Translations under genes and position numbers: made by a program
Notes under the pieces: model-generated
What the model saw: the letters and a program-made list of their open reading frames with translations, nothing else
Told to the model about the DNA's origin: nothing
Databases searched by the model: none
Shown: one piece after another, positions 1 to 64,000 of the stretch
Numbering within the stretch: position 1 is the first letter of the stretch
Layout: every line of letters starts with the position of its first letter
IMG/VR virus record: IMGVR_UViG_3300032236_002285
Span: 412,237 to 476,236 of that record
Direction: 5' to 3' (one strand)
Length of the DNA: 64,000 nucleotides

Positions 1-279
1 AAATTCTATTTCTTTTTGATTTATTATGTCTATATCCTCTGTCTCAAAAATAATTTCCCATTTTATTGAATCAAAGCCATATTTATTTATAGCATTTGTA
101 AGTTTTGTATTATAATATCGTGTACTATAAGAGTGTTTGATTTTTCTACTATCAAAGTCTTTACTTTTACCAATATAAACTTTACCATTTGGAAATTCTG
201 CTTTATATATAACAAACATAGATTATATATTAAACAAAGTGAACTCTTAGAACTATAATTAAAAAAACATAATAAATAG

Positions 280-1458
280 ATGCCAAAATTAATTTTAAAT
301 ACTATCGTTAAAGATGAATCACATTGTATTTTAACAATGTTAAAATCAGCTATACAAATATCAGATGCTATAGTTATAGCAGACACTGGTTCTACTGATG
401 GAACACAAGAAATAATTAGAAAATTTGGAGAGGAAAATAATATTCCAACATATGTCGTTGAAAGACCATTTGATGACTTTGAGAAAAGTAGAAATTTTGG
501 AATGGAGAAGGCAAGAGAAATTGTAAAAGAGTTAGGTTGGAATCCAAATGATTGTTGGACTTGGTGGTGTGATGCTGATGAAACTATTATAGTTGATTCA
601 AAGTTTGATAAAAAACAATTTGTTAATGACCTTTATATGATAAACACATACATAGGTCAAATGAAATATACAAGAAATACATTTGCTAGAGTTTCAAAAC
701 CTTTTAGGTTTTATGGTCCAATTCACGAGTTCATTGTTTGTGATGACCAAAACATCACATCTGGTTTAGCAACTGATATTCACGTTGATGTTAAGATGAT
801 TGGTGCTTCTTGGCAAGGTGATATCCCAACTAAATATAAGAACCACGCTTTTGTATTAGAAAAGTACATTGATGCTAATCGTCAAGATCCTCGTTGGATT
901 TTCTATACAGCTCAGTCATATCACGACTCTGCTTCTATTCCTGATAATAAAGAAGAAAATGAAGAAAGATTGCGTAGAGCAATGAAGTATTACAAAGAAC
1001 GTGTTAATAGACCGGATGGTTATGCTGAAGAGGTTTACTATTCACAGTTCCGTATTGGTACTATTATGCGTGCTATGGAAGAACCTTGGAACTTAACACA
1101 CCAAGAGTTATTGAAAGCTTATAATATGGATCCAATGAGAGGTGAATCTATTAAGATTATCATTGATTACTACTTACAAATGAATGAGTGGAATATGGCT
1201 TATTTATATTCTAAGTTTGCTAAATTAAACTTCCACGGTAAGAATCCTTATCCTAATAGATTATTATTTGTTGATGAAGCTCTTTATGTTTGGAAATTTG
1301 CTGAAGCTCACGCCGCTTCTTGTTTCTACACAGGTAGAATGGATGAGGCTAAAGCATCATTTACTGAGATAATGCAAATATCTAAAACAAGTCCTCAGTA
1401 CTTTACACCAGAAGATATGGCTAAGATCCAACAAAACGCACAATTCTTCTTAAAGTAA
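280..1458 (+). CDS. Glycosyltransferase family 2 with TPR-like helical C-terminus
   Basis: N-terminal LNTIVKDE..IVIADTGSTDGT and DADE motifs typical of GT-A/GT2; C-terminal helical repeats (WIFYTAQSY..A, YYSQFRIG, EAKASF). Confidence 0.85.
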   Translation: MPKLILNTIVKDESHCILTMLKSAIQISDAIVIADTGSTDGTQEIIRKFGEENNIPTYVVERPFDDFEKSRNFGMEKAREIVKELGWNPNDCWTWWCDADETIIVDSKFDKKQFVNDLYMINTYIGQMKYTRNTFARVSKPFRFYGPIHEFIVCDDQNITSGLATDIHVDVKMIGASWQGDIPTKYKNHAFVLEKYIDANRQDPRWIFYTAQSYHDSASIPDNKEENEERLRRAMKYYKERVNRPDGYAEEVYYSQFRIGTIMRAMEEPWNLTHQELLKAYNMDPMRGESIKIIIDYYLQMNEWNMAYLYSKFAKLNFHGKNPYPNRLLFVDEALYVWKFAEAHAASCFYTGRMDEAKASFTEIMQISKTSPQYFTPEDMAKIQQNAQFFLK

Positions 1459-1459
1459 A

Positions 1460-1939
1460 ATGGTAAAGATAATAGTAGCAATGTCTGAGAATAGAGTTAT
1501 TGGAAACAATAATGAATTGATATGGAAACTATCATCTGACCTCAAACGATTCAAAGAGTTAACTACAGGACATCCGGTTGTGATGGGTAGAAAGACCTAT
1601 GAATCAATTGGTAGACCTCTTCCTAATAGAAGAAACATAATCATAACAAGAAATTCAGAATATGAAGTTGAAGGTTGTGAGATTGTTTCTTCATTAGAAG
1701 AGGCTTTACTTTTAACAGGTAGCAACTGTTTTATTATAGGTGGTGGAGAAATCTATAAACAATCATTAGAAATAGCTGATAAGATATATCTAACAGTAGT
1801 TCATAAAGACTTTGAAGGTGATACATCATTTCCAGAATTGGATGAAACCTGGGCCAAGTTAGATGTCAAAGACTTCACATCTGATGAGAAGAATGAATAT
1901 GATTATTCATTTATTGAATACGAAAGATATCAGTTTTAA
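1460..1939 (+). CDS. folA: Dihydrofolate reductase
   Basis: IVAMSENRVIGNNNELIW, SDLKRFKELTTGHPVVMGRKTYESIGRPLPNRRNI, FIIGGGEIY, GDTSFP motifs. Confidence 0.97.
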   Translation: MVKIIVAMSENRVIGNNNELIWKLSSDLKRFKELTTGHPVVMGRKTYESIGRPLPNRRNIIITRNSEYEVEGCEIVSSLEEALLLTGSNCFIIGGGEIYKQSLEIADKIYLTVVHKDFEGDTSFPELDETWAKLDVKDFTSDEKNEYDYSFIEYERYQF

Positions 1940-1947
1940 AATAAGAA

Positions 1948-1969
1948 ACCCATTCATTTCTGAATGGGT
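1948..1969. terminator. Hairpin terminator between convergent genes
   Basis: acccattca-tttc-tgaatgggt inverted repeat. Confidence 0.6.
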
Positions 1970-2000
1970 CAGTCAAGGGATGCTATCCTAAGAGGGGTTC

Positions 2001-2531
2001 TTATTTACAAGATTTTATAATAGAAGAAATCTCAGCTTTAATTTTACCTAACTCTTCATATCCTAATTCTTTAGGGAATTTATTACCTACTTTCTTAACA
2101 CCAACATAGTCAGCTCTAAACATTACTTGACCAACGTGTTCATCACAACAATGAATCTCCAAGTCATCACCTACTTGTTTAGTTTTACAATCTTTATTTG
2201 ATTCAATAATATCTTTGATTTTCTTTCTGAAAGAATCTCTCTTATCAGCTTTAACTTCTTTATGTTTATCTTTAGTTCTTACTGACTTCTCAGCAACACC
2301 TTCACCTAACCAACTTGGTTTGCCCATACCATCTTGCCAACCACCTTTTGAGTCAGAGTCATCATATCTTTCATCATCTCTTGGATACATTCCATCTGGA
2401 TCTTCTTTCTGAGATCTTTTTATTCTTTTTTCTCTTTTCTCAGCATCCTCTTTAGCTTTGTGTGGAAAATTAGAGATAGCTGTTTTTTCTGCTGGAGATA
2501 ACTCCTCATTAAATCTCTTTAAGTATTTCAT
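2001..2531 (-). CDS. Hypothetical protein with CTS-like N-terminus (putative head internal protein)
   Basis: Starts MKYLKRFNEE; highly charged. Confidence 0.65.
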   Translation of the reverse strand: MKYLKRFNEELSPAEKTAISNFPHKAKEDAEKREKRIKRSQKEDPDGMYPRDDERYDDSDSKGGWQDGMGKPSWLGEGVAEKSVRTKDKHKEVKADKRDSFRKKIKDIIESNKDCKTKQVGDDLEIHCCDEHVGQVMFRADYVGVKKVGNKFPKELGYEELGKIKAEISSIIKSCK

Positions 2532-2582
2532 ATTTTAATATGTATTTTTATAATGTATATATAAAATTTTACTGCATAAAAA

Positions 2583-2600
2583 AACTCACCGAAGTGAGTT
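2583..2600. terminator. Hairpin terminator
   Basis: aactcac-cgaa-gtgagtt flanked by A/T tracts. Confidence 0.6.
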
Positions 2601-2607
2601 TCTTAAA

Positions 2608-3258
2608 TTATTTACTTAAAAGTTTTATTAAGTCTTCTGTGATTTTAGTAATCATCTTTTTACCTTCAACTTCTAATAAAGGAATGTTTTTAACCATTGA
2701 GTATTTATCATTACCATCAACAACTATTTTAGAAATAGCTTCAATGAACTTTTTATCTTTACCATATTTCTTAGTATAGTATCCTTTTAACTCGTTAACG
2801 AATTTAGATAAATCAACACCTTCTTTGTAGTTATATTTAACCATTTGAAGTTCGTTGTCTTGCTTCTCAACCATAATATACCAAATAGACTTCTTAGAAA
2901 CTTTAACATTCTCAAGGAAGTTATAAGCTTTAGATGCTTTAGTATTCTTAGGGAACTTAGCAACCTTACCAGTGAAGTTTACATTTTCATGTGTTTTATC
3001 ACCTTTCATTTCAATATCATTTTCAAATTCATCTTCGTCAGAAGGTAAATCTACCGTTTGATCTTGAGGAATCAAGTTTTTTCTTGAAGCTGGTTTTTCG
3101 ATTTTTTTAGAATCTTTAGGCACATTAGGATTTGCTGGCAAATCTGAATCAGTAGCCGGTTGAGCGTCTAACGAAGGATTAACCTCTTCAATCTTAGATT
3201 TGCTCTTGATATCTGAGAATTTCTTAAATCCAACAATCTTTTTGTTTTCTTCTGCCAT
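2608..3258 (-). CDS. Hypothetical protein (probable virion/head-associated)
   Basis: 216-aa ORF, upstream TAATATATA at 3283-3291. Confidence 0.65.
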   Translation of the reverse strand: MAEENKKIVGFKKFSDIKSKSKIEEVNPSLDAQPATDSDLPANPNVPKDSKKIEKPASRKNLIPQDQTVDLPSDEDEFENDIEMKGDKTHENVNFTGKVAKFPKNTKASKAYNFLENVKVSKKSIWYIMVEKQDNELQMVKYNYKEGVDLSKFVNELKGYYTKKYGKDKKFIEAISKIVVDGNDKYSMVKNIPLLEVEGKKMITKITEDLIKLLSK

Positions 3259-3323
3259 TTGATTTTATTACGTTTTGTCTATTATATATTAAATAAATTA
3301 TTTAGTTTTCTTGATTTTTAAAA

Positions 3324-3575
3324 TTATCTTTGTCTATAGTGATATTTGTCTACCATATAGTTCTTCCAGTTCTTCATAATGTTCATTTGGTCAAACAAAA
3401 TAGCTACCAATGGTTGCATTTTATTTAGCCAATTATTCATTAAGTCATTTTGAAAAATGTAAGGTGACAAAGACTTATCAAGTATAACCTCATCATATTT
3501 CACAAAATTAGTATCATCATCATGAAGATGTTTCATATGATATAATTCTGGTAACTGATTCTTTTCGTATAACAT
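3324..3575 (-). CDS. Hypothetical protein next to baseplate wedge gene
   Basis: 83-aa ORF, upstream TAATATATA at 3580-3588. Confidence 0.6.
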   Translation of the reverse strand: MLYEKNQLPELYHMKHLHDDDTNFVKYDEVILDKSLSPYIFQNDLMNNWLNKMQPLVAILFDQMNIMKNWKNYMVDKYHYRQR

Positions 3576-3588
3576 ATCTTATATATTA

Positions 3589-5319
3589 TTAAACAGCGGG
3601 TCTGTTTTTAGCATCTATAGTTCCTTTCTTAATAATATTAACAGATTTCAAACCATTGCCATCTATATCATCAGAATAATAAACACCATTTCTATCAAAC
3701 CAACCACCTCTAATAATAGGAATTTCATTTGGTTCGAATATGATATCACCTAAAATAGGATCAAGACCTTTAACATCACTATATGAATAATCAGGATTCA
3801 TGTTAGAAATTGATATATCAGTTTGGTAACTTGAGTTATACATATTTAATTTATTTTGAGCATCGGTCATTGCTTGTGTATGATAATCCTCATTCTTTTT
3901 AGATATAATTTGAATATCAACTGAGTGAATATCTTGTATGCTTGAAAGAGCTCTAATTAAATCTAATTTAGGTATTCTATCAATTCTGGTTAAATTCAAA
4001 AAGTAATCAGAAATAGCTTGTAATATTTGAGAATTAACAGAATCATCTAAAGCATCTGAATAAGACATCACATAGACATTCATCACATAATATGATAAGT
4101 CAGGTGATTTAATTCTATACTTCTTAGTTAATTGTAAGTTACCACCCGCCTTCAAATAAGTATCTATCTTTGATATCTCATAAGCATCTAAACTAAAAGC
4201 CGCAATATCAATCGTAAAATAATCAGAATCTGGACTTTTGAACAATTTAATATTTGGTGTTGCCACTATGAAAATTGTTCCTGTTTGCTCATAAGCATTA
4301 ACATGTGAGAAAACACCTAATTTTTTAATCTCATAAGCATATTGTTGAGGCAAACCTAATACGAAGTTATTAGAAGCAATAGGAAGAATGTTTTTAGTAA
4401 ACATCAAATCCTCTTTATCAGCGCCAAAATTAATATCAGTGTAAATATCAACATCAAATACTTTTGTTATATCTAGTGTGTCACCATTACCATCAAATAC
4501 ATCTTCTACAAACTTCCAATCATTTCTAGTTCTTCTGAAGATATTACCATTAGAACCATTAGTTTTTAAGTAGTTAATTTGTATTACAGAACCTATTGGA
4601 GGAATAGCACCGAATCCACTATTACCAAATACAACATCAATACCACCGTTGAATCCAGTTCTAACAACACAAGCGTTTTCATCTGGAATCATCTCCCAAA
4701 TGTGTTTTTTTATTGACCAATAAACACCATTAACTAAAACTTCAACATTAAAATTTTCGACATCTTGATTAGCTGACTCTGAAAAGTTAAAAGTTTGTAA
4801 AGAAGTTCCATCACCTGTTCTAGTATTTTGAACCCACTCACCTTGAATTATTGGTAAGAAAAATTGATAGTTAGGAGTTATTTTATGACTAACTCTTTCA
4901 GTACCTATATTAAGAATATAACTTAAACTATTAGTTATGTTTTTAATTCTGGTTCTATTTATAATAACAACTCTACCACCTGGTATATCAGTTCCTAAAT
5001 CTACATTACTTTTCAATGTCAGCCTTAATGTACCAGTAGCACTAATAGCTCTACCTGGATTATGACCAGCAAAAATAGCAGCATTTCTAATAATTCTTTC
5101 ATTTATTGAGTTATTATCACCAAGATCAAACTGATTAATAGCATTCTTCAAATATAAGAATGACAACTGATGTAGATTTTCTAAAACAGATAAAATCTGA
5201 CCATAAGGTGATGCAGGACTATAAAGGATGTTGCCTTTATTATGCTCGTTTCTAAGGAAAGTTTCTATATCAGCTTTGATATTTGAGTATGTAATCTGTA
5301 TGAAATTATTTAATGCCAT
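3589..5319 (-). CDS. Baseplate wedge subunit, T4 gp6-like / baseplate J-like
   Basis: N-terminal YSNIKADIETFL..SPYGQILSVL..RNAAIFAGHNPGRAISATGTLRLT, central GGIDVVFGNSGFGAIP and YLKTNGSNGN motifs typical of gp6-like wedges. Confidence 0.85.
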   Translation of the reverse strand: MALNNFIQITYSNIKADIETFLRNEHNKGNILYSPASPYGQILSVLENLHQLSFLYLKNAINQFDLGDNNSINERIIRNAAIFAGHNPGRAISATGTLRLTLKSNVDLGTDIPGGRVVIINRTRIKNITNSLSYILNIGTERVSHKITPNYQFFLPIIQGEWVQNTRTGDGTSLQTFNFSESANQDVENFNVEVLVNGVYWSIKKHIWEMIPDENACVVRTGFNGGIDVVFGNSGFGAIPPIGSVIQINYLKTNGSNGNIFRRTRNDWKFVEDVFDGNGDTLDITKVFDVDIYTDINFGADKEDLMFTKNILPIASNNFVLGLPQQYAYEIKKLGVFSHVNAYEQTGTIFIVATPNIKLFKSPDSDYFTIDIAAFSLDAYEISKIDTYLKAGGNLQLTKKYRIKSPDLSYYVMNVYVMSYSDALDDSVNSQILQAISDYFLNLTRIDRIPKLDLIRALSSIQDIHSVDIQIISKKNEDYHTQAMTDAQNKLNMYNSSYQTDISISNMNPDYSYSDVKGLDPILGDIIFEPNEIPIIRGGWFDRNGVYYSDDIDGNGLKSVNIIKKGTIDAKNRPAV

Positions 5320-5330
5320 AAAGCTATTTA

Positions 5331-5663
5331 TTATTTATTTACTTCTTTTAAGTAATCTTCAGAAAACCTATTTTTTTCAAAGATTTCTTTAATATCAGAT
5401 GTGATATCATCAACACTTGAAAATCTTTCAACAAAATCTGAACTTTCATTAAGTGGATTTTCTGAATATCTCCAAGGGAAACTATAATTCTCTAAATCTT
5501 TCTTAGTCATAATCATTTTGACCTCTTTACCTTCATTGATAACAGAAACCTCAATGTAACTACCATATTTTAAGTTTGATTTTTCTTCTATTTTAATCTC
5601 TGCGTTATAAAACTGCGAAAGAAGATCGCTATGAATCTTATTAATATTATATTTCAAGTCCAT
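5331..5663 (-). CDS. Hypothetical protein
   Basis: 110-aa ORF, upstream TAATATATA at 5684-5692. Confidence 0.6.
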   Translation of the reverse strand: MDLKYNINKIHSDLLSQFYNAEIKIEEKSNLKYGSYIEVSVINEGKEVKMIMTKKDLENYSFPWRYSENPLNESSDFVERFSSVDDITSDIKEIFEKNRFSEDYLKEVNK

Positions 5664-5771
5664 TTTTATTAATTTATTTTATTTATATATTAAATTGGAG
5701 CCACCACTTACTTATTTTTTAATAAAAGAGTTTCAATAATAAATATATACTCCTATAAAATATAATTAAAG

Positions 5772-6491
5772 ATGGATATAAAAGATATAGCAGACCTTTT
5801 AGGTAAATACGGTTTTAAAGGAACCTTATTTGCTGTTTTTGTTTTTTTACTGGTTACTATGTTGAAAAGCAACTGGTTTAGTGGTGTAATGAGTAAGTTG
5901 TCTGATAAGTTTGTTGAAAAGTTTATGAGAAGCAAGGTTAAAGAAGTTAACTCTCATGTTAAATCAATTACTGACTCTGATATAACAAATCATGATATAT
6001 TCAACTATATTGACTTCTGGACTTATTCTAAGGTTCCTACTATTCAATTCTCAACTGAGTATAGAACCGTAGTATTTAGAAAATATTTAACAATATATCT
6101 TAAATCATACAAAAAGAAAATATCAGATTTTGTAAATAGCAAAGAATATCAAGCTATGGATGATGCTAAGGTTTGGAAAGCGTTACTTGATTTAATTAAT
6201 CAAATTGTCTTTGATTACGAAAGAGAGATGATAGATGCTGGTTTACCTAAGATTGTTGTTGATAAAATGAAGGCTAAAAACAATGATACAATTACTTTAA
6301 CAATAGATTTAATTGAGGGTATTTGTAACTCACAATTTTATGATTCGGATAAAAACTTCTTAAAAGTTTATTCTATTCTAAATATTTTATTATCAGTTTT
6401 AGAAAATACAATTTCTAATTCCGAAAATGTTTGTAATTCTATTAACGGTCAGTTAAAAGGATTAAAATTTGATGGAAAAATTGAACCGTAA
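5772..6491 (+). CDS. Membrane-anchored hypothetical protein (possibly holin-like)
   Basis: One N-terminal hydrophobic segment (TLFAVFVFLLVTML) plus a soluble domain; holin role is only a guess. Confidence 0.55.
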   Translation: MDIKDIADLLGKYGFKGTLFAVFVFLLVTMLKSNWFSGVMSKLSDKFVEKFMRSKVKEVNSHVKSITDSDITNHDIFNYIDFWTYSKVPTIQFSTEYRTVVFRKYLTIYLKSYKKKISDFVNSKEYQAMDDAKVWKALLDLINQIVFDYEREMIDAGLPKIVVDKMKAKNNDTITLTIDLIEGICNSQFYDSDKNFLKVYSILNILLSVLENTISNSENVCNSINGQLKGLKFDGKIEP

Positions 6492-6495
6492 TGAA

Positions 6496-6933
6496 ATGAA
6501 ACACTTAAAATCATATAAGATCTACGAAAGTGATAATGTTTGTACTACTTGTAACGGAACTGGTGAAGTAGATAGAGAGATTAATATGTGGGGTGATATG
6601 GGTAGATATGAGTGTGAGGATTGTAATGGAACTGGTAAACTAAGCACTCAATCATTTACAAAAGATTTAAGATCATTCACAGATGAATCTCAATCAGAAT
6701 TGAAATCATTACTGGATAAGTATGAAATAAAATACGGCGCTGTTTTACCTAAAGTTGAAAGATATTCTGATAATCATGAAGATGTTGAGAAGGTAGAAAT
6801 AGAAGCTCAGTTATACTCAACTTCTACATTAACTAAAGAATTACTTGAAGAAATAAATGAAAAATATGTTGATTATAATATTCATTTTGATACTTACAAT
6901 CACTTATATCTAATGGTTTATAAACTTTACTAA
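6496..6933 (+). CDS. CTS-like leader + DnaJ-type CxxCxGxG zinc finger protein
   Basis: Likely start at ATG 6496 (MKHLKSYKIYES); CTTCNGTG and CEDCNGTG repeats. Confidence 0.7.
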   Translation: MKHLKSYKIYESDNVCTTCNGTGEVDREINMWGDMGRYECEDCNGTGKLSTQSFTKDLRSFTDESQSELKSLLDKYEIKYGAVLPKVERYSDNHEDVEKVEIEAQLYSTSTLTKELLEEINEKYVDYNIHFDTYNHLYLMVYKLY

Positions 6934-7475
6934 TCCATAAAATCATAAATATCATCTGGTAAAAATTCTGGATCAGTTATTTTTAAATCATAGTCTCTAA
7001 AGTCTCCGAAGTCAATATCATCAGCATCTAGTCTTCTTGTAATTGAGTCATTTTTATCTTGTCGTCCTAATAGTCTTGACTCTCTAACCTCTCTATCAAT
7101 ATCAAGATAAACAACAAAGCAACCTTCTCTCATCTCAGGTGTTAAGTTAGTAAACTCACCAGGTGTCATAATAAATACTTGTGACTCATTGAATTCTTGT
7201 AAGGTTATACCATAGTACCATGTTTCTGGTTCTCTACCATCAGGTGTAACATAAAATGTTTGGTAAGCTAAAAATTTATTTTCATTTATAGATTGTGTAA
7301 ACTCATAATCAGATACAAAATTGTAAGTAATACCTTGTTCTTCATTTAGTCTTTGAGGTCTTGTTGTCCATTTAAGACAAGCTTTTAATCCTTTTTCAAC
7401 AAGCTTTCTCATTAAGAAGTCCTTACCTGAACCAGATTTACCTAAAATAATTAGTTTCTCATTTTTAACATTCAT
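6930..7475 (-). CDS. gmk: Guanylate kinase-like protein
   Basis: P-loop GKSGSGKD, TTRPQR..E..G..YNFVS motif, YGIT. Confidence 0.88.
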   Translation of the reverse strand: MNVKNEKLIILGKSGSGKDFLMRKLVEKGLKACLKWTTRPQRLNEEQGITYNFVSDYEFTQSINENKFLAYQTFYVTPDGREPETWYYGITLQEFNESQVFIMTPGEFTNLTPEMREGCFVVYLDIDREVRESRLLGRQDKNDSITRRLDADDIDFGDFRDYDLKITDPEFLPDDIYDFMD

Positions 7476-7568
7476 TATATTGTTAATAAATTTATTAATT
7501 ATAATTTGTAAATATGAAAAAGTTTAAGTATTGAATTTTTAATATATACTAAAAACAAATAATAATAT

Positions 7569-8612
7569 ATGTCAGTTGGTACAAAATATGCTACAGCCTT
7601 TACGAATGGTGTTACAATTCCAGGTTTTACTAATATTGGTAAAGTTGCCATAGATACAAACCCAGGTGTCGGAGATTATACACTCGGTAACTTTGTTGGT
7701 GGTATAAATGGCTCATATGACTACACTTCATATATTATTATATCTGATACAACTACAGCTCTTATTGATAATAGAAGCACTGGTAATCACACGGGTTCGG
7801 CTTTACCTAATCAACCAACATTTTTTGCTTCTAAATTTAAAACTGATGAAAGTTTTTTAAGAATGGTTAATAGACTACCAGCAAGATCAGGTCAAACTGC
7901 TTTTACTGATCCTTTATTAGCTTCTTCCTGGCTTAGGTCAAATGGTTATTGGACTACTTATGTAACACCGGTACTATCATTAGATGCTGGTAACCCAGCA
8001 AGTTACCCAGGAACCGGAAATACATGGACTGATACTATTGGTGGTAAAACATTCAATTTATATAATGGCGTTGGTTACGATCCAAACAATGGTGGTAAGT
8101 TTTATTTTTATGCACCAGCGGGTCAATATGCTGAGTGTAATACAAGTTTACCTGATTTAAATACTTGGTCAGTTGGTGTTTGGCACTATTATACTGGTCA
8201 AAATATTGGTTCTGGTATGTGTATTGTAACTGAAGTTTACCCAGGAGTAAATAATAATATAAACTACTCTTTAGGAGATAACGATACTGGCGGTGATATA
8301 AGTGCAGGATTTTTTGATGGCGCTTGGAGAGTAAGTAATCCTTATAGTTTAACACCTAATAATTGGTATTATATCGTTGGTACCTATGATGGTAGTACAA
8401 TTAGTCTTTATGTTAATGGTAGTCTAGTACAATCAAATAATTATAATGGTTACCCAATATCATCCCAGGGTGGTATAAGATTAATGAGAAGATGGGATAA
8501 TCCTGATTATTGGGATGGTTATTTATCTACGGTTGATATTTATGATCAAGCATTAGATTCATCAAAGATATCATCTATCTTTAATTCAACTAAATCAAGA
8601 TTTGGTTTGTAA
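7569..8612 (+). CDS. LamG/concanavalin-A jelly-roll domain protein (virion/tail-associated)
   Basis: LSLDAGNPASYPGTGNTWTD, NNWYYIVGTYDG..ISLYVNG, IYDQAL motifs. Confidence 0.85.
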   Translation: MSVGTKYATAFTNGVTIPGFTNIGKVAIDTNPGVGDYTLGNFVGGINGSYDYTSYIIISDTTTALIDNRSTGNHTGSALPNQPTFFASKFKTDESFLRMVNRLPARSGQTAFTDPLLASSWLRSNGYWTTYVTPVLSLDAGNPASYPGTGNTWTDTIGGKTFNLYNGVGYDPNNGGKFYFYAPAGQYAECNTSLPDLNTWSVGVWHYYTGQNIGSGMCIVTEVYPGVNNNINYSLGDNDTGGDISAGFFDGAWRVSNPYSLTPNNWYYIVGTYDGSTISLYVNGSLVQSNNYNGYPISSQGGIRLMRRWDNPDYWDGYLSTVDIYDQALDSSKISSIFNSTKSRFGL

Positions 8613-8614
8613 TA

Positions 8615-8860
8615 TTATCTAATTGGTTTGTAATTAGGAATAGCACCTTTGTAATTAGTGTTACCTTTTCTGATTTCTTCATGTTCAGCTTCTACTGCTG
8701 CTTGATATTCAGGATCATTCTTTTCATCCTGTTTACAATTCATACAAATAACATCTTCATTAAACATAGACATTGTAGTAACACCATTAGTTGGCTCACC
8801 ACATCTATCACAGATAGATTTATTCATTTCAAATGATTCGTATGTTTTTAAGTGTTTCAT
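8615..8860 (-). CDS. CTS-like leader + small zinc-finger protein
   Basis: MKHLKTYESFE; CDRC...CMNC. Confidence 0.7.
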   Translation of the reverse strand: MKHLKTYESFEMNKSICDRCGEPTNGVTTMSMFNEDVICMNCKQDEKNDPEYQAAVEAEHEEIRKGNTNYKGAIPNYKPIR

Positions 8861-9372
8861 TATTTCTTAATAGTATTGATATCATTCTTTTGAAAGTCAT
8901 CAAAACTCATAACTTTCTTTTCACCATTTTTAGATTGACCTGATGTGAAATCTTGTTTTTTAGCAAAAACACTTTTAAGAGCTTTTAAGTCTAATTTTTT
9001 AGTTCTTGATTTCTTACCGGTTCTTGGTCCGTGGTCATTACCCATTGGTGCTGGTATTTTCTGAAATACTCTATTAGCACCACTTGGATTATAAGGAACA
9101 TCAACATCACCTGAACCTGTTGTACCACCGTGAGATGCCCAACTTGTACCAATTGTAGCACCTGCTAAACCTGAAGGTTGAGCATTAACAACAGCACCCA
9201 TACCACCAACAGCTGGACCACCAGTAGCAGAAGTACCACCACCATCTTCAAGAAGACTTTCTCTGTTTGATATTTTCTCACAAAGTTTCAAATACCCTTC
9301 TTCAGAAGAAAGATTTTCTTTTTCCATTGTTTCTTTTAAAAGATGTAATTGGTATAATGATAATTGATTCAT
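8860..9372 (-). CDS. Gly-rich hypothetical protein
   Basis: LLEDGGG..GGPAVGGMG segment; upstream TAATATATA at 9378-9386. Confidence 0.65.
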   Translation of the reverse strand: MNQLSLYQLHLLKETMEKENLSSEEGYLKLCEKISNRESLLEDGGGTSATGGPAVGGMGAVVNAQPSGLAGATIGTSWASHGGTTGSGDVDVPYNPSGANRVFQKIPAPMGNDHGPRTGKKSRTKKLDLKALKSVFAKKQDFTSGQSKNGEKKVMSFDDFQKNDINTIKK

Positions 9373-9453
9373 AAACTTATATATTAAATATTAAACTCAC
9401 TATTTTGTTTTCAACAAAAGCAGTGACTAATTATATATAAACTACCTATTTGT

Positions 9454-10086
9454 ATGAGCAAGATAAAACAACTTGAGATTAAAAAACTATTGAAAGAGTT
9501 AGATTTTATTGAATCTGATTATAACTATAAAAGTGAAATAATAAATGAGGCTGATAGTAATTTCATTAAAACGGTTAATGATCTACTTGAAGAGCATCCA
9601 TTATTAAAAGAGGTATTTGACAAAAAAATTAATAGTAAGCTAGATCAAATATTTGAAAAAAAATCAGAACAGATAAAAGAAAAGATTGAAGTTGATATCG
9701 AAAAAGAAAATCAAGAGGAAGTATTTGAAGATGTTATAATTGAAAAGTTTGTAGATGATAAGGTTAAAAAACTTTATAGAGAAATAGCTAAACTAACACA
9801 TCCAGATAGAGTCAGTAATAAAAAACTAAACGACCTGTATATTAAAGCAACCGATTGCTATCATAACAATGATAGACCCGGAACTTATACTATTTGTGAT
9901 GAGTTAGATATAGACTATGAACCAGATGATTCAGATAATCAAATGATAAGTAGTAAGATTTCTAGCATTAAAGGTAAGATTAATTTCATAGAATCAACTA
10001 TGACTTGGAATTGGTACCACTCAAATGATGAAAAAGAAAAAGAACAAATGGTGTTAAGATATATTAAAAATAGATTAGATAATTGA
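9454..10086 (+). CDS. J-domain (HPD) co-chaperone-like protein
   Basis: VKKLYREIAKLTHPDR..LNDLYIKATDCY matches J-domain helices II-III. Confidence 0.75.
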   Translation: MSKIKQLEIKKLLKELDFIESDYNYKSEIINEADSNFIKTVNDLLEEHPLLKEVFDKKINSKLDQIFEKKSEQIKEKIEVDIEKENQEEVFEDVIIEKFVDDKVKKLYREIAKLTHPDRVSNKKLNDLYIKATDCYHNNDRPGTYTICDELDIDYEPDDSDNQMISSKISSIKGKINFIESTMTWNWYHSNDEKEKEQMVLRYIKNRLDN

Positions 10087-10707
10087 TATTTTAACTTTTC
10101 TTTCGTTTAATAATGATTGTAACTCATCTTTTCTGAAAAATCTCTTATAAATATCGTTTTCCTTATCAAGGTTTTGAAGTTCCCAAGTATTACCATCAGC
10201 TGTTGTGTAGATATAATTCTCGTCACCATCTGCAACTTCAATAGTTTTAGATGAAAGTTTATCATAAAACTTTTTAACATCACCATTAATTTGAAATAGT
10301 TTAACATCTTCCCAGTCTTTATTAGTTTCATTCCATGTTTGAAAAGCAATATAAACAGGGTTTTCTAGTTCATTGGAATTAATATCATAAATAAACATCC
10401 ATTTACAAGGTTTATTGACAAATGTTTGATAATCTTCTGTATTTTGAACTGGTGACTTTTTCAAACCTAAAGAAGATAGAGAATTAATAAATTCTATGTT
10501 ATCTGATAAAAAGTCTAAAGTAAGTCTACCTTGATAAAAATCTTTAGGTAATTTTAAAGTATCAAAAATATCTTTTTCTTCAGCTGAAATAGCCGAAAGA
10601 AGCACATCATGCCATATATTCATCGATTCTAGTATATCAACTGACATAGTAACCAAGTCGATAACTAAAGATTCTTTGAATTGTTTGTATGTTTTTATTG
10701 TCTTCAT
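10075..10707 (-). CDS. Hypothetical protein with CTS-like N-terminus
   Basis: MKTIKTYKQFKES. Confidence 0.7.
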   Translation of the reverse strand: MKTIKTYKQFKESLVIDLVTMSVDILESMNIWHDVLLSAISAEEKDIFDTLKLPKDFYQGRLTLDFLSDNIEFINSLSSLGLKKSPVQNTEDYQTFVNKPCKWMFIYDINSNELENPVYIAFQTWNETNKDWEDVKLFQINGDVKKFYDKLSSKTIEVADGDENYIYTTADGNTWELQNLDKENDIYKRFFRKDELQSLLNERKVKISII

Positions 10708-10724
10708 AAAAAAAGAATTAATAC

Positions 10725-10744
10725 TTTTAATATATATATTAAAA
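10725..10744. promoter_or_regulatory. Perfect 20-bp palindrome, putative bidirectional phage late promoter
   Basis: ttttaatatatatattaaaa between divergent CTS-type genes; contains TAATATATA on both strands. Confidence 0.55.
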
Positions 10745-10762
10745 TACTACATCACAAATCGA

Positions 10763-12136
10763 ATGAAATGGTTGAGAGGTTATAAATTATTCAAAGAAGC
10801 TAAGCAAGAAAAATCTTATAAGAATTTAATTAATGAGATATGTACTTGTATGGTACTCTTAAACAATGAATTCTTAGATAATTTATTAGATAGAGGATTG
10901 AAAGCAAGATATTCTGAAAACTCAGAAATATTTGTTACTGACTTAAAAAATTTGTTATTAGCTAAGAATAGATTGAATTTAGGTAAGTTTGAAGGTGATA
11001 CTTGTATTGCTGATGATGAGCTAGCAAAGGTTAATATGGCTTTTGATGGTATTGAGTTTGATATTGAGAAAGATTGGGATAAATTAGTTTCTGCTAGAAC
11101 AACTGCTAGAAATATTATTGATAAGTTATTATTAGATTCTAAACTAAAACCAGAGATGATTAAAAATATCTACTGGATTGGTCCTAATAAAGATACCGAT
11201 CATGAGGAAGATATAGTTATAGAAGATAAAAATGGTCAACAATATAGTTTTTACTTAAATAAAAATCTTGCTACACAAAAAACTGCTTCATTTAGTTTAT
11301 TTGCTGATGACTTGATTGGTGCTGATATTGATAAATTATATAAAGATGAGTATTTACCTAAATGGGATAAATTAACTCAAGAATGGATTAGATTAATCTA
11401 TGAGAATGCTAATAAAAATATTCAACAATTAATTGAGAAGTTTATTGACCCTAAAAGAATTGATACAATTGGTTATTTTGAATACTATGACATAAGACAT
11501 AAAGACCCAAAATTCAAACACTTAGGTGAATTTGTTAGAGAGTTTGAAAAGAATATTTTAAAGTTTTCAGATTTAATGTCTGAAATATGGAAGAATAAAG
11601 ATAATTGCTTTATGGACTCAAATAGAGTTACTAAGGAATGGATGGAAGTTAAAATAGTTATTCTTAACTCTAAAATTCTTGAGAATCTATTAACAACAAG
11701 TCTTAAATCAAATCATGTTGATGATATTCAAAAAGTTGAAGATAGTTGGAAATTGGCTGGTGGAACCGTTAAGATGAAACTATTTAAGACTTTAGTTGAA
11801 AAAATGGGTTGTCTAGAAAGACCTGTTTACTTCTTGGGTAAAAATGGTGACATCTTTAATCTAGTCCCATCAAGAGAATTCTTTAGAGAAAACTATGATG
11901 ACTTAAATATTAAATTTGATTATCATGTTAACTTTAATGTTAGTGACGAAGAAGAGAATAATGATTTCACAATTAAAATAAAACTAGAGTTAGATGACAA
12001 CACATTGATAGATATGTTTGTTATAGTTAAATTCTCTGGTGGTGAAATGTCTGGTAAATTATCAGCTAAATATAAATTTGATATCGCTGATAACTTTAAT
12101 TATTTAATTTCCAAAAAACAATCTAGTGTTGAATAA
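10763..12136 (+). CDS. Hypothetical protein with CTS-like N-terminus
   Basis: Likely start ATG 10763 (MKWLRGYKLFKEA), 457 aa. Confidence 0.75.
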   Translation: MKWLRGYKLFKEAKQEKSYKNLINEICTCMVLLNNEFLDNLLDRGLKARYSENSEIFVTDLKNLLLAKNRLNLGKFEGDTCIADDELAKVNMAFDGIEFDIEKDWDKLVSARTTARNIIDKLLLDSKLKPEMIKNIYWIGPNKDTDHEEDIVIEDKNGQQYSFYLNKNLATQKTASFSLFADDLIGADIDKLYKDEYLPKWDKLTQEWIRLIYENANKNIQQLIEKFIDPKRIDTIGYFEYYDIRHKDPKFKHLGEFVREFEKNILKFSDLMSEIWKNKDNCFMDSNRVTKEWMEVKIVILNSKILENLLTTSLKSNHVDDIQKVEDSWKLAGGTVKMKLFKTLVEKMGCLERPVYFLGKNGDIFNLVPSREFFRENYDDLNIKFDYHVNFNVSDEEENNDFTIKIKLELDDNTLIDMFVIVKFSGGEMSGKLSAKYKFDIADNFNYLISKKQSSVE

Positions 12137-12187
12137 ATTTTAGGAATACATGATATAAAAATATATATCTAAAATTCTTAAAATTAA

Positions 12188-15100
12188 ATGGCTTTACCTG
12201 GTTTATTTCCACTTTACCCCGATCCAATACCAATGAAATATCAAGTTTCATTAGGTCTACCGCCTCTTCCGGTAAGTGAAATAACTAAGTCAATTGGTAT
12301 AACTTCATCAAGCTCATTTTTAGTTCCTAATATTGAATATCTTCAAAAGTTTATTGAAGGTGATTTAGGAATTGCTGATAAGGCAGTAAAAGAAACATTA
12401 TATAAAAACTTTAATGACCCTATTGCTCAGAATAATGATAAAGTATTCAAAAGCTATGCTAGTCTAAATCAAATTGACATACCAGATATTAATAAGTATA
12501 AAGTAGATGGTAAAATAAAATTCCCTAAAGAAGATGTAACAGCTCCTAATTTAGATGGCATTGGATTCAAAGCATTTGAGAAAACCATTATGACTTCTAT
12601 CTTTGAAACTCAGAAACCATATCTTGAAGTTGCTAAATTAGTTATTGCTAATGTTGCTAAAATAGAAGACATAACCGCAAGAGTCATGCCTTTATTGGGT
12701 GTTCCTCTTAAAACTAAATCGCTAAAACCAACAGGTAATAGTGGTGCGGGTGATAGACCTAAAGCAATTGGTTATCAAAATGGTGATGAGTTAAAGAAAG
12801 CTCTTTCTCAATTACAAACACTAACTAATCAAGGATCAAAGATAAAAATAGATAAAAATGGTAATGCTACTCAAAGTATAACACCAACCGGAACAGCAAG
12901 CGTTTCGGGTAACGGTGATAATACAAACTGGCAGATACTATCAAGTGTTTATTCAACTGGTAAATTCATACCAGGCATAGACTATCAATATACTTATATT
13001 GATTTACCAAGCCAAACAAAGAACACACCAGAAACAGCTGACTTAAATTTAGGAGATGATGATCCATATAGTGGTTATAAACCAGAGAGAATAATATTGG
13101 GTATATTTAGATCGGATGGAACGCCATTAGATCCTAATGAATATCTAAAGACTATTGGTTCAAATGGCAATAATATAACATATAATGAAACAAATTTCAA
13201 AAGAGCTGATTGGGTATTAAAATCACCGAAGTGGCATTTACCACCATATCTTTCAGATACAAGATCGGCTATTTACTCTTGGCCGGCATTTGGCTCACCA
13301 ACATATAAGTGGAAAGGTCCTTTATTATTAACTCAAGATAGTAAGACGAAACCAGCGGATGGTTGGGAAATAATGAAATATGAAAAAGGAGATAAGAATG
13401 TAATTACCGGAGATGACGCTATCGAAGGTGACCCAATAATAACTGGGTTTGATACTAATCAAATTAATGAGTATAAGTCTTATTTTACCGATACGGTTAA
13501 ATATAAAATGAATCAATCTGATGGTTTAGAACAAACAGAAAAAGATCAATATTCTAATGAAATAATTAGCAAACTAAATATTCAATCACATCTTCAAAAT
13601 GTTTACTTATATGGTCAATCAAAGTCATCTGTTTACAAACAAATTAATAATAAACCGGCTTACCCTGAATCATTAAAAATATCTTTTAAGCCTTTTCAGA
13701 TATATTCAGCATCGGCTTCTCAAGATGTTAATCTTGCTGCTTATAATAAATCAGTGGGTTTACAACCAGGATTTATTTGGATTGATCCAGAATCTGATTA
13801 TGAAACAAAGATAATAAGAGTTGATCCTACAACTAAAATTGCTTTTGAAGAGGGAAAAGGTCAGCCTCAAATTTCATCAACAATTAAATCATTTGTTAAA
13901 AACAAAGCCAGTTTTAGTATATCTAATGGTCAAAACTTTAATATTGATATTCAAAAGAACGGCTTAGTAACGGAATCATTTACAAATGTTAATCAGTATG
14001 TTCTTGAAAATTGGAATTATAATTCAGATACTAATTTACCACCAGAAAATAGATTTGAGAATACTAACTTTTATAACATCTCTATTTGGTCAACAACACC
14101 TACAAAAGACTATGTTAATAAATCAGGAACAATAGAATTAAATCCTGACTCCTACTATCGTGAGTTAGTTAGAGAAAATGATAAATGGCTATATAAATCA
14201 TATATCTATGATAGCAATGGTGATAAATCTTATGTCGTGATATCAGATGGTGATATACTACTTAATGATAATATGAAAACTAGAGTTAGAATTCAAAATG
14301 GTTATATTATAAGATGGTATTATGCTTATAATAGAGTATTTAATGCTACAAACCTACCCGCATTTGGAAAAGGAAGAAACTTAGTATTAAACTACACAAA
14401 CGATTTGGATTCAAATTCTAACTTAATCATAAACACAACAGATACTGATATACCTTTATATCAATTAAAAGTCGAAAATAGTGATTTTCCTTATGGTAAA
14501 ATTATAGACCCATCAAAAATAACTAACGACAACTTAATTAAAGACCAATTATTCTCAAAAGGTAAGTATGGTCATGGTGATGCTGAAAATCCACAAGAGA
14601 TAGAAGTTATACAAAGATATATGCTAACTGATTTAGACACAGAGTCTTATTATATCATAGAGGGAGTTTTAACAGAAAAAAATACACAAACTGACACGGT
14701 ACCTTCAACAGGCGGCGCTGCGTCCGGTGGTGGTTATTATAGACTACCACATGCTTTAGGTGCGACTAAAGTTTTCTTATCTTTATTAGTAGATATCTTT
14801 TCAAAGTTAATACCTCAAATAACTAAGATGATAGCTCTTTTCAAAAATCCAGGAAGTTTTATAATAGACATTATACAAAGAAAGTTAGGTGAAGGTTTTT
14901 CTATTTTTTCTAAACAATCATTTGATACATTTGAAAAGGCAAAATCTATTTCAAATAAGAAAGTTGATAGCACCAATAGAGTATCCGATAAGGTTAATAG
15001 GCTTAAAGATACATTTAAAAACTCACCATTATCTAATGTGGTTTATGTTGATAAAAAAGGTAATTACAAATTTTTACTTGATGGTGTAGCTATGTTACCA

Positions 15101-16483
15101 TTTGAGATGTTTGGTTTAAGTATTCCTTTTGGTGCTGATTTGAACTTTTCTAATTTACCTGATGTGCCTATAAAATTAATAACAGATGTTAAAACAGCAA
15201 AAGCTAAAAATATTCAAGACTTCTTAAAACCTAAGTTAAAAGAATTTAACGGACCAGGTAGTACCGGTGTTGCGCCAACAGGAGCAGGAAAGCTAGCACC
15301 TGGATTAAATATCTCAGATATAAAGTCAATTAAAGATGATCCTATTTATAATACTAATGTAAATAATGGTAAAACCAATCCTAATGATTATCAGATTATT
15401 GATGTTAAATATTCAACTGGTTCTTATATAAATGGTGTGAATTATAATTATATTTATATTAATCAAGATGAAGATAAAATATTAACTGATGCTAATAATT
15501 TAGTAAATACTCCTAATGAAGCGGTCGATTTACCTAAGGCTCAAAAAACTTTACAGGATTTGAATGATGCTCAAAAGAAAGACCCTACAAATGAGGCAAT
15601 AAAAGATATGATTAATAAACTTAAAAATAAGTTAGCAAATCTTTCTGATAATACTCAACCAATTATTAAAATGTTATTAGGCTTTGTTACAATACCTGTA
15701 AAAATAATTGGTGGTATAATAAGTTGGTTAATGGACTTTTTCAAAAGTCTAACAAATCCACTAACACTACCTGCTAAAATAGCAGAATTATTATCTTTTA
15801 GTTGGCTCATGAAGTTTTTCACACCTATTGGTATGATGGAACTTATAGGATTTAAGTTTGAACCAGCTAAACTAGCAGAGTGGCTTGCCTTGGTTAAGGT
15901 ACCAAGTGTAAAACCACCTAATATATCACCTAAAATACCAGATGGTTTTGATTTACCAAGTGCTCATTATTACAAGGATGCAACACCAAAAGGTAGATTT
16001 TTAATACCAGATGATTTTGATATAGCTGACTTAAATATGGTAATTGCTGCTCCGTTTATTCCTAAATTACCAACCTATACAGCTAGACAATTCAGAGAGA
16101 ATCCAACAAGACCTATTAAGTTAATATTGCCTTTTCTTTGTTTCTTTGAAAAAATAATAAATGGTATAATTGATTTTATTTGGTCAACATTAGGTATAGA
16201 AGCTTTAATACCAGCACCTCATATAAAATTATGTAGTAATTCAGTAAATCCTAGTATAAGTGATGCTGTTAAGATAGCTGATGACTTGAAGAAAACGGGA
16301 ACTGAACCGGTTGCTACAGGTGGTACCTTTAGTAATGGTAGTAGCACTAATATACCAACAGATGCTGGGTTTTTATATGATATAACTCTTGATAATGGGA
16401 CCGTAGTAAAAGGTTTAAACTATGAAGAAATGCAAAAGTATATTAAAGACCATGAGAATATTGGTTATGATTTTAAATTCTAA
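12188..16483 (+). CDS. Large (1431 aa) hypothetical virion-type protein with internal repeat
   Basis: Long ORF; YSTGx[FY]IxG[IV][DN]YxYxYI motif occurs twice; amphipathic helical segments in C-terminal half. Confidence 0.7.
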   Translation: MALPGLFPLYPDPIPMKYQVSLGLPPLPVSEITKSIGITSSSSFLVPNIEYLQKFIEGDLGIADKAVKETLYKNFNDPIAQNNDKVFKSYASLNQIDIPDINKYKVDGKIKFPKEDVTAPNLDGIGFKAFEKTIMTSIFETQKPYLEVAKLVIANVAKIEDITARVMPLLGVPLKTKSLKPTGNSGAGDRPKAIGYQNGDELKKALSQLQTLTNQGSKIKIDKNGNATQSITPTGTASVSGNGDNTNWQILSSVYSTGKFIPGIDYQYTYIDLPSQTKNTPETADLNLGDDDPYSGYKPERIILGIFRSDGTPLDPNEYLKTIGSNGNNITYNETNFKRADWVLKSPKWHLPPYLSDTRSAIYSWPAFGSPTYKWKGPLLLTQDSKTKPADGWEIMKYEKGDKNVITGDDAIEGDPIITGFDTNQINEYKSYFTDTVKYKMNQSDGLEQTEKDQYSNEIISKLNIQSHLQNVYLYGQSKSSVYKQINNKPAYPESLKISFKPFQIYSASASQDVNLAAYNKSVGLQPGFIWIDPESDYETKIIRVDPTTKIAFEEGKGQPQISSTIKSFVKNKASFSISNGQNFNIDIQKNGLVTESFTNVNQYVLENWNYNSDTNLPPENRFENTNFYNISIWSTTPTKDYVNKSGTIELNPDSYYRELVRENDKWLYKSYIYDSNGDKSYVVISDGDILLNDNMKTRVRIQNGYIIRWYYAYNRVFNATNLPAFGKGRNLVLNYTNDLDSNSNLIINTTDTDIPLYQLKVENSDFPYGKIIDPSKITNDNLIKDQLFSKGKYGHGDAENPQEIEVIQRYMLTDLDTESYYIIEGVLTEKNTQTDTVPSTGGAASGGGYYRLPHALGATKVFLSLLVDIFSKLIPQITKMIALFKNPGSFIIDIIQRKLGEGFSIFSKQSFDTFEKAKSISNKKVDSTNRVSDKVNRLKDTFKNSPLSNVVYVDKKGNYKFLLDGVAMLPFEMFGLSIPFGADLNFSNLPDVPIKLITDVKTAKAKNIQDFLKPKLKEFNGPGSTGVAPTGAGKLAPGLNISDIKSIKDDPIYNTNVNNGKTNPNDYQIIDVKYSTGSYINGVNYNYIYINQDEDKILTDANNLVNTPNEAVDLPKAQKTLQDLNDAQKKDPTNEAIKDMINKLKNKLANLSDNTQPIIKMLLGFVTIPVKIIGGIISWLMDFFKSLTNPLTLPAKIAELLSFSWLMKFFTPIGMMELIGFKFEPAKLAEWLALVKVPSVKPPNISPKIPDGFDLPSAHYYKDATPKGRFLIPDDFDIADLNMVIAAPFIPKLPTYTARQFRENPTRPIKLILPFLCFFEKIINGIIDFIWSTLGIEALIPAPHIKLCSNSVNPSISDAVKIADDLKKTGTEPVATGGTFSNGSSTNIPTDAGFLYDITLDNGTVVKGLNYEEMQKYIKDHENIGYDFKF

Positions 16484-16535
16484 TAAACATTTTAGTAAGC
16501 TTCATATATAACTAAAAACATAAATTAAATTAAAA

Positions 16536-16757
16536 ATGGGAAAAGCAGCAAAAGAACACCGTAAGAAAGTTCAAGCAAGAAACAATCGCATCAATCAACA
16601 AAAGCAAAAAGTGCAAAAGATGCAAAAAGATTTTATCATGAATTTGATTAAGCAAGAGCAAGAAAAAGGAATGTTTGAGAATAATCCAAGTATTACACCA
16701 ATGCCGGGATTGAATGGACCAGCAATCGATACAACAATAGAAGGACCTTCTATCTAA
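16536..16757 (+). CDS. Small basic coiled-coil protein
   Basis: K/R/Q-rich N-terminus, high-expression-style codons. Confidence 0.65.
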   Translation: MGKAAKEHRKKVQARNNRINQQKQKVQKMQKDFIMNLIKQEQEKGMFENNPSITPMPGLNGPAIDTTIEGPSI

Positions 16758-16763
16758 TACTAT

Positions 16764-16943
16764 TTAAAATAAAAAAAAGGCTTTGCTTGGTTGAACTAAT
16801 TTAGTTCTCTCAAACAGAGCCTTATTTATTTTAGCAACAAGATATTTTCTTGCTAGTTCCGTCTTAGGACAAGATGGCTTTTCCATCTTACACTTAATAA
16901 GGTACCAATTTGCTAAAAGAATCGAATCTATGTCTTGTTTCAT
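16764..16943 (-). CDS. Possible 59-aa hypothetical protein (below ORF-track cutoff)
   Basis: MKQDIDSILLANWYLIKC...AFFLF* fills the intergenic gap. Confidence 0.35.
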   Translation of the reverse strand: MKQDIDSILLANWYLIKCKMEKPSCPKTELARKYLVAKINKALFERTKLVQPSKAFFLF

Positions 16944-17001
16944 TTAATATTTAAACTTTTAATGAGATTATATATAAAAAAATAAAATCAATTTTCTTAT
17001 T

Positions 17002-18087
17002 TTGAAAAATAAATCTACATACACAACACCTACACTGAATCTTAATGTAAATAAAGATGATGCTGAATTAAATGACTTTTTATATTGTTGGGAACAATTT
17101 GGAACTCGTCCTAATAAAATAGTTATACATAATACATACTCAACAAAGCCATTTAACCAGCTTTTATCAGAGTTAATAATTGAAAAAAATTATTTTACAG
17201 AGATTTTACCAGCAGAAGATGAGTTTGTCATCAATGATAAAATGTTTGTTAAAATAACAGATGAAGTTTATTGCGCATATGTGGTTGTTGATAGAAAACA
17301 TGAAAACTCTATTATCAGCGAACTAACATTCTTTTACAAATCAGAAGAAGATTTCAAAACTATTCAAGAAATTGTAGAAGATCTAAATACTTGCACACTT
17401 AATTTTCAAGAAGAAGAATCTAATAATCTAAATACAATTGCGCTAAGCACTACCAGTGGTTTAGAAATAGAGCCTATTGAAATGTCTGAGCTAGATATTG
17501 ATAATTTTGATTTGTATTACACAAAGAGTACCGGTAAAGATATTAACAAACTAGTAAAAGAGATTAAAAAATCTGATAAAGGTTTAAGTATATTATACGG
17601 TGAAAGAGGAACAGGTAAAACATCAGTTATTAACTTCTTAGCATCTAAACTTGATAGAATTGTAATATTCATACCAAATAGTATGATTGAACACACTATA
17701 AACAATCCAGAGTTTAGAAAATTCTTAAAAAGATATACCAAACCGGTAATTGTAATTGATGATTGTGAGATGATGTTTCATGAATATTTTAATAAATCAA
17801 ATATGTTTGTAAATAATCTTTTACAAATGGTAGATGGTTTCTTATCTGATTCAATGGAGGTAAATGTAGTTGCTATATTTAATGTTAATAGTGATGATGA
17901 AATAGACCATTCTCTTTTAGAGTCAAATAACTTGATAAGAGTTATTGAATTTGATCATTTATCATCTGAAGAAGCAACGGATTTATCTGAATTTATAGGA
18001 TACAAAAAGCAATATAAAAACAAAACAAAGGTTTTAGATATAATAAGGAATAGAAAACCAAAGGATGTGAAGGAGTTTGGTTTGTAA
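17002..18087 (+). CDS. AAA+ family ATPase
   Basis: Walker A GERGTGKT, Walker B IVIDDCE, LLQMVDG; TTG start. Confidence 0.85.
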   Translation: MKNKSTYTTPTLNLNVNKDDAELNDFLYCWEQFGTRPNKIVIHNTYSTKPFNQLLSELIIEKNYFTEILPAEDEFVINDKMFVKITDEVYCAYVVVDRKHENSIISELTFFYKSEEDFKTIQEIVEDLNTCTLNFQEEESNNLNTIALSTTSGLEIEPIEMSELDIDNFDLYYTKSTGKDINKLVKEIKKSDKGLSILYGERGTGKTSVINFLASKLDRIVIFIPNSMIEHTINNPEFRKFLKRYTKPVIVIDDCEMMFHEYFNKSNMFVNNLLQMVDGFLSDSMEVNVVAIFNVNSDDEIDHSLLESNNLIRVIEFDHLSSEEATDLSEFIGYKKQYKNKTKVLDIIRNRKPKDVKEFGL

Positions 18088-18104
18088 AAAAAATATATAT
18101 ACAC

Positions 18105-18446
18105 ATGATTTCAGAACTAAAAGATGACGAAATATTAGATTTCTTGATGACTTCCGACTTCGAAGATGATTATTCTCCAACAGAGCTAAAATATCTATTG
18201 GTTAAATGGAGATATTTTTACAGACTTCAAAACGGTGCGTTAGAAAGAAGGTCAGTTGATTTAGAAGGTAAAATAAGAATTTTAGAAGAAAAAGTTAATG
18301 CTCAAGAAAGAGAGAAAACAAATCTTCAAATTCAATTAGCTGATAGTCAAAACACCATCGATAGTATGAAAAACAGAAATCTTACCTTCAAGGAAAGATG
18401 GTCTGGAAAAATTATTCTAAAAGAAGATGAAAATACAAGAGTTTAA
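18105..18446 (+). CDS. Coiled-coil hypothetical protein
   Basis: Heptad-rich C-terminal half. Confidence 0.65.
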   Translation: MISELKDDEILDFLMTSDFEDDYSPTELKYLLVKWRYFYRLQNGALERRSVDLEGKIRILEEKVNAQEREKTNLQIQLADSQNTIDSMKNRNLTFKERWSGKIILKEDENTRV

Positions 18447-19551
18447 AAAACTAGAAGAGAAAATAACGGGTCAAGACTTCAATAGAGGTTATAAAAACAT
18501 TAATACTTTAATGCTTATACTTTCTATTTTTGGACACTTTGCCTCTATTTTCTTGGCTTATTTTATGGTTTCTAAAGTTTTATCAGGTGCTATGACTGAT
18601 AACCCTGTTGCTGTGTTCATAGCTTCAATCGTAATCCTTTCTGGATTAGAGTTATTAAAAAGAGATATCTTTGATAAATTCAGTATTCAATACTTGAAAT
18701 TCAAATCATTTACAAAAGAAGTTTTACCGCTTTTTATTTTAAGTGTTGCTATTATAAGTATATCTTTCTACTCATCTATATCAGGTGCTAAAGAGTTTTC
18801 ATCTAAAGCCGCAGTGATTGAGCAAAACAAAAAAGAAGTGGTTAGTCAGTTTGCTGATAGTTTAACTAAAATTTATGATGCTAAAGTATCTGAAATTGAT
18901 AGTGAAATTAAATCAGATAAAGATAAAATTGATGCTAAAGATAAAGAACAAACAGATCTTGAAGCTATTCAACCACCTACTCGTTCTCAAAGATCTAGAA
19001 TTAAAGACTTAAAAGATGAGAAGACTATTTTAAGAAATGAGATTACTAAATTTGAAAGTGATCAAAATAATATTAAAGCTGAGCTTGCTACTAAGTTAAA
19101 AGAACATGAAACTGAAGTAAGTAAAGATGCTGATAGTAAAAAGAAAGATAACAGCTCTAACTCTTTAGCATTTGTTTTAATATCAACTTTGATTGAATTG
19201 GTTATCTTAGCTGGTGTTTATTTCAATGAGTATTATAAATTCAGATCGTATAGAGAATTTAGAAATAAAATTGAAAAAGATCCTAACTATCAAAAATGGA
19301 TGCTTTACGACCAAATGTTACACATTGTTTACACAGAAGATTCTAAAATGAATCAAAAACTACCAGCTAATAAAGGTATTGCTGATATGTGTAAAGTAAA
19401 TGATATCATTGTTATGCCTAAAGATATCACAGATTTCTTAAAAGTTATGAACGGTCTTGGTATTATTAAAACATCTGGTTCAACTAGGTATATAAATAAG
19501 CAAAGAGATTTAGCTTTTGAGATTTTAAGAAGACATTTTAATATTCAATAA
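18427..19551 (+). CDS. Multi-pass membrane protein with long coiled coil
   Basis: Three N-terminal hydrophobic helices, charged coiled coil, fourth helix LAFVLISTLIELVILAGVYF. Confidence 0.75.
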   Translation: MKIQEFKKLEEKITGQDFNRGYKNINTLMLILSIFGHFASIFLAYFMVSKVLSGAMTDNPVAVFIASIVILSGLELLKRDIFDKFSIQYLKFKSFTKEVLPLFILSVAIISISFYSSISGAKEFSSKAAVIEQNKKEVVSQFADSLTKIYDAKVSEIDSEIKSDKDKIDAKDKEQTDLEAIQPPTRSQRSRIKDLKDEKTILRNEITKFESDQNNIKAELATKLKEHETEVSKDADSKKKDNSSNSLAFVLISTLIELVILAGVYFNEYYKFRSYREFRNKIEKDPNYQKWMLYDQMLHIVYTEDSKMNQKLPANKGIADMCKVNDIIVMPKDITDFLKVMNGLGIIKTSGSTRYINKQRDLAFEILRRHFNIQ

Positions 19552-19552
19552 T

Positions 19553-20359
19553 ATGTATATAGATTCTGTAATGAATTACACGGGAAGTAAATTCAAGCTA
19601 CTTGAACAATTACTTCCCGTTTTTGATTATACAAAACCTTACTTTGTAGATGTATTTGCCGGTGGTGGCTCAATCTACACAAATGTCGTTGATAAGTATC
19701 AAAAGGTATTAGTCAATGATGTTATATCTGATTTAGTCGGAATACATCAAAATCTTCTATTAGGAGACGAAATTATTCAAACAACTAAAGAACTATGCCC
19801 GGGTAAAAATAACCCAACCAAGTTCGCCGAATTGAGAAATTCATACAATTTAGAACCAACACCTGCTAAACTTTGGGCTTTGATGTTATCATCAACTAAT
19901 AATATGATGAGGTTCAATCAAAAGTTCAAGTATAATCAAACTTATGGTGATAGAGGTTGGAATGCTAACACTGATAAGAAGGTAGAAACATTTACTAATC
20001 ATATCAGACAATACAAAGAAAGGATTAAATTCATTTCTAAACCATTTGATCAGATAGAGATATCTTCAAATAAAATTATGTTTTATTGTGATCCGCCATA
20101 CAAAAACTCAAATGCTGGTTATAACGCATATTGGAAAAATGAAGATGAGGATAAGTTATATGAATATCTAAAAAAAATAGACAACCATGGTTCTTCATTT
20201 ATGGTATCTGGAGTTTTAAAACATAATAATATTGAATCTGAGTTGTTAAAAAAACTGATATCAGATGGATATAAGTATAAAGAGTTAAGATTTGATTATA
20301 ATAAGGTCTCAAGAGTTGGTAAAAAAGAAACAACGGAGATTATAGTTATGAACTATTAG
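19553..20359 (+). CDS. dam: DNA adenine methyltransferase (Dam/D12 class)
   Basis: MNYTGSKFKLL, FVDVFAGGGS (motif I), FYCDPPY (motif IV). Confidence 0.9.
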   Translation: MYIDSVMNYTGSKFKLLEQLLPVFDYTKPYFVDVFAGGGSIYTNVVDKYQKVLVNDVISDLVGIHQNLLLGDEIIQTTKELCPGKNNPTKFAELRNSYNLEPTPAKLWALMLSSTNNMMRFNQKFKYNQTYGDRGWNANTDKKVETFTNHIRQYKERIKFISKPFDQIEISSNKIMFYCDPPYKNSNAGYNAYWKNEDEDKLYEYLKKIDNHGSSFMVSGVLKHNNIESELLKKLISDGYKYKELRFDYNKVSRVGKKETTEIIVMNY

Positions 20360-20447
20360 ATATATTTAAATATATTGATCCTCCCTATTAAAAATCCAAA
20401 GAAAGCGCACTTTTTAATATATAAACCATAAAAAATAAAAATAAATT

Positions 20448-20663
20448 ATGGAATACTTAGACAAATACGATAAATTGGTTAAGTTACTTACAGAAGATTT
20501 TGAGATTGAAGGTAAGAATTTTAATCTAAAAGATGACTTTGAAAAGTTCTTCGTAAAAGGCAACAAAACTGCAGGCACTCGTATTAGAAAAGCAATGCAA
20601 GAGTTAAAGAAATTATCTCAAGAAGTTAGAAATGATGTTCAAGAGTATAAAACTAAAATCTAA
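20448..20663 (+). CDS. Histone H1-like (Hc1-family) nucleoid protein
   Basis: KGNKTAGTRIRKAMQELKKLSQEVR resembles the Bacteroidota Hc1-like consensus KGNKAAGTRARK. Confidence 0.75.
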   Translation: MEYLDKYDKLVKLLTEDFEIEGKNFNLKDDFEKFFVKGNKTAGTRIRKAMQELKKLSQEVRNDVQEYKTKI

Positions 20664-20675
20664 TGAAAAGATATT

Positions 20676-20702
20676 AAAACCCATCTCAAAAAGATGGGTT
20701 TT
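20676..20702 (+). terminator. Intrinsic terminator
   Basis: aaaacccatct-caaaa-agatgggtttt. Confidence 0.75.
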
Positions 20703-20740
20703 GCTTTTTAATATATAATTATACAAATAAGATTTATAAT

Positions 20741-21325
20741 ATGAAAAAGTTCAGTAACATATCAAACGTAAAGGTTTCAGAAGAACCTAAAATAGAAGTT
20801 AAACAATTAAACGAAGAAGAAATGTTTAAGGTTAAGGTAATGAACCTTATGGAACAACTTCTTTCTGTAAGAACTTATGGCCCGGTTGATAGATATCTAA
20901 GAGCCGGTAACATTAAAGTTGTTGGTAAAGAAATGTTTTTAGAAGCTTTAATGGACTTACTAAAAGATAAATCTTCAAAAGATGAAAAGAAAATATTAGA
21001 ATCACTTAAAGCTGAAGTTTCCAACTGGGAAGTGATTGATTCTAAAATTGATGAAGTAAATCAAAAAATTGCTGAGAATCAAGAAAAGGATAAAATGATT
21101 CCTCATAGAAACAAGCTCAAATCTCTTTATAATAACTACGGTCAAGACGAAGAAATGTTTATGAACATGGTTCAAGAAGCTTGTAACAAAATTACAAATA
21201 GCGAAACAGCTTATTTAAGAGGTTTAACAGCCGAATATATGGCTAATGAAGGTAAATACCCAAAAGAAGTATTTGCTAAAGTATCTGAATTATTTAAAGA
21301 AAAATCTAAACAATTAGGCTCATAA
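20741..21325 (+). CDS. Hypothetical protein
   Basis: 194-aa helical ORF; upstream TAATATATA at 20709-20717. Confidence 0.7.
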   Translation: MKKFSNISNVKVSEEPKIEVKQLNEEEMFKVKVMNLMEQLLSVRTYGPVDRYLRAGNIKVVGKEMFLEALMDLLKDKSSKDEKKILESLKAEVSNWEVIDSKIDEVNQKIAENQEKDKMIPHRNKLKSLYNNYGQDEEMFMNMVQEACNKITNSETAYLRGLTAEYMANEGKYPKEVFAKVSELFKEKSKQLGS

Positions 21326-21332
21326 TTAATTA

Positions 21333-21587
21333 ATGACTGATCTAACAGACAATCAACTTGAAAAGCTTTATGCTATGTCTGAAATCCACTACAAATGGTT
21401 CCAGATATATTCTCCTGAGACTAAATATGAAGATGTTTTAAAGCTTAATCATATAAAGATGTTAAGTATAATGGAAGGTTGTTCTGATTGTTCAGAAGAT
21501 ATGTTAGATTTTATTTTTGATGCTATTATTAGAGATTATAAAGAAATGTTAAATGATTATTCAATTGGCTTAGACGATATTATCTAA
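21333..21587 (+). CDS. Hypothetical protein
   Basis: 84-aa ORF. Confidence 0.6.
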   Translation: MTDLTDNQLEKLYAMSEIHYKWFQIYSPETKYEDVLKLNHIKMLSIMEGCSDCSEDMLDFIFDAIIRDYKEMLNDYSIGLDDII

Positions 21588-21950
21588 GTTCTTTCTTCTG
21601 CGATACTTTTGTTTTGACTTTTCCACTTCATCTTCGTTGTTTCCGTACATATAGTTATAATAATAAAGAAGTGTTGCGTCTTGTAAGTTTTCTTTAATAC
21701 AATCATCACAAATAGCAATCACGAATTGATCACCATCATGTGTTGAACCATAACCAGCGTCAATGATATGAATTATACCATTATCAATCATTTCATTATT
21801 GACATTAACCAAACTACCATCTTCTCTTCTTTCTCTTTTCCAAATAACATCCTCTTCACTTTGAGGGGGTGAATCTTCAGTTGAGATTTTAGAACCCATT
21901 CTTGGTGTATAAGGAATTACATTATTTTTCTTACAACAGATGCAATACAT
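21570..21950 (-). CDS. Zinc-binding hypothetical protein, C-tag
   Basis: CICC...CDDC; ends RRKNLDNIV. Confidence 0.65.
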   Translation of the reverse strand: MYCICCKKNNVIPYTPRMGSKISTEDSPPQSEEDVIWKRERREDGSLVNVNNEMIDNGIIHIIDAGYGSTHDGDQFVIAICDDCIKENLQDATLLYYYNYMYGNNEDEVEKSKQKYRRRKNLDNIV

Positions 21951-22099
21951 TAGTTAAATATCTTTTTAATTTTTTTCATTCTTTTCTTTTCTCTACTTAA
22001 TGGTCTGTTATAAGTTATAATAGAAGATATTCTTGTTTCTAAATTAGGTAGAAACCTTATTTTAGCACCTGGCTTTAACTCAAAGAATTCTTTTTTCAT
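21950..22099 (-). CDS. 49-aa C-tag protein (not in ORF track)
   Basis: MKKEFFELKPG...REKKRMKKIKKIFN*; overlaps neighbours by TAATG/ATGA. Confidence 0.65.
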   Translation of the reverse strand: MKKEFFELKPGAKIRFLPNLETRISSIITYNRPLSREKKRMKKIKKIFN

Positions 22100-22281
22100 A
22101 TATCAAATATGTTTTTAATTTTTTTCATTCTTCTGCTTTGCTTAGAAGGAAACTTCATTGTCATAAAAGATGGATAAATAATTCTATCGTAGTTTTTAAT
22201 ACTATCTTGAATTTTACCCTTCTGTTCTTTTCTAAGTGATGCTAGTTCTTCTAACATCTTCTTCATTTGTTCTTCGTTCAT
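22096..22281 (-). CDS. Small C-tag protein
   Basis: Ends RMKKIKNIFDI. Confidence 0.65.
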   Translation of the reverse strand: MNEEQMKKMLEELASLRKEQKGKIQDSIKNYDRIIYPSFMTMKFPSKQSRRMKKIKNIFDI

Positions 22282-22421
22282 AGATTAAACAAGTTCTTTA
22301 TTTTCTCTTTTCTTTTTGTTCGTCTTGATGGTAGAATAGTTACTGAATGTGTTAAAGAGGATATACCACCTTGTAATCCACTTGGTAAAGTAAAAACAAA
22401 ATCAAAATTCTTTATATTCAT
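22278..22421 (-). CDS. 47-aa C-tag protein (not in ORF track)
   Basis: MNIKNFDFVF...RKEKIKNLFNL*; ATGA overlaps at both ends. Confidence 0.65.
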   Translation of the reverse strand: MNIKNFDFVFTLPSGLQGGISSLTHSVTILPSRRTKRKEKIKNLFNL

Positions 22422-23260
22422 TTCTCTGCTACTTTTCTAAAGTCAGTTAAGATAGTGTTTCTTAGTTCTCTGAACTCTTCATCTAATTCCTCCCAAGTCC
22501 ATCTTTTTCTTTTAATCTTATCCCAAATAAAGTTAGCACAAGAAAAATCTGTAATACGACCTGACGTTGCTATTTGAGTAGCAAACATAGGAATTCTCAA
22601 TGAGTGAAAAAGAGATTTAACTCCGGTGTGGTATTCGTCAGTTAGTTCTAATTTCTTTTTGCACTTGACCCAGCTATTAGAACTTATATGAGAAGTTGCG
22701 TGTCTGAGTTTAGCTAAGTTGATTTTGAAATTATCAAACTTGATAGTTTCTTTTAACTTAGCCCAATCTGGTGCCCAAATACATTCTAGATTGTTTATAC
22801 GATGCCATTCTAAATCAGCTTTGAACTTATCAGGAGTGTAAACGTGAATGTTGAATAAACCATTACGAATCTCAGTTGATTCAACAGAGTTGTTAGCGAT
22901 CATAATAATATCCCAATCAGAATCAGAGGTAGCTGTTCCGTATACCTGAGACCCGAAGATGTACACGTTAAAGACCCGACTTGGGTGTATCTTTGATGCT
23001 TTAATTATTGTTTCTAATGTTGGTATCATTATCTTATCTATTTTAATATTTCTTACTGCTGATGGATCTAAACTCTCTAAAATCCCCTCAATACAATCTT
23101 GACAAAGAATTGAAACTCCACCATCTAATGTGTGTATAGAAGCACACTTCACAACGTGAGAGTCACAACCATCACATATCTTATTATCATCAACAAACAT
23201 TAGAGATGCTTTAAGTACTTGTGGTCTTTCTGGAAACTTAGATAAGTGTATTTTTCTCAT
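22418..23260 (-). CDS. Zn-finger/C-tag module fused to DNA pol-beta-like nucleotidyltransferase
   Basis: CDGC..CQDC, internal RNIKIDKI, then YIFGSQVYGTATSDSDWDII (GS..YG....SDxD). Confidence 0.8.
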   Translation of the reverse strand: MRKIHLSKFPERPQVLKASLMFVDDNKICDGCDSHVVKCASIHTLDGGVSILCQDCIEGILESLDPSAVRNIKIDKIMIPTLETIIKASKIHPSRVFNVYIFGSQVYGTATSDSDWDIIMIANNSVESTEIRNGLFNIHVYTPDKFKADLEWHRINNLECIWAPDWAKLKETIKFDNFKINLAKLRHATSHISSNSWVKCKKKLELTDEYHTGVKSLFHSLRIPMFATQIATSGRITDFSCANFIWDKIKRKRWTWEELDEEFRELRNTILTDFRKVAEK

Positions 23261-23478
23261 ATTCCTAATTCTTTTAACTTGTCGTCTCTTAATTTACTAA
23301 GCAATTCATACTTACTACGAATGAATCTTGTTTCACCAATACAATTACCATTATCATCTTCTAAATCAAGACCTCTAATGTCATCATCACCTGTAATAGT
23401 GAACTGATGTCCTTTCTTATATACTTTACCGTTAAATTCAAAGTCCTCTAAAAAAACTACTCTGTCTCCAATTCTCAT
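23257..23478 (-). CDS. SH3-like small protein, C-tag
   Basis: IGDRVVF..KKGHQFTIT; ends RDDKLKELGI. Confidence 0.7.
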   Translation of the reverse strand: MRIGDRVVFLEDFEFNGKVYKKGHQFTITGDDDIRGLDLEDDNGNCIGETRFIRSKYELLSKLRDDKLKELGI

Positions 23479-23717
23479 TTTAATATTTTATTTATTTGTT
23501 GTTCTCTAAATTCTTCTAACGTCATAAAATGTTTAGCATCCATCTTCCTAAACTTACCATCATCACACTTGATAACATATGATGGTGCTACAGGTTTTAA
23601 TGTAACTGGATCATAAATAACAGGAGTCAATTCACACTCATAAAAGCTACCTGGCTTTACATAGTAAGCCATTTCATCAACTGGTGATATAGTATCTTTA
23701 AGATAGAGTGTAGCCAT
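23475..23717 (-). CDS. Small protein, C-tag
   Basis: Ends REQQINKILK; TATCTTTG 4 nt upstream of ATG. Confidence 0.7.
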   Translation of the reverse strand: MATLYLKDTISPVDEMAYYVKPGSFYECELTPVIYDPVTLKPVAPSYVIKCDDGKFRKMDAKHFMTLEEFREQQINKILK

Positions 23718-23721
23718 TTTA

Positions 23722-23729
23722 CAAAGATA
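23722..23729 (-). promoter_or_regulatory. Bacteroidota sigma70 -7 element
   Basis: TATCTTTG-TAAA-ATG. Confidence 0.65.
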
Positions 23730-23740
23730 GTTATTTTTAT

Positions 23741-23974
23741 TTAGATTCCTAATTCACTTAACTTTTTATCTCTATCCTCTTTAACTGAACAAGATTCACA
23801 TTTTGTAGGCTCTCCTCTGAATCCACCTTTATATAGGTCTAATTCTTTTTTACAAGATTCACAAAGCTCACCAATACCAATTGAAAATAATTCATCAGAA
23901 TCATATTTACCATATGACTTAGGTTCTTTCAAATCAAGATGTAAAATTGTTTTGATAAGATCTACAAATTTCAT
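23741..23974 (-). CDS. Zn-finger small protein, C-tag
   Basis: CESC..CESC; ends RDKKLSELGI. Confidence 0.7.
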   Translation of the reverse strand: MKFVDLIKTILHLDLKEPKSYGKYDSDELFSIGIGELCESCKKELDLYKGGFRGEPTKCESCSVKEDRDKKLSELGI

Positions 23975-24198
23975 ATACCTAATTCATTTAGTTTATCTTC
24001 TCTTAAATCTACTATATCAATACAATCTTCTGGTATTATAGCCCAACTAGTCAAACCATGTGACTTAATAACACGGTAATATTCATCTTTGTCATTAAGA
24101 CCAACCTCAAATACTTCACCCACTTTATCATGATACCAATATCTGTCTGTACTAGATTCTGAGTAATCACAAGAGCATTTTATAATTTTTACTTTCAT
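23971..24198 (-). CDS. SH3-like small protein, C-tag
   Basis: MKVKII..KVGEVFEV; ends REDKLNELGI. Confidence 0.7.
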   Translation of the reverse strand: MKVKIIKCSCDYSESSTDRYWYHDKVGEVFEVGLNDKDEYYRVIKSHGLTSWAIIPEDCIDIVDLREDKLNELGI

Positions 24199-24482
24199 AT
24201 TCCTAAATCATTTAGCTTAATATCTCTATCTAATTCAGTTGAGATATTTTTTAACTTCTTTGATAGAAACCACATTAAGCCAGAATCACCAAACTGATAT
24301 GGTTCTTCGGGCCAAGAGTCTCTATCTTTTGAGTTCATCTGTCTTGCTTCTTCGCACCATTCTTCTGGTATCAATTTATAGATTTCTTCATCCAAGTCAT
24401 TACAACCGTGATTATCAAATTCATCTTTAGCCATCATCAACATCTTTGATGATAACTCTAATAGCAATTTTATATCTTTCAT
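24195..24482 (-). CDS. Small protein, C-tag
   Basis: Ends RDIKLNDLGI. Confidence 0.7.
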   Translation of the reverse strand: MKDIKLLLELSSKMLMMAKDEFDNHGCNDLDEEIYKLIPEEWCEEARQMNSKDRDSWPEEPYQFGDSGLMWFLSKKLKNISTELDRDIKLNDLGI

Positions 24483-24706
24483 ATCCCTATGTGTTTAAGT
24501 TTCTTTTGTCTTAACAAGTTTAAGTATTCTGACTTTAATAAACAAAGAGTATGTCCATCCATTTGTCTATTTGGTACATCAAATGAAACTAAAATATCAT
24601 TCTCTCTTTGAGAGATAGTATGAATTTTAATATCCATTGGATTTTCTAAACCAATGTTCCATTTGTATAAACAAATGTCATATAACAACTCTTCATCTAA
24701 TATCAT
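24479..24706 (-). CDS. Small protein, C-tag
   Basis: Ends RQKKLKHIGI. Confidence 0.7.
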   Translation of the reverse strand: MILDEELLYDICLYKWNIGLENPMDIKIHTISQRENDILVSFDVPNRQMDGHTLCLLKSEYLNLLRQKKLKHIGI

Positions 24707-25065
24707 ATACCCAAACCATTTAACTTTTGATCTCTCTTATATAACAAAGAAACTTCAATGTTATTATCTTCTGGATAACTTAAAACATTTTGTAAGTAGT
24801 CATAAACTTCTTGAGTTCTACCTTCGTCTGATTCATATCCATAAAGATATCCACCTCTGAATATTCTACCATCAGATGGATCATCAATCTCACCTTGAGC
24901 AGTTAGTATCAATGATTCTATTTCACCTTCATCAATACCAAAAGATTTTAATTGATTAAGTAAATCAATCAAATCTTCCAATCTTTCTTTATAGTCCCAA
25001 CCCCAGTTGCCTCTAAGGTCTAATTGTAAGTGACCAATTGCGGTTTTCAATTCTTCTATATTCAT
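24703..25065 (-). CDS. Small protein, C-tag
   Basis: Ends RDQKLNGLGI. Confidence 0.7.
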   Translation of the reverse strand: MNIEELKTAIGHLQLDLRGNWGWDYKERLEDLIDLLNQLKSFGIDEGEIESLILTAQGEIDDPSDGRIFRGGYLYGYESDEGRTQEVYDYLQNVLSYPEDNNIEVSLLYKRDQKLNGLGI

Positions 25066-25277
25066 ATTCCTATTTTTTCTAAATTATCTATTCTTGTTTT
25101 TACTTTAACTGATATCCAATGTTCATCACCACAAAATTGAGATTCCGGATCAGTTATACTGGCTTCTGAGCCGTGTAAGTGACAAGCAAACTCAACACAC
25201 CAATTAGCTGATGTGTATAGTTCAGGTCTGCTTTTATCAATAAAAAACAAACAATTTTTACAACACTTTTCTCTCAT
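25062..25277 (-). CDS. Cys-rich small protein, C-tag
   Basis: CCKNC..C..C..C; ends RIDNLEKIGI. Confidence 0.7.
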   Translation of the reverse strand: MREKCCKNCLFFIDKSRPELYTSANWCVEFACHLHGSEASITDPESQFCGDEHWISVKVKTRIDNLEKIGI

Positions 25278-25528
25278 ATTCCTAAATCGGTTAAAGTGTT
25301 ATCTAATTTCAAATCTTTATTCCATTCTTCTAACTCATTTAAATAATATTCTTTGCTTACCCATTTAGCACCATTATAAACTGCCTTATCCATTCCATAC
25401 CAAACGGTTGCCATTGCTTTATCAAACTCAACATAAAGACCGTTGTGAGGTGTATCTATGCTTACGAGTATACCAAACCCATCTTCAGTTTTAACCTCTT
25501 GAAATATTCTTAAAAATGATGGTTTCAT
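25274..25528 (-). CDS. Small protein, degenerate C-tag
   Basis: Ends KLDNTLTDLGI. Confidence 0.7.
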   Translation of the reverse strand: MKPSFLRIFQEVKTEDGFGILVSIDTPHNGLYVEFDKAMATVWYGMDKAVYNGAKWVSKEYYLNELEEWNKDLKLDNTLTDLGI

Positions 25529-26352
25529 ATAGCAACTAAATCTTCGTATTTAAATTTTGTTTGTTTTTTCTTTTTATTAATGAACTTAACCTCATTTACC
25601 ACTAAATCACCTTTTTCTATCTCAGATTTAATTTTATCAAATGTTTCTTTTTTTGGTTCAAATAATTTAAGTGAGTCCCAAATGCTACCAGAATGTATTG
25701 AAGCATTATAAACTTCTATCAAACCATCTTTATAGTCATATGAAAACCAAACACCTTCTACCCAAACAGATCTACCTCTTTGAATATTAAATGCGATATC
25801 AAGTGCAACTTCTCTCCAGTAAGATTTAGTGAGAGCTTCACAAGCTGGTTTTGACCAATCTAATATACCTCTAGCATCCTTGACATTCTCAGGAAAACTA
25901 ACTTCATATTTTACTCCTTCAATTCCATCCACACTAAATCTTCTCTCTTCTGAATAGTGACCCGCGTATTTGAGTTTATCTTTTTGGTGAACTACTGGTA
26001 TAGTCCATTCATCAATATTGCTAAATTCTGGATTTCTTTCTAAAAATGTTTTTAGCTTAATACTCACATTTGATGAGGTTTTGTAATGATCATACCCATT
26101 AACGCCTGTTATAAATTTAGGCGATGTATCTGATTTAGGATTAAAAAAGAAACCAACATTTATTGTAAGAACATCCCAGTTGTTAGCATTGAAACTTAAT
26201 CCGTAGATATCACGACTACACAAAGGCCTGCTGTCAATAGAAGGTGGACAAATACCAATTAAATCCTTAGTATATCCTGGTGAGTTTAGAATTTCTTGTC
26301 TAATGACTTCTAATACCGGATGGTCTTTTTTTATTGTATAAATTTTTTTCAT
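25525..26352 (-). CDS. Hypothetical protein
   Basis: 275-aa ORF, ATGA-coupled, no C-tag. Confidence 0.7.
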   Translation of the reverse strand: MKKIYTIKKDHPVLEVIRQEILNSPGYTKDLIGICPPSIDSRPLCSRDIYGLSFNANNWDVLTINVGFFFNPKSDTSPKFITGVNGYDHYKTSSNVSIKLKTFLERNPEFSNIDEWTIPVVHQKDKLKYAGHYSEERRFSVDGIEGVKYEVSFPENVKDARGILDWSKPACEALTKSYWREVALDIAFNIQRGRSVWVEGVWFSYDYKDGLIEVYNASIHSGSIWDSLKLFEPKKETFDKIKSEIEKGDLVVNEVKFINKKKKQTKFKYEDLVAI

Positions 26353-26864
26353 ATTCCTAATTTATTTAATACTTTACTTCTAATGTTTGCTTTAGTGTCC
26401 CAATATTTCTTTGTGTCTAAGTAATACAACTCAATATCACCTTTTGATTGGTCTAAAAATCTAATCTTCCAATCTGCTGATGTTTCTTTAACATCAATAA
26501 TAACAAGTTCAGTACCTTTTGAAATCTTCCACCAGTTTGGCTTCTGACTCGGATCGCTGTGATTGATATATTTCTTAAATATACCATCATAATAGAAATC
26601 TTTTTTAACTACAACTATCTCACCAACTTGAGGAACTTGATAGCCACTTCTATCAAAGTCAACCATTCCATCATAAATAAGAATTCGATAGAGACCTAAG
26701 ACACAAAGTATCAATATCATTGACACACCGAAGAATAGATTGCCAGTTTGTATGTTAATCATACTAAAGGCAACAATCGAAACCATGAAAAGAAACTTAA
26801 ATACTTCATTTCTGTCTAACCAACGATTCAATCTAAAAATACTATTCTTTAACATGCTAACCAT
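26349..26864 (-). CDS. Two-TM membrane protein + SH3-like domain, C-tag
   Basis: Two hydrophobic helices; VGEIVVVK; ends RSKVLNKLGI. Confidence 0.7.
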   Translation of the reverse strand: MVSMLKNSIFRLNRWLDRNEVFKFLFMVSIVAFSMINIQTGNLFFGVSMILILCVLGLYRILIYDGMVDFDRSGYQVPQVGEIVVVKKDFYYDGIFKKYINHSDPSQKPNWWKISKGTELVIIDVKETSADWKIRFLDQSKGDIELYYLDTKKYWDTKANIRSKVLNKLGI

Positions 26865-27190
26865 ATACTTTCTTTTGGTAATTTATCTAAAACTTCATCA
26901 ATTTTAATTTGTCTTTTATAAGCAATCATCTTACTCAAAGTATCTCTGAGAAAGGTTAATGTTTTTTGCTTTCTCGTTTCACTTCTGAATTTAGTATTCT
27001 CGGTTTGTCTGATATTTGATTTCATTTGTTCAATATTAATCTTCATATCAAAATTATAATCATTAGCATTCTGCCAATAGAGAATTTCATCATTTTTTAA
27101 GATGATGAAATCCTTCTTTTCATTGAAAGGACATTTTAATTCCTCAATGATTTGATACCACTCTCCGTTATTACTTGACATTATTCTCAT
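26849..27190 (-). CDS. Hypothetical protein, near-terminal C-tag
   Basis: RQIKIDEVL near C-terminus. Confidence 0.6.
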   Translation of the reverse strand: MRIMSSNNGEWYQIIEELKCPFNEKKDFIILKNDEILYWQNANDYNFDMKINIEQMKSNIRQTENTKFRSETRKQKTLTFLRDTLSKMIAYKRQIKIDEVLDKLPKESIWLAC

Positions 27191-28143
27191 GACCCAAATA
27201 AACTATTTAATAAATCATCACGATGTGACTGAACATCTTCAAAACAAGAATACTGAAACCAATTTGAACGATTGTCGTCACCATAAATTAAAACATTTAC
27301 ATAACCATTAGAAATGCTTGTACTACGAACTTCATAATATTGGTCTTTAGTAAGACTTTTCTGACCATAATTATAAACATCATTCAAACACTTTAATCTT
27401 GTTCCTTCAGGAACTTTCATCAACTTAGATATCTTTTCAGAAATTGAACTAATGATATAATCAGAGTTTAATTTTCTAAAATCAATTTTACTATCATCAA
27501 CAATCTGAGCCAAACTACTCAATAACTTACGAGTTACATCAATCTCACGCTTAGGTACACCAGAGAAGTCTAACTCTTTATCTATATACCAACGAACTGA
27601 TGATTCAATTATTGATTGATTTTTGAAATAAGAATAATGTTCTTTACGATCATCATAACTATCATAGACATCAATGTTATTTTCCATGATATAGTTAATC
27701 ATTGGGACAATACAATACTTGAAACCCTCAATATGTTCGTGACTTCTGCGACCAGAAGTTCTACGACCTCTACTAGTTACACTGGGTTTGGAAACCCAAC
27801 GACCATTTAGATAACGATCAAAAGTAGCACCATCATTTAGTATCTCATTGAACTGACGTTGAGTTCTATTAAGTAAAAACTTCTTAAATCTTTCATTGTT
27901 AGTTTGTTCAACTAACATTGGTTTTAATCTACGCCAAGTCATACCTTTCATAACAGGATTAAATCCTGCGTTGAAACAATTAGTTAAAAAAGAACCAAAA
28001 CTAGCAAAGTCACCAAGACCTAACTTGTTCATTGTACCATAACTAACTTGACCCTGCTCATATTCAGATATGATAGGGAATATCTCTTTTGCTTCTTTGT
28101 AAGTTTCTAAGTTCTTTTTAATTAGATCGTAGTTTAACTTCAT
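27187..28143 (-). CDS. Hypothetical protein with C-terminal SH3-like module, C-tag
   Basis: GTRLKCLND..LTKDQYYEVR; ends RDDLLNSLFGS. Confidence 0.7.
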   Translation of the reverse strand: MKLNYDLIKKNLETYKEAKEIFPIISEYEQGQVSYGTMNKLGLGDFASFGSFLTNCFNAGFNPVMKGMTWRRLKPMLVEQTNNERFKKFLLNRTQRQFNEILNDGATFDRYLNGRWVSKPSVTSRGRRTSGRRSHEHIEGFKYCIVPMINYIMENNIDVYDSYDDRKEHYSYFKNQSIIESSVRWYIDKELDFSGVPKREIDVTRKLLSSLAQIVDDSKIDFRKLNSDYIISSISEKISKLMKVPEGTRLKCLNDVYNYGQKSLTKDQYYEVRSTSISNGYVNVLIYGDDNRSNWFQYSCFEDVQSHRDDLLNSLFGS

Positions 28144-28439
28144 AGTTTAGATATGATTTTAGAAACACTTTTGTTGATCTCATCAAAAGTAGGAACACCT
28201 TCACCGATGTAAACAAAAGCTATATTCTTGTTATTGATTGTTGATTTTCTAACAGATTCTTTCATTAATCTTTTGATTCTATTTCTATCAACAGCTCTTT
28301 TGAACTTCTTAGATGAAACAGCAAAAAGAAAAGAAGTAGATTCAGATTCTAAAACTTTAGCCAATACGATACCATTTGAAACGGACTTACCCCTTTCAAA
28401 AAGTGCATCAATTGATATCTTATTTTTTAGAATATTCAT
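28140..28439 (-). CDS. rnpA: Ribonuclease P protein component
   Basis: IDALFERGK, FAVSSKKFKRAVDRNRIKRLMKE (RNR motif). Confidence 0.88.
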   Translation of the reverse strand: MNILKNKISIDALFERGKSVSNGIVLAKVLESESTSFLFAVSSKKFKRAVDRNRIKRLMKESVRKSTINNKNIAFVYIGEGVPTFDEINKSVSKIISKL

Positions 28440-28443
28440 TAAG

Positions 28444-28474
28444 CAAAGATAAGAAATATTTTTGATAAAACAAA
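28444..28474 (-). promoter_or_regulatory. Bacteroidota sigma70 promoter (-33 TTTG / -7 TATCTTTG)
   Basis: TTTG-N19-TATCTTTG-CTTA-ATG(rnpA). Confidence 0.75.
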
Positions 28475-28501
28475 AAACCCACCAATTACTTGATGGGTTT
28501 T
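28472..28501 (-). terminator. Terminator after clpP
   Basis: aaaaccca..tgggtttt hairpin. Confidence 0.6.
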
Positions 28502-28517
28502 AATTCTAAAAAAAGAA

Positions 28518-29276
28518 TTACTTCTTTTTCTTATCAGTGCCAGGTACTTGTAAGATTTCTCTTTGATAGTATTCATCGAAACCATCCATTAAAGTTGTGA
28601 TTGAAGATGTTTTATCACTAATGATAATTTCATCAATAAATCCAAAGTCTAATGCTTCTTGTGAATTTAACCACTTGTCTCTACGAGCACTTTCCAAAAC
28701 TTCTTCAAATGATTTACCAGAGTTTTCAGCCAACATCTTAAACAAGATGTAGTTGTACTTTTCAGACTCCATTTGAGAGATACGATTATCTTGAACGTGT
28801 CCTTGAGCACCAGAACTAACTTGGTGAATCATTACTTTAGAGAAGTTCAAAGAAGATCGTTTACCTTTTGTACCAGATGATAGTAAGATAGACCCCATTG
28901 ATGCTGCCATACCAGTATTAATAGTTGCTACATCAGATTTGATATATCTCATTACGTCTACCATAGATAAACCAGATTTAACTGAGCCACCTGGTGAGTC
29001 AACGTGCATTGTGATGTCGCTGTTGTTTAAATTATCCAAGAACATTAACTGAGCTTGAACAATAGTTGACATATTGTCGTTAACAACACCGGCTACCCAC
29101 AAAATACGATCTCTCATTAAACGAGAGAAGATATCCATTTGAGTTACACGCATTTCTCTTTCTTCAAGAATGTATGGTGTCATACTATTCTCCAAGTTTT
29201 TATCGAAATAGTGTAGGTTAAGTGACGAGATACCTTCACTCAAGGCGTACTTTTGAAATTCTTTTCCGTAATTCAT
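28518..29276 (-). CDS. clpP: ATP-dependent Clp protease proteolytic subunit
   Basis: MDIFSRLMRDRI, SPGGSV, GMAASMG (catalytic Ser), MIHQ (His), RDKWL. Confidence 0.95.
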   Translation of the reverse strand: MNYGKEFQKYALSEGISSLNLHYFDKNLENSMTPYILEEREMRVTQMDIFSRLMRDRILWVAGVVNDNMSTIVQAQLMFLDNLNNSDITMHVDSPGGSVKSGLSMVDVMRYIKSDVATINTGMAASMGSILLSSGTKGKRSSLNFSKVMIHQVSSGAQGHVQDNRISQMESEKYNYILFKMLAENSGKSFEEVLESARRDKWLNSQEALDFGFIDEIIISDKTSSITTLMDGFDEYYQREILQVPGTDKKKK

Positions 29277-29301
29277 ATTAGTTATATTAGTTGTTTGTTA
29301 T

Positions 29302-29667
29302 TTAGTTTATAGAATATTTTCTTTTGTGAATGATTTCTTTTACCTCAGATAGTTCTTTAGCATACTTTCTACGAAGATGATCTTTAAGATTACTTGGTAA
29401 CATTCTTTGATTATCAATTATTTCTAAAACGGCTACAACACCTCGTTCTTTAATATCATTATCAATCTTTAGTAGTTCTTCATCTGAAAGCATAGTAGGT
29501 TCAACCCAAGTATCTAAAATCATTTCTCCTTTAAGGAAATTCTCCCAAAGGTCTGCTTTTTTGGTACCAGGTACAGGAATAGAATTGATATACTTATCAA
29601 TCTGTTCGAACTTATCTTCTGATAGTAAGCCTTTAGCTTTTTCTTTTGCTGCTTCTAATCTTGTCAT
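29302..29667 (-). CDS. Hypothetical protein
   Basis: 121-aa ORF. Confidence 0.65.
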   Translation of the reverse strand: MTRLEAAKEKAKGLLSEDKFEQIDKYINSIPVPGTKKADLWENFLKGEMILDTWVEPTMLSDEELLKIDNDIKERGVVAVLEIIDNQRMLPSNLKDHLRRKYAKELSEVKEIIHKRKYSIN

Positions 29668-29669
29668 TT

Positions 29670-30146
29670 TTATTTATTTAACAATTCATTTATTTTATCG
29701 TCTCTAACAATAGACTTATCAACGGATTTTTTTACATCCATTACATATTTGTTTACTTTTTCTTCATCAAGATCTCTTTTCTTTTGAGTATCTAAAAAAT
29801 AAAGAGTATCGAATATGAATTTTTGTTTTGAGTAAGAATTATCTTTTCTTGAGTCAAAAATTAACTCTTCAATATCATTACCATAGCTTTTATTTTCAGT
29901 AATAATAACGGTTGTTATATATCTATTGCGGAATAATCTTTTTATCCTATATACGTTAATAGCGTATCTATAATTCATACCATCTTCTGATATTTTAAAT
30001 GAGTAGTAATCTGATTTTTTATTAATATCATCAATATCTCTATTTCTAAAAGAAATACGAGAAGTGTTTAACATCTTTATCCAATCTTTTCTACTTTTTA
30101 TAGAATTTAAGATAGTATCTAATAACGGGTTATATTTATTCATCAT
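29670..30146 (-). CDS. Hypothetical protein, C-tag
   Basis: Ends RDDKINELLNK. Confidence 0.7.
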   Translation of the reverse strand: MMNKYNPLLDTILNSIKSRKDWIKMLNTSRISFRNRDIDDINKKSDYYSFKISEDGMNYRYAINVYRIKRLFRNRYITTVIITENKSYGNDIEELIFDSRKDNSYSKQKFIFDTLYFLDTQKKRDLDEEKVNKYVMDVKKSVDKSIVRDDKINELLNK

Positions 30147-30148
30147 AA

Positions 30149-30601
30149 CTAATTTAATATTTGATTAATCTTACGGTCTCTTCGCATTTGATCATCAACA
30201 ACAAGCTCAATATCTTTCCTAGAAATCCATTTTTTGTTCATGAAATCAATAATACCTTGTCGGTTTTGAGGATCTCTACCTACTTTATCAGTTGATGTGA
30301 AATCAATTGCTTTGACTTTTACTTTATCCGTTGAGACTTCAAGTATTTCAATCTCATAAGTAACCTTAAAATTCTGTTCTTCTTTGGTACCACCATGGTA
30401 ACAAAGACCATAGTTTGGTATAATAGCTTTATCACCTGGTTCTATTGAGACCAATTCTTCAAGTTGGCTAACTTTTTCGTCAACTTTGGATATCATGCCG
30501 GTGATTTCTTTTCGTAAGTTAGTATTATCTGAATATAACTTACCAATAAAAAATAAACTAATTAGTAAAGTAAAAGACAATACAATTAATGATATTTCCA
30601 T
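30149..30601 (-). CDS. N-terminally anchored membrane protein, C-tag
   Basis: N-terminal TM; ends RDRKINQILN. Confidence 0.7.
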   Translation of the reverse strand: MEISLIVLSFTLLISLFFIGKLYSDNTNLRKEITGMISKVDEKVSQLEELVSIEPGDKAIIPNYGLCYHGGTKEEQNFKVTYEIEILEVSTDKVKVKAIDFTSTDKVGRDPQNRQGIIDFMNKKWISRKDIELVVDDQMRRDRKINQILN

Positions 30602-30603
30602 AA

Positions 30604-30876
30604 TTAAATTTCTTGTGCTAACTCTGAATAAATAGGTGAACGTTTAACGATTTCGCGGATTATCTCTGAGCCTAAATCTTGTAGTGCAAACTTCAATATC
30701 GCATCATCTGTTTCTTTTTCAAGTATATCACCTGAGCACAATTTCTTCATATCAATTCTGGTGAATCTCACATCATAAGTACCAGAGAGTGTGCTTTGGT
30801 GTTTAATAAATCCATGCTTACAAATGTTTGTAAACATTCCTTCTGTTAATGATATTCTAATTTCTTTCATATTCAA
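30604..30876 (-). CDS. Hypothetical protein
   Basis: 90-aa ORF. Confidence 0.6.
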   Translation of the reverse strand: MNMKEIRISLTEGMFTNICKHGFIKHQSTLSGTYDVRFTRIDMKKLCSGDILEKETDDAILKFALQDLGSEIIREIVKRSPIYSELAQEI

Positions 30877-30878
30877 TT

Positions 30879-31091
30879 TTATATTTTTTTATCAGTAAAG
30901 TTTATTGAACCAATACAAACATTTTTTTCATCAATTTTGGTTTTATAACCCCATACATCTTTATTTATCATATGACAAGAATGGTTTTCTATCTTACCGA
31001 GTTTGCGCATCTTTTCTACATAGGTTCTGAATTTCAAACTATGTACATTATCATTTTTCCAGGGGCATTCTTTACACGGCTTTCTGCACAT
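30879..31091 (-). CDS. Small Cys/His metal-binding protein
   Basis: PCKECPW..HSCH..CIG pattern. Confidence 0.65.
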   Translation of the reverse strand: MCRKPCKECPWKNDNVHSLKFRTYVEKMRKLGKIENHSCHMINKDVWGYKTKIDEKNVCIGSINFTDKKI

Positions 31092-31659
31092 TCTTTTGAG
31101 CTTTTAAGAAGTTATCTTTTCTTTTATTAGACACCATTACTCTGGTATTATAACCATTAATTTTTTGATAAAAAACATCTACCATTTCTTTAATATCCAA
31201 AAAGTCAATAAGTATCTCAAACCATCTAACATCATCAGTGATCTCACATAATAGAAAATCTTTTTGTGATTTAAGATATTTGGTGATAACTTTTTTATCA
31301 TTACCCAACATATTTAACTTATCAAGGAGTGGATGAATCATCAAACTTACACCCTTAGAATTTATATTGGAATATTTAATCAGTTCGGATTTGAAATTTT
31401 CAAATTTTGAAAACCAAGGATCTTTAGATACAATCGCTTGTATTTTACTATCACGAGCATTTGCTTCTTTAATTGAATCGACATAGCTTTGTAAGCTAGT
31501 TTCTTGTAAAACTTCTGCCTCAAGAATTTTTACTTCTTTTGATTGTTTTGATGTTTTTGGTGTAAATACATTAGGTAAAATTCTACTTTGTTTTAATAAT
31601 TCCATATTAAAACTAGATTCATCAAAAAATACTTTATCACCTATAATCCAAATTTTCAT
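31072..31659 (-). CDS. Hypothetical protein with internal C-tag-like helix
   Basis: Internal RDSKIQAIV. Confidence 0.65.
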   Translation of the reverse strand: MKIWIIGDKVFFDESSFNMELLKQSRILPNVFTPKTSKQSKEVKILEAEVLQETSLQSYVDSIKEANARDSKIQAIVSKDPWFSKFENFKSELIKYSNINSKGVSLMIHPLLDKLNMLGNDKKVITKYLKSQKDFLLCEITDDVRWFEILIDFLDIKEMVDVFYQKINGYNTRVMVSNKRKDNFLKAQKNVQKAV

Positions 31660-31892
31660 AATTTTTTTATCTTTTCTTTTCTTAGTAAACTTCTCTTCTT
31701 TGATTTGTAATGTCTTAATGATATTTCATCGGATTCATCTGATGTCCAACCATTCTTACAATTATCACAATAGTAAGATAAATATTCATTACCATTTTGA
31801 TTTTGCCACTCAAGATTCGCCTCAATATTACTTTCTAGTGAGTAACAAATTGGACACTTTATACTATGAGGTATAGAATCTGGTAAATTCAT
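31656..31892 (-). CDS. Zn-ribbon protein, C-tag
   Basis: CPIC..CDNC; ends RKEKIKKL; TATATTTG 4 nt upstream of ATG. Confidence 0.7.
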   Translation of the reverse strand: MNLPDSIPHSIKCPICYSLESNIEANLEWQNQNGNEYLSYYCDNCKNGWTSDESDEISLRHYKSKKRSLLRKEKIKKL

Positions 31893-32035
31893 TTAGCAAA
31901 TATAAGGAAAATATAAATAACAAAATAAAAATTATTTTTAGATTTTATTAAACTTTTTAAAACTTAATGCCTGCCTACATCTATAAGAATCATACGGATA
32001 ATAAAGGATTCCGTAATAAAAAAATATAATGACAC

Positions 32036-32308
32036 ATGAATAAGACAGATTTAGTAAACTCGATAGCTAAACAAACAGGTCTATCAAAGTCAAAGTCTAA
32101 CGAGGTTATCAACGCTTTCGTTTCAGCTGTATCTGAATCACTTTCAAAAGGTGAGAAAGTTACACTTGTAGGCTTCGGTACATTTACCACTTCCGAAAGA
32201 GAAGCTCGTAAAGGTCGTAACCCTAAGACTGGTGAAGTTATTAACATCTCGGCTAAAACCGTTGCTCGCTTCAAAGCCGGCTCTGAACTTAGCAAGAGTG
32301 TTAATTAA
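32036..32308 (+). CDS. hup: HU family DNA-binding protein
   Basis: MNKTDLV..IA, GEKVTLVGFGTF, RKGRNPKTGEVI..ARFKAGSEL. Confidence 0.96.
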   Translation: MNKTDLVNSIAKQTGLSKSKSNEVINAFVSAVSESLSKGEKVTLVGFGTFTTSEREARKGRNPKTGEVINISAKTVARFKAGSELSKSVN

Positions 32309-32323
32309 TAACATCTTGATATT

Positions 32324-32352
32324 AAAAGCCCACTCAAATGAGTGGGTTTTTT
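32324..32352 (+). terminator. Terminator after HU
   Basis: aaaagcccactc-aaat-gagtgggtttttt. Confidence 0.8.
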
Positions 32353-32363
32353 ATTTTAAACAT

Positions 32364-32391
32364 AAAAAACCCCATTTGATAATGGGGTTTT
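32364..32391 (-). terminator. Terminator for the convergent minus-strand operon
   Basis: aaaaccccatt-tgat-aatggggtttt. Confidence 0.7.
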
Positions 32392-32523
32392 GTTTGTGTG
32401 AGGGTTAACGGTTATTACCTCAACTTACTACCTGATACAAGCATGATGTATCTTCTATTGCCAGGGACTAATAGTATGTGCTACTTATATACCGTTCAGC
32501 CATCTAGGACCTTTTACACTACA
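32392..32523 (-). ncRNA. Candidate structured RNA (unassigned)
   Basis: About 130-nt ORF-free, GC-richer segment with several complementary stems; no Rfam family recognised. Confidence 0.25.
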
Positions 32524-33039
32524 CTAATTCAACATATAAGTGAAACCTTTTGAAATAGTATCACCATATTCTTTTTTCATTTCGTGATCTCTGTATTTAA
32601 TACCAACAATCAAATCAGAGCAACCATCTAATAATTCAAGTGTTTCAGCAATTATCAAGCTTGGATCAAAGTCTTCATCAGTTTCTAAAACATAGTTAAA
32701 GAAATTACCCTTTTGATAATCCTCTGCTGAAAAATAAGTTGTATCATTGAATTTATAATCATCTTCATACTCCTCAAATTCAAAATCATCGTCTGATTCC
32801 CAAACTACTTCACCCGATTCATCTTTAACAATGATTTGAATATTCTCACCACCGGGATAAATACCCATCACGATATCTTCACTATCTAAAAAATCAATAC
32901 CTAAAACCTCATTGATTTGTTCGTGTTCCATTAAATCATCTTCAACACCACCTTCTTGTAGTTGTTCGTATTGTTCTTCATTTAATTTATGAATAAAAGC
33001 TTCAGCACCTTTACCATTAACTTCAATTGTATATTTCAT
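32524..33039 (-). CDS. Acidic hypothetical protein
   Basis: 171 aa, very D/E-rich. Confidence 0.7.
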   Translation of the reverse strand: MKYTIEVNGKGAEAFIHKLNEEQYEQLQEGGVEDDLMEHEQINEVLGIDFLDSEDIVMGIYPGGENIQIIVKDESGEVVWESDDDFEFEEYEDDYKFNDTTYFSAEDYQKGNFFNYVLETDEDFDPSLIIAETLELLDGCSDLIVGIKYRDHEMKKEYGDTISKGFTYMLN

Positions 33040-33040
33040 A

Positions 33041-33352
33041 TTATCTTTTTACATACATTATACAATCAACATTACCTAAAGTTTTTATGTTGATTTTTTT
33101 ATACTCAAGACCTTCATATTCATCTATTAAAGGCATCATTTCTTCTGGTATATGAACAATTGCTCCTAAAATAGGTGATTTTTTATTCTCACTTGGAATA
33201 GCAACATTATAGTAAATACCACTCATTTTAACTTTTATAATATCCCAACCATTGATGAAGTCTAAATCAGGCTCAACATAAAACTCTTGACCAAACTCTC
33301 TAAGTTGAACTTCTTTTTCACAAAGTGTACCATATGAGAATAACTTAATCAT
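33041..33352 (-). CDS. Gamma-glutamylcyclotransferase (GGCT/AIG2)-like protein
   Basis: LFSYGTL N-terminus, LIDEYEG..YKK motif. Confidence 0.75.
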   Translation of the reverse strand: MIKLFSYGTLCEKEVQLREFGQEFYVEPDLDFINGWDIIKVKMSGIYYNVAIPSENKKSPILGAIVHIPEEMMPLIDEYEGLEYKKINIKTLGNVDCIMYVKR

Positions 33353-33746
33353 TGATTATGCTTTTAATAGTTATATCTCTTTTAAGTTTTTTGAATGTTT
33401 CTCTATCACAATCTTTCCAATTCATTTTGAAATGAAATGCAAAAGCTTGTTCGAATCCAAACTCACCAACACCAACACTATCTTCTAATAATTTTCTTTC
33501 TTTTACAGGTAGTGATATCCAATCTAAACAAAATTCTGGTGTTGCTTTTTTAGCAAAATCTTGAATCATTCTATCCCACTCAAAATCTAATGAGTCTTGC
33601 TCATCAAATTTATGACCACAAAAACAACATTGATATAATTGTTCATCATCAAGTATGATAACTAAGTCAGTTGCCTTGCCATCTGGATTACAAGTTTTAC
33701 AATCACATTTATTTATCTTCTCACATTTTGGACAAAGCAAAGCCAT
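33345..33746 (-). CDS. Zn-binding hypothetical protein, C-tag
   Basis: CPKC..CDCKTC..CCFCG; ends RDITIKSIIND. Confidence 0.65.
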   Translation of the reverse strand: MALLCPKCEKINKCDCKTCNPDGKATDLVIILDDEQLYQCCFCGHKFDEQDSLDFEWDRMIQDFAKKATPEFCLDWISLPVKERKLLEDSVGVGEFGFEQAFAFHFKMNWKDCDRETFKKLKRDITIKSIIND

Positions 33747-33949
33747 TATAAATTATTTTTATAATTATTAAGAAAATTCTTTTCATGTATTGATAAACTA
33801 TCATATCCTTCTTTAGATATTCTATCTAAAATAGAGTTTAGTTTATCTTCTCTACCTTTACGCATAGAATTGAATTCATCATCACTGATAACTCTTTTTC
33901 TAACTTGCTTAGGTTTAGACTTAAATAAATTTTTGAACCAATTAAACAT
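33746..33949 (-). CDS. DUF6576-like small protein
   Basis: REDKLNSILDRISKEGYDSLSIHEKNFL resembles the helical domain at the C-terminus of Bacteroidota rhomboids; probable start ATG 33949. Confidence 0.65.
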   Translation of the reverse strand: MFNWFKNLFKSKPKQVRKRVISDDEFNSMRKGREDKLNSILDRISKEGYDSLSIHEKNFLNNYKNNL

Positions 33950-33951
33950 AA

Positions 33952-34914
33952 TTAACAACCATATACGCTTTCGTGAGGTGAAAACCTAAGTGTAGGTTTT
34001 TCATCTAATACGTTAGCAATTTTTAACTCTCTATTTATATTTTTAATATTTTCAATTTCTTTCCAACCTCTATCCTCTAACTTAGCTTTTCTATGTTGTG
34101 CTCTTTTTTGAGAATACATTTTAGCAAACATATTAACTGAGAAAACTTTGCTCTGACAATGAACAATAGCATTAGGAAAATCCTCATAAAGTGTTTCACC
34201 ATCATAAGAAACACCACAACAACTAAAGTCAACATTAGCAATTAAATCTGAAAATCCTTGACGATAAACTTGTTCATCTTTACCTTTAGAACCTATTGAT
34301 GGTCTAATTAACTGAACAATCTTTTTACCTTTAATCCAAGTGTGTGGCTCATTAATAACGTGAATATCAGAATAAATTTCTTGAAGATCTTTACCATTCA
34401 ACATTTCCATATACTGATAATCATTTTGTTCTAAAACAGATTCAATATACCTAAGTGCTTTAGAGCCACAAAGAATATCAACATCATTGATTGGTTGTTC
34501 TGCTAGAATATCTCTGATGGCTCCACCAAAAATTCTAACTAAATTAAACTTACTTTTGAATAATTCATCTGAATCAAATTCTAAATATTCATTTAATGAT
34601 TGTCTAATCTTATCTTCTTGAGTTACTGCTATGTGCCTCAGTTTTTCTTCTCTCATAAATTGTAGGTAAATATCCTTCTTTATACTTAAAGTCTCGTATT
34701 TGTTTATAACATCATCCGGATTTTTATAATTAGTAAGAGTAACTGCAAAACTAACACTAATAGTATCTTCAATTTCAAATACTCTTGTTAATCTAATCTT
34801 TAGTTTATATTCATTAAGATTAGGTTTAAGAAGGGTGAATTTTTTATCTAACCAATTATCATTAGTTACCACATTGTAAACTATTTTCTCAACTAACTTG
34901 TCGTAGATTTCCAT
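33952..34914 (-). CDS. C-tag module fused to class II (CCA-adding/poly(A) polymerase head) nucleotidyltransferase
   Basis: IFGGAIRDIL..INDVDIL and DFSCCG motifs; REEKLRHIA at domain junction, RELKIANVL near end. Confidence 0.8.
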   Translation of the reverse strand: MEIYDKLVEKIVYNVVTNDNWLDKKFTLLKPNLNEYKLKIRLTRVFEIEDTISVSFAVTLTNYKNPDDVINKYETLSIKKDIYLQFMREEKLRHIAVTQEDKIRQSLNEYLEFDSDELFKSKFNLVRIFGGAIRDILAEQPINDVDILCGSKALRYIESVLEQNDYQYMEMLNGKDLQEIYSDIHVINEPHTWIKGKKIVQLIRPSIGSKGKDEQVYRQGFSDLIANVDFSCCGVSYDGETLYEDFPNAIVHCQSKVFSVNMFAKMYSQKRAQHRKAKLEDRGWKEIENIKNINRELKIANVLDEKPTLRFSPHESVYGC

Positions 34915-34930
34915 AATTTACAAATATAAA

Positions 34931-34958
34931 AAAACCCTTTGATAATTCAAAGGGTTTT
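34931..34958 (-). terminator. Terminator after tyrosinase
   Basis: aaaaccctttga-taat-tcaaagggtttt. Confidence 0.75.
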
Positions 34959-34977
34959 AATAATTAGTTTTAAGATT

Positions 34978-36435
34978 TTATCTACCAGTGACGGTAACAT
35001 TATCAATAATCATATCAGATGTAACTTGATTATGCTTATAGATTGTTATATTATATTCACCAGAAGTAACTGATTCTTTTGATAACTCAAAATAGAATTT
35101 AGTATAAGGTCTGCCATTTGAATTCAATGGAGTGCAACATCCTTTTCTACAAGATTTACCTTGCATCTTATCATCAAAGCCAAAGAAGTTCATAAATCCA
35201 ACAAAGTATTTACTACCAGGATAATAGATTTCACTAGCTGGTATGTTTAAGTAAACTTCATAAATACCTCTTGGTACTTTATCAAAAGACACAGATACTT
35301 CCATATTCATTTTACGGAATGAATTATTATCAGATGTTAATAAACCATCAACTCTAAGACTTGTAAAACCTGAGGCAACCTTAACATTTACATTCTTATT
35401 AGCAATAACTTTAATAGGTGTTGCTTGAACTAATGTGTTTTGAGATTTAGGTTGAACCTTTGTATCATCAAAATCATAATCCATATTGTATATGATTTTA
35501 ATAACCGAATCCATTGTATATTCTACCTTTTTACCATTCTCATCAAAGAATACATAGGGCCATTCAACAGACTTCAATTCTTCTAAAGTAATCATTTTAC
35601 CATTTTCAGAATTAGTCCATTGTTGCCAGATTCTATCAATGTTAGAGTGATGTAACCAAAAAATTGGATCAAAACCAGCAGTTGGTACCCAACCCATTAA
35701 TCCTGTATTAGTAACAGAGTTTGTGATAGGATTGTTAAATTTAAGTAACCCTGTTGTATCATTACCAGCACCAATATAATCATGCATTGCTCCGTGAGGT
35801 GCCGCATTGATATTCATACAAAAAGTATAATAATCTGTATAAGACATTAACTTAGTCATATCTAATGCTCTTTCGATTTCACCAGAGATAGGGTAACCAT
35901 TGTTTAAACTATCATATCTACAAGATTCATATAAAGCTGACTTTGAATCTCTAAACATAACAGGCATCATTTTGTCAGAATCGTTTAAGTTTGTATAACC
36001 CCAATAAGGTAAAGCAAAGTCTTTCTTTCCTGATAATTTTCTTACAATCTTTTCAAAGTGCCAGATATAAAGTCTGTGCCAAACTAAGAAGTGTATTTTT
36101 TCTTTACCAGAAGGTGAGTGAGTACAATTGTCCCAAGCTTCTTTTAAATCAGCTACGGTGCTATAAGATTCACATAAAGGATTCTTACCAATTGAATCTG
36201 GAATCCAGTGCATTGCACCTTGATAGTACCAACTCATTGGATCAGTACATCCTTTCTCTCTCATAATAGTCAAAGCCTTATTCATAGCCTCAATATCTGA
36301 CTGAGCTTCTGTCGAGTTAGCATTCTTTCTAACAAAACGACCTATCTTATTATGTGCGAAGTGAGTATAAACAACACCAGTCATGATAGATAACACCAAT
36401 ATAATGATTAGTGATGAAATTGTTTTTCTATTCAT
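34978..36435 (-). CDS. Tyrosinase / polyphenol oxidase (type-3 copper) with N-terminal signal or TM anchor
   Basis: CuA AMHW..CTH..HFLVWHR, PYW; CuB PHGAMHDYIG..DPIFWLHHSNIDRIW. Confidence 0.92.
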   Translation of the reverse strand: MNRKTISSLIIILVLSIMTGVVYTHFAHNKIGRFVRKNANSTEAQSDIEAMNKALTIMREKGCTDPMSWYYQGAMHWIPDSIGKNPLCESYSTVADLKEAWDNCTHSPSGKEKIHFLVWHRLYIWHFEKIVRKLSGKKDFALPYWGYTNLNDSDKMMPVMFRDSKSALYESCRYDSLNNGYPISGEIERALDMTKLMSYTDYYTFCMNINAAPHGAMHDYIGAGNDTTGLLKFNNPITNSVTNTGLMGWVPTAGFDPIFWLHHSNIDRIWQQWTNSENGKMITLEELKSVEWPYVFFDENGKKVEYTMDSVIKIIYNMDYDFDDTKVQPKSQNTLVQATPIKVIANKNVNVKVASGFTSLRVDGLLTSDNNSFRKMNMEVSVSFDKVPRGIYEVYLNIPASEIYYPGSKYFVGFMNFFGFDDKMQGKSCRKGCCTPLNSNGRPYTKFYFELSKESVTSGEYNITIYKHNQVTSDMIIDNVTVTGR

Positions 36436-36556
36436 TTTTATTTTATTTTTATTTCTTATATAAAATCAAGGATTAAATGTTTAATTATTAATATATACAG
36501 AAAATTAAACCGTTAAAATTGGTTTTTACCAAAATAAATTTAATATATAATCTACT

Positions 36557-38224
36557 ATGAAATGGATAAAAGACAGAGAAAAATTCTTAAACGAGGCTAA
36601 GCTTCGTGACGTTATTTTCCAAAGACAAGCTAAAGAAGTTAGCCGTATTTGGGGAGAAAAATTCCTTGATTATGAAGAAGTTACACCTACTGATAAAATT
36701 AAACAAGGTAAGTGGAAGCTATCTGAAGAAGATAAAAATAAAGTATTAGGCAAATTTTTTGATGCTAATATGGAAGTTGTTACTGGTATATTCAATAGTT
36801 TACCAGATAAATTTGCTGAAGTTTTGGCACAATCTATTAACACTGAATTACTTAGAAATGATAAATTCAAAGTAATAGCTAAAGACTTAAATATTAAAAA
36901 TCCATCCATAGACCAAATTGTTATTATATTCGATCCTATCTTTAGAAAAATATCAGTATCTGAAACAATGGCTACTGAGATTATCCAAAAAGATGAGAAT
37001 GGTAGACCAGTAAAAGATGAAGCTGGTAATATGATTAAAATTAAGAAAGAAAAAGGCGATTTAATGTTCACTAATAACTTAGTTAATATCAATACATTTG
37101 TTGATGACTTTAATAGATGTTTCACTGAAGAAAAAGTAGGTGTTAATTTTGAAGAAAGAAATATACAAAGATTAAGAAGTGCTGCTAGTATGGATGAGAA
37201 TCAAGAGTATAAAGTTGATTTCAAAATTTTTGACAAAGATGTTTATTTATCTATCACACATAATCCAAAAGACATTTTGAATATGTCTATTTCTAAGTTC
37301 TATGCTTCTTGTCAACATTTATATTCAGGTGGTTATAGAGAACAAGTTTTAGGTAACGTATTTGACCCTAACTCTATTCCTGCTTTCTTAACATTTGAGA
37401 CTCCAATTTATTGGGATGATGAAAAGATATCTGATCAATTACCACTTTCAAGAATGGTGATTAGAAATATTGAAACATTTGACGAACAATCAACTGAGGC
37501 TAAATTATTTTTTGATAGAGCTTATCCAGATAGAATGAAAGAAGTATTTGATGAGATAGTTGAAAAGTATGCTGATATGAAACAAAATACTGATAGAAAT
37601 AGTATTACTTATGTATTTACACCAGATATTGACACAGAAGATAAGTTAAGAGATCCTTATATGGATAGATTAGGAATTCAAAGAAAACCTTATATCGGTA
37701 AAAACACTAGAACTCTTTACTTAAATAGAATGCATGACTGGTCTAATGTTAAGATTGCTCCAGATGCTAAGATTAAAGAATTAATTATTGAAACAACTGA
37801 TATTCCTGAAGACTTAACTAAAGTTCCTTTGAATCCAGATTGGGTTAAATTCAAATACCTAACTATTAATTCATTATCAAACTTTGATAAAATTAAAACA
37901 GATTCAATTGCTTTTGATAAGTGTAAATTAGATACTTCAGTTTTAGAAGAGATGAACAAATCAAATCCTAATATCAAAAAGTTACAAATTGTTAGTTGTG
38001 ATTTAACAGGGTCTTTAGGTTTCTCTCAATTCCAAAGCTTAGAAGAGCTACATATTATTTATACATTAGATACTATTGAAGAGTTAAAAGACCTAACTGA
38101 AAACCTTAAAATTAAGAAACTTGTTATATCAGGTGACTTGATTAAAAATAAAGAAGCTAAGACTCAAATTAACCAGGTTAGACAACGTGGTATAAAAGTA
38201 GAAATCGTAGGTCCAGTTATATAA
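36557..38224 (+). CDS. CTS-like leader protein with C-terminal LRR-like solenoid
   Basis: MKWIKDREKFLNEA; periodic LxxLxI repeats in last ~170 aa; TAATATATA at 36541-36549. Confidence 0.7.
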   Translation: MKWIKDREKFLNEAKLRDVIFQRQAKEVSRIWGEKFLDYEEVTPTDKIKQGKWKLSEEDKNKVLGKFFDANMEVVTGIFNSLPDKFAEVLAQSINTELLRNDKFKVIAKDLNIKNPSIDQIVIIFDPIFRKISVSETMATEIIQKDENGRPVKDEAGNMIKIKKEKGDLMFTNNLVNINTFVDDFNRCFTEEKVGVNFEERNIQRLRSAASMDENQEYKVDFKIFDKDVYLSITHNPKDILNMSISKFYASCQHLYSGGYREQVLGNVFDPNSIPAFLTFETPIYWDDEKISDQLPLSRMVIRNIETFDEQSTEAKLFFDRAYPDRMKEVFDEIVEKYADMKQNTDRNSITYVFTPDIDTEDKLRDPYMDRLGIQRKPYIGKNTRTLYLNRMHDWSNVKIAPDAKIKELIIETTDIPEDLTKVPLNPDWVKFKYLTINSLSNFDKIKTDSIAFDKCKLDTSVLEEMNKSNPNIKKLQIVSCDLTGSLGFSQFQSLEELHIIYTLDTIEELKDLTENLKIKKLVISGDLIKNKEAKTQINQVRQRGIKVEIVGPVI

Positions 38225-38225
38225 T

Positions 38226-39857
38226 ATGAAACATTTAAAACACATACAAGTATTTGAAGCCTTTGAATCTAAGATTCTTAGCAAAACATTAGGTTATATT
38301 AAAGAACCAAATGATAGAGAAAAGTTTTTTGACCAAATCAAAAGACTATGTAATTCTATAGATTATCCTTATTCAGAAATGTCTGATGACTTCTTTGAAT
38401 ATTTACCATTTAAAAAAGCAATCAACAAAGCAGCAATGACTGGTGATGAACCTTGTGAAGCAACTTCAAAAAGTGAATTCCCGGAATATGCGGTAGATGG
38501 AGCTAAGTGTGAAGGTGGTAAACTTAAAAGAAAATGGGGAGCTAGGACAAGAGAGGTAGTTTGTCCAGTTTGTAATGGTACTGGGGTTAAACCAAAAAAA
38601 TCTGAAGTAAAATTAGTTAAATTCTGGTTTACATCAGAAGGTAAATATGTTACTACAACAATTGTTGATGGTGTGATAAGAAGTGGTAAATCTGGTTCTA
38701 AAATATCAACTAGATTATCAGATTATATAGTATCTTCAAATGTTTCGGATATAAACACACTAACCGGTGGTGAAATTGTTAGTGTTAATATAAGAGGTGA
38801 TCAAGTTATTGCCTACATAGTCAAAGAGTATGGTAGATATTTTGCTATACAAAATAAAGTCTCAGGTAGCACACCAAGTTCTTCAAGTTGGAGGTCATAT
38901 GGTAAGTATTCATGGGCTTTAGGTCGTGGTGAATACTCTGATATGAAACTTCTTACAAAAAAACCAAAAAGTAAAGAAGAGGAAGAAGTAGATCCATATA
39001 CTTGGAATGTTGGTGTTAATTTCTCATATGGTCAAGTATCAGTAAATAGTTCAATAGATGTTCAAAATGTAATTAAAGATGCTCACTTTGCTATTGTATT
39101 TGATTATGGTAAATTGAAAAAGTCTGAATTTAAAAATAGAGAAGAAACTAAACAAAAAAGAGAAGAGGCTAAAGAAGGCTCTAAATTAGATCCTAATCAA
39201 TCAGATGTAGAAATAAGAAAAAGAAATATTGAAAGATATGTTAATTTACTTTCTCAAAAGTTAGACATATCGACTGATATAGGAAATTGTAATAGACTAG
39301 TAGTTAGAGCTTTAGGTCATAAAGCTGCTTTATATATTGTTTATGGAACAAACATCTATTCTTATTTAACAAACCTTATCGACTCTTATATGAAGTTTAT
39401 GAAGGCTGATGACAATAATACTAAAAAATCATATGCTGAAGATATATCAGAAAAAACAAATGATATGTTTAAGAGTGGTATGAAAAGAGCTGATAGAGCC
39501 AACGATATTGTTAAAGATGTTAGATCCAAACTTAAAGCAAATAATGCAGATGAAAAATATATTCAATTGTTAGATTTAACTCAAAAACTAAGTGATGCTA
39601 TCTATGATAATATTAAAAACTATCAAATAGATAGTATTGAAGATTTAGAAGTTGTTGCTCAAAAGATTAGCTCAATCAGAAACATTCTTAAATCAGATAG
39701 ATATGGACTAAGTAGATATTTCAATTATTATATTTCTTATGTAGTGGATAATAGACCAGAGAGGGCATATGATTATTTATCAGATCCTTATTATGTAAAT
39801 ATTGATGCTGCCTTAGAAAACTTACCAAGAATAATAACAATTATCTCTAAACTATAA
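38226..39857 (+). CDS. CTS-like leader protein with DnaJ-type zinc finger
   Basis: MKHLKHIQVFEAFES; CEGG..CPVCNGTG. Confidence 0.7.
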   Translation: MKHLKHIQVFEAFESKILSKTLGYIKEPNDREKFFDQIKRLCNSIDYPYSEMSDDFFEYLPFKKAINKAAMTGDEPCEATSKSEFPEYAVDGAKCEGGKLKRKWGARTREVVCPVCNGTGVKPKKSEVKLVKFWFTSEGKYVTTTIVDGVIRSGKSGSKISTRLSDYIVSSNVSDINTLTGGEIVSVNIRGDQVIAYIVKEYGRYFAIQNKVSGSTPSSSSWRSYGKYSWALGRGEYSDMKLLTKKPKSKEEEEVDPYTWNVGVNFSYGQVSVNSSIDVQNVIKDAHFAIVFDYGKLKKSEFKNREETKQKREEAKEGSKLDPNQSDVEIRKRNIERYVNLLSQKLDISTDIGNCNRLVVRALGHKAALYIVYGTNIYSYLTNLIDSYMKFMKADDNNTKKSYAEDISEKTNDMFKSGMKRADRANDIVKDVRSKLKANNADEKYIQLLDLTQKLSDAIYDNIKNYQIDSIEDLEVVAQKISSIRNILKSDRYGLSRYFNYYISYVVDNRPERAYDYLSDPYYVNIDAALENLPRIITIISKL

Positions 39858-39860
39858 AAT

Positions 39861-39888
39861 AAAAGCCTTTCAAATGAAAGGCTTTTTT
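39861..39888. terminator. Bidirectional terminator
   Basis: aaaagcctttca-aa-tgaaaggctttt. Confidence 0.75.
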
Positions 39889-40732
39889 ATTTCATAACAC
39901 TTAAATATCTACTATGTTGTTCTGCTGATTTTGAACCGTGAACAAATAGTAAACTCTCAAAGTTATTATTTATCAACACAATTCTATTATGTCTAGCTAA
40001 AGTCCAACCATGACTTAAAATGAAAGTGTCTTCATTATCAGCTATTCTATGACTAATATCAAATAAATTATAATATTCTTCAGATGTTTTAGACATCAAA
40101 GCCGCTTCCACTATATAAGGACTAAAATAATGTGTGCATAAAAACACATCACCTAAATTACTAGTCAGTTTATCACGCCACATTATACAATTAATAATAC
40201 TTTCATCACCATAAGGATAAACATCACTACTAAAATCTTTATAGTATTTAAGAATTTCATTAAAGAAGCTTATACATTTTTTATTAAAAACCATACAACA
40301 AGCTTGTAAATAAGTATTACTAAAATCATTATTAGTAACACCTATTCTTCTTTTAGCTTCACCTAAGAAATTAGGATCGTTGTAATTTGGCTTAGGACTA
40401 GGCCAAATATGAAAGTTATTGAATCGTTCTGTTGGTAATAAAGGATAGTTATCAACTTTATAATCCCACACCTTATCTATATTATATGTAGGTAAGCAAT
40501 CATTGTCTAACCAAACAACATCATCATACTTTTCTAATGCTTTTAAACAAGAAAGAACCTTATAAATAAAGACATAAGCAGGTTGCCAGTTCTCTGGTTC
40601 CCATTTAATATCAAAGTCTTCTGGTTTATAAACAATCAATTTATAATCAGAGAACTCATCAATACTATCTTTTAGAACCTCTGCTAATTTTTCATATTGT
40701 TCACCAGCGGCAAATGTTATAAATCTTTTCAT
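39887..40732 (-). CDS. GT-A fold glycosyltransferase-like protein
   Basis: FITFA..Y, YKVLSCLKAL..VVWLDNDC (DxD), DESIIN, FVHG. Confidence 0.7.
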   Translation of the reverse strand: MKRFITFAAGEQYEKLAEVLKDSIDEFSDYKLIVYKPEDFDIKWEPENWQPAYVFIYKVLSCLKALEKYDDVVWLDNDCLPTYNIDKVWDYKVDNYPLLPTERFNNFHIWPSPKPNYNDPNFLGEAKRRIGVTNNDFSNTYLQACCMVFNKKCISFFNEILKYYKDFSSDVYPYGDESIINCIMWRDKLTSNLGDVFLCTHYFSPYIVEAALMSKTSEEYYNLFDISHRIADNEDTFILSHGWTLARHNRIVLINNNFESLLFVHGSKSAEQHSRYLSVMK

Positions 40733-40740
40733 TATTATAG

Positions 40741-41427
40741 TTATCTAGATCTTTCGGGTCTATATGTGTTGTCAATTATAGAATCACCACCTGCCTGACT
40801 AGTTAGTATAAAGTCTTTAAAAGCTGGCATTTTCTCACCTACTTTTTCAAATGCGTAATTTAAAAAGAAATCAGGCGAGTGCCAACCAACATTTTTTATT
40901 CTATCTAGCCAAAAATCCATATTTCTTGAATGTACCATATAACAATGACCAAGTGTCATCATATTACCTAAATATAAGTTATCAGATAACTTATCAGTGT
41001 AAACAACTTGATGATTTGGTGATTCAAATCTAACTATCTTATAATCAGAATTCTCTAATAGATTGATGGCTTCATCTACTCTATCCCTAAAGAATTGAGG
41101 ATCAACGGTAATTAAACAATCACATTCACATATTAAAGTATAATCCTCATCAACAAAAGATGCTAGAATCGCAGACATGTGTCCCTGCCATGCGCCATAA
41201 TGGCCCGATGTAAACCCAAATTTATTAGGATCCGGTTTTGTTATACCAACTATCCAATCAGTCCTCCCCTCAAAAACATTATGGGTTGGTGGATATTGCA
41301 TATATCTTGGGTTAATAATTCTAATATATCTATAACCTAATTGAGATAAAGATTTATGTGACCTTACTTCTCTTTGCTTATCTGGTTCAGATGATACTTG
41401 TATAATCTTTACATCAGTTCTATTCAT
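40741..41427 (-). CDS. Glycosyltransferase family 25-like protein
   Basis: GHYGAWQGH..AI, LICECDC, GHCYMV resemble GT25 GC..SH / LILEDD / AYxV motifs. Confidence 0.65.
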   Translation of the reverse strand: MNRTDVKIIQVSSEPDKQREVRSHKSLSQLGYRYIRIINPRYMQYPPTHNVFEGRTDWIVGITKPDPNKFGFTSGHYGAWQGHMSAILASFVDEDYTLICECDCLITVDPQFFRDRVDEAINLLENSDYKIVRFESPNHQVVYTDKLSDNLYLGNMMTLGHCYMVHSRNMDFWLDRIKNVGWHSPDFFLNYAFEKVGEKMPAFKDFILTSQAGGDSIIDNTYRPERSR

Positions 41428-41480
41428 CTAATTTATATTTTTTATTTTATATACTAAATGGCTTATTTAGTTTAAAACTA

Positions 41481-41505
41481 AAAACCCATCATTTCTGATG
41501 GGTTT
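41481..41505 (-). terminator. Terminator
   Basis: aaacccatca-tttc-tgatgggttt. Confidence 0.7.
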
Positions 41506-41520
41506 AACTGATTGATAAGA

Positions 41521-42168
41521 TTATTTATACAAAGTCAGTAAGATTGCTAACAAAGAACCTAAAGTGATAATCAAGAAATTATACTTAGCATGAACAGAGG
41601 TAGAAGCCAAAACCGCAATCTTATCTGATGATGGTGGATTATATGGATTATGATTTTTATTAAAAGATTTTACATAAAAAATAGAAAAAATATAACCAAC
41701 AACTGATAGAATCAAAGCTATAAACAAAGGCACACCAACAAACATATGAACTAAGCCAAATATAATATTAGCAGTAATTCGTTTTCTAACACCAAACACC
41801 ATACTACGGAAAGTTTCTTCTTCACTTTTTGCTAAGTAGGGTAAAGCCAAGCTCAATAGGAACCAGAAACCAACAATGATTAAGACTGAATTAGATCTGA
41901 ACGGTGCGGTGATGATGTTACCACTCGGAGCATCAGTACCACTACCTAACATACTAACCCAAGACCAAGTCATGAATTTAGGTAGACCAATAGAAGCTAA
42001 AACACCAACAGAAATAATCACAAAAATAACAATTAAGAAAGCCCATAGGTAGTCAATTTTGTTATTTAAGTAAGCATTCCTCAAAACTGAGGAGTCTTTG
42101 CGAAAGTCTTTGTAAGAGTTGTAAAAGGCTGAGCCAATAAGTAAAGTTGCGATTATATTAAATATCAT
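41521..42168 (-). CDS. CPBP/Abi (CAAX-like) intramembrane protease-like protein
   Basis: Multi-TM; EEETFR and IFGLVH motifs; probable start ATG 42168, 6 nt after TATATTTG. Confidence 0.65.
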   Translation of the reverse strand: MIFNIIATLLIGSAFYNSYKDFRKDSSVLRNAYLNNKIDYLWAFLIVIFVIISVGVLASIGLPKFMTWSWVSMLGSGTDAPSGNIITAPFRSNSVLIIVGFWFLLSLALPYLAKSEEETFRSMVFGVRKRITANIIFGLVHMFVGVPLFIALILSVVGYIFSIFYVKSFNKNHNPYNPPSSDKIAVLASTSVHAKYNFLIITLGSLLAILLTLYK

Positions 42169-42210
42169 ATTATACAAATATACGGATAAAAAATAAAAAA
42201 ACCTAATTAA

Positions 42211-42444
42211 TTAGGCTTTTAATTTTTCTTTAAGATGATTAATCTTTATTTTTAACTCTTCTCTTCTAGCAAGTTTCAATTTACAATATTCATTGAACCT
42301 ATCGTTTATATTCAACTTACCATCAAAGAACTTAGTGTTATTAGAAATTAAATAAACTTTATAATACATAATATCATTATATATTGAGTCTATTTCAGAT
42401 TCAAGCTTCCATATTTTATATCTAATATACAGCTTTTTTAACAT
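42211..42444 (-). CDS. Hypothetical protein
   Basis: 77 aa; upstream TAATATATA at 42449-42457. Confidence 0.55.
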   Translation of the reverse strand: MLKKLYIRYKIWKLESEIDSIYNDIMYYKVYLISNNTKFFDGKLNINDRFNEYCKLKLARREELKIKINHLKEKLKA

Positions 42445-42477
42445 AAACTATATATTAATTAATATCATGGAAAACCT

Positions 42478-43281
42478 TTATTTATCTATATTTGATAAGA
42501 TATTATTTAATTTATTATCTCTTACTCTTTGATTGATTAATTTCAATAATTCTTCTTCTTTTTCTGGATAATAGCGAGCTAACCCAAATGGCTCAAACTG
42601 CATATTATCAATCAAATCTTGATTAACATTTAACTTAAACTTATGCCTAATCGAATCATTATATTTTTTAACAAACTCAGTTGATCTATCAACTACTAAA
42701 CCACCACCTGTTTGAAACTTCCAGAACCTAAATAACATCAAGCTTCTTGATAAAACAGAGTGCTCGAAATAAAAGTTATCTCTTTGTTCATCAGTCATTG
42801 GTAGTTTAGGTGACACACTACTTAAATGTAAATCAGCATTGTAAATATAAATAGCGTCATTAATTAGATAGAAAAATGATTCTACAAAACTAGTAGCAGG
42901 TGATAGAAGATTTTCTCTAACATTTGTATCAAATGGTCTTTGACGATTCCACTCTTCAGTAGCCATCTTACTTAAATGTAAACATTCATCGTAATAAGAT
43001 TGTGTCATTTTGAACTTAGAATATTTATCAAAGACATATTTATACTTTTGCGGATAAAGATATTCTAACCAGTCAACTTCTTTTAACATTTGTTTAAGTG
43101 CTAACGATTGTTCTTTAGTTGCTTTAGGTATACCATATTTTTTATACCAGTTTTTGCGAGATTGAATTTTATAATTATCGAATTCAAACCAATCTAATTG
43201 AACAACTAAAAGTTCTTTTACACCAAGATTTGTATTATCGTTTGGAACTCTATCTATAATCTTTAACTCTGGAAATTTCAT
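42478..43281 (-). CDS. Hypothetical protein, C-tag
   Basis: RDNKLNNIL near end. Confidence 0.7.
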   Translation of the reverse strand: MKFPELKIIDRVPNDNTNLGVKELLVVQLDWFEFDNYKIQSRKNWYKKYGIPKATKEQSLALKQMLKEVDWLEYLYPQKYKYVFDKYSKFKMTQSYYDECLHLSKMATEEWNRQRPFDTNVRENLLSPATSFVESFFYLINDAIYIYNADLHLSSVSPKLPMTDEQRDNFYFEHSVLSRSLMLFRFWKFQTGGGLVVDRSTEFVKKYNDSIRHKFKLNVNQDLIDNMQFEPFGLARYYPEKEEELLKLINQRVRDNKLNNILSNIDK

Positions 43282-43892
43282 ATACCTAATTCATTTAACT
43301 TTTTACCACGGTCTTCACTAATAATCTGACCAATGATATCAGAACCAAAACAATTTATCAACTCAGAACGCTTACTATAGATATCATTTTGTTTGAAAAA
43401 TGTTTCTAAATCAGGTTGATTTTTAGTGATGAAGTTAATCCATTCATCACCAGAGTTTATATCAACTGGACAATTCCAATCACATGCAATAGGATGTGAT
43501 TTATCAAAAATAGGATAACTATTCCTAACACTCATTTTGATATTCAAATGCCAGTTAGATTTTAACTCCAGTAACCGCTTATTATCAGTTATAATCTGCA
43601 TAAGAGTACGACCAATCGCAATAACTTTTATCTCACCTTTTGTAGTAAGTGTATTAAAATAATACTTTGTGGACCTACTTATCTCCCTGTTCATAAATTT
43701 TTCATTAGTAGATCTATGATAGTAGATTTTTGAAACCCATTTGTACTCTGGATCATAAAGAACACTAAGCTGGCCAGTATCACCTTGATACATTAAACTA
43801 TCAACTTTTGTTACCCATTGAATTTTACCATCAACTATTCTTGGGATAAGTTTAATGATATCACCATCTTCTAATTTATGAATTTTTATCAT
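43278..43892 (-). CDS. Hypothetical protein, C-tag
   Basis: Ends RGKKLNELGI. Confidence 0.7.
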   Translation of the reverse strand: MIKIHKLEDGDIIKLIPRIVDGKIQWVTKVDSLMYQGDTGQLSVLYDPEYKWVSKIYYHRSTNEKFMNREISRSTKYYFNTLTTKGEIKVIAIGRTLMQIITDNKRLLELKSNWHLNIKMSVRNSYPIFDKSHPIACDWNCPVDINSGDEWINFITKNQPDLETFFKQNDIYSKRSELINCFGSDIIGQIISEDRGKKLNELGI

Positions 43893-44244
43893 CTAATATC
43901 GTTTTTAATTTCATATCTCGAATAGCATCTTGGTTATTCATTTCATAAAGTCTTTTACGAATTGAACTAACCTTATCATTTATTTTATTGAGAATCTTAC
44001 TATGTTCAAAAATTTCTTCAATAAACTCTTTTGTCATTTCATTTGGTATTCTTACTTCCACATCTTCTTTATTAACCCAAACACTACAATACCAAATACA
44101 ATCTGGTTTAGATGAATCTTGATTATAAGTAAAAAACCTTAAACCAGGTAAATCAATAACAGAGTATTTACTTTTTGGCTCTAAATAAATTGATTGACCA
44201 ACAAATACTTTATCTAATATGTCTAATATTTCTAACTTAGTCAT
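43876..44244 (-). CDS. Hypothetical protein, C-tag
   Basis: RDMKLKTIL near end. Confidence 0.7.
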   Translation of the reverse strand: MTKLEILDILDKVFVGQSIYLEPKSKYSVIDLPGLRFFTYNQDSSKPDCIWYCSVWVNKEDVEVRIPNEMTKEFIEEIFEHSKILNKINDKVSSIRKRLYEMNNQDAIRDMKLKTILDDKNS

Positions 44245-44587
44245 TTCCTAAAACATTATTTAGTTTCTCATCTCTCTTTTTCTCAATTTTCAATAAATCT
44301 ATATCTTCTCTTGATAATTTTTCATATTGCTTGAACTCACGAATGTTTTTACAATAGATAATAAAATCCCATTCCCAATAATTTTCATCATCAATATCTT
44401 CCACAATATGCACACCTAACCACAAATGAGACTTTGTTCCATAACTTTCGTGTGACCAAAGAATAATATTAAACATTTGATCACGAATAAAATCAGTAAA
44501 ACTTCTAGCATTATCAAACTCCCAAAACATAGGTATATGGCTATATGATCCATTACCACCACCTATATTCATTGATACTTTTATCAT
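44237..44587 (-). CDS. Hypothetical protein, C-tag
   Basis: Ends RDEKLNNVLGND. Confidence 0.7.
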   Translation of the reverse strand: MIKVSMNIGGGNGSYSHIPMFWEFDNARSFTDFIRDQMFNIILWSHESYGTKSHLWLGVHIVEDIDDENYWEWDFIIYCKNIREFKQYEKLSREDIDLLKIEKKRDEKLNNVLGND

Positions 44588-44644
44588 AACAAAACATTTA
44601 ATTTTAAATATCTAATATTATCTTTTCTCTACACTCTGGTATAT

Positions 44645-44986
44645 TCATAATAATCTATCTAGTTTATACTGACGTTTCAATTGTTTCTCCCATTCTGGTG
44701 AAGGATACAAACCCAAAGGATTTCTATCAGACTGCATTTTATCCATCAAACTACCTTCTGCTTTAATCATAACTTTAACACTCCAGAAAGTTAAGTGTTG
44801 AGTATATTCAACTATTTCATAGTTATATATATCAGGTCCTAAACCAACCATCATACCAATTGGATACCACTTCTCTAAAATCTGTAATTGTAAATCTTTA
44901 GGAGTAGAATTAAAACGCAATAAGGCGGCCCTATCACGAGTGTGATAGTCCCACCATATTAACGATTTTTTACCAAATGTGCTCAT
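44645..44986 (-). CDS. Hypothetical protein, C-tag
   Basis: Ends RQYKLDRLL. Confidence 0.7.
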   Translation of the reverse strand: MSTFGKKSLIWWDYHTRDRAALLRFNSTPKDLQLQILEKWYPIGMMVGLGPDIYNYEIVEYTQHLTFWSVKVMIKAEGSLMDKMQSDRNPLGLYPSPEWEKQLKRQYKLDRLL

Positions 44987-45672
44987 TAGCTCTTTACCAT
45001 ATATTTAGCCATATCCACCCAGTTATCAGGATAAGCGGCTTTCATTTTAATTACCATAATCAACATACGCATATTCAAGTTGACTTCATTTTTAACACTA
45101 GCTAAGAAATTCAAAGCCTCAAGTTTATCTTCTAATACATAGTCTGGTAAGATTGAACCTATAATAGAAGTCATACGGTCAATTTTATCATCTGGTGTCA
45201 TACTCAAATCTACGGTCAAACTTCTCGATAAGATAGCATCATTCATGCTTTCTTTAGATTTGTTAGAGATAAAGATTATACGACCAGTGAAGTCAAATTG
45301 TTGAGGGTACTCGTCATTTTTATTCATCTTAGCCATCCAAGTGATAGTTCTCTTCTCATAAGAATCTAACGCAGACTTCAAAATATTTAGTGCTACTTTA
45401 TCTTCTAAAACCGAATCACAATCGTCAAAGATAATCAATTTACCATTATTATCATAAAGTGCGTTGTATAAGCCACGAGCAGTTGAGTAACCTTTGAAGA
45501 AAACATAATCATCTTCAGTCATATCGGTGCTCTCAATAGTTTGATTAACTGAGTGTGTCTTACCTAAGCCACCTTCACCAGTAACAATTAGTGATGGCGT
45601 AACACCACCAATAACCATATGAGTTAAGTTATTAAGAAATTCAAATCTTTGATTTATTGTAAATGTAGACAT
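44986..45672 (-). CDS. Phage AAA-type P-loop ATPase
   Basis: GEGGLGKT, IIFDDCD, NILKSALDS. Confidence 0.85.
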   Translation of the reverse strand: MSTFTINQRFEFLNNLTHMVIGGVTPSLIVTGEGGLGKTHSVNQTIESTDMTEDDYVFFKGYSTARGLYNALYDNNGKLIIFDDCDSVLEDKVALNILKSALDSYEKRTITWMAKMNKNDEYPQQFDFTGRIIFISNKSKESMNDAILSRSLTVDLSMTPDDKIDRMTSIIGSILPDYVLEDKLEALNFLASVKNEVNLNMRMLIMVIKMKAAYPDNWVDMAKYMVKS

Positions 45673-45692
45673 AGTGGTTATTATTTGTTATA

Positions 45693-45723
45693 CAAAGATA
45701 AGGAATTTATACCAATAAACAAA
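45693..45723 (-). promoter_or_regulatory. Bacteroidota sigma70 promoter
   Basis: TTTG-N19-TATCTTTG upstream of the ATPase operon. Confidence 0.7.
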
Positions 45724-45788
45724 AAAAATTGATTTTTAGAGATATGTATTTTTATATATACAAGTAATAAAAAAATAATTTTTTAACC

Positions 45789-47885
45789 ATGGCAGGTAGA
45801 TCAATTGAAGATATTTTGAGACAACAGGCGGCTCAACGTCAAGCTCAAATTCAACAACAACAAGCTCAAGAAAGAGCTCTTCATGAACAAAGAGAAAGAG
45901 CAAGACAAGACTATTTACAAAGAATGAGAATGTTTGAAAAGCTTTCTAATACAAATCCAGCGGCAGCAGCATCTGCGGCAGCAGGTGGTCACACGACACC
46001 AATAATTAACGGTCATACTGAAATCATTTTATTCAGTACAACAGACTCATCTAACTGGCATTATGTAATACTAGATTTTCAACATGATACTATCAGTGAT
46101 TCTAAAGACACTGGAATTTCAAATTCACTAAATATAAATCACTATTATGTTATTGATAACACAGGTTATGTTGTAAAAATCAGTGATAACTATTTGTGTA
46201 TAAATGATAGCACTCATATAGTTAAAACTATTACTGGTTCATATGGTGTTCATGCTAAGAGTGATTTAGTTATCTTCTATGATGAGACTGCTGGTGAAAT
46301 TAATTACTTTGATGGTAAGGTTTTCTCTACATTTACTGGTGCTCCTGTTTCACCAAACTCATATAATTTAACAAGAGGTGGATATTTAATCATTGAATAT
46401 AGAAATTCAGATAATGGTGATATTACAATTTATAACTGGACACCTACTGATGGTTTAACATCTATTTATACGGATGTTTATTGGGGATTCACTGGTGAAT
46501 ACAATGGTATTGATGTAGACCCATCAGTTCCATTTTTCTGTGTTGAGATTAACCCAGGTGGTCATTGGAAAAAAATTAAAATTATAGGTGAACAAGGTGA
46601 TGCTAGATCTATACTTGATGTTGATGCTCTTAGTGGTGGTACAATGGCAAGTGGATATATTCAGTTTTATGGTGATAGTAAAGTAGAATGGCAGTTTAAT
46701 GCTTTTGGTGGTTCTGTAAGATATATTGGTAACTATGACTATAATACAGATACTTGGAAAACAACAAGACACAATACAACAGCTAACTATGTTAACCAAG
46801 AAAATGTTTTTCAATATTCTCCAATAGGAACACAATTTACATCTCCATCAAATGGTAAAGTAAACTTATTTCATGATGGTGCTAGTGGTAGCCAATATAA
46901 TATTGACCTATATAGACACTTAGATGTAATTTGGACAATTGATGGTGGCAACTACCTTACTTATTCAGTTAACAATACAACAACTTGGTCAAAAGGCGTT
47001 GACTTAAACGATGCTAGTCGTGATTATGGTAACAATACTTTGTATTGTGGTAAATCAATGTTCTTCCCTATGTGGTTGAACAATAGCTACCTTTCTTTAT
47101 TATGTTTAACATCTACACAATCTGTAGTTATACAAGCTGGTTCAACTACAGGATTAACCGGTAGTCAAGGTTATGGTCATATTCCAGGATGGTATAATGG
47201 CCAAAGATATGCTACATTTAGAGTAGGTGATTATTTTGGTATTTGGTTAGCTTATGCTACTAGTGATGTTTATAAAATTTATGATTATACAGGTAATAAA
47301 GTTGTATCATTAACAATGAGTGTTGGTACTTACCTAAACTATAGAGGTAATATAGCTGTTATAACAACACCAACTACTGATTATCTTTTTGCTGAAAGTA
47401 CATTAGGTGCTTCACCTTCTTACGCTACTTATTCAAATTTAGGTTGGAACGCTATAGGACAATCACCTGATTACTCTAGCACAGAAGATGCGTCACTTAT
47501 AATTAATTCTAATTTATCAACTGGTCAATTTAGAATATTCAAAAATCCAGGAGCTATTGATGGTACGGTGCCTTCTGGAAAGATATCTTACGCATTTGCT
47601 AGTACTACATATGTTGGATTTGTGGATGATAGTAGTGGTAGTGTTGTTGTTTATTTATATGACTCAGATGCTAATCTTTTACAAACAGCTGATCTTGGTG
47701 TATCATCTATCAATAACTGGTTTATAGTAGAAGATAGAATAAATCTTGAAAAAGATAATGGTTCTACAAAAACATTCTGGTATGTTTCTCCAACTAAGGT
47801 AGATACTAAAGTAATAAAAAATGTATCATCATATGATGTTTACTATGACAATTACAACTGGTGGGCTCAACAATCTTGGTGCTAA
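45789..47885 (+). CDS. Large beta-rich virion/tail-type protein with Q/A-rich N-terminus
   Basis: RQQAAQRQAQIQQQQ..AAAASAAAGG followed by a Y/W/T/S/N-rich beta region. Confidence 0.65.
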   Translation: MAGRSIEDILRQQAAQRQAQIQQQQAQERALHEQRERARQDYLQRMRMFEKLSNTNPAAAASAAAGGHTTPIINGHTEIILFSTTDSSNWHYVILDFQHDTISDSKDTGISNSLNINHYYVIDNTGYVVKISDNYLCINDSTHIVKTITGSYGVHAKSDLVIFYDETAGEINYFDGKVFSTFTGAPVSPNSYNLTRGGYLIIEYRNSDNGDITIYNWTPTDGLTSIYTDVYWGFTGEYNGIDVDPSVPFFCVEINPGGHWKKIKIIGEQGDARSILDVDALSGGTMASGYIQFYGDSKVEWQFNAFGGSVRYIGNYDYNTDTWKTTRHNTTANYVNQENVFQYSPIGTQFTSPSNGKVNLFHDGASGSQYNIDLYRHLDVIWTIDGGNYLTYSVNNTTTWSKGVDLNDASRDYGNNTLYCGKSMFFPMWLNNSYLSLLCLTSTQSVVIQAGSTTGLTGSQGYGHIPGWYNGQRYATFRVGDYFGIWLAYATSDVYKIYDYTGNKVVSLTMSVGTYLNYRGNIAVITTPTTDYLFAESTLGASPSYATYSNLGWNAIGQSPDYSSTEDASLIINSNLSTGQFRIFKNPGAIDGTVPSGKISYAFASTTYVGFVDDSSGSVVVYLYDSDANLLQTADLGVSSINNWFIVEDRINLEKDNGSTKTFWYVSPTKVDTKVIKNVSSYDVYYDNYNWWAQQSWC

Positions 47886-47892
47886 TAAAACT

Positions 47893-47923
47893 AAAAACCC
47901 TCTCAAATCGAGAGGGTTTTTTT
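47893..47923. terminator. Bidirectional terminator
   Basis: aaaaaccctctc-aaatc-gagagggttttt. Confidence 0.8.
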
Positions 47924-48194
47924 ATTTTAAAATATTATCAATCTTTTTATCACGTTCTTCTTCTAAATATTCATAAACCCAACCTGGGCAGTTTCCTTCT
48001 TCTTCACCTCTGAATGTATCTTCATTGATATCACATCCAGCAATATGGTCTTCATAACCATCTTCATGAGAAAACTTACAAGTATAACAATGCTTTGTTG
48101 CTTTATTAAAACAACACACTGGCTCATGTTTAGCCATCAAATCAGCATTTATATCTGTATGTGAACAATGGTCACACTTCCAAACTTGTTTCAT
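47922..48194 (-). CDS. Zn-finger protein, C-tag
   Basis: CDHC..HEPVC..CYTC; ends RDKKIDNILK. Confidence 0.7.
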   Translation of the reverse strand: MKQVWKCDHCSHTDINADLMAKHEPVCCFNKATKHCYTCKFSHEDGYEDHIAGCDINEDTFRGEEEGNCPGWVYEYLEEERDKKIDNILK

Positions 48195-48742
48195 TAAAAA
48201 TCAGGTCTAACCCATTTAGTTTTATAATTCTTGTTATTAACGGCATAAGCCGCATAATCATTGACTTGAGGATAACCAGTATTGTAATAACCTAAAGTCA
48301 AGTCCCATCGACCATATATGCCATATATCTTTCTTAACATCTTACAACTAACATCAACATTTAACTCTAAATTAGTTCTTAATTCTTTGGCACTAACATG
48401 ATGTCCAGCGTGAGCATGTGCAAACTTGGTTATAATTTGCATTGGGCCTTGAGCACCACCATCAGATGTTAAATAAGGATCATAATCCCAATCAAAAGGA
48501 CCACAATACCTTGTTTCAAGCCAAGCAACATTATACAAGATATGTTTTGGTATTGAATATTGCTTTGACTTACGTTCAATTAAGTTATACATTTGTAAGC
48601 AAGCAGGTGAATTAGTAGAGTCACCTAACGAAATGATTTTCATTTCAAACTTAGACTTTTGAGTTTGTAACAAATAACCACAGGTCAGAACGGCACTAAT
48701 AACCAAAAGTGTAATCAGTATTAATGTGCTTTTAATCTTCAT
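48194..48742 (-). CDS. Lytic transglycosylase (SLT domain) with N-terminal TM
   Basis: Catalytic WLETR, GPMQI, N..V..ML..YG.W..LGYYNTG. Confidence 0.85.
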   Translation of the reverse strand: MKIKSTLILITLLVISAVLTCGYLLQTQKSKFEMKIISLGDSTNSPACLQMYNLIERKSKQYSIPKHILYNVAWLETRYCGPFDWDYDPYLTSDGGAQGPMQIITKFAHAHAGHHVSAKELRTNLELNVDVSCKMLRKIYGIYGRWDLTLGYYNTGYPQVNDYAAYAVNNKNYKTKWVRPDF

Positions 48743-48747
48743 AGAAA

Positions 48748-49074
48748 TTATTTAGGTGTAACCGGAGTATGCTGACTCCAAATGTTTTTAGCATAAATAT
48801 CAAAAATAGCTCTACCTACACTATCATCAAGTAAAGTATAAGTACCATCATTTTTAGTGATAATCATAAAATCCGAGTTTTCATCAATTGCTAGTGTAAC
48901 CTCAGAACGTCTGATTGTAACGGGTTTGTGTTTAACTGAATAAGACTTTAAGTCTTTGTAGTAGTAGCCTAATGTAAAAAACATAGACATACCTAAAATA
49001 ACTAATGAATAATGTAAAATTACTTTTAAAATCTTGAGAGCCTTTTCTTTAATCTGTTGTAGTTGTTCCTTCAT
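48748..49074 (-). CDS. Single-pass membrane protein
   Basis: ILHYSLVILGMSMFFTLGYYY. Confidence 0.65.
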   Translation of the reverse strand: MKEQLQQIKEKALKILKVILHYSLVILGMSMFFTLGYYYKDLKSYSVKHKPVTIRRSEVTLAIDENSDFMIITKNDGTYTLLDDSVGRAIFDIYAKNIWSQHTPVTPK

Positions 49075-49133
49075 AAAATTGTATTTAAATTGTTAATGTG
49101 ACAAAGGTAATACAAAAAATTCAAAAATAAAAG

Positions 49134-49355
49134 TCAGATAAGCAATTTAATCTTATTATCTCTTATAGTTTCTTTTGATAAAGGTTTCAATCTATCTTGA
49201 TCAGTACACTGATAACACCTGGTGCCTTGATGTTGATAATGTATCGTGAATGTATAAGAACAATCTTCACAATATACCTCACCACACATATCACATATCA
49301 TAATATCTGGTTCAACATTAGTTGTATAGCAAATATGACAATGTGGTTGAATCAT
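49134..49355 (-). CDS. Cys-rich Zn-finger protein, C-tag
   Basis: CHIC..CDMC..CEDC..CYQC; ends RDNKIKLLI. Confidence 0.7.
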   Translation of the reverse strand: MIQPHCHICYTTNVEPDIMICDMCGEVYCEDCSYTFTIHYQHQGTRCYQCTDQDRLKPLSKETIRDNKIKLLI

Positions 49356-49639
49356 TTTAATATTTTACTTATTTTACTATCTCTTGAATCTCTTAACTTA
49401 TAAAATTCTTTATATTCTTTTTTAGCAACTGATATTATTTCTTTAGCTTGTGTTTTAGTTGGGTTATCTGTTCTTGTGTTAGGTAAACCATCTACAAAAT
49501 CCCAATAGATTTCATCATTTAAGTAAACAATAGCTTTTAGATATGAACCACCCCATTTTGAACTGGTGTAATAAACATAATCTACTCGCCAAACATCCTC
49601 ATTACTTTGAAAGTAAAAACTTGACTTAATATGTTCCAT
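49352..49639 (-). CDS. Small protein, C-tag
   Basis: Ends RDSKISKILK. Confidence 0.7.
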   Translation of the reverse strand: MEHIKSSFYFQSNEDVWRVDYVYYTSSKWGGSYLKAIVYLNDEIYWDFVDGLPNTRTDNPTKTQAKEIISVAKKEYKEFYKLRDSRDSKISKILK

Positions 49640-49964
49640 TTAATATAGTATTAATTTTTTTATCTCTTAGAAAAGAAGCATAAGCCGACTTAAACAACGA
49701 CTCATGCCTAATCATAGAAAGTATTTCATCTTCACCAACATTACCAGGTATAGAATGAATTAACTCATTTATATTTGAAATCTTTAACTTAACATCATTA
49801 TACTCAAATAAAACAGCATCAAATTCAAAAGTAATATGATTATATAAAAATGACATTTCTAACATCATCTTTATTTGATCAGGTGAAAACTTATCATTGA
49901 ACTTACCATCAATGATATCTTGAAAACTATCCTTTATAAACTGATTTGTGTCATTTAATTTCAT
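49626..49964 (-). CDS. Small protein, C-tag
   Basis: RDKKINTIL near end. Confidence 0.7.
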   Translation of the reverse strand: MKLNDTNQFIKDSFQDIIDGKFNDKFSPDQIKMMLEMSFLYNHITFEFDAVLFEYNDVKLKISNINELIHSIPGNVGEDEILSMIRHESLFKSAYASFLRDKKINTILNGTY

Positions 49965-50500
49965 AATAGTGCTTTTAATTTAATTGTTCTTTGTAATTGA
50001 ATATCATGTGGATACTTCTTTGCTTCTTTCAATATTACTGAAGCAACCCACTCTTCTAATGTTACTGACTTACCTTTGATATCTAACATACCATCTTTAT
50101 AAGAATACCAGTAACCATAAGAATCATCTGATATCATATCTTTATGAATATCATTCATATAAACCGTTATCCAAGAATCACCAAAAATAAATCTTTGAGT
50201 AAATACCGTTTTATCCTTTCTTTTCAAAGATTTCATTGCCGTAACATTCAACTCTAGTGACCAATCATTAAACACCCGTTCAATATGCTTCAACATCACA
50301 GATGGTCTTTTACTAAGTATTAATGTCTTATCAACACGACCATCTACATAATGAACCACATGATATGAATCTTCATCCCACTTAGTTAAGTAATCACCTT
50401 CTACTGCACGACTAACCGTTTCAGTTGAAATTGTAGAAACTTCTTCAAGCCACTTGCGAAGCTGAATATCTCTTTGCGAATTATGTATTTGTAAATCCAT
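49961..50500 (-). CDS. Hypothetical protein, C-tag
   Basis: Ends RTIKLKALL. Confidence 0.7.
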   Translation of the reverse strand: MDLQIHNSQRDIQLRKWLEEVSTISTETVSRAVEGDYLTKWDEDSYHVVHYVDGRVDKTLILSKRPSVMLKHIERVFNDWSLELNVTAMKSLKRKDKTVFTQRFIFGDSWITVYMNDIHKDMISDDSYGYWYSYKDGMLDIKGKSVTLEEWVASVILKEAKKYPHDIQLQRTIKLKALL

Positions 50501-50889
50501 TATATTCCTATTTGTTCTAATTTTTTATTTCTTAACCACTCATTATATAATGATTCAAATGCTTCATCATCCCATTGAAAACCAAAGATATAAGTTGAAC
50601 CACCACACCATCTTGACCAAACATCATAAAATAAATTCCAAGATTTAAATAACTTTTCTAATGACTCAGCTTCTTCCCTTGTAGTGTATAATTGAAAACC
50701 TGACTCAGATAAGTACATCATTAAAACATCAATCTTATGTGAACGGTTGCTCCAGTTTTCTAAGTACCACTCACCTTTCAAGTCTTTAACTTGTTGCTTT
50801 ATCTCAGGTAAATGATGGTCACAATATCCCTTTGTAACAATATCAAATACCTCAAAAGGTTTTAGTTTCCTAATTATACGCCAACTCAT
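50500..50889 (-). CDS. Hypothetical protein, C-tag
   Basis: Ends RNKKLEQIGI. Confidence 0.7.
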   Translation of the reverse strand: MSWRIIRKLKPFEVFDIVTKGYCDHHLPEIKQQVKDLKGEWYLENWSNRSHKIDVLMMYLSESGFQLYTTREEAESLEKLFKSWNLFYDVWSRWCGGSTYIFGFQWDDEAFESLYNEWLRNKKLEQIGI

Positions 50890-51158
50890 ATTCCTAACTT
50901 ATTTAGTTTTAAATCTCTTTCACCAGCCAAATCCACAAAACACTCAATTGGTACAAACTCTTCATGAAAGTAATAAGGACCTTTTAACTTAACACATATT
51001 CTATCCGGAAAATGAAAATCAACATCAGTTACTTTATATTTTTCACCTATGATTAAACGCTCATTATCATAATCACCACCTATATAACCAATAGAATAAG
51101 AATTTAACTTAACACAAGTTAAAATATCACCTATTTTGAAATCTTTATATGTTTTCAT
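50886..51158 (-). CDS. SH3-like small protein, C-tag
   Basis: IGDILTCV..LIIGEKYKV; ends RDLKLNKLGI. Confidence 0.7.
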   Translation of the reverse strand: MKTYKDFKIGDILTCVKLNSYSIGYIGGDYDNERLIIGEKYKVTDVDFHFPDRICVKLKGPYYFHEEFVPIECFVDLAGERDLKLNKLGI

Positions 51159-51544
51159 ATACCTAACTCACTTAATATTTTATCACGCTTAATCGCTTCA
51201 TCTGAATCAAAGTAAATATCACCACGAAGATAAAACTCCATCGTCTCAGTATAGTTTTGACCATGTTGTGATGAACGAAACTGAACCGTTAACCTCTTTG
51301 CTTTAGCAACCAAATCTGGACAATCCAATATCTTTGATTTTAACTGCTCACGAATATCCTTTTTAACCCAATTCATCAACTCATGTGTTAAACACGAACC
51401 GTTCATTGTACTGCGCTCAACTTCTTCATAAGCATCCTGATATCGTGTAGGTAATCTAAACTCTAAAGTATCAACCTGCCAAAACATCCACCAATACTTG
51501 CGGTAAACCGCATAACCCTTATTATGTTTTTTAATATAACCCAT
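51155..51544 (-). CDS. Hypothetical protein, C-tag
   Basis: Ends RDKILSELGI. Confidence 0.7.
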   Translation of the reverse strand: MGYIKKHNKGYAVYRKYWWMFWQVDTLEFRLPTRYQDAYEEVERSTMNGSCLTHELMNWVKKDIREQLKSKILDCPDLVAKAKRLTVQFRSSQHGQNYTETMEFYLRGDIYFDSDEAIKRDKILSELGI

Positions 51545-52043
51545 CTAATATCTTATTTAAAACATTATCTCTTCTTAAAGCAACATAGTCAAAGTATTCA
51601 TCTACCAAGCGAACCGTATAAACAAAACACGGCTTACCTAAACTATTACCACCTTTACCTTTAGCAGCACCTAATCTATACAATTCATCATCAGATAATA
51701 AACAAAATGAATTAATTTGACTATCTGAACAAAGGCATTGAAAGTAAGGCATATCTATCTTCTTGGTATATAAATCATGAAATTCTTTAGTAGTTTTATA
51801 ACCAGGTATCACCTCATGTAAAGTTTCTTCAGTATAACCCTTACGAATCCACTCAATTGAATTACAAACCAATCCATTGTAATACCAATACTTATCATAA
51901 TCAGTAATAATCTGAGTTGATTTAAAAACAATTTTACCAAGATACTCTTGACCAGGTATAAGTATCTCACCCCAATGAGCCGCCATTGATTTCTTACACT
52001 TCAATGTCAAAGATTCTCCTAATTTTGTTTTTTCTAAGTTCAT
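51531..52043 (-). CDS. Hypothetical protein, C-tag (start uncertain)
   Basis: LKCKK..LIPGQEY; RDNVLNKIL near end. Confidence 0.65.
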   Translation of the reverse strand: MNLEKTKLGESLTLKCKKSMAAHWGEILIPGQEYLGKIVFKSTQIITDYDKYWYYNGLVCNSIEWIRKGYTEETLHEVIPGYKTTKEFHDLYTKKIDMPYFQCLCSDSQINSFCLLSDDELYRLGAAKGKGGNSLGKPCFVYTVRLVDEYFDYVALRRDNVLNKILDGLY

Positions 52044-52116
52044 TTCTCAAAGTTTTAATTGTTTGCCTCATAGCACGAGCAAACGTTTCATCAGCTAATC
52101 CATTCATCCAACTCAT
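51994..52116 (-). CDS. 40-aa C-tag protein (not in ORF track)
   Basis: MSWMNGLADETF...LRKNKIRRIFDIEV*; ATGA-coupled to the ACP-like gene. Confidence 0.5.
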   Translation of the reverse strand: MSWMNGLADETFARAMRQTIKTLRNELRKNKIRRIFDIEV

Positions 52117-52403
52117 AAACCCAACTCTTCTATTTTCTTATTACGAAGATACGATTTAAATACCATCGGCTTTTTATTTCCTCCAATAAAAGCATCCACC
52201 ACTTCATCTGGAATAACAATGTCTAATCTTTTCTCTAGCTCCATTGCCAACTCAACACAATCTAAATCATCATAACCATTATCATTCCAAGTTTTATTCA
52301 TATCTAATGGATAACCTATCTTTTCATTAGCAACCTCCATCAAAATCTCTGGAGTTACCTTAACTATATCTGGACACTTTTCGATCATTTCTAATTCTGT
52401 CAT
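52113..52403 (-). CDS. Acyl carrier protein-like protein lacking the pantetheine serine, C-tag
   Basis: GYDDLDCVELAMELEKRLDIVIPDE versus ACP GxDSLDxVELxMxxE..F.IxIPDE; ends RNKKIEELGL. Confidence 0.8.
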   Translation of the reverse strand: MTELEMIEKCPDIVKVTPEILMEVANEKIGYPLDMNKTWNDNGYDDLDCVELAMELEKRLDIVIPDEVVDAFIGGNKKPMVFKSYLRNKKIEELGL

Positions 52404-52777
52404 AGTATTTGCTTTAATTTTTTATCTCTTATTTCTTGTAATAGTGAAGGTATATACTGACCCCACTTTATATAAATCTTCATCTTTTCAGCATCCCAAT
52501 CAAAATCATCAATTGATTTATAACTATTTTTGCCATATACCGCCGTGTGATGATTAATCAACATATCAATACACTCATTCATAAACACCTGACGAATTCC
52601 AATATCCGATATCTCACCAGCCCAATCTGTTAACTGCTTATGAAATTCAGACCACTCATTTAACTTTCTCATTCGCTTACTATGTTGACGGGTTTCTTTA
52701 AAGAATCTCCAAACTATTCCAACAATTACAAACAAAAACACTAAAAATAATGCCGCTTGTATAATCTTAAATATCAT
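52400..52777 (-). CDS. N-terminal TM protein, C-tag
   Basis: Ends RDKKLKQIL. Confidence 0.7.
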   Translation of the reverse strand: MIFKIIQAALFLVFLFVIVGIVWRFFKETRQHSKRMRKLNEWSEFHKQLTDWAGEISDIGIRQVFMNECIDMLINHHTAVYGKNSYKSIDDFDWDAEKMKIYIKWGQYIPSLLQEIRDKKLKQIL

Positions 52778-53067
52778 ATACCTAACTTATTTAACTTTTC
52801 TTGACGATTTATTAATTTAGTAATATCAACCAAATACCCTTTAGTAAAACAACCAGCAATAGTTAACCTAACACTCGTCATTTTATCCCAATCTATTGTA
52901 AATTCAGCATCATACTCTACCTTACCAAACACCACCTTAGGACCTTTATCTGAATACATATGAATAGTAATAATATCACCAATATCAAAATGATGATAAT
53001 AATGAACATCAGTATCTAAACAGATACTAACACCACCCTTCATTACTTCTAAATAATAAACCGTCAT
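52774..53067 (-). CDS. Small protein, C-tag
   Basis: Probable start ATG 53067, 6 nt after TATCTTTG; ends RQEKLNKLGI. Confidence 0.7.
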   Translation of the reverse strand: MTVYYLEVMKGGVSICLDTDVHYYHHFDIGDIITIHMYSDKGPKVVFGKVEYDAEFTIDWDKMTSVRLTIAGCFTKGYLVDITKLINRQEKLNKLGI

Positions 53068-53073
53068 AAAACA

Positions 53074-53105
53074 CAAAGATACGAATAATATTTTAAAAAA
53101 ACAAA
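53074..53105 (-). promoter_or_regulatory. Bacteroidota sigma70 promoter
   Basis: TTTG-N20-TATCTTTG. Confidence 0.7.
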
Positions 53106-53112
53106 AATCAAT

Positions 53113-53331
53113 CTATTGATTGATCTTCTTACACTTTTTAAGTAAAACATTAATAGTTTTTACCACATCACCTCCAAAACTTAACCTACAGAATTTATAA
53201 ATATGTCCTTCACGATTACGATAATATATCCTATCTACTTGACATATAATATCACTGCCATAATAATTATCACCGCAAGTAACCTTATCACCTACTTTTA
53301 TATCACTACTTAAAAAATTAAACCATTTCAT
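53113..53331 (-). CDS. Small hypothetical (SH3/KOW-like) protein
   Basis: IKVGDKVTC. Confidence 0.55.
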   Translation of the reverse strand: MKWFNFLSSDIKVGDKVTCGDNYYGSDIICQVDRIYYRNREGHIYKFCRLSFGGDVVKTINVLLKKCKKINQ

Positions 53332-53447
53332 ACTAACTCTTATTTATATTATACTTTTTAATTATTACGATGTTTTTAGTTTAAAAATTTTTTCTTTTCG
53401 AGTTTACGAGTTTAAAAATTTTCCAGGAATCTCCACCCACCACAACA

Positions 53448-53672
53448 TTAAACCCTACTCAACCTATCTCGCAACCTTTTCATAGCTTCTATACGAAAAT
53501 AAACACTATCCGCCCAACGATTAACCAAATCATCAACATCACCACGACCACAATAATATAAATTATTCATAATAGTCATATCATACCTATACTTAAATAT
53601 ATTCATCTCTAAAACACGAATACGATGGTCCAAAATAGCTACCTTCATTTTATTAGATATACTTACACACAT
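53448..53672 (-). CDS. Hypothetical protein
   Basis: 74 aa; upstream TAATATATA at 53677-53685. Confidence 0.5.
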   Translation of the reverse strand: MCVSISNKMKVAILDHRIRVLEMNIFKYRYDMTIMNNLYYCGRGDVDDLVNRWADSVYFRIEAMKRLRDRLSRV

Positions 53673-53763
53673 AAGTTATATATTAATAACATATTATTAA
53701 CAATGATAAATTTTACTTATTTTTTATAATAAAACAAATAAATAACAAATTCATATAAACACT

Positions 53764-54024
53764 ATGATAGAACACTTTAAACTAACAGATATAAATATAC
53801 AATCAAACGAAGGTAAATTACTAATGGCAGCAGTAGCCATTCTTACCTCTATCGATCATAAACATATCATCTCAGGTAGATGGGGTGGCACAATAACACC
53901 AGATACAGCAGTTAAACAAATAACAGAACTATCTAACAAAATCTACTACGAAGAAGAATACAAAGCAGAACAACAAAGAATCGAAAGAGATAATAAAATT
54001 AATAAGATACTAAGAAATGAGTAA
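53764..54024 (+). CDS. Small protein, C-tag
   Basis: RDNKINKIL near end. Confidence 0.7.
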   Translation: MIEHFKLTDINIQSNEGKLLMAAVAILTSIDHKHIISGRWGGTITPDTAVKQITELSNKIYYEEEYKAEQQRIERDNKINKILRNE

Positions 54025-54406
54025 TTTAACTAACAGGTCAGCGTGGCACGGTGCTGGTATTGCACAAATAACAGGGTCTCAAGGCTCTATAGGAATAACA
54101 GGCGCTAAAGGTACACCAGGTAACCAATTCCAAATAGAAGAACTTGAAGAACTACAAAAAAAGTATCATAACCGCTTTATCATTAGAATAGAATACGATG
54201 ATGTAGACTTATCTCCTACTAACCTAATAAAAGATACTCACGAAGTGAGAGTGTCTAAAGACACTACTACTACCAATAGAGAATATAAGCTCATACCTAA
54301 AAGTATTTCTAATATAGTAAACGAAACAGATAAATTCATACAAACTCTAATAGTAATGATTAGAGATGAAAAATTAGACAAAATCATCAATGGCAGAAAA
54401 AGTTAA
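54017..54406 (+). CDS. Protein with short Gly-X-Y run, C-tag
   Basis: GSQ-GSI-GIT-GAK-GTP-GNQ; RDEKLDKII near end. Confidence 0.7.
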   Translation: MSNLTNRSAWHGAGIAQITGSQGSIGITGAKGTPGNQFQIEELEELQKKYHNRFIIRIEYDDVDLSPTNLIKDTHEVRVSKDTTTTNREYKLIPKSISNIVNETDKFIQTLIVMIRDEKLDKIINGRKS

Positions 54407-54629
54407 AAAAATAGGTTGGGAAAAAGCTTCACTATTTAATAAGAACTTCGATAAAATATACGACTTCTGGAAAAAGAAAGCCGAAGACGAATATAACTAC
54501 TACGATGACCTGAAACTAATCAAAGAACATAATAAAGTAATTATCTATATTATAATAGATGATATTGACCAATACACAGAACGTGAAGAATGGCATAATG
54601 ACCCAGATGACCCAGAAACAATAATATAA
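54390..54629 (+). CDS. Hypothetical protein
   Basis: 79-aa ORF coupled to the upstream gene. Confidence 0.6.
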   Translation: MAEKVKKIGWEKASLFNKNFDKIYDFWKKKAEDEYNYYDDLKLIKEHNKVIIYIIIDDIDQYTEREEWHNDPDDPETII

Positions 54630-54632
54630 GAT

Positions 54633-54821
54633 ATGGTAAGAGTACCTTGTTATAACTGCGGAATAGGAATTGATTTAGAACCAATCGGGATTCGGTCGGG
54701 TTATGATACCTTATGTAAAGAATGTAAATGCCATATAGAATCAGATAAAAGAGATAAGAAGTTAGACAAACTATTGAAAAGAAATATATGGCAACGAATA
54801 AAACAACTTATAAAAATATAA
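54633..54821 (+). CDS. Zn-ribbon protein, C-tag + amphipathic tail
   Basis: CYNC..CKEC; RDKKLDKLL-KRNIWQRIKQLIKI. Confidence 0.65.
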   Translation: MVRVPCYNCGIGIDLEPIGIRSGYDTLCKECKCHIESDKRDKKLDKLLKRNIWQRIKQLIKI

Positions 54822-54976
54822 ACGGGGTTTATAAATTAAAGATAATAGTATGTAATAATTGCGGTACTATCATGGATGGTGAAGTTAGTTCTTGTACCGT
54901 ATGCAGAGATGCGAAATTGGGTAAATTACTGAAAAGGTCTATTTGGAGGAAAATTAGAGATTTTGTTAGATTATAA
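54788..54976 (+). CDS. Zn-ribbon paralog, C-tag + amphipathic tail
   Basis: CNNC..CTVC; RDAKLGKLL-KRSIWRKIRDFVRL. Confidence 0.6.
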   Translation: MATNKTTYKNINGVYKLKIIVCNNCGTIMDGEVSSCTVCRDAKLGKLLKRSIWRKIRDFVRL

Positions 54977-54982
54977 AAACAT

Positions 54983-55009
54983 TACAGAAAAGTGCTACGT
55001 TTTTCTGTA
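54983..55009 (+). repeat. 27-bp imperfect palindrome, copy 1
   Basis: tacagaaaa-gtgctacgt-ttttctgta. Confidence 0.85.
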
Positions 55010-55231
55010 GAATTTTGTGTTGATCCTATTCACGCTTATCAGCATCTACCGAAACCTTCTACTCTGTACTGATCCGTATATACAAGCACCTCTGAAAGCC
55101 GCACCCCCATTACGTTTCCGAGGTGTCATTTTTTCACAAAAAATCGATGTTAATTTGGCCTTACCACAAAGGTTTTCAGCGGCCGAATGACGATTTGACA
55201 AAACCAAATAAAGTTGTCCACATATTACATA

Positions 55232-55258
55232 TACAGAAATTTGCTGCGTTTTTCTGTA
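55232..55258 (+). repeat. 27-bp imperfect palindrome, copy 2
   Basis: tacagaaat-ttgctgcgt-ttttctgta. Confidence 0.85.
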
Positions 55259-55263
55259 GTCAA

Positions 55264-55290
55264 TTATATACCTAATGACTCTAATTTATC
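55264..55290 (-). pseudogene. Orphan C-tag-coding remnant
   Basis: GAT AAA TTA GAG TCA TTA GGT ATA TAA (DKLESLGI*) directly after the stop of 55289..55534. Confidence 0.6.
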
Positions 55291-55534
55291 ATATACCTAA
55301 TGATTTTAGTTTTTTATCACGACTTTCGTCTAAGTTTAATTCTGTATCGCGCCAGTGAGCGTATAAACTCTTAGTTTGTAATTGCTTTTTAGAACATCTT
55401 TTACATATTCGGAATAAGGTATGCTGCTGCCAACGGTAGGTTGAGCTGTTTTGCTTTTTTACCACAAGAGAGCCAAAAGAATCGCGATCTGTAAAGTATC
55501 GCCAGTTGTGGCCTATTATTTTACAAAGTATCAT
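55289..55534 (-). CDS. DUF1660-like small protein, C-tag
   Basis: CKIIGHNW..CKRC; ends RDKKLKSLGI. Confidence 0.7.
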   Translation of the reverse strand: MILCKIIGHNWRYFTDRDSFGSLVVKKQNSSTYRWQQHTLFRICKRCSKKQLQTKSLYAHWRDTELNLDESRDKKLKSLGI

Positions 55535-55665
55535 ATTCCTAAATTTCTTAGTTTCTGCTGTCCTACTGGTGATGTAGCATCTTCATTTACATCACCATAG
55601 AATGTTATAAAGATAAAGATAAAAAGTGGGTCTACAAAATTATGTAGCGTTTTTCTGTAACTACT
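55531..55665 (-). pseudogene. Start-less frame ending in C-tag
   Basis: ...SPVGQQKLRNLGI*; no ATG/GTG/TTG in frame; 5' part overlaps palindrome copy 3. Confidence 0.45.
55633..55659 (+). repeat. 27-bp imperfect palindrome, copy 3
   Basis: tacaaaatt-atgtagcgt-ttttctgta. Confidence 0.8.
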
Positions 55666-55882
55666 TTAGAATAGAATCTATCTTTGTTTCTCGCCATTTG
55701 TCTAATGGGGTTAGTATCCTTTCAATTGTGTTTAAGTGTAGTGTTGTTACCCGTTTATTTTCGGTGGTGAATATATCACGGTATGCACCGCCTAGTGATA
55801 GTGGTGTTTTTATTATATAGATGTTACCTTTTTGGAAGGTGATATCGTGTAGAGTAAAGGTTTTTATACAGATGTATTTCAT
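55661..55882 (-). CDS. SH3-like small protein, C-tag
   Basis: MKYICIK..FQKGNIYI; ends RETKIDSILK. Confidence 0.7.
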   Translation of the reverse strand: MKYICIKTFTLHDITFQKGNIYIIKTPLSLGGAYRDIFTTENKRVTTLHLNTIERILTPLDKWRETKIDSILK

Positions 55883-55903
55883 ACTTTTTCGAGTATTACA
55901 TAT

Positions 55904-55930
55904 TACAGAAAAGTGCCGCGGATTTCTGTA
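55904..55930 (+). repeat. 27-bp imperfect palindrome, copy 4
   Basis: tacagaaaa-gtgccgcgg-atttctgta. Confidence 0.85.
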
Positions 55931-55935
55931 GTTTA

Positions 55936-56274
55936 TTAGAATAATATTACTGGTGGTTGGTTATTTAAGTAAAGTGCATAGGTGAATAAGCAAATTGTGG
56001 TTATAAGCCATATCCACCAAGATTTTTTTGTCATAAATCTGTTTTCGGATTGAACTTCTTTGTTTTTAGCGAACAAGAGTAGATATAGATATGCTTTGAT
56101 AGTTGATGATATCAGTATAAGTATTAAGATTAATGTTTTTAATTCAAATCCTATCATTTTAGAATTAGGTCCAAACTTCAGTGAATTAAAACTTAACAAA
56201 TTAGTTGTTCTGCTTATGATAAATAGCATGGCAAATCCGATAATGAATGCTATTAGTTTGTGTGATGCTTTCAT
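55936..56274 (-). CDS. Three-TM membrane protein
   Basis: Three hydrophobic helices; TAACTTTG upstream. Confidence 0.7.
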   Translation of the reverse strand: MKASHKLIAFIIGFAMLFIISRTTNLLSFNSLKFGPNSKMIGFELKTLILILILISSTIKAYLYLLLFAKNKEVQSENRFMTKKSWWIWLITTICLFTYALYLNNQPPVILF

Positions 56275-56353
56275 AGTTTTGTTTTAAGCAAAGTTACTAT
56301 AATATAAAATAACTACCAAAATCATATGTAATCTAGCGTGTGTATTTCATACT

Positions 56354-56692
56354 TTATAATGATTCAATCTTAGCAATTACTTTATCTCTACGTTTGATAG
56401 CTGATTCGTTTTTATCACCGGTAGAGTTGTTAGACCAGAATGTATTGAAGTCAAATCTTACATAGAAGTTGTAGTTATCATTACCTGAGATACCACCTGA
56501 ACGAGCATTATAAGATTTAGGGAATTTGGCTTTATAAGCTTCAGCTTCGTCTTTTGTTTCAAAGTAAGCGGTAATACTTCTTACTTCATTAGCATCTCCA
56601 ATATCATTTACAGATGTTAATAAAGGTAGGGCGTAGTAGCCACTGGTATCTGTAGGGTTTTTATAATCTAGACGGTGAACAAGTAGTTTCAT
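56354..56692 (-). CDS. Hypothetical protein
   Basis: 112 aa; promoter TTTG-N19-TATCTTTG at 56709-56739. Confidence 0.7.
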   Translation of the reverse strand: MKLLVHRLDYKNPTDTSGYYALPLLTSVNDIGDANEVRSITAYFETKDEAEAYKAKFPKSYNARSGGISGNDNYNFYVRFDFNTFWSNNSTGDKNESAIKRRDKVIAKIESL

Positions 56693-56748
56693 AGTGTAGT
56701 GATTTATACAAAGATATGAAATATTACTAACAAAACAAAATTGTGAGG

Positions 56749-57306
56749 TTAAATGTTATTATATCCCTCAACGGATTCTACTGGTGGTTTTCCAATCTCT
56801 TGTAGGAAATCGTTTAATCTATCGATGATTATCTCATCATCATGTATAATATCATAATCATTAAACAATTCTATATAATCTTTATTATAGAATAATAGCC
56901 AAATGTCACTAACTGGGTTATTATAAAGGTAAATATCACCAACAACCACCTTTGGAAAATGTTCTAACGATGTTAATTTATTATTTTTACAACTAAAATA
57001 ACCACCAACGGATTCAGGACAATCTTCCAAAGATGTTAATTGATTATAAGAACAATTAAAATTACCACCAACGTATTTAGGAGCACCTTCCAAAGATATT
57101 AGTTTATTATCAATACAATTAAAATCACCAGTAACCTTTCTAAACTTTAATGGTAGCTTTGCTAATCCTTTATTTTCTAAATCAACATTACCATCAACAT
57201 CAATCGAACCATCTTCGTTAATAGTATAATCTTCTATACCACAAATTTTACATATATCATCAATGTCATTTTCAATAAATGATTCATATAGTTTTAAGTA
57301 TTTCAT
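56749..57306 (-). CDS. LRR protein paralog A with CTS-like leader
   Basis: Probable start ATG 57306 (MKYLKLYESFIE); about 22-aa repeats VGGxFxCxxNxLTSLExxP. Confidence 0.85.
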   Translation of the reverse strand: MKYLKLYESFIENDIDDICKICGIEDYTINEDGSIDVDGNVDLENKGLAKLPLKFRKVTGDFNCIDNKLISLEGAPKYVGGNFNCSYNQLTSLEDCPESVGGYFSCKNNKLTSLEHFPKVVVGDIYLYNNPVSDIWLLFYNKDYIELFNDYDIIHDDEIIIDRLNDFLQEIGKPPVESVEGYNNI

Positions 57307-57310
57307 TATC

Positions 57311-57922
57311 TTATATATTATTATATCCTTCAACGGATTTCACTGGTGGCTTACCAATCTCTTGTAAGAACTCATTTAATCTATCAATGATAATGCTATT
57401 ACCACGAATAACATCGTAATCGTTGAGTAATTCAATCTTATCTTTATCCTTGAATAATTGCCAAATATTATCAACCGGATTATCATAAAGGTAAATATCA
57501 CCACCAACCTGTGGGAAATGTTCTAAAGATCTTAATTGATTATTACAACAATTAAAATAACCACTAACTGATCTAGGAGAACCAACCAAACTAGTTAATT
57601 GATTATGACTACAATCAAAACGATCACCTACCGATTCAGGACAACCTTGCAAACTAGTTAATCTATTGAAAGAGCAATAAAAACTACCACCAACATATTG
57701 AGGAGAACCCTCTAATGATGTTAATTGATTATTAGAACAATAAAAAGTACCAGTAACCTTACCGAACTTTAGTGGTAGCTTTTTTAATCCTTTATTATTT
57801 AAATTAACATTACCATCGACATCAATAGATCCATCCGAGTTTATAGTATAGTTTTTTATACCATACTTTTTACAGATAGCATCAATTTCATTAAATGATT
57901 CATATAGTTTTAAGTATTTCAC
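57311..57922 (-). CDS. LRR protein paralog B with CTS-like leader
   Basis: GTG start, MKYLKLYESFNE; one more repeat than paralog A; near-identical caps. Confidence 0.85.
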   Translation of the reverse strand: MKYLKLYESFNEIDAICKKYGIKNYTINSDGSIDVDGNVNLNNKGLKKLPLKFGKVTGTFYCSNNQLTSLEGSPQYVGGSFYCSFNRLTSLQGCPESVGDRFDCSHNQLTSLVGSPRSVSGYFNCCNNQLRSLEHFPQVGGDIYLYDNPVDNIWQLFKDKDKIELLNDYDVIRGNSIIIDRLNEFLQEIGKPPVKSVEGYNNI

Positions 57923-57949
57923 AAGGTATATATTAAATGTCTTTTATAT

Positions 57950-58045
57950 AAAAAAAGACAACCTGCCCTTGATTTCTTCAGACATTTTATAGTCCGCCCT
58001 TCGTACTTTGATATCCAGTCGGCAACCTGTTTATCGTTTCTGACA
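57950..58045 (-). ncRNA. Candidate small RNA
   Basis: TATCTTTG (58049-58056) followed by about 95 GC-richer nt ending in a weak hairpin plus U-tract; only mini-ORFs under 20 aa. Confidence 0.3.
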
Positions 58046-58071
58046 ATACAAAGATAAGGAGGATTACTTAA

Positions 58072-58347
58072 TTAAACAAGGGATTCTAATAATTTATTTC
58101 TTTTATATACTTTATAATCTTCTAATGGCATCCAATGTGTTGGTTGAAAAGGAAATTGAGGATGATTGTCGGTAAAGAAGTTATCTGAATCTTGTGGGTC
58201 TTGAAAGTTCCATTTATATTCACTACTCATAAGATACCACATAATAGCTTCTTGGTTACCATCAGTAGTCATAACATCATATCCTTCTGGTGGATAGTTG
58301 CTATCTGGTTGGTTATTTAAATCTTTATTATTAAAGGCTATCCACAT
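58072..58347 (-). CDS. Small protein (DUF551-like PTHWMPL tail), C-tag
   Basis: MWI..N..P..V...PTHWMPL; ends RNKLLESLV. Confidence 0.65.
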   Translation of the reverse strand: MWIAFNNKDLNNQPDSNYPPEGYDVMTTDGNQEAIMWYLMSSEYKWNFQDPQDSDNFFTDNHPQFPFQPTHWMPLEDYKVYKRNKLLESLV

Positions 58348-58349
58348 TG

Positions 58350-58613
58350 TTATATTAGTTCTGATAATTTAATACCTCTTAAAATTGATTTCCATTTACT
58401 TACTTCTGAGTTATCTATAATGCTATCTGCTTTATAGATAATAACTTTATCATCAACTATTTCATAGATAACTTTTTTAGTATGATTTAAATGTGACATT
58501 GGTTTACCAATTAACATAATCATATTATCACCTATAAGTTTAACATCTTGTATCTCAGTGGTGTGATTAGGATAGTGTAGTTTAATAAGGTCTATAATTT
58601 CTTGTTTATCCAT
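58350..58613 (-). CDS. Small protein, C-tag
   Basis: Ends RGIKLSELI; TATCTTTG 4 nt upstream of ATG. Confidence 0.7.
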   Translation of the reverse strand: MDKQEIIDLIKLHYPNHTTEIQDVKLIGDNMIMLIGKPMSHLNHTKKVIYEIVDDKVIIYKADSIIDNSEVSKWKSILRGIKLSELI

Positions 58614-58661
58614 TAGGCAAAGATAATATTTAGCAATTAATTATTTTTATAATGTATAGGT

Positions 58662-59045
58662 TTATTTCAAATCCTTTACTGATAACTTACCTTTAAATAA
58701 ACAACCTTGTGATTCAAAATCTTTTCTTTCAAGTCCTAAACTTGTTAAATAATTAGAAACTTCTTCTAATTTAGAAAGGTCAAATTCAAAAATACTAGAC
58801 ATATATTGTCCATTTTTATCTTTATTAAAACCTAAATTGAACTTATCATTCAACATATCCATTATTTTAACATTTACCTTGCTATCAAGATCCTTGTTTA
58901 ATATTCTTGGCATTCCATTATTTGTGAATACCCAAATAAAAACAGATTCTGCATATGTACCCATAACATTTCTTTTCCAAGATGTTTTAGCACCTGAGAC
59001 AATATCATTGAATAAACCTTCGTTAAATCTTTTTAAGTGTTTCAT
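58662..59045 (-). CDS. Hypothetical protein with CTS-like N-terminus
   Basis: MKHLKRFNEG. Confidence 0.7.
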   Translation of the reverse strand: MKHLKRFNEGLFNDIVSGAKTSWKRNVMGTYAESVFIWVFTNNGMPRILNKDLDSKVNVKIMDMLNDKFNLGFNKDKNGQYMSSIFEFDLSKLEEVSNYLTSLGLERKDFESQGCLFKGKLSVKDLK

Positions 59046-59099
59046 ATATTTAATTTTTTTACAGGAGTATATATAAAAGAAAATATTTATTTAATTTAG

Positions 59100-59819
59100 T
59101 TAGCTTAATATTTGATTTAACTTCTCATCACGATATTGTGATATGTCTGGTTGCCAATCATATAGATAAGAATGTATTCTAAATCTTTTATCTACATATT
59201 TAGTCCATTGTGGTCCATTATAACTAAAAGGACCACCCAACTCTGTTTGTTGAAAAGCAGTTACTGGTAGATAATAACCAACCTCAGTAAATAACTTTTC
59301 TAACATATCTACGAATTGATTCAAAGCTAATTGTTCTTCTACATAATCATTATAATTGTCTTCTAAGTGCCATTGAAGCATATTATCTCTATCAATGGCG
59401 GCTTGAACACCCTGATTAACCATTTCTTTCCTAACATCACCAAGAATATTAGAGTTACCAAATGGTCGTTTGAATTCCATAGTGATGTAAGTGTCATCTT
59501 CATCCCAATCTAAGTAAAGTTGTTTTAATAAACCAATCTGCCAATCCTCTACATTATACTTTTGTATAAAGTCAGGTTTTAATTGACACGATATGGTGAT
59601 AAACTGCATCGCAGGATAAATGTCATTTAATTCTTTTTTGGTTAAATACTCATTATCTTCTAAACGCCATTGAAGCATATTATCATAGTAACCACTCTCA
59701 TCTGAGTGGTGTGCTTTCAATGACTTAATCCTTTGTATCATATCATCGGTAATATGATATGCTCGTGGTATATTTTTTGATACCCACTTACCTGAATAAA
59801 AGAATTCTGATGTGTACAT
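59100..59819 (-). CDS. Hypothetical protein with internal duplication, C-tag
   Basis: DNMLQWRLEDN / DNMLQWHLEDN; ends RDEKLNQILS. Confidence 0.7.
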   Translation of the reverse strand: MYTSEFFYSGKWVSKNIPRAYHITDDMIQRIKSLKAHHSDESGYYDNMLQWRLEDNEYLTKKELNDIYPAMQFITISCQLKPDFIQKYNVEDWQIGLLKQLYLDWDEDDTYITMEFKRPFGNSNILGDVRKEMVNQGVQAAIDRDNMLQWHLEDNYNDYVEEQLALNQFVDMLEKLFTEVGYYLPVTAFQQTELGGPFSYNGPQWTKYVDKRFRIHSYLYDWQPDISQYRDEKLNQILS

Positions 59820-60061
59820 TATTTAATTTCTAATACGTTAAATACGTTATCAATCTTAGCTTCTCTGATATCTGCTAACTCTACATAATAGATAATAGCA
59901 GAGTATGATTCAATTGATCGATGAGGTCCAGAAGAAACACCTATTGAGTATTCTGTTTTGATAATCTGTCTGATATCAATTTTTTGTAGAAAGTCATTAA
60001 CCGCAACTTCTAATGTATGAGTATGGTCCTCATTAAATATCTTTACTTTAGCATTTATCAT
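59819..60061 (-). CDS. Small protein, C-tag
   Basis: REAKIDNVF near end. Confidence 0.65.
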   Translation of the reverse strand: MINAKVKIFNEDHTHTLEVAVNDFLQKIDIRQIIKTEYSIGVSSGPHRSIESYSAIIYYVELADIREAKIDNVFNVLEIK

Positions 60062-60315
60062 ATACCTAGTTCTTTTAATTTCTTATCTCTTTCTTGTTCT
60101 ACATTCAGCGCAACATTACGCCAATCCGTTTTTTCATCACCAGAATGTGCCACTCTAACTTGATTAATAAAACACCTTGGACAATATCTAAATTCAGTAT
60201 TTACTGGAAAGGTATATGATGGTATTACTCTATGTGTTAAATTAACAGGTGATGTTATATGGGGAACATCTTCTTTATAGTAGTTCCACTTATGACCAAA
60301 CAACTTACACTTCAT
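60058..60315 (-). CDS. DUF1660-like small protein, C-tag
   Basis: MKCKLFGHKW..CPRC; ends RDKKLKELGI. Confidence 0.7.
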   Translation of the reverse strand: MKCKLFGHKWNYYKEDVPHITSPVNLTHRVIPSYTFPVNTEFRYCPRCFINQVRVAHSGDEKTDWRNVALNVEQERDKKLKELGI

Positions 60316-60550
60316 TTGCTTCTGTTTGTTTTATCAACTCTAATATAATAGATTTATTATCTTGACAGGTTTGAATTAGTGAATGAAGTAATGGTATACC
60401 ACCATCAGTAGCAAGTATCTTTTGAAATTTATCTTCATTTGACAATATGTCAGTTAAGGTCCAAAATGGACTTAGTTTATTTCTAAGCTTTGCTTGTGGG
60501 GTTTCTGGTACCCAATTACCGTTAATATCTCTGGTGCCGCTATCTTGCAT
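60305..60550 (-). CDS. Hypothetical protein
   Basis: 81-aa ORF. Confidence 0.6.
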   Translation of the reverse strand: MQDSGTRDINGNWVPETPQAKLRNKLSPFWTLTDILSNEDKFQKILATDGGIPLLHSLIQTCQDNKSIILELIKQTEANEV

Positions 60551-60553
60551 ATA

Positions 60554-60775
60554 TTACTTTAATTGTATCATAGAAACAGACTCTACACCTCTGTAAATAA
60601 GAATTGTAGTTGAGTCATTTAATTGTACTTTATATAAACCGTGATCTATTTCATCCATTACTTTTTCTACTTTAGTATTAGATGAAGGTGCGGGTGAGTT
60701 GTTTTCAGTTGTTACCACTGGTGTGTTACAAGCAAAAAGACATAGTGTGATTAGAATGATAAGTATATTTTTCAT
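60554..60775 (-). CDS. Small lipoprotein
   Basis: MKNILIILITLCLFA-C lipobox. Confidence 0.7.
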   Translation of the reverse strand: MKNILIILITLCLFACNTPVVTTENNSPAPSSNTKVEKVMDEIDHGLYKVQLNDSTTILIYRGVESVSMIQLK

Positions 60776-60835
60776 AATGTAAATATAAGATAATTAATTG
60801 AATAAACAAAATAGATATAAAATATAAAAGTTTAT

Positions 60836-61132
60836 ATGATTATATATAAAGGTGTTTCTTATAACTCTACTAAATTAATTTGCACTAGTAAGCTATCTTT
60901 AATGTTAAGCTACCCTAATTATAACAAATTAGAAATAGGTAAGATATATGATGGTTTCTTAGTTTATGTTTATGGTAATGGTACATCTGGTTGTGTTGAT
61001 AAACCAAATGGAGATAATACTCAACCATGTGGTTGGTATATAGATGGAGTTAGTAGTTCTATAAATGAGAACTTTGGTCTTGAGTTTTTTAAGCCACTTA
61101 GAGATTACAACTTATCATTGATAAATTTATAA
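60836..61132 (+). CDS. SH3-like small protein, degenerate C-tag
   Basis: KLIC..LEIGKIYD; ends RDYNLSLINL. Confidence 0.6.
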   Translation: MIIYKGVSYNSTKLICTSKLSLMLSYPNYNKLEIGKIYDGFLVYVYGNGTSGCVDKPNGDNTQPCGWYIDGVSSSINENFGLEFFKPLRDYNLSLINL

Positions 61133-61354
61133 TATTCCTAACTTCTTTAGTTTCTTATCACGAGTATATTCAATTGATTCAAATCTTTTATGATGATAAA
61201 AACGTTTATTGCCATAATCATTAATAATAGCAAATGAATGGTCGCTAATAGAAACATTATCACCTAACACTTCATAAGCTTTACCAATAGTTAAATTGAC
61301 ATGTTCATCTTGAGCACCATCAACTTCACCATTATTAATACAAACTACTTTCAT
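61127..61354 (-). CDS. SH3-like (DUF6501-like) protein, C-tag
   Basis: MKVVCIN..LTIGKAYEV..IINDYG; ends RDKKLKKLGIL. Confidence 0.7.
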   Translation of the reverse strand: MKVVCINNGEVDGAQDEHVNLTIGKAYEVLGDNVSISDHSFAIINDYGNKRFYHHKRFESIEYTRDKKLKKLGIL

Positions 61355-61626
61355 ATTCCTAACTGATCTAATTTTTGATTTCTATATTCTTCTAAGGTAA
61401 TAAAATTATTAGGGTCAACATCCATAGTTGTTTCTAATTTATCATGATGGATAATAAGATACGACTTACCATGACCCCTTCCTGTGCATTTATCATAAAC
61501 TTCAAAGATATCACCTTTATAATAAGCTCTTTCAATATAAACACCTTTATAATAATAACCTTTCTTAGGTATCGCCCGAAATGCCTTTAGGGGCAGCGGC
61601 GCGTCATTAATAGCAATCACTTTCAT
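61351..61626 (-). CDS. SH3-like small protein, C-tag
   Basis: MKVIAIN..KGDIFEV; ends RNQKLDQLGI. Confidence 0.7.
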   Translation of the reverse strand: MKVIAINDAPLPLKAFRAIPKKGYYYKGVYIERAYYKGDIFEVYDKCTGRGHGKSYLIIHHDKLETTMDVDPNNFITLEEYRNQKLDQLGI

Positions 61627-61841
61627 AGAATCTTATCTAATTGTCTCCTTCGCCATTCATCTAATTTAAGGAATGTGCTTTTATAGTAATACTCTTTGTG
61701 ACCTCTATCATTTATTATCCACCAGTTGTAATTATCAATACCCGGTAGGCCGCATCCTGGCAGGACATCATATATCTTACCATAGGTTAATTCATATTGT
61801 AAACCTTGTGACCTGTATTTCTTAATACAAACTACTTTCAC
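61623..61841 (-). CDS. SH3-like (DUF6501-like) protein, C-tag
   Basis: MKVVCIK..LTYGKIYDV..IINDRG; ends RRRQLDKIL. Confidence 0.7.
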   Translation of the reverse strand: MKVVCIKKYRSQGLQYELTYGKIYDVLPGCGLPGIDNYNWWIINDRGHKEYYYKSTFLKLDEWRRRQLDKIL

Positions 61842-62059
61842 TTCAATATCTTTTTAATCTTCTCTTCTCTGTGGCAAGCTTCACAAATTAACTTACTATC
61901 ACCAATAGTTAAATCACCTGTTGGTCTCAATATAACATGAATTATAATATTTACAATGGTAACAAATCTACTAGGTTTCTTAACAAAGTATTTATCTTTT
62001 ACTAAATCAAATTTAGATTGACAATCGGGACAAGTTCTTTCAGTTATTCTCTTACTCAT
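61838..62059 (-). CDS. Zn-ribbon protein, C-tag
   Basis: CPDC..CEAC; ends REEKIKKILK. Confidence 0.7.
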   Translation of the reverse strand: MSKRITERTCPDCQSKFDLVKDKYFVKKPSRFVTIVNIIIHVILRPTGDLTIGDSKLICEACHREEKIKKILK

Positions 62060-62184
62060 ATGCCTAACTCATTTAACTTTTCTTCTCTAAGAATAGATGT
62101 TATATCATTAATACATCTAATTGGTTTTAATTCACCATCAACTAAAGATATGTAATAACTATTATCTTTAACAGGATAATTCAT
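62056..62184 (-). CDS. 42-aa C-tag protein (not in ORF track)
   Basis: MNYPVKDNSYYISLVDGELKPIRCINDITSILREEKLNELGI*. Confidence 0.7.
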   Translation of the reverse strand: MNYPVKDNSYYISLVDGELKPIRCINDITSILREEKLNELGI

Positions 62185-62428
62185 TCTTTTTCCAGCTTCT
62201 TAGAGTATTATTACCAATCATTAAATTCAATTTATTCAATTGAATTTCATTGTCTAATCTAAATTTTATACCATAAACATTTTTCAAAAAGCTCATACCG
62301 AAATCATTTTCTAATAAAGTTTCAATAGGTGTACAATCAAATTCTTTTTTTACATTAGCAATAATGTTATTGTAAGAATTTATAAAATCTTCTTTAGATT
62401 GAAATTTAGATTTATAAATAAAATTCAT
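62168..62428 (-). CDS. Hypothetical protein
   Basis: 86-aa ORF. Confidence 0.55.
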   Translation of the reverse strand: MNFIYKSKFQSKEDFINSYNNIIANVKKEFDCTPIETLLENDFGMSFLKNVYGIKFRLDNEIQLNKLNLMIGNNTLRSWKKNELSC

Positions 62429-62474
62429 TTTAAATATATCATAATTAATGTGTAAAGTTGTAAATATTTATACC

Positions 62475-62501
62475 TACAAAATTCCGCATCGTTTTTCTGT
62501 A
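62475..62501 (+). repeat. 27-bp imperfect palindrome, copy 5
   Basis: tacaaaatt-ccgcatcgt-ttttctgta. Confidence 0.75.
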
Positions 62502-62505
62502 GTTT

Positions 62506-62778
62506 TTAAATGCCTAACGCTTCGAGTTTATCTTGTCTAATAGATTGTGTATCTAATATCATAGTGCCACTATAATGACCTGTTACCATATTACGAAGTT
62601 GTTCATATGAATAGTTAATAATACGACCATTTTCCCATTCAATAGCAACTTCATACTCAAACGGAGCATTAACAACTTTCCCATGTGTATTTAATTTAGA
62701 GAGTGTATTTTCTTTATCAACCATTTCCTCTATCCAAATAACTTTATCACCTATATTTAGTTTCATAGAATCAATCAT
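62506..62778 (-). CDS. SH3/KOW-like small protein, C-tag
   Basis: LNIGDKVIW; ends RQDKLEALGI. Confidence 0.7.
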   Translation of the reverse strand: MIDSMKLNIGDKVIWIEEMVDKENTLSKLNTHGKVVNAPFEYEVAIEWENGRIINYSYEQLRNMVTGHYSGTMILDTQSIRQDKLEALGI

Positions 62779-62866
62779 TATAAAATATTTAATTCAACTT
62801 CTTTGATTTCTAATTGGTCATTTGTGTACACTTCATGAGTGTATATCTACCCTAAATTAGGGTGTA

Positions 62867-63322
62867 TTAAGCCCCTACCTTCCAAGCATTCTTAACAATC
62901 TTTCTAATTTGATTAGCATCTGCTTTATTACCAATCACTGAACCATCTTTAATAGTGAAAGCATGACCAGTTACACGAATAATATAAGTACCTTTATTAT
63001 ATTCTTTAACAAAAGTACCTACTGACATTTGTGATTTACCACCATTGGTCTTTAAATATTTACTATCAATCTTTTTAGTTACTTTACGATTAAGGCGAGT
63101 TTTAGCATCAGACATTCTATCCATGCCTTGAGGAAACCCACGAGTGCCTTTACGCATCTGACGATTGAATGTATCAGCTACCCAAGTATGAGCTTTATCA
63201 TATTCCATACCATAAGCAGAAGCAACAGCACGAACAACGCAGTCAGCTCGTTCTGAACGTGCTAAAGCAGAATCGGAATAACCTTTAATAGCTTCGGAGG
63301 TGGCTGTGTATGGTATCTTCAT
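62867..63322 (-). CDS. Conserved-type phage hypothetical protein (DCVVRA motif)
   Basis: ERADCVVRAVASA..GH AFTIKDG, suggestive of a papain-like Cys/His pair; TATCTTTG upstream at 63342-63349. Confidence 0.6.
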   Translation of the reverse strand: MKIPYTATSEAIKGYSDSALARSERADCVVRAVASAYGMEYDKAHTWVADTFNRQMRKGTRGFPQGMDRMSDAKTRLNRKVTKKIDSKYLKTNGGKSQMSVGTFVKEYNKGTYIIRVTGHAFTIKDGSVIGNKADANQIRKIVKNAWKVGA

Positions 63323-63373
63323 AACTTGTAGTGATTTTATACAAAGATACGAATAATTTACCTAACTAGCAAG

Positions 63374-64000
63374 TTAATACTTTATGAATATATTCGATAC
63401 ATTATCCACTATTAAATAATAAGTGCCTGGTACAAACCAACTAACATCTATTGAACCACAACCCATCGGCATATATTTAGAATACCAGATTCTACCATCT
63501 ATTGACATAATACTTACTTTACTATATTTAGGTAAGGTAACTACTATCTTACTATTAGTAGGGTTTGGATAAAAACTGAATTTAGGTAATTGATTATCTA
63601 CAATAACCAATGGACTACATTCTGTAATAGTATCATATAAAGCATCAAATGCTGTTACTGGCATATTATCATGTGACCAAGATTTCCTTATAGTTGGTGG
63701 CATTAAATCATCATAACACCAACAAATAGAATCACTGGTTGAAACGGTGACATAAGTGGTTAATGTGGCAAGTGTTATTGGTGGGAAAGGTAGTAACACT
63801 TTATATTTAAGTGTGGTATCACCATAAATAGTAAATGTAGTATCTAATAATAAAGTCCTGGCAGCATCACTGGTGAATACAGCCATTTCTACATTTGATT
63901 TACAATTACTAGGGTTGATAATAGTTTCATTAATATAGTAAGCTTGTGAGTAAGCATTTATTGATATTAGTAAACTAAGTAAGGTTAATAGTTTTTTCAT
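63374..64000 (-). CDS. Secreted protein with Sec signal peptide and T9SS type-A C-terminal sorting domain
   Basis: MKKLLTLLSLLISINAYSQ signal; FYPNPT..I...VSIMSIDGR..IDVS..PGTYYLIV..FIK CTD. Confidence 0.88.
   Translation of the reverse strand: MKKLLTLLSLLISINAYSQAYYINETIINPSNCKSNVEMAVFTSDAARTLLLDTTFTIYGDTTLKYKVLLPFPPITLATLTTYVTVSTSDSICWCYDDLMPPTIRKSWSHDNMPVTAFDALYDTITECSPLVIVDNQLPKFSFYPNPTNSKIVVTLPKYSKVSIMSIDGRIWYSKYMPMGCGSIDVSWFVPGTYYLIVDNVSNIFIKY

What the first reader, a model, noticed from the sequence alone, without database searches (positions are those of the whole stretch)
2001..59045. Shared N-terminal capsid-targeting-like leader on about 10 unrelated proteins
Seen directly: MKYLKRFNEE (2531), MKHLKSYKIYES (6496), MKHLKTYESFE (8860), MKTIKTYKQFKES (10707), MKWLRGYKLFKEA (10763), MKWIKDREKFLNEA (36557), MKHLKHIQVFEAFES (38226), MKYLKLYESFIE (57306), MKYLKLYESFNE (57922), MKHLKRFNEG (59045). 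Established: T4 internal proteins carry a roughly 10-aa capsid targeting sequence (IPIII MKTYQEFIAE) removed by gp21 after Glu. Inference: these LRR, zinc-finger and ORFan proteins are packaged in the head and injected with the DNA. None carries the C-tag, and several sit behind TAATATATA, suggesting two exclusive address labels (virion cargo versus early cytoplasmic).
Basis: partly seen in the sequence, partly recalled or inferred. Interest (0 to 1): 0.65.

Follow-up and report, generated by a model that had tools for sequence, protein, structure and literature searches.

The report
T4-like capsid-targeting leader, huge phage
About one gene in ten of this 476-kb uncultured phage starts with the same 11-residue peptide, which closely resembles the tag phage T4 uses to load proteins into its head for injection, so this phage may inject dozens of different proteins into its host.

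Summary
Nine of the ten listed N-termini share the motif M-[KR]-[HY]-[LI]-K-x-[YF]-x-x-F-E. The ORF at 36557 does not fit, and 57922 starts with GTG.

In the whole 476-kb phage, 59 of about 634 ORFs carry the motif. Only 4 of 132,441 internal positions score as well. The bodies of the 59 proteins fall into 54 unrelated groups, and codon use shows selection on the peptide, not the DNA.

The capsid-targeting reading is well supported, but only indirectly:
- The phage has T4-type portal, major capsid protein (MCP), terminase and a gp21-type prohead protease with catalytic His and Ser conserved.
- The protease is fused to a scaffold-like tail with 11 tandem YSEY[LI]AE repeats, close to the T4 capsid targeting sequence (CTS) YQEFIAE.
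- A matrix built only from this phage's leaders ranks T4 IPIII, IPII and IPI as the top 3 of 199 T4 ORFs.
- 57 of 59 leaders have a Glu at residues 8-12.
- Leader genes sit behind the promoter-like motif that precedes the head genes (30/55, against 116/503 other genes and 0/76 C-tag genes).
- Tenacibaculum phage PTm1 (same G+C, Bacteroidota host, related head genes) has no leader, which argues against a composition or host-translation artefact.

No proteomic evidence exists. I rate it a new variant of a known kind, with confidence about 0.55.

The parts
2001..2531 (-). Leader protein, 176 aa, MKYLKRFNEELSP... (FNE subtype); no family match
   Evidence: matrix score 22.6
2556..2564 (-). Late-promoter-like TTATATATA, 24 nt before the ATG at 2531
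   Evidence: motif class
6496..6933 (+). Leader protein, 145 aa, MKHLKSYKIYES...; CxxC zinc-ribbon-like body (DnaJ_CXXCXGXG 1.1e-5, below Pfam's threshold); no promoter motif of its own
8615..8860 (-). Leader protein, 81 aa, MKHLKTYESFEMNK...; small CxxC protein (phrog_27033, 3e-23, function unknown)
   Evidence: matrix score 28.4
10075..10707 (-). Leader protein, 210 aa, MKTIKTYKQFKESL...; highly conserved core gene of the clade (1517 homologues)
   Evidence: AF2 model: residues 1-27 below pLDDT 50
10728..10741 (.). Palindromic TAATATATATATTA that reads TAATATATA on both strands, 25-26 nt before the divergent leader genes at 10707(-) and 10763(+)
10763..12136 (+). Leader protein, 457 aa, MKWLRGYKLFKEAK... 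(weaker variant, score 16.5); orthologue in LR745206 keeps it (MKWLRNFELFKEAK)
36557..38224 (+). 555-aa ORF, MKWIKDREKFLNEA: doubtful member (score -0.7, no aromatic residue at position 7); has TAATATATA 7 nt upstream (36541-36549)
38226..39857 (+). Leader protein, 543 aa, MKHLKHIQVFEAFES...; starts 2 nt after the stop of the preceding ORF; orthologue in G003 starts MKYLKLFEAFES
56749..57306 (-). Leader protein, 185 aa, MKYLKLYESFIEN...; paralogue of the next ORF; TAATATATA 5 nt upstream (57312-57320)
57311..57922 (-). Leader protein, 203 aa, GTG start, VKYLKLYESFNE...; weak LRR_4 match; TAATATATA 4 nt upstream (57927-57935)
58662..59045 (-). Leader protein, 127 aa, MKHLKRFNEGLF...; TTATATATA 22 nt upstream (59068-59076)

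Best explanation
The shared N-terminus is a capsid-targeting propeptide of the T4 internal-protein type. It is lengthened by three residues (M-K-[HY]-L ahead of the T4-like core K-T-[YF]-x-x-F) and is used on a very large scale.

Proposed mechanism:
1. Leader genes are transcribed late, together with the head genes, from the T[AT]ATATATA promoter-like motif.
2. The short amphipathic leader helix docks on the prohead core. The core is most likely built from the C-terminal part of the 720-aa protease-scaffold fusion, whose 11 tandem YSEY[LI]AENLDKNI repeats resemble the leader and the T4 CTS.
3. The gp21-type protease removes the leader after the conserved Glu at residues 8-12.
4. The released proteins stay in the head and enter the host cell with the DNA.

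Shown here: the motif, its restriction to N-termini, peptide-level selection, unrelated bodies, the T4-type head genes, the conserved catalytic residues of the protease, the repeats, the promoter association and the likeness to the T4 CTS.

Inferred: docking, cleavage, packaging and injection.
For: (1) N-terminus-specific motif on 59 of about 634 ORFs with 54 unrelated bodies.

(2) Synonymous codons at conserved positions follow genome-wide usage, and K/R, L/I and Y/F exchanges occur, so selection acts on the peptide.

(3) T4-type head module in the same genome:
- Portal_T4, 4.7e-59.
- Gp23 MCP, 4.5e-27, with a T4-like N-terminal KKWxPxLE segment.
- gp17, gp4 and gp25 homologues.
- Head maturation protease (phrog_207, 1.2e-31). 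hhalign to T4 gp21 gives E 4.3e-5, with His73 and Ser128 aligned to the T4 catalytic His85 and Ser140.

(4) In T4 IPIII, residues 4 (Tyr) and 7 (Phe) carry targeting and residues 8 and 10 carry processing; gp21 cuts after L/I-x-E (PMC9026906). The leader keeps Y/F at position 7 (55/59) and F/Y at position 10 (39/59). Glu occurs at positions 8-12 in 57/59, most often followed by Ser, Ala, Leu or Asn.

(5) Columns 5-12 of the leader matrix rank T4 IPIII and IPII (15.5) and IPI (12.6) as the top 3 of 199 ORFs in 94 kb of T4. The next best scores 7.5.

(6) The protease carries 11 tandem YSEY[LI]AE repeats, conserved in 8 IMG/VR relatives and in LR756502, LR756504 and LR756501. Compare the T4 CTS YQEFIAE and the T4 gp22 [LI]AE sites.

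(7) The promoter-like T[AT]ATATATA precedes the portal, protease, MCP, terminase, gp4 and gp25 genes but not gp43, gp44 or gp46. It lies within 45 nt of 30/55 leader genes, 116/503 other genes and 0/76 C-tag genes (Fisher p 2.6e-6 for leader against other genes).

(8) AF2 model of a conserved 138-aa leader protein (pLDDT 84.8): the leader is a separate, low-confidence helix (residues 2-11), followed by a break at 12-14 just after Glu11, then a confident helical bundle.

(9) Some bodies suit cargo:
- An OmpA peptidoglycan-binding domain without a signal peptide.
- An ART-PolyVal ADP-ribosyltransferase in a relative; T4 Alt, a packaged ADP-ribosylase, is the precedent.
- NUDIX, weak LRR and weak zinc-ribbon matches.
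Only 3 of 59 have a membrane-like segment.

(10) One leader gene (G000:53888-54361) lies directly upstream of the portal gene, behind the same motif.

(11) Negative control: Tenacibaculum phage PTm1 (29.7% GC, Bacteroidota host, related MCP and protease-scaffold) has 0 of 310 genes with the leader.
Against: - There is no virion proteome, no evidence of processing and no expression data. No RNA run holds the window.
- 9-13% of all genes would be head cargo, far more than in T4 (three internal proteins plus Alt). phiKZ-like heads hold more than twice as many different proteins as T4.
- Only about a third of leaders have L/I/V at P3 of the last Glu; Phe is as common. A strict T4 L/I-x-E site is therefore not general.
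- The tagged proteins are acidic (median pI 5.0 against 6.0). From memory, T4 IPII and IPIII are basic.
- In relatives the leader also sits on metabolic-looking enzymes (Pterin_4a, DeoC aldolase, thioesterase).
- The leader is three residues longer than the T4 CTS, and it is not known whether distance from the N-terminus matters.
- The 735-kb relative LR756501 has the scaffold repeats but few matches to the strict leader pattern (11 against 6 control).
Confidence: 0.55

Rival explanations
1. The leader is a real peptide address or docking helix, but its destination is not the capsid. Candidates are a phage-encoded hub, a chaperone or adaptor, a replication or assembly compartment, or a host factor. 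The likeness to the T4 CTS would then be convergent, because both are short amphipathic helices.
For: - The leader is a short amphipathic helix set apart from the body.
- It sits on many different bodies, including enzymes that seem odd as injected cargo (Pterin_4a, DeoC, NUDIX).
- The tagged proteins are acidic.
- The tagged set is very large.
- Nothing here shows physical association with heads.
Against: - The leader matrix picks exactly the three T4 internal proteins out of 199 T4 ORFs.
- The same genome has a T4-type head module with a gp21-type protease and CTS-like repeats in the scaffold part.
- 57 of 59 leaders have a Glu at residues 8-12.
- Leader genes share the promoter-like motif of the head genes.
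- No other candidate receptor was identified.
Confidence: 0.2
2. The shared start is a legacy of gene birth and shuffling, not a signal. On this view, a promoter plus first-codons cassette is copied or recombined in front of new ORFs, as regulatory cassettes (PeSLs) mediate shuffling in T4-type phages, or one old paralogous family has diverged beyond recognition except at its start.
For: - Leader genes lie in tandem arrays (G000 245.9-254.9 kb, 303-309 kb, 373-380 kb).
- A few pairs are recognisable paralogues.
- Half carry their own promoter-like motif at fixed spacing.
- Cassette-mediated shuffling is documented in T4-type phages (PMC2839356).
Against: - Neutral leftovers would decay. The motif is kept in orthologues whose bodies are only 33-75% identical, and F10 and E11 are invariant in a family of 212 homologues.
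- Synonymous sites vary while the amino acids stay.
- The bodies include unrelated Pfam folds (NUDIX, OmpA, ART, Pterin_4a, DeoC), so they are not one diverged family.
- Many genes with the same promoter and spacing lack the leader.
- Shuffling may explain how the tag spreads, but not why it is conserved.
Confidence: 0.13
3. The motif reflects translation start requirements. On this view, A-rich, unstructured first codons, or a nascent peptide that favours initiation on leaderless or short-leader late mRNAs, are selected in an AT-rich phage whose Bacteroidota host lacks Shine-Dalgarno pairing.
For: - Many leader genes have the promoter-like motif only 4-7 nt before the ATG, which suggests leaderless mRNAs.
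- There is a mild excess of AAA, TTA, CAC and TAC codons at positions 2-5.
Against: - Conservation reaches residues 7-11 and is at the amino-acid level.
- 47 genes with the same 4-7 nt spacing have no leader.
- The head genes themselves lack it.
- Phage PTm1, with the same G+C, a host of the same phylum and related head genes, has none.
- The score distribution is bimodal, not graded.
Confidence: 0.07

Closest known systems
Capsid targeting sequence (CTS) of phage T4 internal proteins IPI, IPII and IPIII
   Same: - An N-terminal peptide of about 10 residues on otherwise unrelated proteins.
- Core K-T-[YF]-x-x-F, with the two aromatic residues three apart. These are the positions needed for targeting in IPIII.
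- A Glu shortly after.
- The phage has the T4-type portal, gp23-type MCP and gp21-type protease.
- The leader matrix ranks the three T4 internal proteins first.
   Different: - Three extra residues (M-K-[HY]-L) precede the core.
- 59 to about 80 tagged genes per genome, against 3 in T4.
- The Glu often follows Phe directly ([LIV]-F-E or F-N-E) instead of I-A-E.
- The protease is fused to a repeat-bearing scaffold, whereas T4 has separate gp21 and gp22.
- The bodies are acidic.
- Nothing has been tested experimentally.
Propeptide-bearing head, inner-body and ejection proteins of phiKZ-like giant phages (phiKZ gp175, SPN3US gp245 proteases)
   Same: - A large number of different head-internal proteins.
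- A diverged gp21-like protease that cuts after Glu at a very short motif (S/A-x-E).
- Proteins ejected into the host (PMC9026906).
   Different: - As far as the review read here describes, the phiKZ-type propeptides are long and varied and share no 11-residue N-terminal leader.
- These phages belong to a different lineage. The huge phage studied here has a gp23-type MCP and a T4-type portal.
Cargo-loading or encapsulation peptides of encapsulins and bacterial microcompartments
   Same: A short terminal peptide, joined to the cargo by a linker, that docks diverse cargo inside a protein shell. This is a resemblance in how it works, recalled from memory and not tested here.
   Different: - No homology is claimed.
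- Those peptides are not removed by a maturation protease.
- Encapsulin tags are mostly C-terminal. The separate C-tag (...KLxxLGI) of this phage looks more like them, but it marks genes that never have the late promoter-like motif.
Prohead core scaffolding protein and protease fusion of Tenacibaculum phage PTm1
   Same: - Same gene order: portal, one ORF, protease-scaffold fusion, MCP.
- The protease domain is homologous (phmmer 3.4e-24).
   Different: - PTm1's scaffold part has a different repeat (FTKELSEGIEKWI-like).
- PTm1 has no leader-bearing genes (0 of 310).

Membership tests
T4-type capsid targeting sequence (internal-protein propeptide) | The same peptide of about 10 residues at the extreme N-terminus of proteins whose mature parts are unrelated | tested here: met
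   59 ORFs fall into 54 body clusters. Hits: 55/634 N-termini against 4/132,441 internal positions
T4-type capsid targeting sequence (internal-protein propeptide) | Aromatic residues at the two targeting positions (T4 IPIII Tyr4 and Phe7, three apart) after Lys-Thr | tested here: met
   Position 7 is Y or F in 55/59 and position 10 is F or Y in 39/59. K5 occurs in 48/59 and T6 is the commonest residue at position 6. The matrix ranks T4 IPIII, IPII and IPI as the top 3 of 199 T4 ORFs. Role of the T4 residues from PMC9026906
T4-type capsid targeting sequence (internal-protein propeptide) | Ends in a gp21 cleavage site, L/I-x-Glu, cut after Glu | tested here: inconclusive
   Glu at residues 8-12 in 57/59. 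P1' is most often S, A, L or N. P3 is L/I/V in 18 and F in 17 of 57. The specificity of this phage's protease is unknown; T4 gp21 also cuts x-x-E weakly (PMC12991175)
T4-type capsid targeting sequence (internal-protein propeptide) | The phage encodes a gp21-type prohead serine protease | tested here: met
   phrog_207, 1.2e-31. Pfam Peptidase_S77, 4.5e-4 (below the curated cut-off). hhalign to T4 gp21: E 4.3e-5, 28% identity, His73 and Ser128 aligned with the catalytic His85 and Ser140 and invariant in 9 relatives
T4-type capsid targeting sequence (internal-protein propeptide) | A scaffolding core (gp22-like) that receives the tagged proteins and is degraded at L/I-x-E sites | tested here: inconclusive
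   No gp22 sequence match. The C-terminal 490 aa of the protease holds 11 YSEY[LI]AE repeats and 13 [LI]AE sites. T4 gp22 has LIAE, KLAE, KIAE and WLAEN. The receptor role is inferred
T4-type capsid targeting sequence (internal-protein propeptide) | Tagged proteins are present in virions, lack the propeptide, and are injected | not testable with these tools
   The phage is uncultured. There is no proteome, and no RNA run holds the window
T4 superfamily head module | gp20-type portal, gp23-type MCP with an N-terminal propeptide-like segment, gp17-type terminase | tested here: met
   Portal_T4 4.7e-59; Gp23 4.5e-27; gp17 9.6e-50; gp4 and gp25 homologues. The MCP N-terminus KKWAPVLENMGV compares with T4 NKWKPLLEGEGL
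Sec/Tat signal peptide or lipoprotein signal | A hydrophobic core (and lipobox) after a basic N-terminus | tested here: not met
   The leader is hydrophilic to amphipathic and is followed by polar residues (polar fraction 0.61 at residues 12-25). The true lipoprotein-like N-termini in the genome look different

The most novel reading that the evidence does not exclude
Huge phages of the Mahaphage group that includes LR756502 and LR745206 load some 60-80 different proteins per genome into the head and inject them with the DNA. Across the clade this involves well over 150 unrelated protein families.

The address is an extended T4-type CTS that docks on an 11-fold array of CTS-like repeats in a protease-scaffold fusion. 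A second, mutually exclusive C-terminal tag (...R[DE]xKLxxLGI) marks a separate class of small proteins that never have the late promoter-like motif.

The leader would then be a sequence-readable list of a huge phage's injected arsenal.
Probability: 0.35. Interest if true: 0.85.

Novelty: new variant of a known kind. Interest (0 to 1): 0.68.

Why it matters
Most genes of huge phages have no known function, and none of the phages in this clade is cultured.

If the leader is a capsid address, one short motif would identify, from sequence alone, which proteins travel in the virion and act first in the host. These are likely anti-defence and takeover factors. The number of such proteins would be far larger than in any studied phage.

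It would also show that the T4 head-targeting system is old and portable across the T4 superfamily. It suggests a docking mechanism (leader against CTS-like scaffold repeats) that can be tested in T4 itself. And it offers a natural tag for loading foreign proteins into very large capsids.

The paired finding of an exclusive C-terminal tag suggests that these phages sort their many small proteins by terminal labels.

Tried and rejected
- **Complex prediction.** Protease-scaffold residues 1-470 with the window 6496 leader protein gave no answer: score 0.00, controls not run. This is not evidence either way.
- **Fold search.** The 138-aa leader protein model against PDB gave no match with E<=0.001, only generic helical bundles.
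- **Profile search against PDB sequences.** The protease alignment found nothing. hhalign to T4 gp21 did work.
- **tblastn of the 138-aa protein against 50,697 phage records.** No match.
- **Full-text search for six leader strings.** No paper holds any of them.
- **T4 gp55 late sigma factor against the genome.** No match, so the late transcription machinery is not identified.
- **Sequencing runs.** Only DNA metagenomes hold the stretch and none is RNA.
- **Leader contigs that seemed to lack T4-type head genes.** G003, G026, G029, G002 and others had no Portal_T4 or full Gp23 match. A positive control worked. G003 and G002 proved to be syntenic fragments of G000's 214-476 kb part, away from the head region. 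G029 and G026 are more distant fragments. This gives no evidence that the leader occurs outside the T4-type lineage.
- **Guess that the roughly 193-aa LYHGNRKG family is the ART-PolyVal member.** Not confirmed.
- **Frame-blind DNA pattern for K-x-[YF]-x-x-F-E.** Too unspecific to compare genomes.
- **Second AF2 model (210-aa protein).** Poor quality, pLDDT 64.7. Used only as weak support.


Full report
**Where the window lies.** The window is the last 64 kb (412,237-476,236) of a 476,236-bp IMG/VR virus record with 29.9% G+C. Its major capsid protein (MCP) is 69% identical to those of the uncultured 642-kb and 635-kb phages LR756502 and LR745206, and 52-54% identical to those of the 636-kb and 735-kb genomes. 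Al-Shayeb et al. place their four largest curated genomes (634-735 kb) in the Mahaphage clade, with predicted Bacteroidetes hosts (PMC7162821). The nearest cultured relatives by MCP, at 24-29% identity, are jumbo phages of Tenacibaculum, Chryseobacterium and Sphingomonas.

**The observation.** All ten N-termini are present as stated.
- 57922 starts with GTG.
- 36557 (MKWIKDREKFLNEA) does not fit the motif (score -0.7).
- The other nine score 16-28 on a position matrix.

The consensus over 59 members is M1 [K43/R14]2 [H25/Y25]3 [L44/I15]4 K5 [T/K/S]6 [Y30/F25]7 [E/N/K]8 x9 F10 E11.

The motif is restricted to N-termini:
- A strict pattern in all six frames hits 50 times, and 32 of these begin with ATG or GTG, nearly all at the head of long ORFs.
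- The matrix hits 55 of 634 N-termini, 2 of 2669 internal Met sites and 4 of 132,441 internal positions.
- Shuffled N-termini give a mean of 0.01 hits.
- The score distribution has two modes with nothing between them.

Shorter forms also occur, such as M-I-K-[KR]-Y-x-x-F-[IL]-x-E. The core [KR]-x-[YF]-x-x-[FY] begins at residue 5 in 32 proteins and at residues 2-4 in 24 more, against about 0.9 expected per position. The class may therefore reach about 80 genes, or 12-13%.

**Selection acts on the peptide, and the bodies are unrelated.** Codons at the conserved positions follow genome-wide usage, with only a mild preference for AAA, TTA, CAC and TAC. K/R, L/I and Y/F exchanges occur.

Without the first 15 residues, the 59 proteins form 54 BLASTP clusters.

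Fifty leader proteins were scanned against Pfam. Only three gave matches at or above Pfam's curated cut-offs: NUDIX, OmpA and a Toprim-like domain. There were also weak LRR and zinc-ribbon matches below those cut-offs.

In related contigs, 248 further leader ORFs form 115 clusters. Nine of these match Pfam families: Pterin_4a, DeoC, NUDIX, ART-PolyVal, three families of unknown or phage-specific function, a thioesterase and a weak His_biosynth match.

Orthologues in partial relatives usually keep the leader although the bodies are only 33-75% identical. In a conserved 138-aa family with 212 homologues, F10 and E11 are invariant.

**Distribution.** One degenerate DNA pattern for the leader found 104 stretches in IMG/VR. 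Almost all lie at ORF starts in contigs of 24-39% G+C, and many loci hold several leader ORFs.

Most of these contigs are 5-25% complete by CheckV's estimate, that is, fragments of much larger genomes. The nearly complete ones (249-436 kb) have the T4-type portal and MCP. Two contigs that seemed to lack these genes are syntenic fragments that do not cover the head region.

Counts of the pattern M-K-x-[LIVMF]-K-x-[YF], with the reversed-pattern control in brackets:

| Genome | Size | Matches | Control |
|---|---|---|---|
| LR756502 | 642 kb | 74 | 8 |
| LR745206 | 635 kb | 67 | 5 |
| LR756504 | 636 kb | 52 | 4 |
| This genome | 476 kb | 41 | 6 |
| LR756500 | 462 kb | 28 | 9 |
| LR756501 | 735 kb | 11 | 6 |
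| Lak-B5 | 544 kb | 10 | 3 |
| PTm1 | 225 kb | 3 | 2 |

PTm1 has the same G+C (29.7%), a Bacteroidota host and related head genes. None of its 310 genes scores above 4.4. The leader is therefore not a by-product of base composition or of the host's translation start rules.

**The head module is T4-type.** The genome encodes:
- a Portal_T4 protein (4.7e-59);
- a Gp23-family MCP (4.5e-27), whose conserved N-terminus (KKWAPVLENMGV) parallels T4 gp23 (NKWKPLLEGEGL);
- homologues of gp17, gp4 and gp25;
- a 720-aa head maturation protease (phrog_207, 1.2e-31; Peptidase_S77 below the cut-off).

hhalign aligns protease residues 26-134 with T4 gp21 residues 38-146 (E 4.3e-5). His73 and Ser128 lie opposite the catalytic His85 and Ser140, and both are invariant in nine relatives. 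The protease starts MKPVLIIEN, which resembles the LIE site near the N-terminus of gp21.

Its C-terminal part carries 11 tandem 14-residue repeats, YSEY[LI]AENLDKNI. They are conserved in eight IMG/VR relatives and in LR756502, LR756504 and LR756501, degenerate in LR756500, and replaced by a different repeat in PTm1. [LI]-A-E is the type of site at which T4 gp21 degrades gp22, and T4 gp22 itself contains LIAE, KLAE, KIAE and WLAEN.

**Likeness to the T4 CTS.** From the T4 record, IPII and IPIII start MKTYQEFIAE-A and IPI starts MKTFKEFTS.
- In IPIII, residues 4 and 7 (Tyr, Phe) carry targeting, and residues 8 and 10 carry processing (PMC9026906).
- The huge-phage leader contains K-T-[YF]-x-x-F at residues 5-10, which is the T4 core shifted by three residues.
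- As an unbiased test, columns 5-12 of the leader matrix were applied to residues 2-9 of all 199 ORFs of 60 aa or more in 94 kb of T4. The three best scores are IPIII and IPII (15.5) and IPI (12.6); the next is 7.5. No PTm1 gene and no non-leader gene of this phage reaches 12.6.
- The scaffold repeat YSEYIAE matches the T4 CTS YQEFIAE at five of seven positions, with Y for F at a sixth.
- Glu occurs at residues 8-12 in 57 of 59 leaders, followed mostly by Ser, Ala, Leu or Asn.
- The commonest subtype, K-[LIV]-F-E-[SAN], fits L/I-x-E. The F-N-E and Y-E-S-F subtypes fit only the looser x-x-E.

**Timing.** The motif T[AT]ATATATA lies 4-7 nt or 19-26 nt before the ATG of 138 genes. It precedes the portal, protease, MCP, terminase, gp4 and gp25 genes and many very large ORFs, but not the gp43, gp44 or gp46 homologues. 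It therefore behaves as the late promoter; this is an inference.

It lies within 45 nt of 30 of 55 leader genes, 116 of 503 other genes and 0 of 76 C-tag genes (p 2.6e-6 for leader against other genes, 1.6e-8 for C-tag against other genes). Seven of the ten window genes have it, including a palindromic copy that serves the divergent pair at 10707 and 10763. One leader gene lies directly upstream of the portal gene.

**Structure.** An AF2 model of the conserved 138-aa protein (pLDDT 84.8) shows the leader as a separate helix at residues 2-11 with low confidence. A break follows at residues 12-14, right after Glu11, and then a confident helical bundle. A poorer model of the 210-aa window protein leaves residues 1-27 below pLDDT 50.

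Leader proteins are soluble (3 of 59 have a membrane-like segment) and acidic. One has an OmpA peptidoglycan-binding domain but no signal peptide. That arrangement makes sense for a protein that reaches the periplasm by ejection.

**Verdict.** The motif is real, abundant and specific to a clade. It is best read as an extended T4-type capsid-targeting propeptide.

Shown here:
- the motif statistics;
- selection at the peptide level;
- the unrelated bodies;
- the T4-type head genes and protease residues;
- the CTS-like scaffold repeats;
- the promoter association;
- the cross-recognition of the T4 internal proteins.

Inferred:
- docking on the scaffold repeats;
- cleavage after Glu;
- packaging and injection.

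The main doubts are the unprecedented number of tagged genes, the loose fit to L/I-x-E, the acidic and sometimes metabolic cargo, and the absence of any proteomic or expression data.

Rivals:
- An address to a destination other than the head, 0.2.
- A shuffling legacy, 0.13.
- A translation-start effect, 0.07, which the PTm1 control and the codon data weaken strongly.

No paper in the searched library holds six representative leader strings. I rate the finding a new variant of a known kind.

Noticed in passing
window 23257-23478, 23741-23974, 23971-24198, 24195-24482, 24479-24706, 24703-25065, 43278-43892, 50500-50889, 50886-51158, 52113-52403, 52774-53067, 55289-55534, 60058-60315, 61127-61354, 61351-61626, 62056-62184, 62506-62778 (all - strand): A second shared tag: small proteins end in ...R[DE]xKLxxLGI. 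In six frames of the genome, K[LI]xx[LI]G[ILV] occurs 41 times, 27 of them within 0-2 residues of a stop. 21 (strict) to 76-77 (loose) genes carry it. They lie in long same-strand arrays, never have the late promoter-like motif (0/76) and almost never carry the leader (1, against 6.7 expected). The ending recalls encapsulin cargo peptides (from memory, untested). Function unknown.
   Followed up: partly
G000:59876-62038 (outside the window; locus L134:6877-9039): 720-aa fusion of a gp21-type prohead protease with a scaffold-like tail. The tail holds 11 tandem 14-aa repeats YSEY[LI]AENLDKNI and a His/Glu/Asp-rich tract (residues about 470-545). It is conserved in 8 IMG/VR relatives and in the 636-735-kb Mahaphage genomes.
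   Followed up: partly
genome-wide; in the window e.g. 36541-36549, 57312-57320, 57927-57935 (short spacing) and 2556-2564, 59068-59076 (long spacing): The late-promoter-like T[AT]ATATATA has two sharp spacings to the start codon, 4-7 nt and 19-26 nt. The short class implies leaderless or nearly leaderless mRNAs. No -35-like partner was looked for, and no T4 gp55 homologue was found.
   Followed up: partly
window 10728-10741: Palindromic TAATATATATATTA between two divergent leader genes reads as the promoter-like motif on both strands.
   Followed up: no
window 50886-51158 (-): A 90-aa ORF starts MKTYKDFKIG, almost the T4 form of the CTS without the three-residue extension, and also ends with the C-tag (ERDLKLNKLGI). 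It is the only window ORF that could carry both labels. Its leader matrix score is low, so this may be chance.
   Followed up: no
window 10075-10707 (-): This 210-aa leader protein has 1517 homologues in the protein collection. The best 120 are 85-95% identical, on contigs up to 817 kb. It is therefore an abundant, strongly conserved core gene of the clade, unlike most leader genes. Some JGI records name it 'maltooligosyltrehalose synthase'; no Pfam family matched it here, so the name has no support from these searches.
   Followed up: partly
G000:124177-125073 (outside the window; locus L128): A 298-aa leader protein with an OmpA-family peptidoglycan-binding domain (32.3 bits, cut-off 27.2) and no signal peptide. 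It is flanked by two further leader genes that are paralogues of each other.
   Followed up: partly
window 34978-36435 (-) and 7569-8612 (+): A 485-aa ORF with a tyrosinase central domain (1.3e-28) and a hydrophobic N-terminus, and a 347-aa ORF with a Laminin_G_3/ConA-like domain (3.1e-19). Both are unusual accessory genes for a phage.
   Followed up: no
window 12188-16483 (+): A 1431-aa ORF behind the late promoter-like motif, with no Pfam match. It is the stretch of the window compared by DNA, and 18-19% of it matches LR756502 and LR745206 at 69-71% identity. It may be a large virion protein.
   Followed up: no
G000:109357 (- strand, outside the window): One internal copy of the leader-like peptide (LKNLKRFNEEFD) lies 212 residues into a 299-aa ORF that itself starts MKHIKKH. 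It may mark a gene fusion or a mis-called start.
   Followed up: no

Follow-up and report, generated by a model that had tools for sequence, protein, structure and literature searches.

About half of the small accessory proteins of an uncultured giant Bacteroidota phage, and of dozens of other uncultured AT-rich phages, end in the same ten-residue peptide (R-D-x-K-L/I-x-x-L/I-G/L-I/K), which is predicted to form a helix. Selection acts on this peptide rather than on the underlying DNA. No family library or paper that we searched describes it. We infer that the tail is more likely than not a portable docking helix for one common cytoplasmic partner, although no partner was identified. Our leading, but unproven, guess is that it serves as a turnover handle for Clp-type proteolysis.

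A shared tail at the C-termini of small phage proteins

We analysed a 64,000-nucleotide stretch of the phage genome (hereafter, the window). The strict motif R-[DENQKG]-x-K-[LI]-x-x-[LI] lies within 7 residues of the stop in 37 ATG-started ORFs of at least 30 aa, whereas whole-sequence shuffles and within-protein shuffles both give a mean of 0.08 and a maximum of 2. The motif never occurs in the first 14 residues of a protein, and only 6 of 43 occurrences lie more than 7 residues from a C-terminus. Under a looser pattern, supplemented with ten degenerate tails read by eye, 50 ORFs between 21,950 and 62,778 are tagged. Of these, 21 end in [LI]-G-[IL], one of them with an extra L. Two are on the + strand and the rest on the - strand. 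These counts confirm the observation behind the sequence-only reading, which had proposed a common C-terminal helix on more than 50 small proteins.

Tagged genes are concentrated in one part of the window and among small proteins. Between 21.5 and 64 kb, the tag is carried by 40 of 66 ORFs of 130 aa or less, by 10 of 24 ORFs of 131-320 aa, and by 0 of 4 larger ones. Between 1 and 21.5 kb only 1 of 26 ORFs carries it, and weakly. Core enzymes identified by Pfam lack the tag, as the sequence-only reading had claimed, namely DHFR (1460-1939), guanylate kinase (6930-7475), Dam (19553-20359) and ClpP (28518-29276). Bacteroidota-type -7 boxes (TAnnTTTG) lie 5-21 nt upstream of the first ATG of most tagged arrays, which are headed by host-type (Bacteroidota sigma-A) promoters. 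The tagged loci are as follows.

21570-23717 (-): array 1, behind a TATCTTTG -7 box ending 5 nt before the ATG at 23717. Tagged ORFs are 23475-23717 (degenerate, ...REQQINKILK), 23257-23478 (...RDDKLKELGI), and three tiny ORFs at 22278-22421, 22096-22281 and 21950-22099 with the variant ...K-K-I-K-x-I/L-F-N/D. The nucleotidyltransferase at 22418-23260 is untagged.
23741-28439 (-): array 2, behind a -7 box upstream of 28439. Nine tagged ORFs, mostly joined by ATGA overlaps: 27187-28143 and 26349-26864 (degenerate tails; the second has two membrane segments), 25274-25528, 25062-25277, 24703-25065, 24479-24706, 24195-24482, 23971-24198 and 23741-23974. The last ends ...LGI with ATC TAA and no overlapping start.
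28518-31892 (-): array 3, behind a -7 box upstream of 31892. Tagged ORFs are 31656-31892, 30149-30601 (N-terminal membrane anchor) and 29670-30146. The last gene of the same-strand run is an untagged ClpP (28518-29276) with a recognisable Ser and His context.
33345-33746 (-): a single Cys-rich ORF with a degenerate tail (...KRDITIKSIIND).
42478-45672 (-): array 4, behind a -7 box upstream of 45672. An untagged 228-aa P-loop ATPase (44986-45672) is followed by five tagged ORFs: 44645-44986, 44237-44587, 43876-44244, 43278-43892 and 42478-43281.
47922-48194 (-): a tagged Cys-rich ORF (...RDKKIDNILK, TAA), followed, by eye, by a G+C-rich hairpin and T run and then a convergent gene; a tag at an operon end with nothing to couple to.
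49134-53067 (-): array 5, behind a -7 box upstream of 53067. Eleven of its twelve ORFs are tagged: 52774, 52400 (membrane anchor), 52113 (ACP-like, Ser replaced by Asp at the attachment site), 51531, 51155, 50886, 50500, 49961, 49626, 49352 and 49134. A 40-aa ORF at 51994-52116, nested inside 51531-52043, also carries a tail.
53764-54406 (+): the two + strand tagged ORFs, 53764-54024 and 54017-54406. In both, the helix is followed by a few extra residues, and the next gene's ATG falls 32 nt (53764-54024) or 29 nt (54017-54406) after the first base of the Arg codon.
55289-55882 (-): two tagged ORFs, 55661-55882 (...RETKIDSILK) and 55289-55534 (DUF1660-like zinc ribbon, ...RDKKLKSLGI; the next gene is on the opposite strand).
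56354-58613 (-): three ORFs, 58350-58613 (tagged), 58072-58347 and 56354-56692 (degenerate tails). The first and the last have their own -7 boxes.
59100-62778 (-): array 6. Tagged ORFs are 62506-62778 (ATT TAA, 77-nt gap downstream), 62056-62184 (42 aa), 61838-62059, 61351-61626, 61127-61354, 60058-60315 (DUF1660-like), 59819-60061 (Cse60 domain plus tail) and 59100-59819. Untagged ORFs in the same run are 62168-62428, 60554-60775 and 60305-60550.

Selection on the peptide rather than the DNA

Conservation of the tag is at the amino-acid level. Arg is encoded by AGA 30 times, CGT 8 times and CGA twice, in background proportions, while Leu uses TTA, CTA, CTT, CTC and TTG, and Gly uses all four codons. 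Pairwise synonymous identity among the window's tags equals the expectation from genome codon usage at positions 1-9 (z from -1.2 to 2.6). It exceeds expectation only at position 10 (z = 4.0), where Ile ATA is needed for the ATGA stop/start overlap.

This pattern bears on the possibility that the tail has a translational role, in which the nascent peptide in the ribosome tunnel, or its A-rich mRNA, promotes termination and re-initiation at the overlapping ATGA in a host that does not use Shine-Dalgarno sites. The peptide would then appear conserved because the overlap fixes the reading frame. In keeping with this, 33 of 50 tagged genes overlap the next start, against 11 of 44 untagged genes, and the last codons are enriched for A at third positions, GGA and ATA. 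In seven tags with extra residues the next ATG still starts 29-32 nt after the Arg codon. However, fifteen good tags have no overlapping downstream start, and these score the same as coupled tags (means of 19.1 and 19.5 bits, p = 0.82). Further, synonymous codons vary freely at positions 1-9, including the AGA/CGT switch, and the first genes of operons start 5-21 nt after their -7 box with no tag-like leader. In a T4-like contig, a tag-coding stretch with no ATG-started body does sit between a -7 box and the first gene of an array, but such orphan tags are rare (2-3 in about 180). A translational role, one of four options raised by the sequence-only reading, is therefore disfavoured and seems unlikely.

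It is less likely still that the conserved gene ends are recombination linkers, that is, DNA-level homology patches that allow small genes to be shuffled between co-infecting phages, with the peptide being incidental. Such a role has been proposed for the promoter-stem-loop cassettes (PeSL) of T4-type phages, which are likewise repeated elements at the boundaries of small early genes in hyperplastic regions. Tagged genes are indeed exchanged between phage lineages, one group of loci holds gene fragments in these regions, and orphan tails exist. Yet PeSLs are non-coding DNA and RNA elements, whereas here the conservation lies in the encoded peptide, and there is no excess nucleotide identity beyond what the peptide and codon usage predict. 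Amino-acid classes are kept through multi-base changes, and the tail stays nearly invariant in families whose bodies have diverged to 30-50% identity. The codon analysis largely refutes this explanation.

A portable module shared among AT-rich phages

The tag sits on bodies that are mostly unrelated, including SH3-like, zinc ribbon, Cse60, ACP-like and membrane-anchored proteins. The sequence-only reading had called the bodies unrelated, which is somewhat overstated. BLAST gives 48 clusters for 50 bodies, but a profile search joins 7 window proteins into one SH3-like family, two proteins are DUF1660-like paralogues, and the three tiny ORFs at 21950-22421 share a variant tail. Known Pfam domains end before the tail, with DUF1660 covering residues 2-71 of 85, Cse60 covering 5-59 of 80, and PP-binding covering 21-69 of 96. 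The folds also differ, with an SH3/Tudor-like body in one family and a zinc-ribbon sheet in another.

The tag is not peculiar to this phage. It recurs, at several copies per 10 kb, in at least 40 other viral contigs of GC 22-38%, including a T4-like 185-kb phage and 385-508-kb phages, and tagged gene families are shared between unrelated phage types. In contrast, it is absent as an ORF end from the 185,579 prokaryotic genomes searched and from two cultured Bacteroidota phages. It comes in at least three subtypes: ...L-G-I, ...I-L-K/N and ...I-K-x-I-F-N. In 103 of 154 pooled tags exactly two residues follow position 8, and GI is followed directly by the stop in 70 of 73 cases, although these figures are partly biased by how the loci were fetched.

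Possession of the tag is a stable family trait. A body-only search of 1.84 billion representative proteins found 18 relatives, all with the tail, and all 120 listed Cse60-like homologues also have it. Clusters in the fetched loci are either nearly all tagged or all untagged.

Possible functions of the tail

AlphaFold2 predicts a helix over the tag in two families, spanning residues 72-82 with pLDDT above 90 in the zinc-ribbon family and residues 61-71 with pLDDT of about 75 in the SH3-like family. The module is 10-11 residues long, [hydrophobic]-R-D/E-x-K-L/I-x-x-L/I-(G-I | L-K/N). In the main subtype the predicted helix ends at Gly, and Ile is the last residue. Arg1, Lys4, Leu5 and Leu8 fall on one face. 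The tag also sits on the predicted cytoplasmic end of three membrane-anchored proteins, as judged from charge distribution, and has only three hydrophobic residues, with Arg and Lys in the middle of that face. These properties disfavour a membrane or export signal, another option of the sequence-only reading.

We infer, with moderate confidence, that one face of this helix docks all these proteins onto a single abundant cytoplasmic partner. Because the tag occurs in a megaphage, a T4-like phage and smaller contigs of the same AT-rich pool, the partner is more likely to be host-encoded or part of the shared accessory gene pool than a lineage-specific phage protein. This argument for a host partner is weakened, however, because whole tagged genes are exchanged between these phages.

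We tentatively suggest that the tag is a hard-wired turnover handle, whose helix and free non-polar end would be recognised by an AAA+ protease or its adaptor, giving a whole class of early proteins a common short lifetime. Here, 'early' is inferred only from promoter type. The tag is extreme C-terminal, subtype A has a non-polar end, and enzymes and large proteins lack the tag. The phage also adds a ClpP gene, which lies in the same-strand run as tagged genes behind one -7 box, and the relative LR745206.1 carries two true ClpP genes. Close parallels are the ssrA tag and the ClpX 'C-motif' class typified by the MuA C-terminus, which are peptides of about 10 residues at the extreme C-terminus that act in the cytoplasm independently of the body. 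In subtype A, basic residues are similarly combined with a non-polar last residue, and phage early regulators such as those of lambda and Mu are classic substrates of such tags. Yet the sequence is unlike ssrA or MuA, and each tag is encoded in its own gene on dozens of proteins rather than added by tmRNA. Classic degrons are unstructured, whereas this tail is a confidently predicted helix that may pack on its own body. Subtypes B and C end in Lys, Asn or Asp, or in a few extra residues, and the strict conservation of Arg, Asp and Lys suggests a specific interface rather than a generic non-polar tail. Another analogy is offered by the PRANC/F-box-like C-terminal domains of poxvirus ankyrin proteins, in which a virus gives many different target-binding proteins one common C-terminal module that plugs into the host degradation machinery. 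PRANC, however, is a folded domain of about 40-50 residues on one repeat family, not a decapeptide on unrelated folds.

It is just as possible that docking is non-proteolytic, with the helix tethering accessory proteins to an abundant machine or scaffold, such as a chaperone (DnaK or GroEL), the ribosome, RNA polymerase, or a small phage protein that travels with the arrays. This would concentrate, fold or time these proteins without degrading them. All the evidence for a common docking face also applies here, and the helix looks structured rather than degron-like. The T4-like tag-bearing contig encodes a GrpE homologue 7 kb from its tagged array, and the three conserved subtypes could match paralogous sites. 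On the other hand, more than 50 different proteins would compete for one site, which needs a very abundant partner. No repeat-type peptide receptor (TPR, PDZ, ankyrin) was found among the window's proteins, and no untagged protein is shared by all tag-bearing loci, although only 5-20 kb was sampled per phage. Known hub-binding motifs, such as the beta-clamp-binding motif, the PIP box and the SSB C-terminal tail, also place one short terminal peptide on many unrelated proteins to be read by one abundant hub. The present consensus does not fit Q-L-[SD]-L-F or Q-x-x-[LIM]-x-x-[FY]-[FY], has no aromatic residues, and is carried by orphan accessory proteins rather than replication or repair enzymes. 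The MIT-interacting motifs of ESCRT-III proteins, bound by the Vps4 MIT domain, are also short C-terminal amphipathic helices with mixed Leu and Arg/Lys residues on one face, read by the N-domain of an AAA+ enzyme. That system is eukaryotic and archaeal, there is no sequence match, and no MIT-like domain was found here.

A purely intrinsic role appears doubtful. In this scenario the tail would be a capping helix that packs on its own small domain, or pairs with the tails of other copies, to stabilise or oligomerise very small proteins without an external partner. The pLDDT above 90 in the zinc-ribbon family suggests a fixed position relative to the body, SH3-like barrels with a C-terminal helix are a common arrangement, and the L-x-x-L-G-hydrophobic ending is a textbook helix C-cap. 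The only profile hit among solved structures is a coiled-coil segment of a SNARE protein, although that hit is at chance level. However, the same Arg, Asp and Lys are kept on all-beta, all-alpha (ACP-like), Cse60 and membrane-anchored bodies, which offer no common packing surface, and canonical Cse60, ACP and DUF1660 domains are complete without the tail. A 10-residue helix is too short for a stable bundle, and pLDDT is only about 75 in the SH3-like family.

Finally, the tail is unlikely to load proteins into the capsid for ejection or to mark them for a secretion route. Encapsulin cargo-loading peptides and the T4 capsid-targeting sequence do direct unrelated proteins to one place, an HK97-fold shell, by means of a short terminal peptide. 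The T4 signal, however, is N-terminal and is cleaved off. Here, the tagged genes sit in arrays behind host-type promoters, away from recognisable structural genes in the window, and about half of all small ORFs would have to be cargo. Three tagged proteins are membrane-anchored. The tail has no resemblance to the type IX secretion C-terminal domain, which Pfam does detect on another window protein. Nonetheless, in LR745206.1 one tagged 210-aa protein lies beside the second ClpP gene, near a baseplate-spike gene.

Occurrence and conservation of the C-terminal tag

The window is part of a 476-kb IMG/VR viral contig, and loci L001, L014 and L048, which derive from that contig, reproduce the window's own ORFs. 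It has 29.8% G+C and is densely coding under the standard bacterial code, with 120 non-overlapping ORFs covering 94% of the sequence and ending in TAA (81), TGA (33) or TAG (6). This coding density under code 11, together with in-frame stops that follow the tag stop within a few codons, leads us to reject an alternative genetic code or read-through into polyproteins. Its only GenBank relative is the unannotated 634,780-bp uncultured phage LR745206.1, at about 70-74% identity over short stretches. The host is a member of the Bacteroidota, on three grounds. TAnnTTTG -7 boxes end 5-21 nt before the first ATG of many operons, one window protein carries a type IX secretion sorting domain, and the relative encodes a SusC-type TonB-dependent receptor. 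The corresponding features are:

Window 23717-23740, 28439-28460, 31892-31915, 34914-34935, 42168-42190, 53067-53090 and 58613-58635: -7 boxes (consensus about TATCTTTG) ending only 5-7 nt before the first ATG of their operons
Window 63374-64000: untagged ORF running off the window end, with a type IX secretion C-terminal sorting domain
L040 (a locus from LR745206.1) 28454-31087: 877-aa SusC-like TonB-dependent receptor (CarboxypepD_reg plus Plug domains)

Transcripts from the listed -7 boxes should be leaderless or nearly so, which would be an unusual way of starting phage operons in a host without Shine-Dalgarno use. The protein at 63374-64000 is probably exported by the host's Bacteroidota-specific system.

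The sequence-only reading had described a common C-terminal helix on more than 50 unrelated small phage proteins, and the observation holds. The strict motif R-[DENQKG]-x-K-[LI]-x-x-[LI] lies within 7 residues of the stop in 37 ORFs, whereas shuffled sequence and shuffled proteins both give 0.08, and none occurs at an N-terminus. A looser pattern plus ten degenerate tails gives 50 tagged ORFs between 21,950 and 62,778, of which 21 end in [LI]-G-[IL]. Between 21.5 and 64 kb, the tag is present on 40 of 66 ORFs of 130 aa or less, on 10 of 24 ORFs of 131-320 aa, and on none of 4 larger ones, while it is almost absent from 1-21.5 kb. DHFR, guanylate kinase, Dam, ClpP, a tyrosinase, a lytic transglycosylase and the large orphan proteins lack it. 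Chance or composition is rejected, both by the shuffles and by two cultured Bacteroidota phages that have 0 tags in 136 ORFs.

Selection acts on the peptide. The invariant Arg is encoded by AGA (30), CGT (8) and CGA (2), close to the background proportions, and Leu and Gly use most of their codons. When codons for the same peptides were redrawn from the window's own codon usage, the observed pairwise synonymous identity was no higher than expected at positions 1-9. Only the final Ile is biased (ATA in 14 of 16 tags, z = 4), the A being the first base of the next gene's ATG in the ATATGA overlap. In a pooled set, the last three codons also prefer A at the third base, although that set is biased by the search pattern. 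There is thus a weak DNA-level constraint at the very end of the tag, laid over strong peptide-level conservation.

A DNA-level role, whether as a PeSL-like cassette, a recombination site or a translation-initiation leader, is disfavoured by this codon test. Further, only 2-3 body-less copies exist among about 180, and operon-first genes have no such leader. One body-less copy, in the T4-like contig from which locus L037 was taken (L037 9690-9762; same sequence in locus L038 2288-2389), encodes ...E-R-D-E-K-L-N-E-L-G-I followed by a stop overlapping the next ATG, and lies directly after a -7 box with no ATG-started body. It could be a relic of a deleted gene or a mini-ORF leader. A second body-less copy is at 6153-6212 of locus L009.

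Anatomy, carriers and distribution

Over 154 non-identical tags, the consensus is a hydrophobic residue often at -1, then R, D/E, x, K, L/I, N/K, E/K/D/Q, L/I, followed by G-I (subtype A) or L-K/N/S (subtype B). Subtype C, K-K-I-K-x-I/L-F-N/D on ORFs of 43-61 aa, recurs in the window and elsewhere. Exactly two residues follow position 8 in 103 of 154 tags, and in subtype A the G-I is followed by the stop in 70 of 73 cases, whereas subtypes B and C end in K, N or D or in extra residues. Where more residues follow, the next gene's ATG still begins 29-32 nt after the Arg codon, so the extra residues lie in the overlap with the next gene and look unconstrained. AlphaFold2 predicts a helix over the tag in two unrelated families, at residues 72-82 of 85 with pLDDT above 90 and at residues 61-71 of 75 with pLDDT about 75, with the final G-I non-helical. 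We infer from the consensus that R1, K4, L5 and L8 share one face of this helix, and that L-x-x-L-G-hydrophobic forms a standard helix C-cap. Three carriers have N-terminal membrane segments, and their flanking charges suggest that the tagged end is in the cytoplasm.

The tail matches no described family in the libraries searched. When the 24-residue tails were scanned alone at E up to 10, no recurrent family appeared, nor did any SAP, HeH or Rho_N family. For full proteins, the only hits among Pfam, PHROGs and NCBIfam are to body domains that end before the tail. A profile of the tails compared with PDB chains gave best hits at E = 0.1-1 (a glutamyl-tRNA reductase end and a synaptobrevin coiled-coil segment), which is chance level, and a Foldseek search with the zinc-ribbon model found nothing. 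The tag also does not fit the beta-clamp-binding motif (Q-L-[SD]-L-F) or the PIP box (Q-x-x-[LIM]-x-x-[FY]-[FY]), since the 154 tags show invariant R and K, no Q at the key position and almost no aromatic residues.

The carriers are mostly orphans of several different folds. BLAST links only two pairs among 50 bodies. Pfam recognises DUF1660 (two proteins), Cse60, an ACP-like protein and zinc ribbons, and in each case the domain is complete before the tail begins. The ACP-like protein (52113-52403) is probably not a carrier protein, as Asp appears to replace the phosphopantetheine-attachment Ser (D-D-L-D in place of the D-S-L-D of E. coli ACP). A profile built without the tail joins seven window proteins and 29 from other phages into one family. 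The AlphaFold2 model of one member, 61127-61354, matches SH3 and Tudor domains with Foldseek probability 0.9-0.99 and TM-score about 0.5 over about 60 residues. Sixty larger tagged proteins from other phages have no Pfam match at all.

The tag is widespread among uncultured AT-rich phages. A codon-level pattern for subtype A found 35 stretches in IMG/VR, and a subtype B pattern found 18 more. Setting aside the window's own contig, these represent about 40 contigs of 4.5-508 kb, all with 22-38% G+C, and most loci carry further tags that the pattern did not select, up to 15 in 15 kb. One carrier is a T4-like 185-kb contig with gp32, gp13 and ribonucleotide reductase, which has an array of seven tagged small genes. 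This contig also encodes a GrpE homologue (L037 17854-18318, from precomputed Pfam), so it may manipulate the host DnaK cycle. The first 200 kb of LR745206.1 hold 31 strict tags, mostly subtype B. Tagged gene families are shared between the megaphages and the T4-like phage.

In contrast, the same pattern found a single, non-ORF match in 185,579 prokaryotic genomes, and a G+C-rich codon version found nothing in IMG/VR. No cultured phage in GenBank gave a convincing hit. A 39-nt tag query hit only two uncultured huge-phage records above noise, and a tblastn search with a tagged protein found only distant tail-less DUF1660 genes of Lactococcus phages.

Possession of the tag is a stable trait. A search with only the body of 60058-60315 against 1.84 billion representative proteins found 18 relatives of 30-72% identity, all of which end in the tag. 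In this family, the tail is as invariant as the zinc ligands, while the middle varies freely. All 120 listed homologues of the Cse60-like protein end in R-D-A-K-I-D/E-N-V-L-E-I-K or a near variant, and gene clusters in the fetched loci are either almost all tagged or all untagged.

Possible functions of the tag

Several functions are disfavoured by this evidence. If the tag were a ribosome arrest or re-initiation peptide, its function would be tied to the stop codon and the downstream start. However, fifteen good tags have no overlapping downstream start, yet they score the same as 21 coupled ones (p = 0.82), and zero to seven residues follow the helix. One of these tags is followed, by eye, by a hairpin and T run before a convergent gene. 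Membrane targeting of the MinD or FtsA type would call for a hydrophobic face flanked, not interrupted, by basic residues, whereas on the helical wheel R1 and K4 lie inside the L5/L8 face. Three carriers already have membrane segments, which also argues against such targeting. Export is further disfavoured by the absence of any secretion-domain match, Pfam detecting the type IX domain on the untagged protein at 63374-64000 but on none of the 50 tagged proteins.

What remains is a peptide that works in the finished protein, in the cytoplasm, independently of the body. This would be a docking element for a common partner or, less likely, a self-contained structural helix. Because the tag crosses phage lineages within one AT-rich, apparently Bacteroidota-infecting pool, we think that a host partner is more likely than a lineage-specific phage one, although the exchange of whole tagged genes weakens this argument. 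Among the phage proteins near the arrays, two small P-loop ATPases were considered as a possible hub:

Window 17242-18087: classic-type AAA protein, whose nearest solved relatives are proteasomal Rpt3 at E about 1e-3; it ends in ...K-E-F-G-L and shows, by eye, no pore-loop motif
Window 44986-45672: 228-aa orphan heading a tagged array, 72% identical to a truncated copy in loci L004 and L030

The second recurs only as a truncated fragment in other loci, and no untagged protein is shared across all lineages in the 5-20-kb samples.

Among partners, our tentative choice is Clp-type proteolysis, for which there is no direct evidence, and a non-proteolytic hub is about equally likely. The choice rests on the extreme C-terminal position of the tag and the non-polar end of subtype A, and on the restriction of the tag to small accessory proteins in host-promoter arrays. 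A true ClpP lies inside one such gene run, the relative has two ClpP genes, and the unstable early proteins of lambda and Mu provide a precedent. Against it stand the structured helix and the polar ends of subtypes B and C. Docking of L-G-I on ClpP by mimicry of the ClpX/ClpA loop is attractive, but half of the tags lack the Gly, so it cannot be the general explanation. No tmRNA that might carry a similar tag was found in the window or in 220 kb of relatives. The ClpP genes are:

Window 28518-29276; L040 26119-26859; L041 25556-26221: full ClpP of the phage, with a recognisable Ser and His context, and the ClpP genes of the 634-kb relative

The relative has this ClpP (84% identity) plus a second true ClpP (41% identity), which could form a two-subunit phage ClpP.

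We speculate that the tag represents a previously unrecognised proteome-marking system of Bacteroidota phages, a possibility that we rate as somewhat less likely than not. A ten-residue C-terminal address label, in three subtypes, would be carried by a large share of accessory proteins across unrelated phage lineages and read by a single host or shared-pool receptor. One interaction would then control the lifetime, location or activity of a whole class of takeover proteins. Shared terminal peptides read by one hub are already known. A label carried by half of a phage's small proteins, and shared across phage lineages, is not one that we could find described in the family libraries, solved structures and papers that could be searched.

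Most small phage genes are orphans with no handle for study, yet here roughly half of them in one phage share one conserved decapeptide, as do thousands of metagenomic relatives. The tag also gives a simple sequence marker for accessory genes and for a host-linked phage gene pool that spans T4-like phages to 500-kb megaphages. If it is a degradation or docking label, or if its receptor is a host protease or chaperone, it would be a ready-made portable tag for protein control in Bacteroidota.

Rearranged and untagged genes

The tagged arrays show signs of frequent rearrangement. Fragments of a 205-aa gene and of the P-loop ATPase lie scattered among tagged genes, next to a LAGLIDADG-type ORF in related loci (L004 3435-4542, L030 4474-5581 and L029 364-552). 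Two further window proteins are of note:

Window 6472-6933: untagged 153-aa protein with a DnaJ-type CXXCXGXG zinc-finger region
Window 34978-36435: 485-aa protein with a tyrosinase central domain (E = 1e-28), unusual for a phage

What the first reader, a model, noticed from the sequence alone, without database searches (positions are those of the whole stretch)
33746..33949. DUF6576-like protein may reveal the origin or partner of the C-tag
Here the tag-like REDKLNSIL continues into DRISKEGYDSLSIHEKNFL, resembling the small helical domain (DUF6576, from memory) at the C-terminus of Bacteroidota rhomboid proteases (..KIDxILDKISxSGYxSLTxxEKxFL). Both tag variants (..KIDxIL and ..KLxELGI) align with parts of this domain. 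Inference: the tag is a truncated mimic of a host interaction module, so tagged proteins may dock on the host partner of that domain.
Basis: inference. Interest (0 to 1): 0.6.

Follow-up and report, generated by a model that had tools for sequence, protein, structure and literature searches.

The report
Phage copy of rhomboid tail domain
A 476-kb freshwater phage encodes a 67-residue free-standing copy of the small helical tail (DUF6576) that Bacteroidota bacteria carry on a membrane rhomboid protease, probably as a decoy for that tail's partner; this copy also contains the phage's common C-terminal peptide tag, but the tag and the domain are not demonstrably related as families.

Summary
The ORF at window 33746-33949 (minus strand, 67 aa) matches Pfam DUF6576 above the curated cut-off (36.4 bits against 27.3). 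In 63 of 64 Bacteroidota genomes found, the same domain ends a ~290-aa rhomboid protease. The phage protein aligns with the whole post-membrane tail of those proteases. It folds as a confident two-helix hairpin and has 46-57% identical 61-67-aa orthologues in other phage contigs.

The tag is also real. About 113 of 657 genes in this 476-kb genome end in R-[DE]-x-K-[LI]-x-x-[IL]-[LG], on unrelated protein bodies. The conservation is at peptide level, and the tag is common in other low-GC viral contigs.

The claim that the tag is a truncated DUF6576 is not supported:
- Profile-profile comparison is not significant (probability 0.7-9%).
- None of 30 tag tails hit DUF6576 in Pfam.
- Host helix 1 lacks the tag's near-invariant Arg and carries Glu where the tag has Lys.
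- DUF6576-bearing phages exist without tags.

Helix 1 of this particular copy does carry a full-strength tag core (19.4 bits; true tags have a median of 18.4), but most of its orthologues do not.

Best reading: a captured rhomboid-tail mimic. DUF6576 is a separate portable docking module in these phages. Its partner is unknown.

The parts
33746..33949 (-). Whole gene: 67-aa stand-alone DUF6576 protein, a homologue of the rhomboid tail. The stop codon is at 33746-33748.
   Evidence: ORF list and sequence. Pfam PF20216 at 36.4 bits against a cut-off of 27.3. Orthologues of 61-67 aa at 46-57% identity in other viral contigs. The gene is packed tightly between same-strand genes. Contigs from other freshwater and lake metagenomes cover it at 80-95% identity.
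33914..33949 (-). Residues 1-12: N-terminal amphipathic segment rich in W, F and L with flanking Lys. It is conserved in the orthologues and corresponds to the juxtamembrane start of the host rhomboid tail. I infer that it contacts the membrane surface.
   Evidence: Alignments A4 and A2. Hydrophobic moment 0.64, in the top 1.6% of proteome 11-mers. AF2 confidence is low here, pLDDT 59-68. The role is inferred, not shown.
33854..33913 (-). Residues 13-32: basic linker followed by the S-D-D-E-F-N stretch, which aligns with the [ST]-D-x-E-Y-N stretch of host tails. Helix 1 starts at residue 23.
   Evidence: Alignment A2. AF2 helix 23-47.
33827..33853 (-). Residues 33-41: the tag-like 9-mer inside helix 1. 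It matches the tag core R-[DE]-x-K-[LI]-[NKD]-x-[IL]-[LG] at every conserved position.
   Evidence: PSSM score 19.4 bits against a tag median of 18.4; null frequency 7.6e-6. Tag HMM domain score 7.7 bits, internal, 26 residues from the C-terminus.
33761..33883 (-). Residues 23-63: the Pfam DUF6576 match, covering helix 1, the conserved G-Y-D-S-L turn and helix 2.
   Evidence: Invariant L, G, L, E and L columns in 60 sequences. pLDDT 89-97.
33752..33790 (-). Residues 54-66: helix 2 of the hairpin. Its ending is shared with the phage-type DUF6576 modules (F-L-x-N-Y...N-L).
   Evidence: AF2 helix 54-66. Alignments A1 and A2.
33345..33746 (-). Context: the next gene downstream (133 aa, no Pfam family). 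It ends in a weak copy of the tag.
60058..60315 (-). Context: an example of a variant-A tagged protein (ends ...R-D-K-K-L-K-E-L-G-I). It is one of about 40 tagged genes in the window.
47922..48194 (-). Context: an example of a variant-B tagged protein (ends ...R-D-K-K-I-D-N-I-L-K). It lies before a convergent gene, so the tag is not a start signal for a downstream gene.

Best explanation
Shown. The ORF is a real, conserved phage gene. Its 67-aa product is a free-standing homologue of the entire cytoplasmic C-terminal tail of the Bacteroidota rhomboid protease (Pfam DUF6576). It has a short amphipathic N-terminus, a basic linker and a two-helix hairpin.

Inferred.
- The gene was captured from a Bacteroidota host; the closest tails are from freshwater Crocinitomicaceae and Fluviicola. 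It has since been inherited within a group of low-GC, mostly very large phages.
- It works as a molecular mimic of the rhomboid tail. It would sit at the inner face of the membrane and occupy or capture whatever normally engages that tail: an unknown host factor, or the tail or protease itself. This would uncouple or redirect the host rhomboid during infection.
- DUF6576 is a portable docking module in these phages. It ends at least 11 unrelated protein families.
- The far more numerous 10-residue C-terminal tag is a separate module with its own determinants, an invariant Arg and a Lys.
- The full tag consensus in helix 1 of this copy is a lineage-specific feature. It may let the protein be read by the tag's receptor, but it does not show common origin.
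For: - Family membership: Pfam hit above the curated cut-off.
- Host architecture: Rhomboid plus C-terminal DUF6576 in 63 of 64 loci.
- Homology runs from the juxtamembrane F-K-x-K-P-K and S-D-x-E-[FY]-N stretches to the last helix. Best identities are 59% to a Crocinitomicaceae tail and 54% to a Fluviicola tail.
- AF2 model: pLDDT 84.3, helices 23-47 and 54-66.
- Orthologues of 61-67 aa at 46-57% identity in at least 8 contigs. In one 281-kb contig they keep synteny with the HU gene and the 171-aa gene.
- ESM Atlas holds clusters of 72-80-aa DUF6576 proteins, 63% of them viral.
- DUF6576 ends at least 11 BLAST-unrelated phage protein families, with up to 7 copies per genome.
- The N-terminal 11-mer has a hydrophobic moment of 0.64, in the top 1.6%.
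- Tag and domain have different determinants.
- DUF6576 occurs without tags.
Against: - No partner of DUF6576 is known, and nothing was found in the literature. The decoy step is therefore pure inference.
- No structural analogue points to a function.
- The domain is too short (about 45 aa) to name a donor lineage or to exclude transfer from phage to host.
- Helix 1 of this copy and of one orthologue scores inside the true-tag range (19.4 and 21.8 bits). Every host tail scores below that range, with a maximum of 12.7. Chance explains this poorly, so a functional link to the tag system remains possible.
- The co-occurrence of tags and DUF6576 fits either shared ancestry or shared function.
Confidence: 0.45

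Rival explanations
1. The short C-terminal tag is a truncated copy of DUF6576 helix 1, so the roughly 110 tagged proteins dock on the same host partner as the rhomboid tail.
For: - In this protein the tag core and helix 1 coincide exactly.
- Helix 1 is the top-scoring tag-like 9-mer in 33 of 64 host rhomboids, and within the top 3 in 49 of 64.
- hhalign places the two profiles in the expected register.
- Tags and DUF6576 occur in the same phage group.
- A host tail exists with a near-identical core (L033, 8.8 bits).
Against: - Profile comparisons are not significant.
- None of 30 tags hit the Pfam model.
- Host tails have a median of 0.8 bits under the tag matrix.
- The tag's Arg and Lys positions are occupied by E/N/S/K and by Glu in hosts.
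- The conserved turn and helix 2 are absent from tags.
- Long-form phage modules are not tag-like.
- Tag-free DUF6576 phages exist.
- No tag/DUF6576 swap was found on homologous bodies.
- Only about 5% of all tags continue with the Asp that follows in the domain.
Confidence: 0.12
2. The 67-aa protein is a bridge or client of the tag system. Its helix 1 has been selected toward the tag consensus so that the tag's receptor binds it, while the hairpin binds the rhomboid-tail partner. This would link the two systems.
For: - Two orthologues score 19.4 and 21.8 bits, inside the true-tag range and above all 64 host tails.
- Stand-alone orthologues were found only in tag-bearing contexts, at 1-3.8 tags per 10 kb.
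- As a family they are closer to the tag than host tails are: [RK] at position 0, E at 1, L at 4 and N at 5.
Against: - The largest orthologue subgroup has Lys at position 0 and Glu at position 3, and scores 3.7 bits or less.
- True tags lie within 8 residues of the C-terminus (85 of 91), whereas this one is 26 residues from the end, and its hydrophobic face is probably packed on helix 2.
Confidence: 0.15
3. DUF6576 is a self-associating hairpin that forms a four-helix bundle. The phage's DUF6576 proteins, including this one, would then dock directly on the host rhomboid's own tail, either to reach the membrane or to control the protease.
For: - A 45-residue two-helix hairpin is unlikely to be stable alone.
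- The domain is appended to many unrelated phage proteins, as a targeting module would be.
- Hosts often have two tandem rhomboid genes.
Against: No test of self-association was run. The strongly conserved G-Y-D-S-L turn suggests recognition by something other than a copy of itself.
Confidence: 0.2
4. The resemblance between helix 1 and the tag is coincidence. Both are K/E/D/N/I/L-rich helices in a 30% GC genome, and the gene has nothing to do with the tag.
For: - Only four positions are shared at family level.
- Orthologues vary from -0.4 to 21.8 bits.
- Profile tests are negative.
Against: A 19.4-bit match occurs once in 132,280 internal 9-mers, and a second orthologue reaches 21.8 bits.
Confidence: 0.3

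Closest known systems
C-terminal DUF6576 tail of Bacteroidota rhomboid proteases (Pfam PF20216 following PF01694)
   Same: - The same Pfam family, scored above the cut-off.
- The same conserved residues: I-L-D-[KR]-I-S, G-Y-D-S-L, E-K-x-[FL]-L.
- Homology also covers the upstream basic and S-D-x-E-[FY]-N stretches.
   Different: - There is no rhomboid domain and no membrane helices; the protein is only 67 aa.
- Helix 1 carries Arg and Lys where hosts have E/N/S/K and Glu.
- The C-terminal ending is of the phage type.
Small stand-alone 'DUF6576 domain-containing proteins' (ESM Atlas clusters of 72-80 aa, mostly viral or Bacteroidota)
   Same: The same size and family. The best cluster scores 0.92, has 109 members and is 63% viral. 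Orthologues also exist in IMG/VR contigs.
   Different: None is characterised. Only this copy and one orthologue carry a full tag consensus.
Phage long-form DUF6576 proteins (domain at the C-terminus of 130-450-aa proteins)
   Same: The same domain used as a terminal module. Two further copies lie in this genome, at G000 34876-35370 and 274398-274853.
   Different: They have an L-D-[LIV]-D-[ST]-I-L helix 1 that is not tag-like, they lack the upstream tail homology, and they carry N-terminal bodies of at least 11 unrelated families.
Shared terminal peptides that bring many phage proteins to one hub, such as the C-terminal clamp-binding tails of T4 gp43, gp33 and gp55, or the T4 capsid-targeting sequence (from my own knowledge, not tested here)
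   Same: A short terminal peptide is shared by otherwise unrelated phage proteins. This is an analogy for the tag, and possibly for DUF6576 as a module.
   Different: There is no sequence similarity, no receptor is known here, and the scale (about 17% of all genes) is far larger.

Membership tests
Pfam DUF6576 (PF20216) | Profile HMM score above the curated gathering score | tested here: met
   36.4 bits against 27.3, E 5.9e-9, profile positions 4-44 of 47. The genome search gave the same place at 36 bits.
Pfam DUF6576 (PF20216) | Conserved residues of the family: I-L-D-[KR]-I, G, S-L, E-K and L in helix 2 | tested here: met
   All invariant and near-invariant columns of the 60-sequence alignment A2 are present.
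Pfam DUF6576 (PF20216) | Usual architecture: C-terminal to a Rhomboid (PF01694) membrane domain | tested here: not met
   The ORF has 67 aa with no other Pfam domain. Hosts have Rhomboid plus DUF6576. Stand-alone and phage-fused forms are nevertheless members of the family.
Pfam DUF6576 (PF20216) | Small helical fold | tested here: met
   AF2 gives a two-helix hairpin with pLDDT 89-97 over residues 21-60. No solved homologue exists to compare with.
Phage C-terminal tag R-[DE]-x-K-[LI]-x-x-[IL]-[LG] | Core 9-mer scoring in the range of true tags | tested here: met
   19.4 bits against a tag median of 18.4 and a 10th percentile of 11.4.
Phage C-terminal tag R-[DE]-x-K-[LI]-x-x-[IL]-[LG] | Position within about 8 residues of the C-terminus | tested here: not met
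   The core ends 26 residues before the C-terminus. 85 of 91 strong tag hits are C-terminal.
   hhalign probability 0.7% and 9%. The tag HMM scores host tails at 0-4 bits. None of 30 tags hit PF20216.
   No partner is known for either. One complex prediction gave no verdict.
Rhomboid protease (PF01694) | Rhomboid membrane domain with a catalytic Ser-His pair | tested here: not met
   No Rhomboid hit, and the protein has only 67 aa.

The most novel reading that the evidence does not exclude
DUF6576 and the 10-residue tag are the long and short forms of one docking code. A host or phage hub that normally reads the rhomboid tail is used by this phage group to gather more than 100 otherwise unrelated small proteins. 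The 67-aa protein, which carries both signatures in one helix, is the evolutionary or functional link between them.
Probability: 0.1. Interest if true: 0.85.

Novelty: new member of a known kind. Interest (0 to 1): 0.42.

Why it matters
- The finding gives the uncharacterised DUF6576 domain a context. Phages of Bacteroidota have taken the cytoplasmic tail of a host rhomboid protease. They use it both alone and as a terminal module on many unrelated proteins. This suggests that the tail is an interaction module worth targeting, and that the rhomboid or its partner matters during infection.
- It separates this domain from the much more abundant C-terminal tag, which sits on about 17% of the genes of a 476-kb phage and is widespread in viral metagenomes. 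The tag remains unexplained and is the more remarkable feature.
- The 67-aa protein is a convenient bait for finding the partner of either system.

Tried and rejected
- **Complex prediction.** I ran the 67-aa protein (alignment A2) with a 34-residue tagged C-terminus (alignment A3). The result was 'no answer', score 0.00. This is neither support nor evidence against.
- **Foldseek against PDB.** Only generic helical hairpins came back, none with E at or below 0.001.
- **PHROGs and Pfam on DUF6576 proteins.** PHROGs on 10 and Pfam on 9 phage DUF6576 proteins, largely the same set, found nothing beyond DUF6576.
- **Pfam on tagged proteins.** Ten tagged proteins gave no family.
- **Cultured relatives.** Megablast of 8 kb and tblastn of the protein against 50,697 phage records found no cultured relative. 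The only hit was a 7.5-kb faecal contig at E 1e-3.
- **Literature.** No paper mentions DUF6576, and nothing relevant was found on Bacteroidota rhomboid tails or on such a tag.
- **Tag as a DNA- or translation-level signal: rejected.**
  - Synonymous codons at tag positions follow genome usage. For example, Arg is AGA 72% and CGT 20%.
  - Tags also precede convergent genes and long spacers.
- **Tag as a MinD/FtsA-like membrane-targeting amphipathic helix: rejected.** The median hydrophobic moment is 0.25, against a proteome median of 0.27, and mean hydrophobicity is -0.29.
- **Tag borrowed from host protein C-termini: no support.**
  - There were no variant-A matches in 5 candidate host genomes.
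  - There were no C-terminal hits of 8 bits or more in 2163 ORFs from the host loci.
- **Module swap.** No homologous body was found with the tag in one protein and DUF6576 in another, within the loci held.
- **Large protein searches.** They were not used, because Pfam and the locus scans settled the identity.

Full report
**Setting**

The window is the last 64 kb (412237-476236) of a 476,236-bp IMG/VR virus record with 29.9% GC and an estimated completeness of 97%. A greedy ORF set gives about 657 genes. The record has no near relative among 50,697 deposited phage genomes.

Contigs that match the region at 80-95% identity occur in several freshwater and lake metagenomes. A Bacteroidota host from fresh water is therefore likely, but this is an inference.

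**The observation**

The ORF at window 33746-33949 on the minus strand encodes 67 residues. Pfam DUF6576 (PF20216) matches residues 23-63 with E 5.9e-9 and 36.4 bits, above the curated cut-off of 27.3.

- The start is the ATG at 33949, not the upstream TTG. All orthologues begin with the same M-[FL]-N-W motif.
- The gene abuts its same-strand neighbours.
- A relative in a lake metagenome lacks the upstream 320-aa gene (33951-34912) but keeps this ORF.
- Of the two best-supported differences inside the ORF, one is synonymous (N38). The other changes the variable residue 54 (codon positions worked out by hand).

**What the domain is in cells**

A pattern scan of one genome per species found 64 Bacteroidota loci encoding a relative. 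In 63 of them the domain ends a protein of about 220-320 aa. Every one tested carries PF01694 Rhomboid followed by DUF6576. The exception, L033, is a rhomboid split into two overlapping ORFs.

The usual gene order is mutL, rhomboid, rhomboid with DUF6576, then an Exo_endo_phos gene.

**What the phage protein is**

In a 60-sequence alignment the phage protein matches host tails over more than the Pfam domain. The match also covers the upstream [ST]-D-x-E-[FY]-N stretch and the basic F-K-x-K-P-K stretch that follows the last membrane helix of the rhomboids. The protein therefore corresponds to the whole post-membrane tail.

- The best matches are a Crocinitomicaceae tail (59% identity) and a Fluviicola tail (54%). 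The domain is too short to name a donor.
- AlphaFold2 with this alignment gives mean pLDDT 84.3. Helix 1 spans residues 23-47, a short turn lies at the conserved G-Y-D-S-L, and helix 2 spans residues 54-66. The first 22 residues have low confidence.
- Foldseek finds no informative analogue.
- Residues 1-11 have a hydrophobic moment of 0.64, in the top 1.6% of proteome 11-mers. I take this as a possible membrane-surface contact. That is an inference.

**Conservation**

- Orthologues of 61-67 aa with 46-57% identity occur in at least eight other viral contigs.
- In a 281-kb contig the gene lies near the same HU gene and the same 171-aa gene as in the window.
- The ESM Atlas holds clusters of 72-80-aa 'DUF6576 domain-containing proteins', the best of which is 63% viral.

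The protein is therefore a new member of a known but uncharacterised family.

**DUF6576 as a phage module**

This genome has two more DUF6576 proteins of 164 and 151 aa, with the domain at the C-terminus. Other viral contigs carry up to seven. The N-terminal bodies of these long forms fall into at least 11 BLAST-unrelated groups. In three proteins the domain is N-terminal. Neither PHROGs nor Pfam names any of the bodies.

The simplest reading is a portable docking module borrowed from the host.

**The tag**

A loose core pattern lies within 6 residues of the C-terminus in 113 of 657 genes, where about 7 are expected from its internal frequency. An HMM built from these gives 91 hits of 8 bits or more, and 85 of them are C-terminal.

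- The consensus is R-[DE]-x-K-[LI]-[NKD]-x-[IL]-[LG]-[IKN]. Arg is present in 107 of 113 tags and Lys in 76 of 113.
- The 113 protein bodies form 109 BLAST clusters.
- Ten tagged proteins have no Pfam family.
- Codon usage at tag positions follows the genome, and tags also precede convergent genes. The conservation is therefore at peptide level.
- A DNA pattern for one tag variant hit 43 stretches in about 35 viral contigs, where I estimate one or two by chance. Many of these contigs are 170-480 kb, and one 15-kb locus holds 19 tags. One 84.6-kb contig has 53 tags.
- Five candidate host genomes have no match, and 2163 ORFs from host loci have no C-terminal hit of 8 bits or more.

**Is the tag a truncated DUF6576?**

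Evidence in favour:
- In this protein the 9-mer R33-L41 scores 19.4 bits under the tag matrix. The tag median is 18.4, and only 1 of 132,280 internal 9-mers scores as high. One orthologue scores 21.8 bits.
- In 33 of 64 host rhomboids helix 1, in the same register, is the best-scoring 9-mer of the whole protein.
- 14 of 18 tag-bearing contigs, including all 5 that are near-complete, encode DUF6576.

Evidence against:
- Host helix 1 scores a median of only 0.8 bits. That score comes from [ILV]-[DN]-x-I-L alone. The Arg and Lys positions contribute -4.2 and -3.7 bits, with Glu in place of the Lys.
- Long-form phage modules score -7 to +5 bits.
- Most orthologues of this protein score 3.7 bits or less.
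- hhalign gives probability 0.7% and 9%.
- The tag HMM gives host tails 0-4 bits.
- None of 30 tag tails hit PF20216, even at E up to 10.
- Three DUF6576-bearing contigs have 0-1 tags.
- No homologous body carries the tag in one protein and the domain in another.
- The co-occurrence could reflect shared ancestry of one phage group rather than shared function.

I conclude that the two are separate modules whose hydrophobic pattern is alike. The overlap in this copy is lineage-specific. It could be functional but does not show origin.

**Mechanism**

- Shown: family membership, the host architecture, conservation, the hairpin model and the modular use in phages.
- Inferred: the protein mimics the rhomboid tail and occupies its unknown partner, or the tail itself.
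- One complex prediction of the protein with a tagged C-terminus gave no verdict and is not used as evidence.
- The idea that the tag is a membrane-targeting helix was rejected on hydrophobic moment.

- `read laying` was given 4,501 letters.
- No alternative genetic code was used.
- The large protein searches were not used.

Noticed in passing
Whole window, densest at 23257-30601 and 42478-62778; whole genome G000: About 113 of 657 genes (around 40 in the window) end in the peptide R-[DE]-x-K-[LI]-x-x-[IL] followed by L-G-I or I-L-[KN]. The protein bodies are BLAST-unrelated, the conservation is at peptide level, and the tag recurs in about 35 other low-GC viral contigs, with up to 53 tags in 85 kb. 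The receptor and function are unknown. This is the most remarkable feature of the region.
   Followed up: partly
window 21950-22099, 22096-22281, 22278-22421 (minus strand): Three tandem micro-ORFs of 47-61 aa end in a third, more basic variant, R-x-K-K-I-K-[KN]-[IL]-F. Similar endings occur elsewhere in the genome, for example at G000 127466, 181969, 317295, 338665 and 464230.
   Followed up: no
window 54633-54821 and 54788-54976 (plus strand): Two overlapping 62-aa paralogues carry the tag core internally, followed by a 14-residue basic amphipathic extension (K-R-x-I-W-x-x-I...).
   Followed up: no
window 34978-36435 (minus strand): A 485-aa phage protein with a hydrophobic N-terminal segment and a Pfam Tyrosinase domain (E 1.3e-28). 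This is an unusual auxiliary gene for a phage.
   Followed up: no
window 32036-32308 (plus strand) and 33041-33352 (minus strand): An HU-type DNA-binding protein (PF00216, E 1.4e-33) and a GGACT/AIG2-like gamma-glutamyl cyclotransferase (E 8e-8) lie close to the DUF6576 gene. HU and the 171-aa gene at 32524-33039 are syntenic with the orthologue in a 281-kb contig.
   Followed up: partly
window 33951-34912: A contig in a lake metagenome joins 33950 directly to 34913, so a relative lacks the 320-aa gene upstream of the DUF6576 ORF while keeping the ORF itself.
   Followed up: no
window 56749-57333 and 57311-57922 (minus strand): Two adjacent paralogues of about 200 aa have nearly identical C-terminal 40 residues.
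   Followed up: no
Host loci L004-L067: A conserved gene order in Bacteroidota: mutL, rhomboid, rhomboid with DUF6576, then an Exo_endo_phos family gene. The upstream rhomboid is present in 56 loci, mutL in 43 and the downstream gene in 37. Whether the tail contacts either neighbour is unknown.
   Followed up: partly
L136, L140 (about residue 17) and L139 (residues 16-47): In three phage proteins, one of them in a 501-kb contig with 23% GC, DUF6576 sits at the N-terminus instead of the C-terminus.
   Followed up: no
G000 223844-224272 (outside the window): A 142-aa ORF has a strong tag hit (14.7 bits) at residues 20-36, far from its C-terminus. It may be a mis-called start, a fusion of two genes, or a true internal tag.
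   Followed up: no
L033 1752-2605: A host rhomboid is split into two overlapping ORFs (Rhomboid 190 aa, DUF6576 127 aa). Its helix 1 core differs from the phage's by one residue (T for R), making it one of the most tag-like host tails: second of 64 at 8.8 bits, behind L024 at 12.7.
   Followed up: partly
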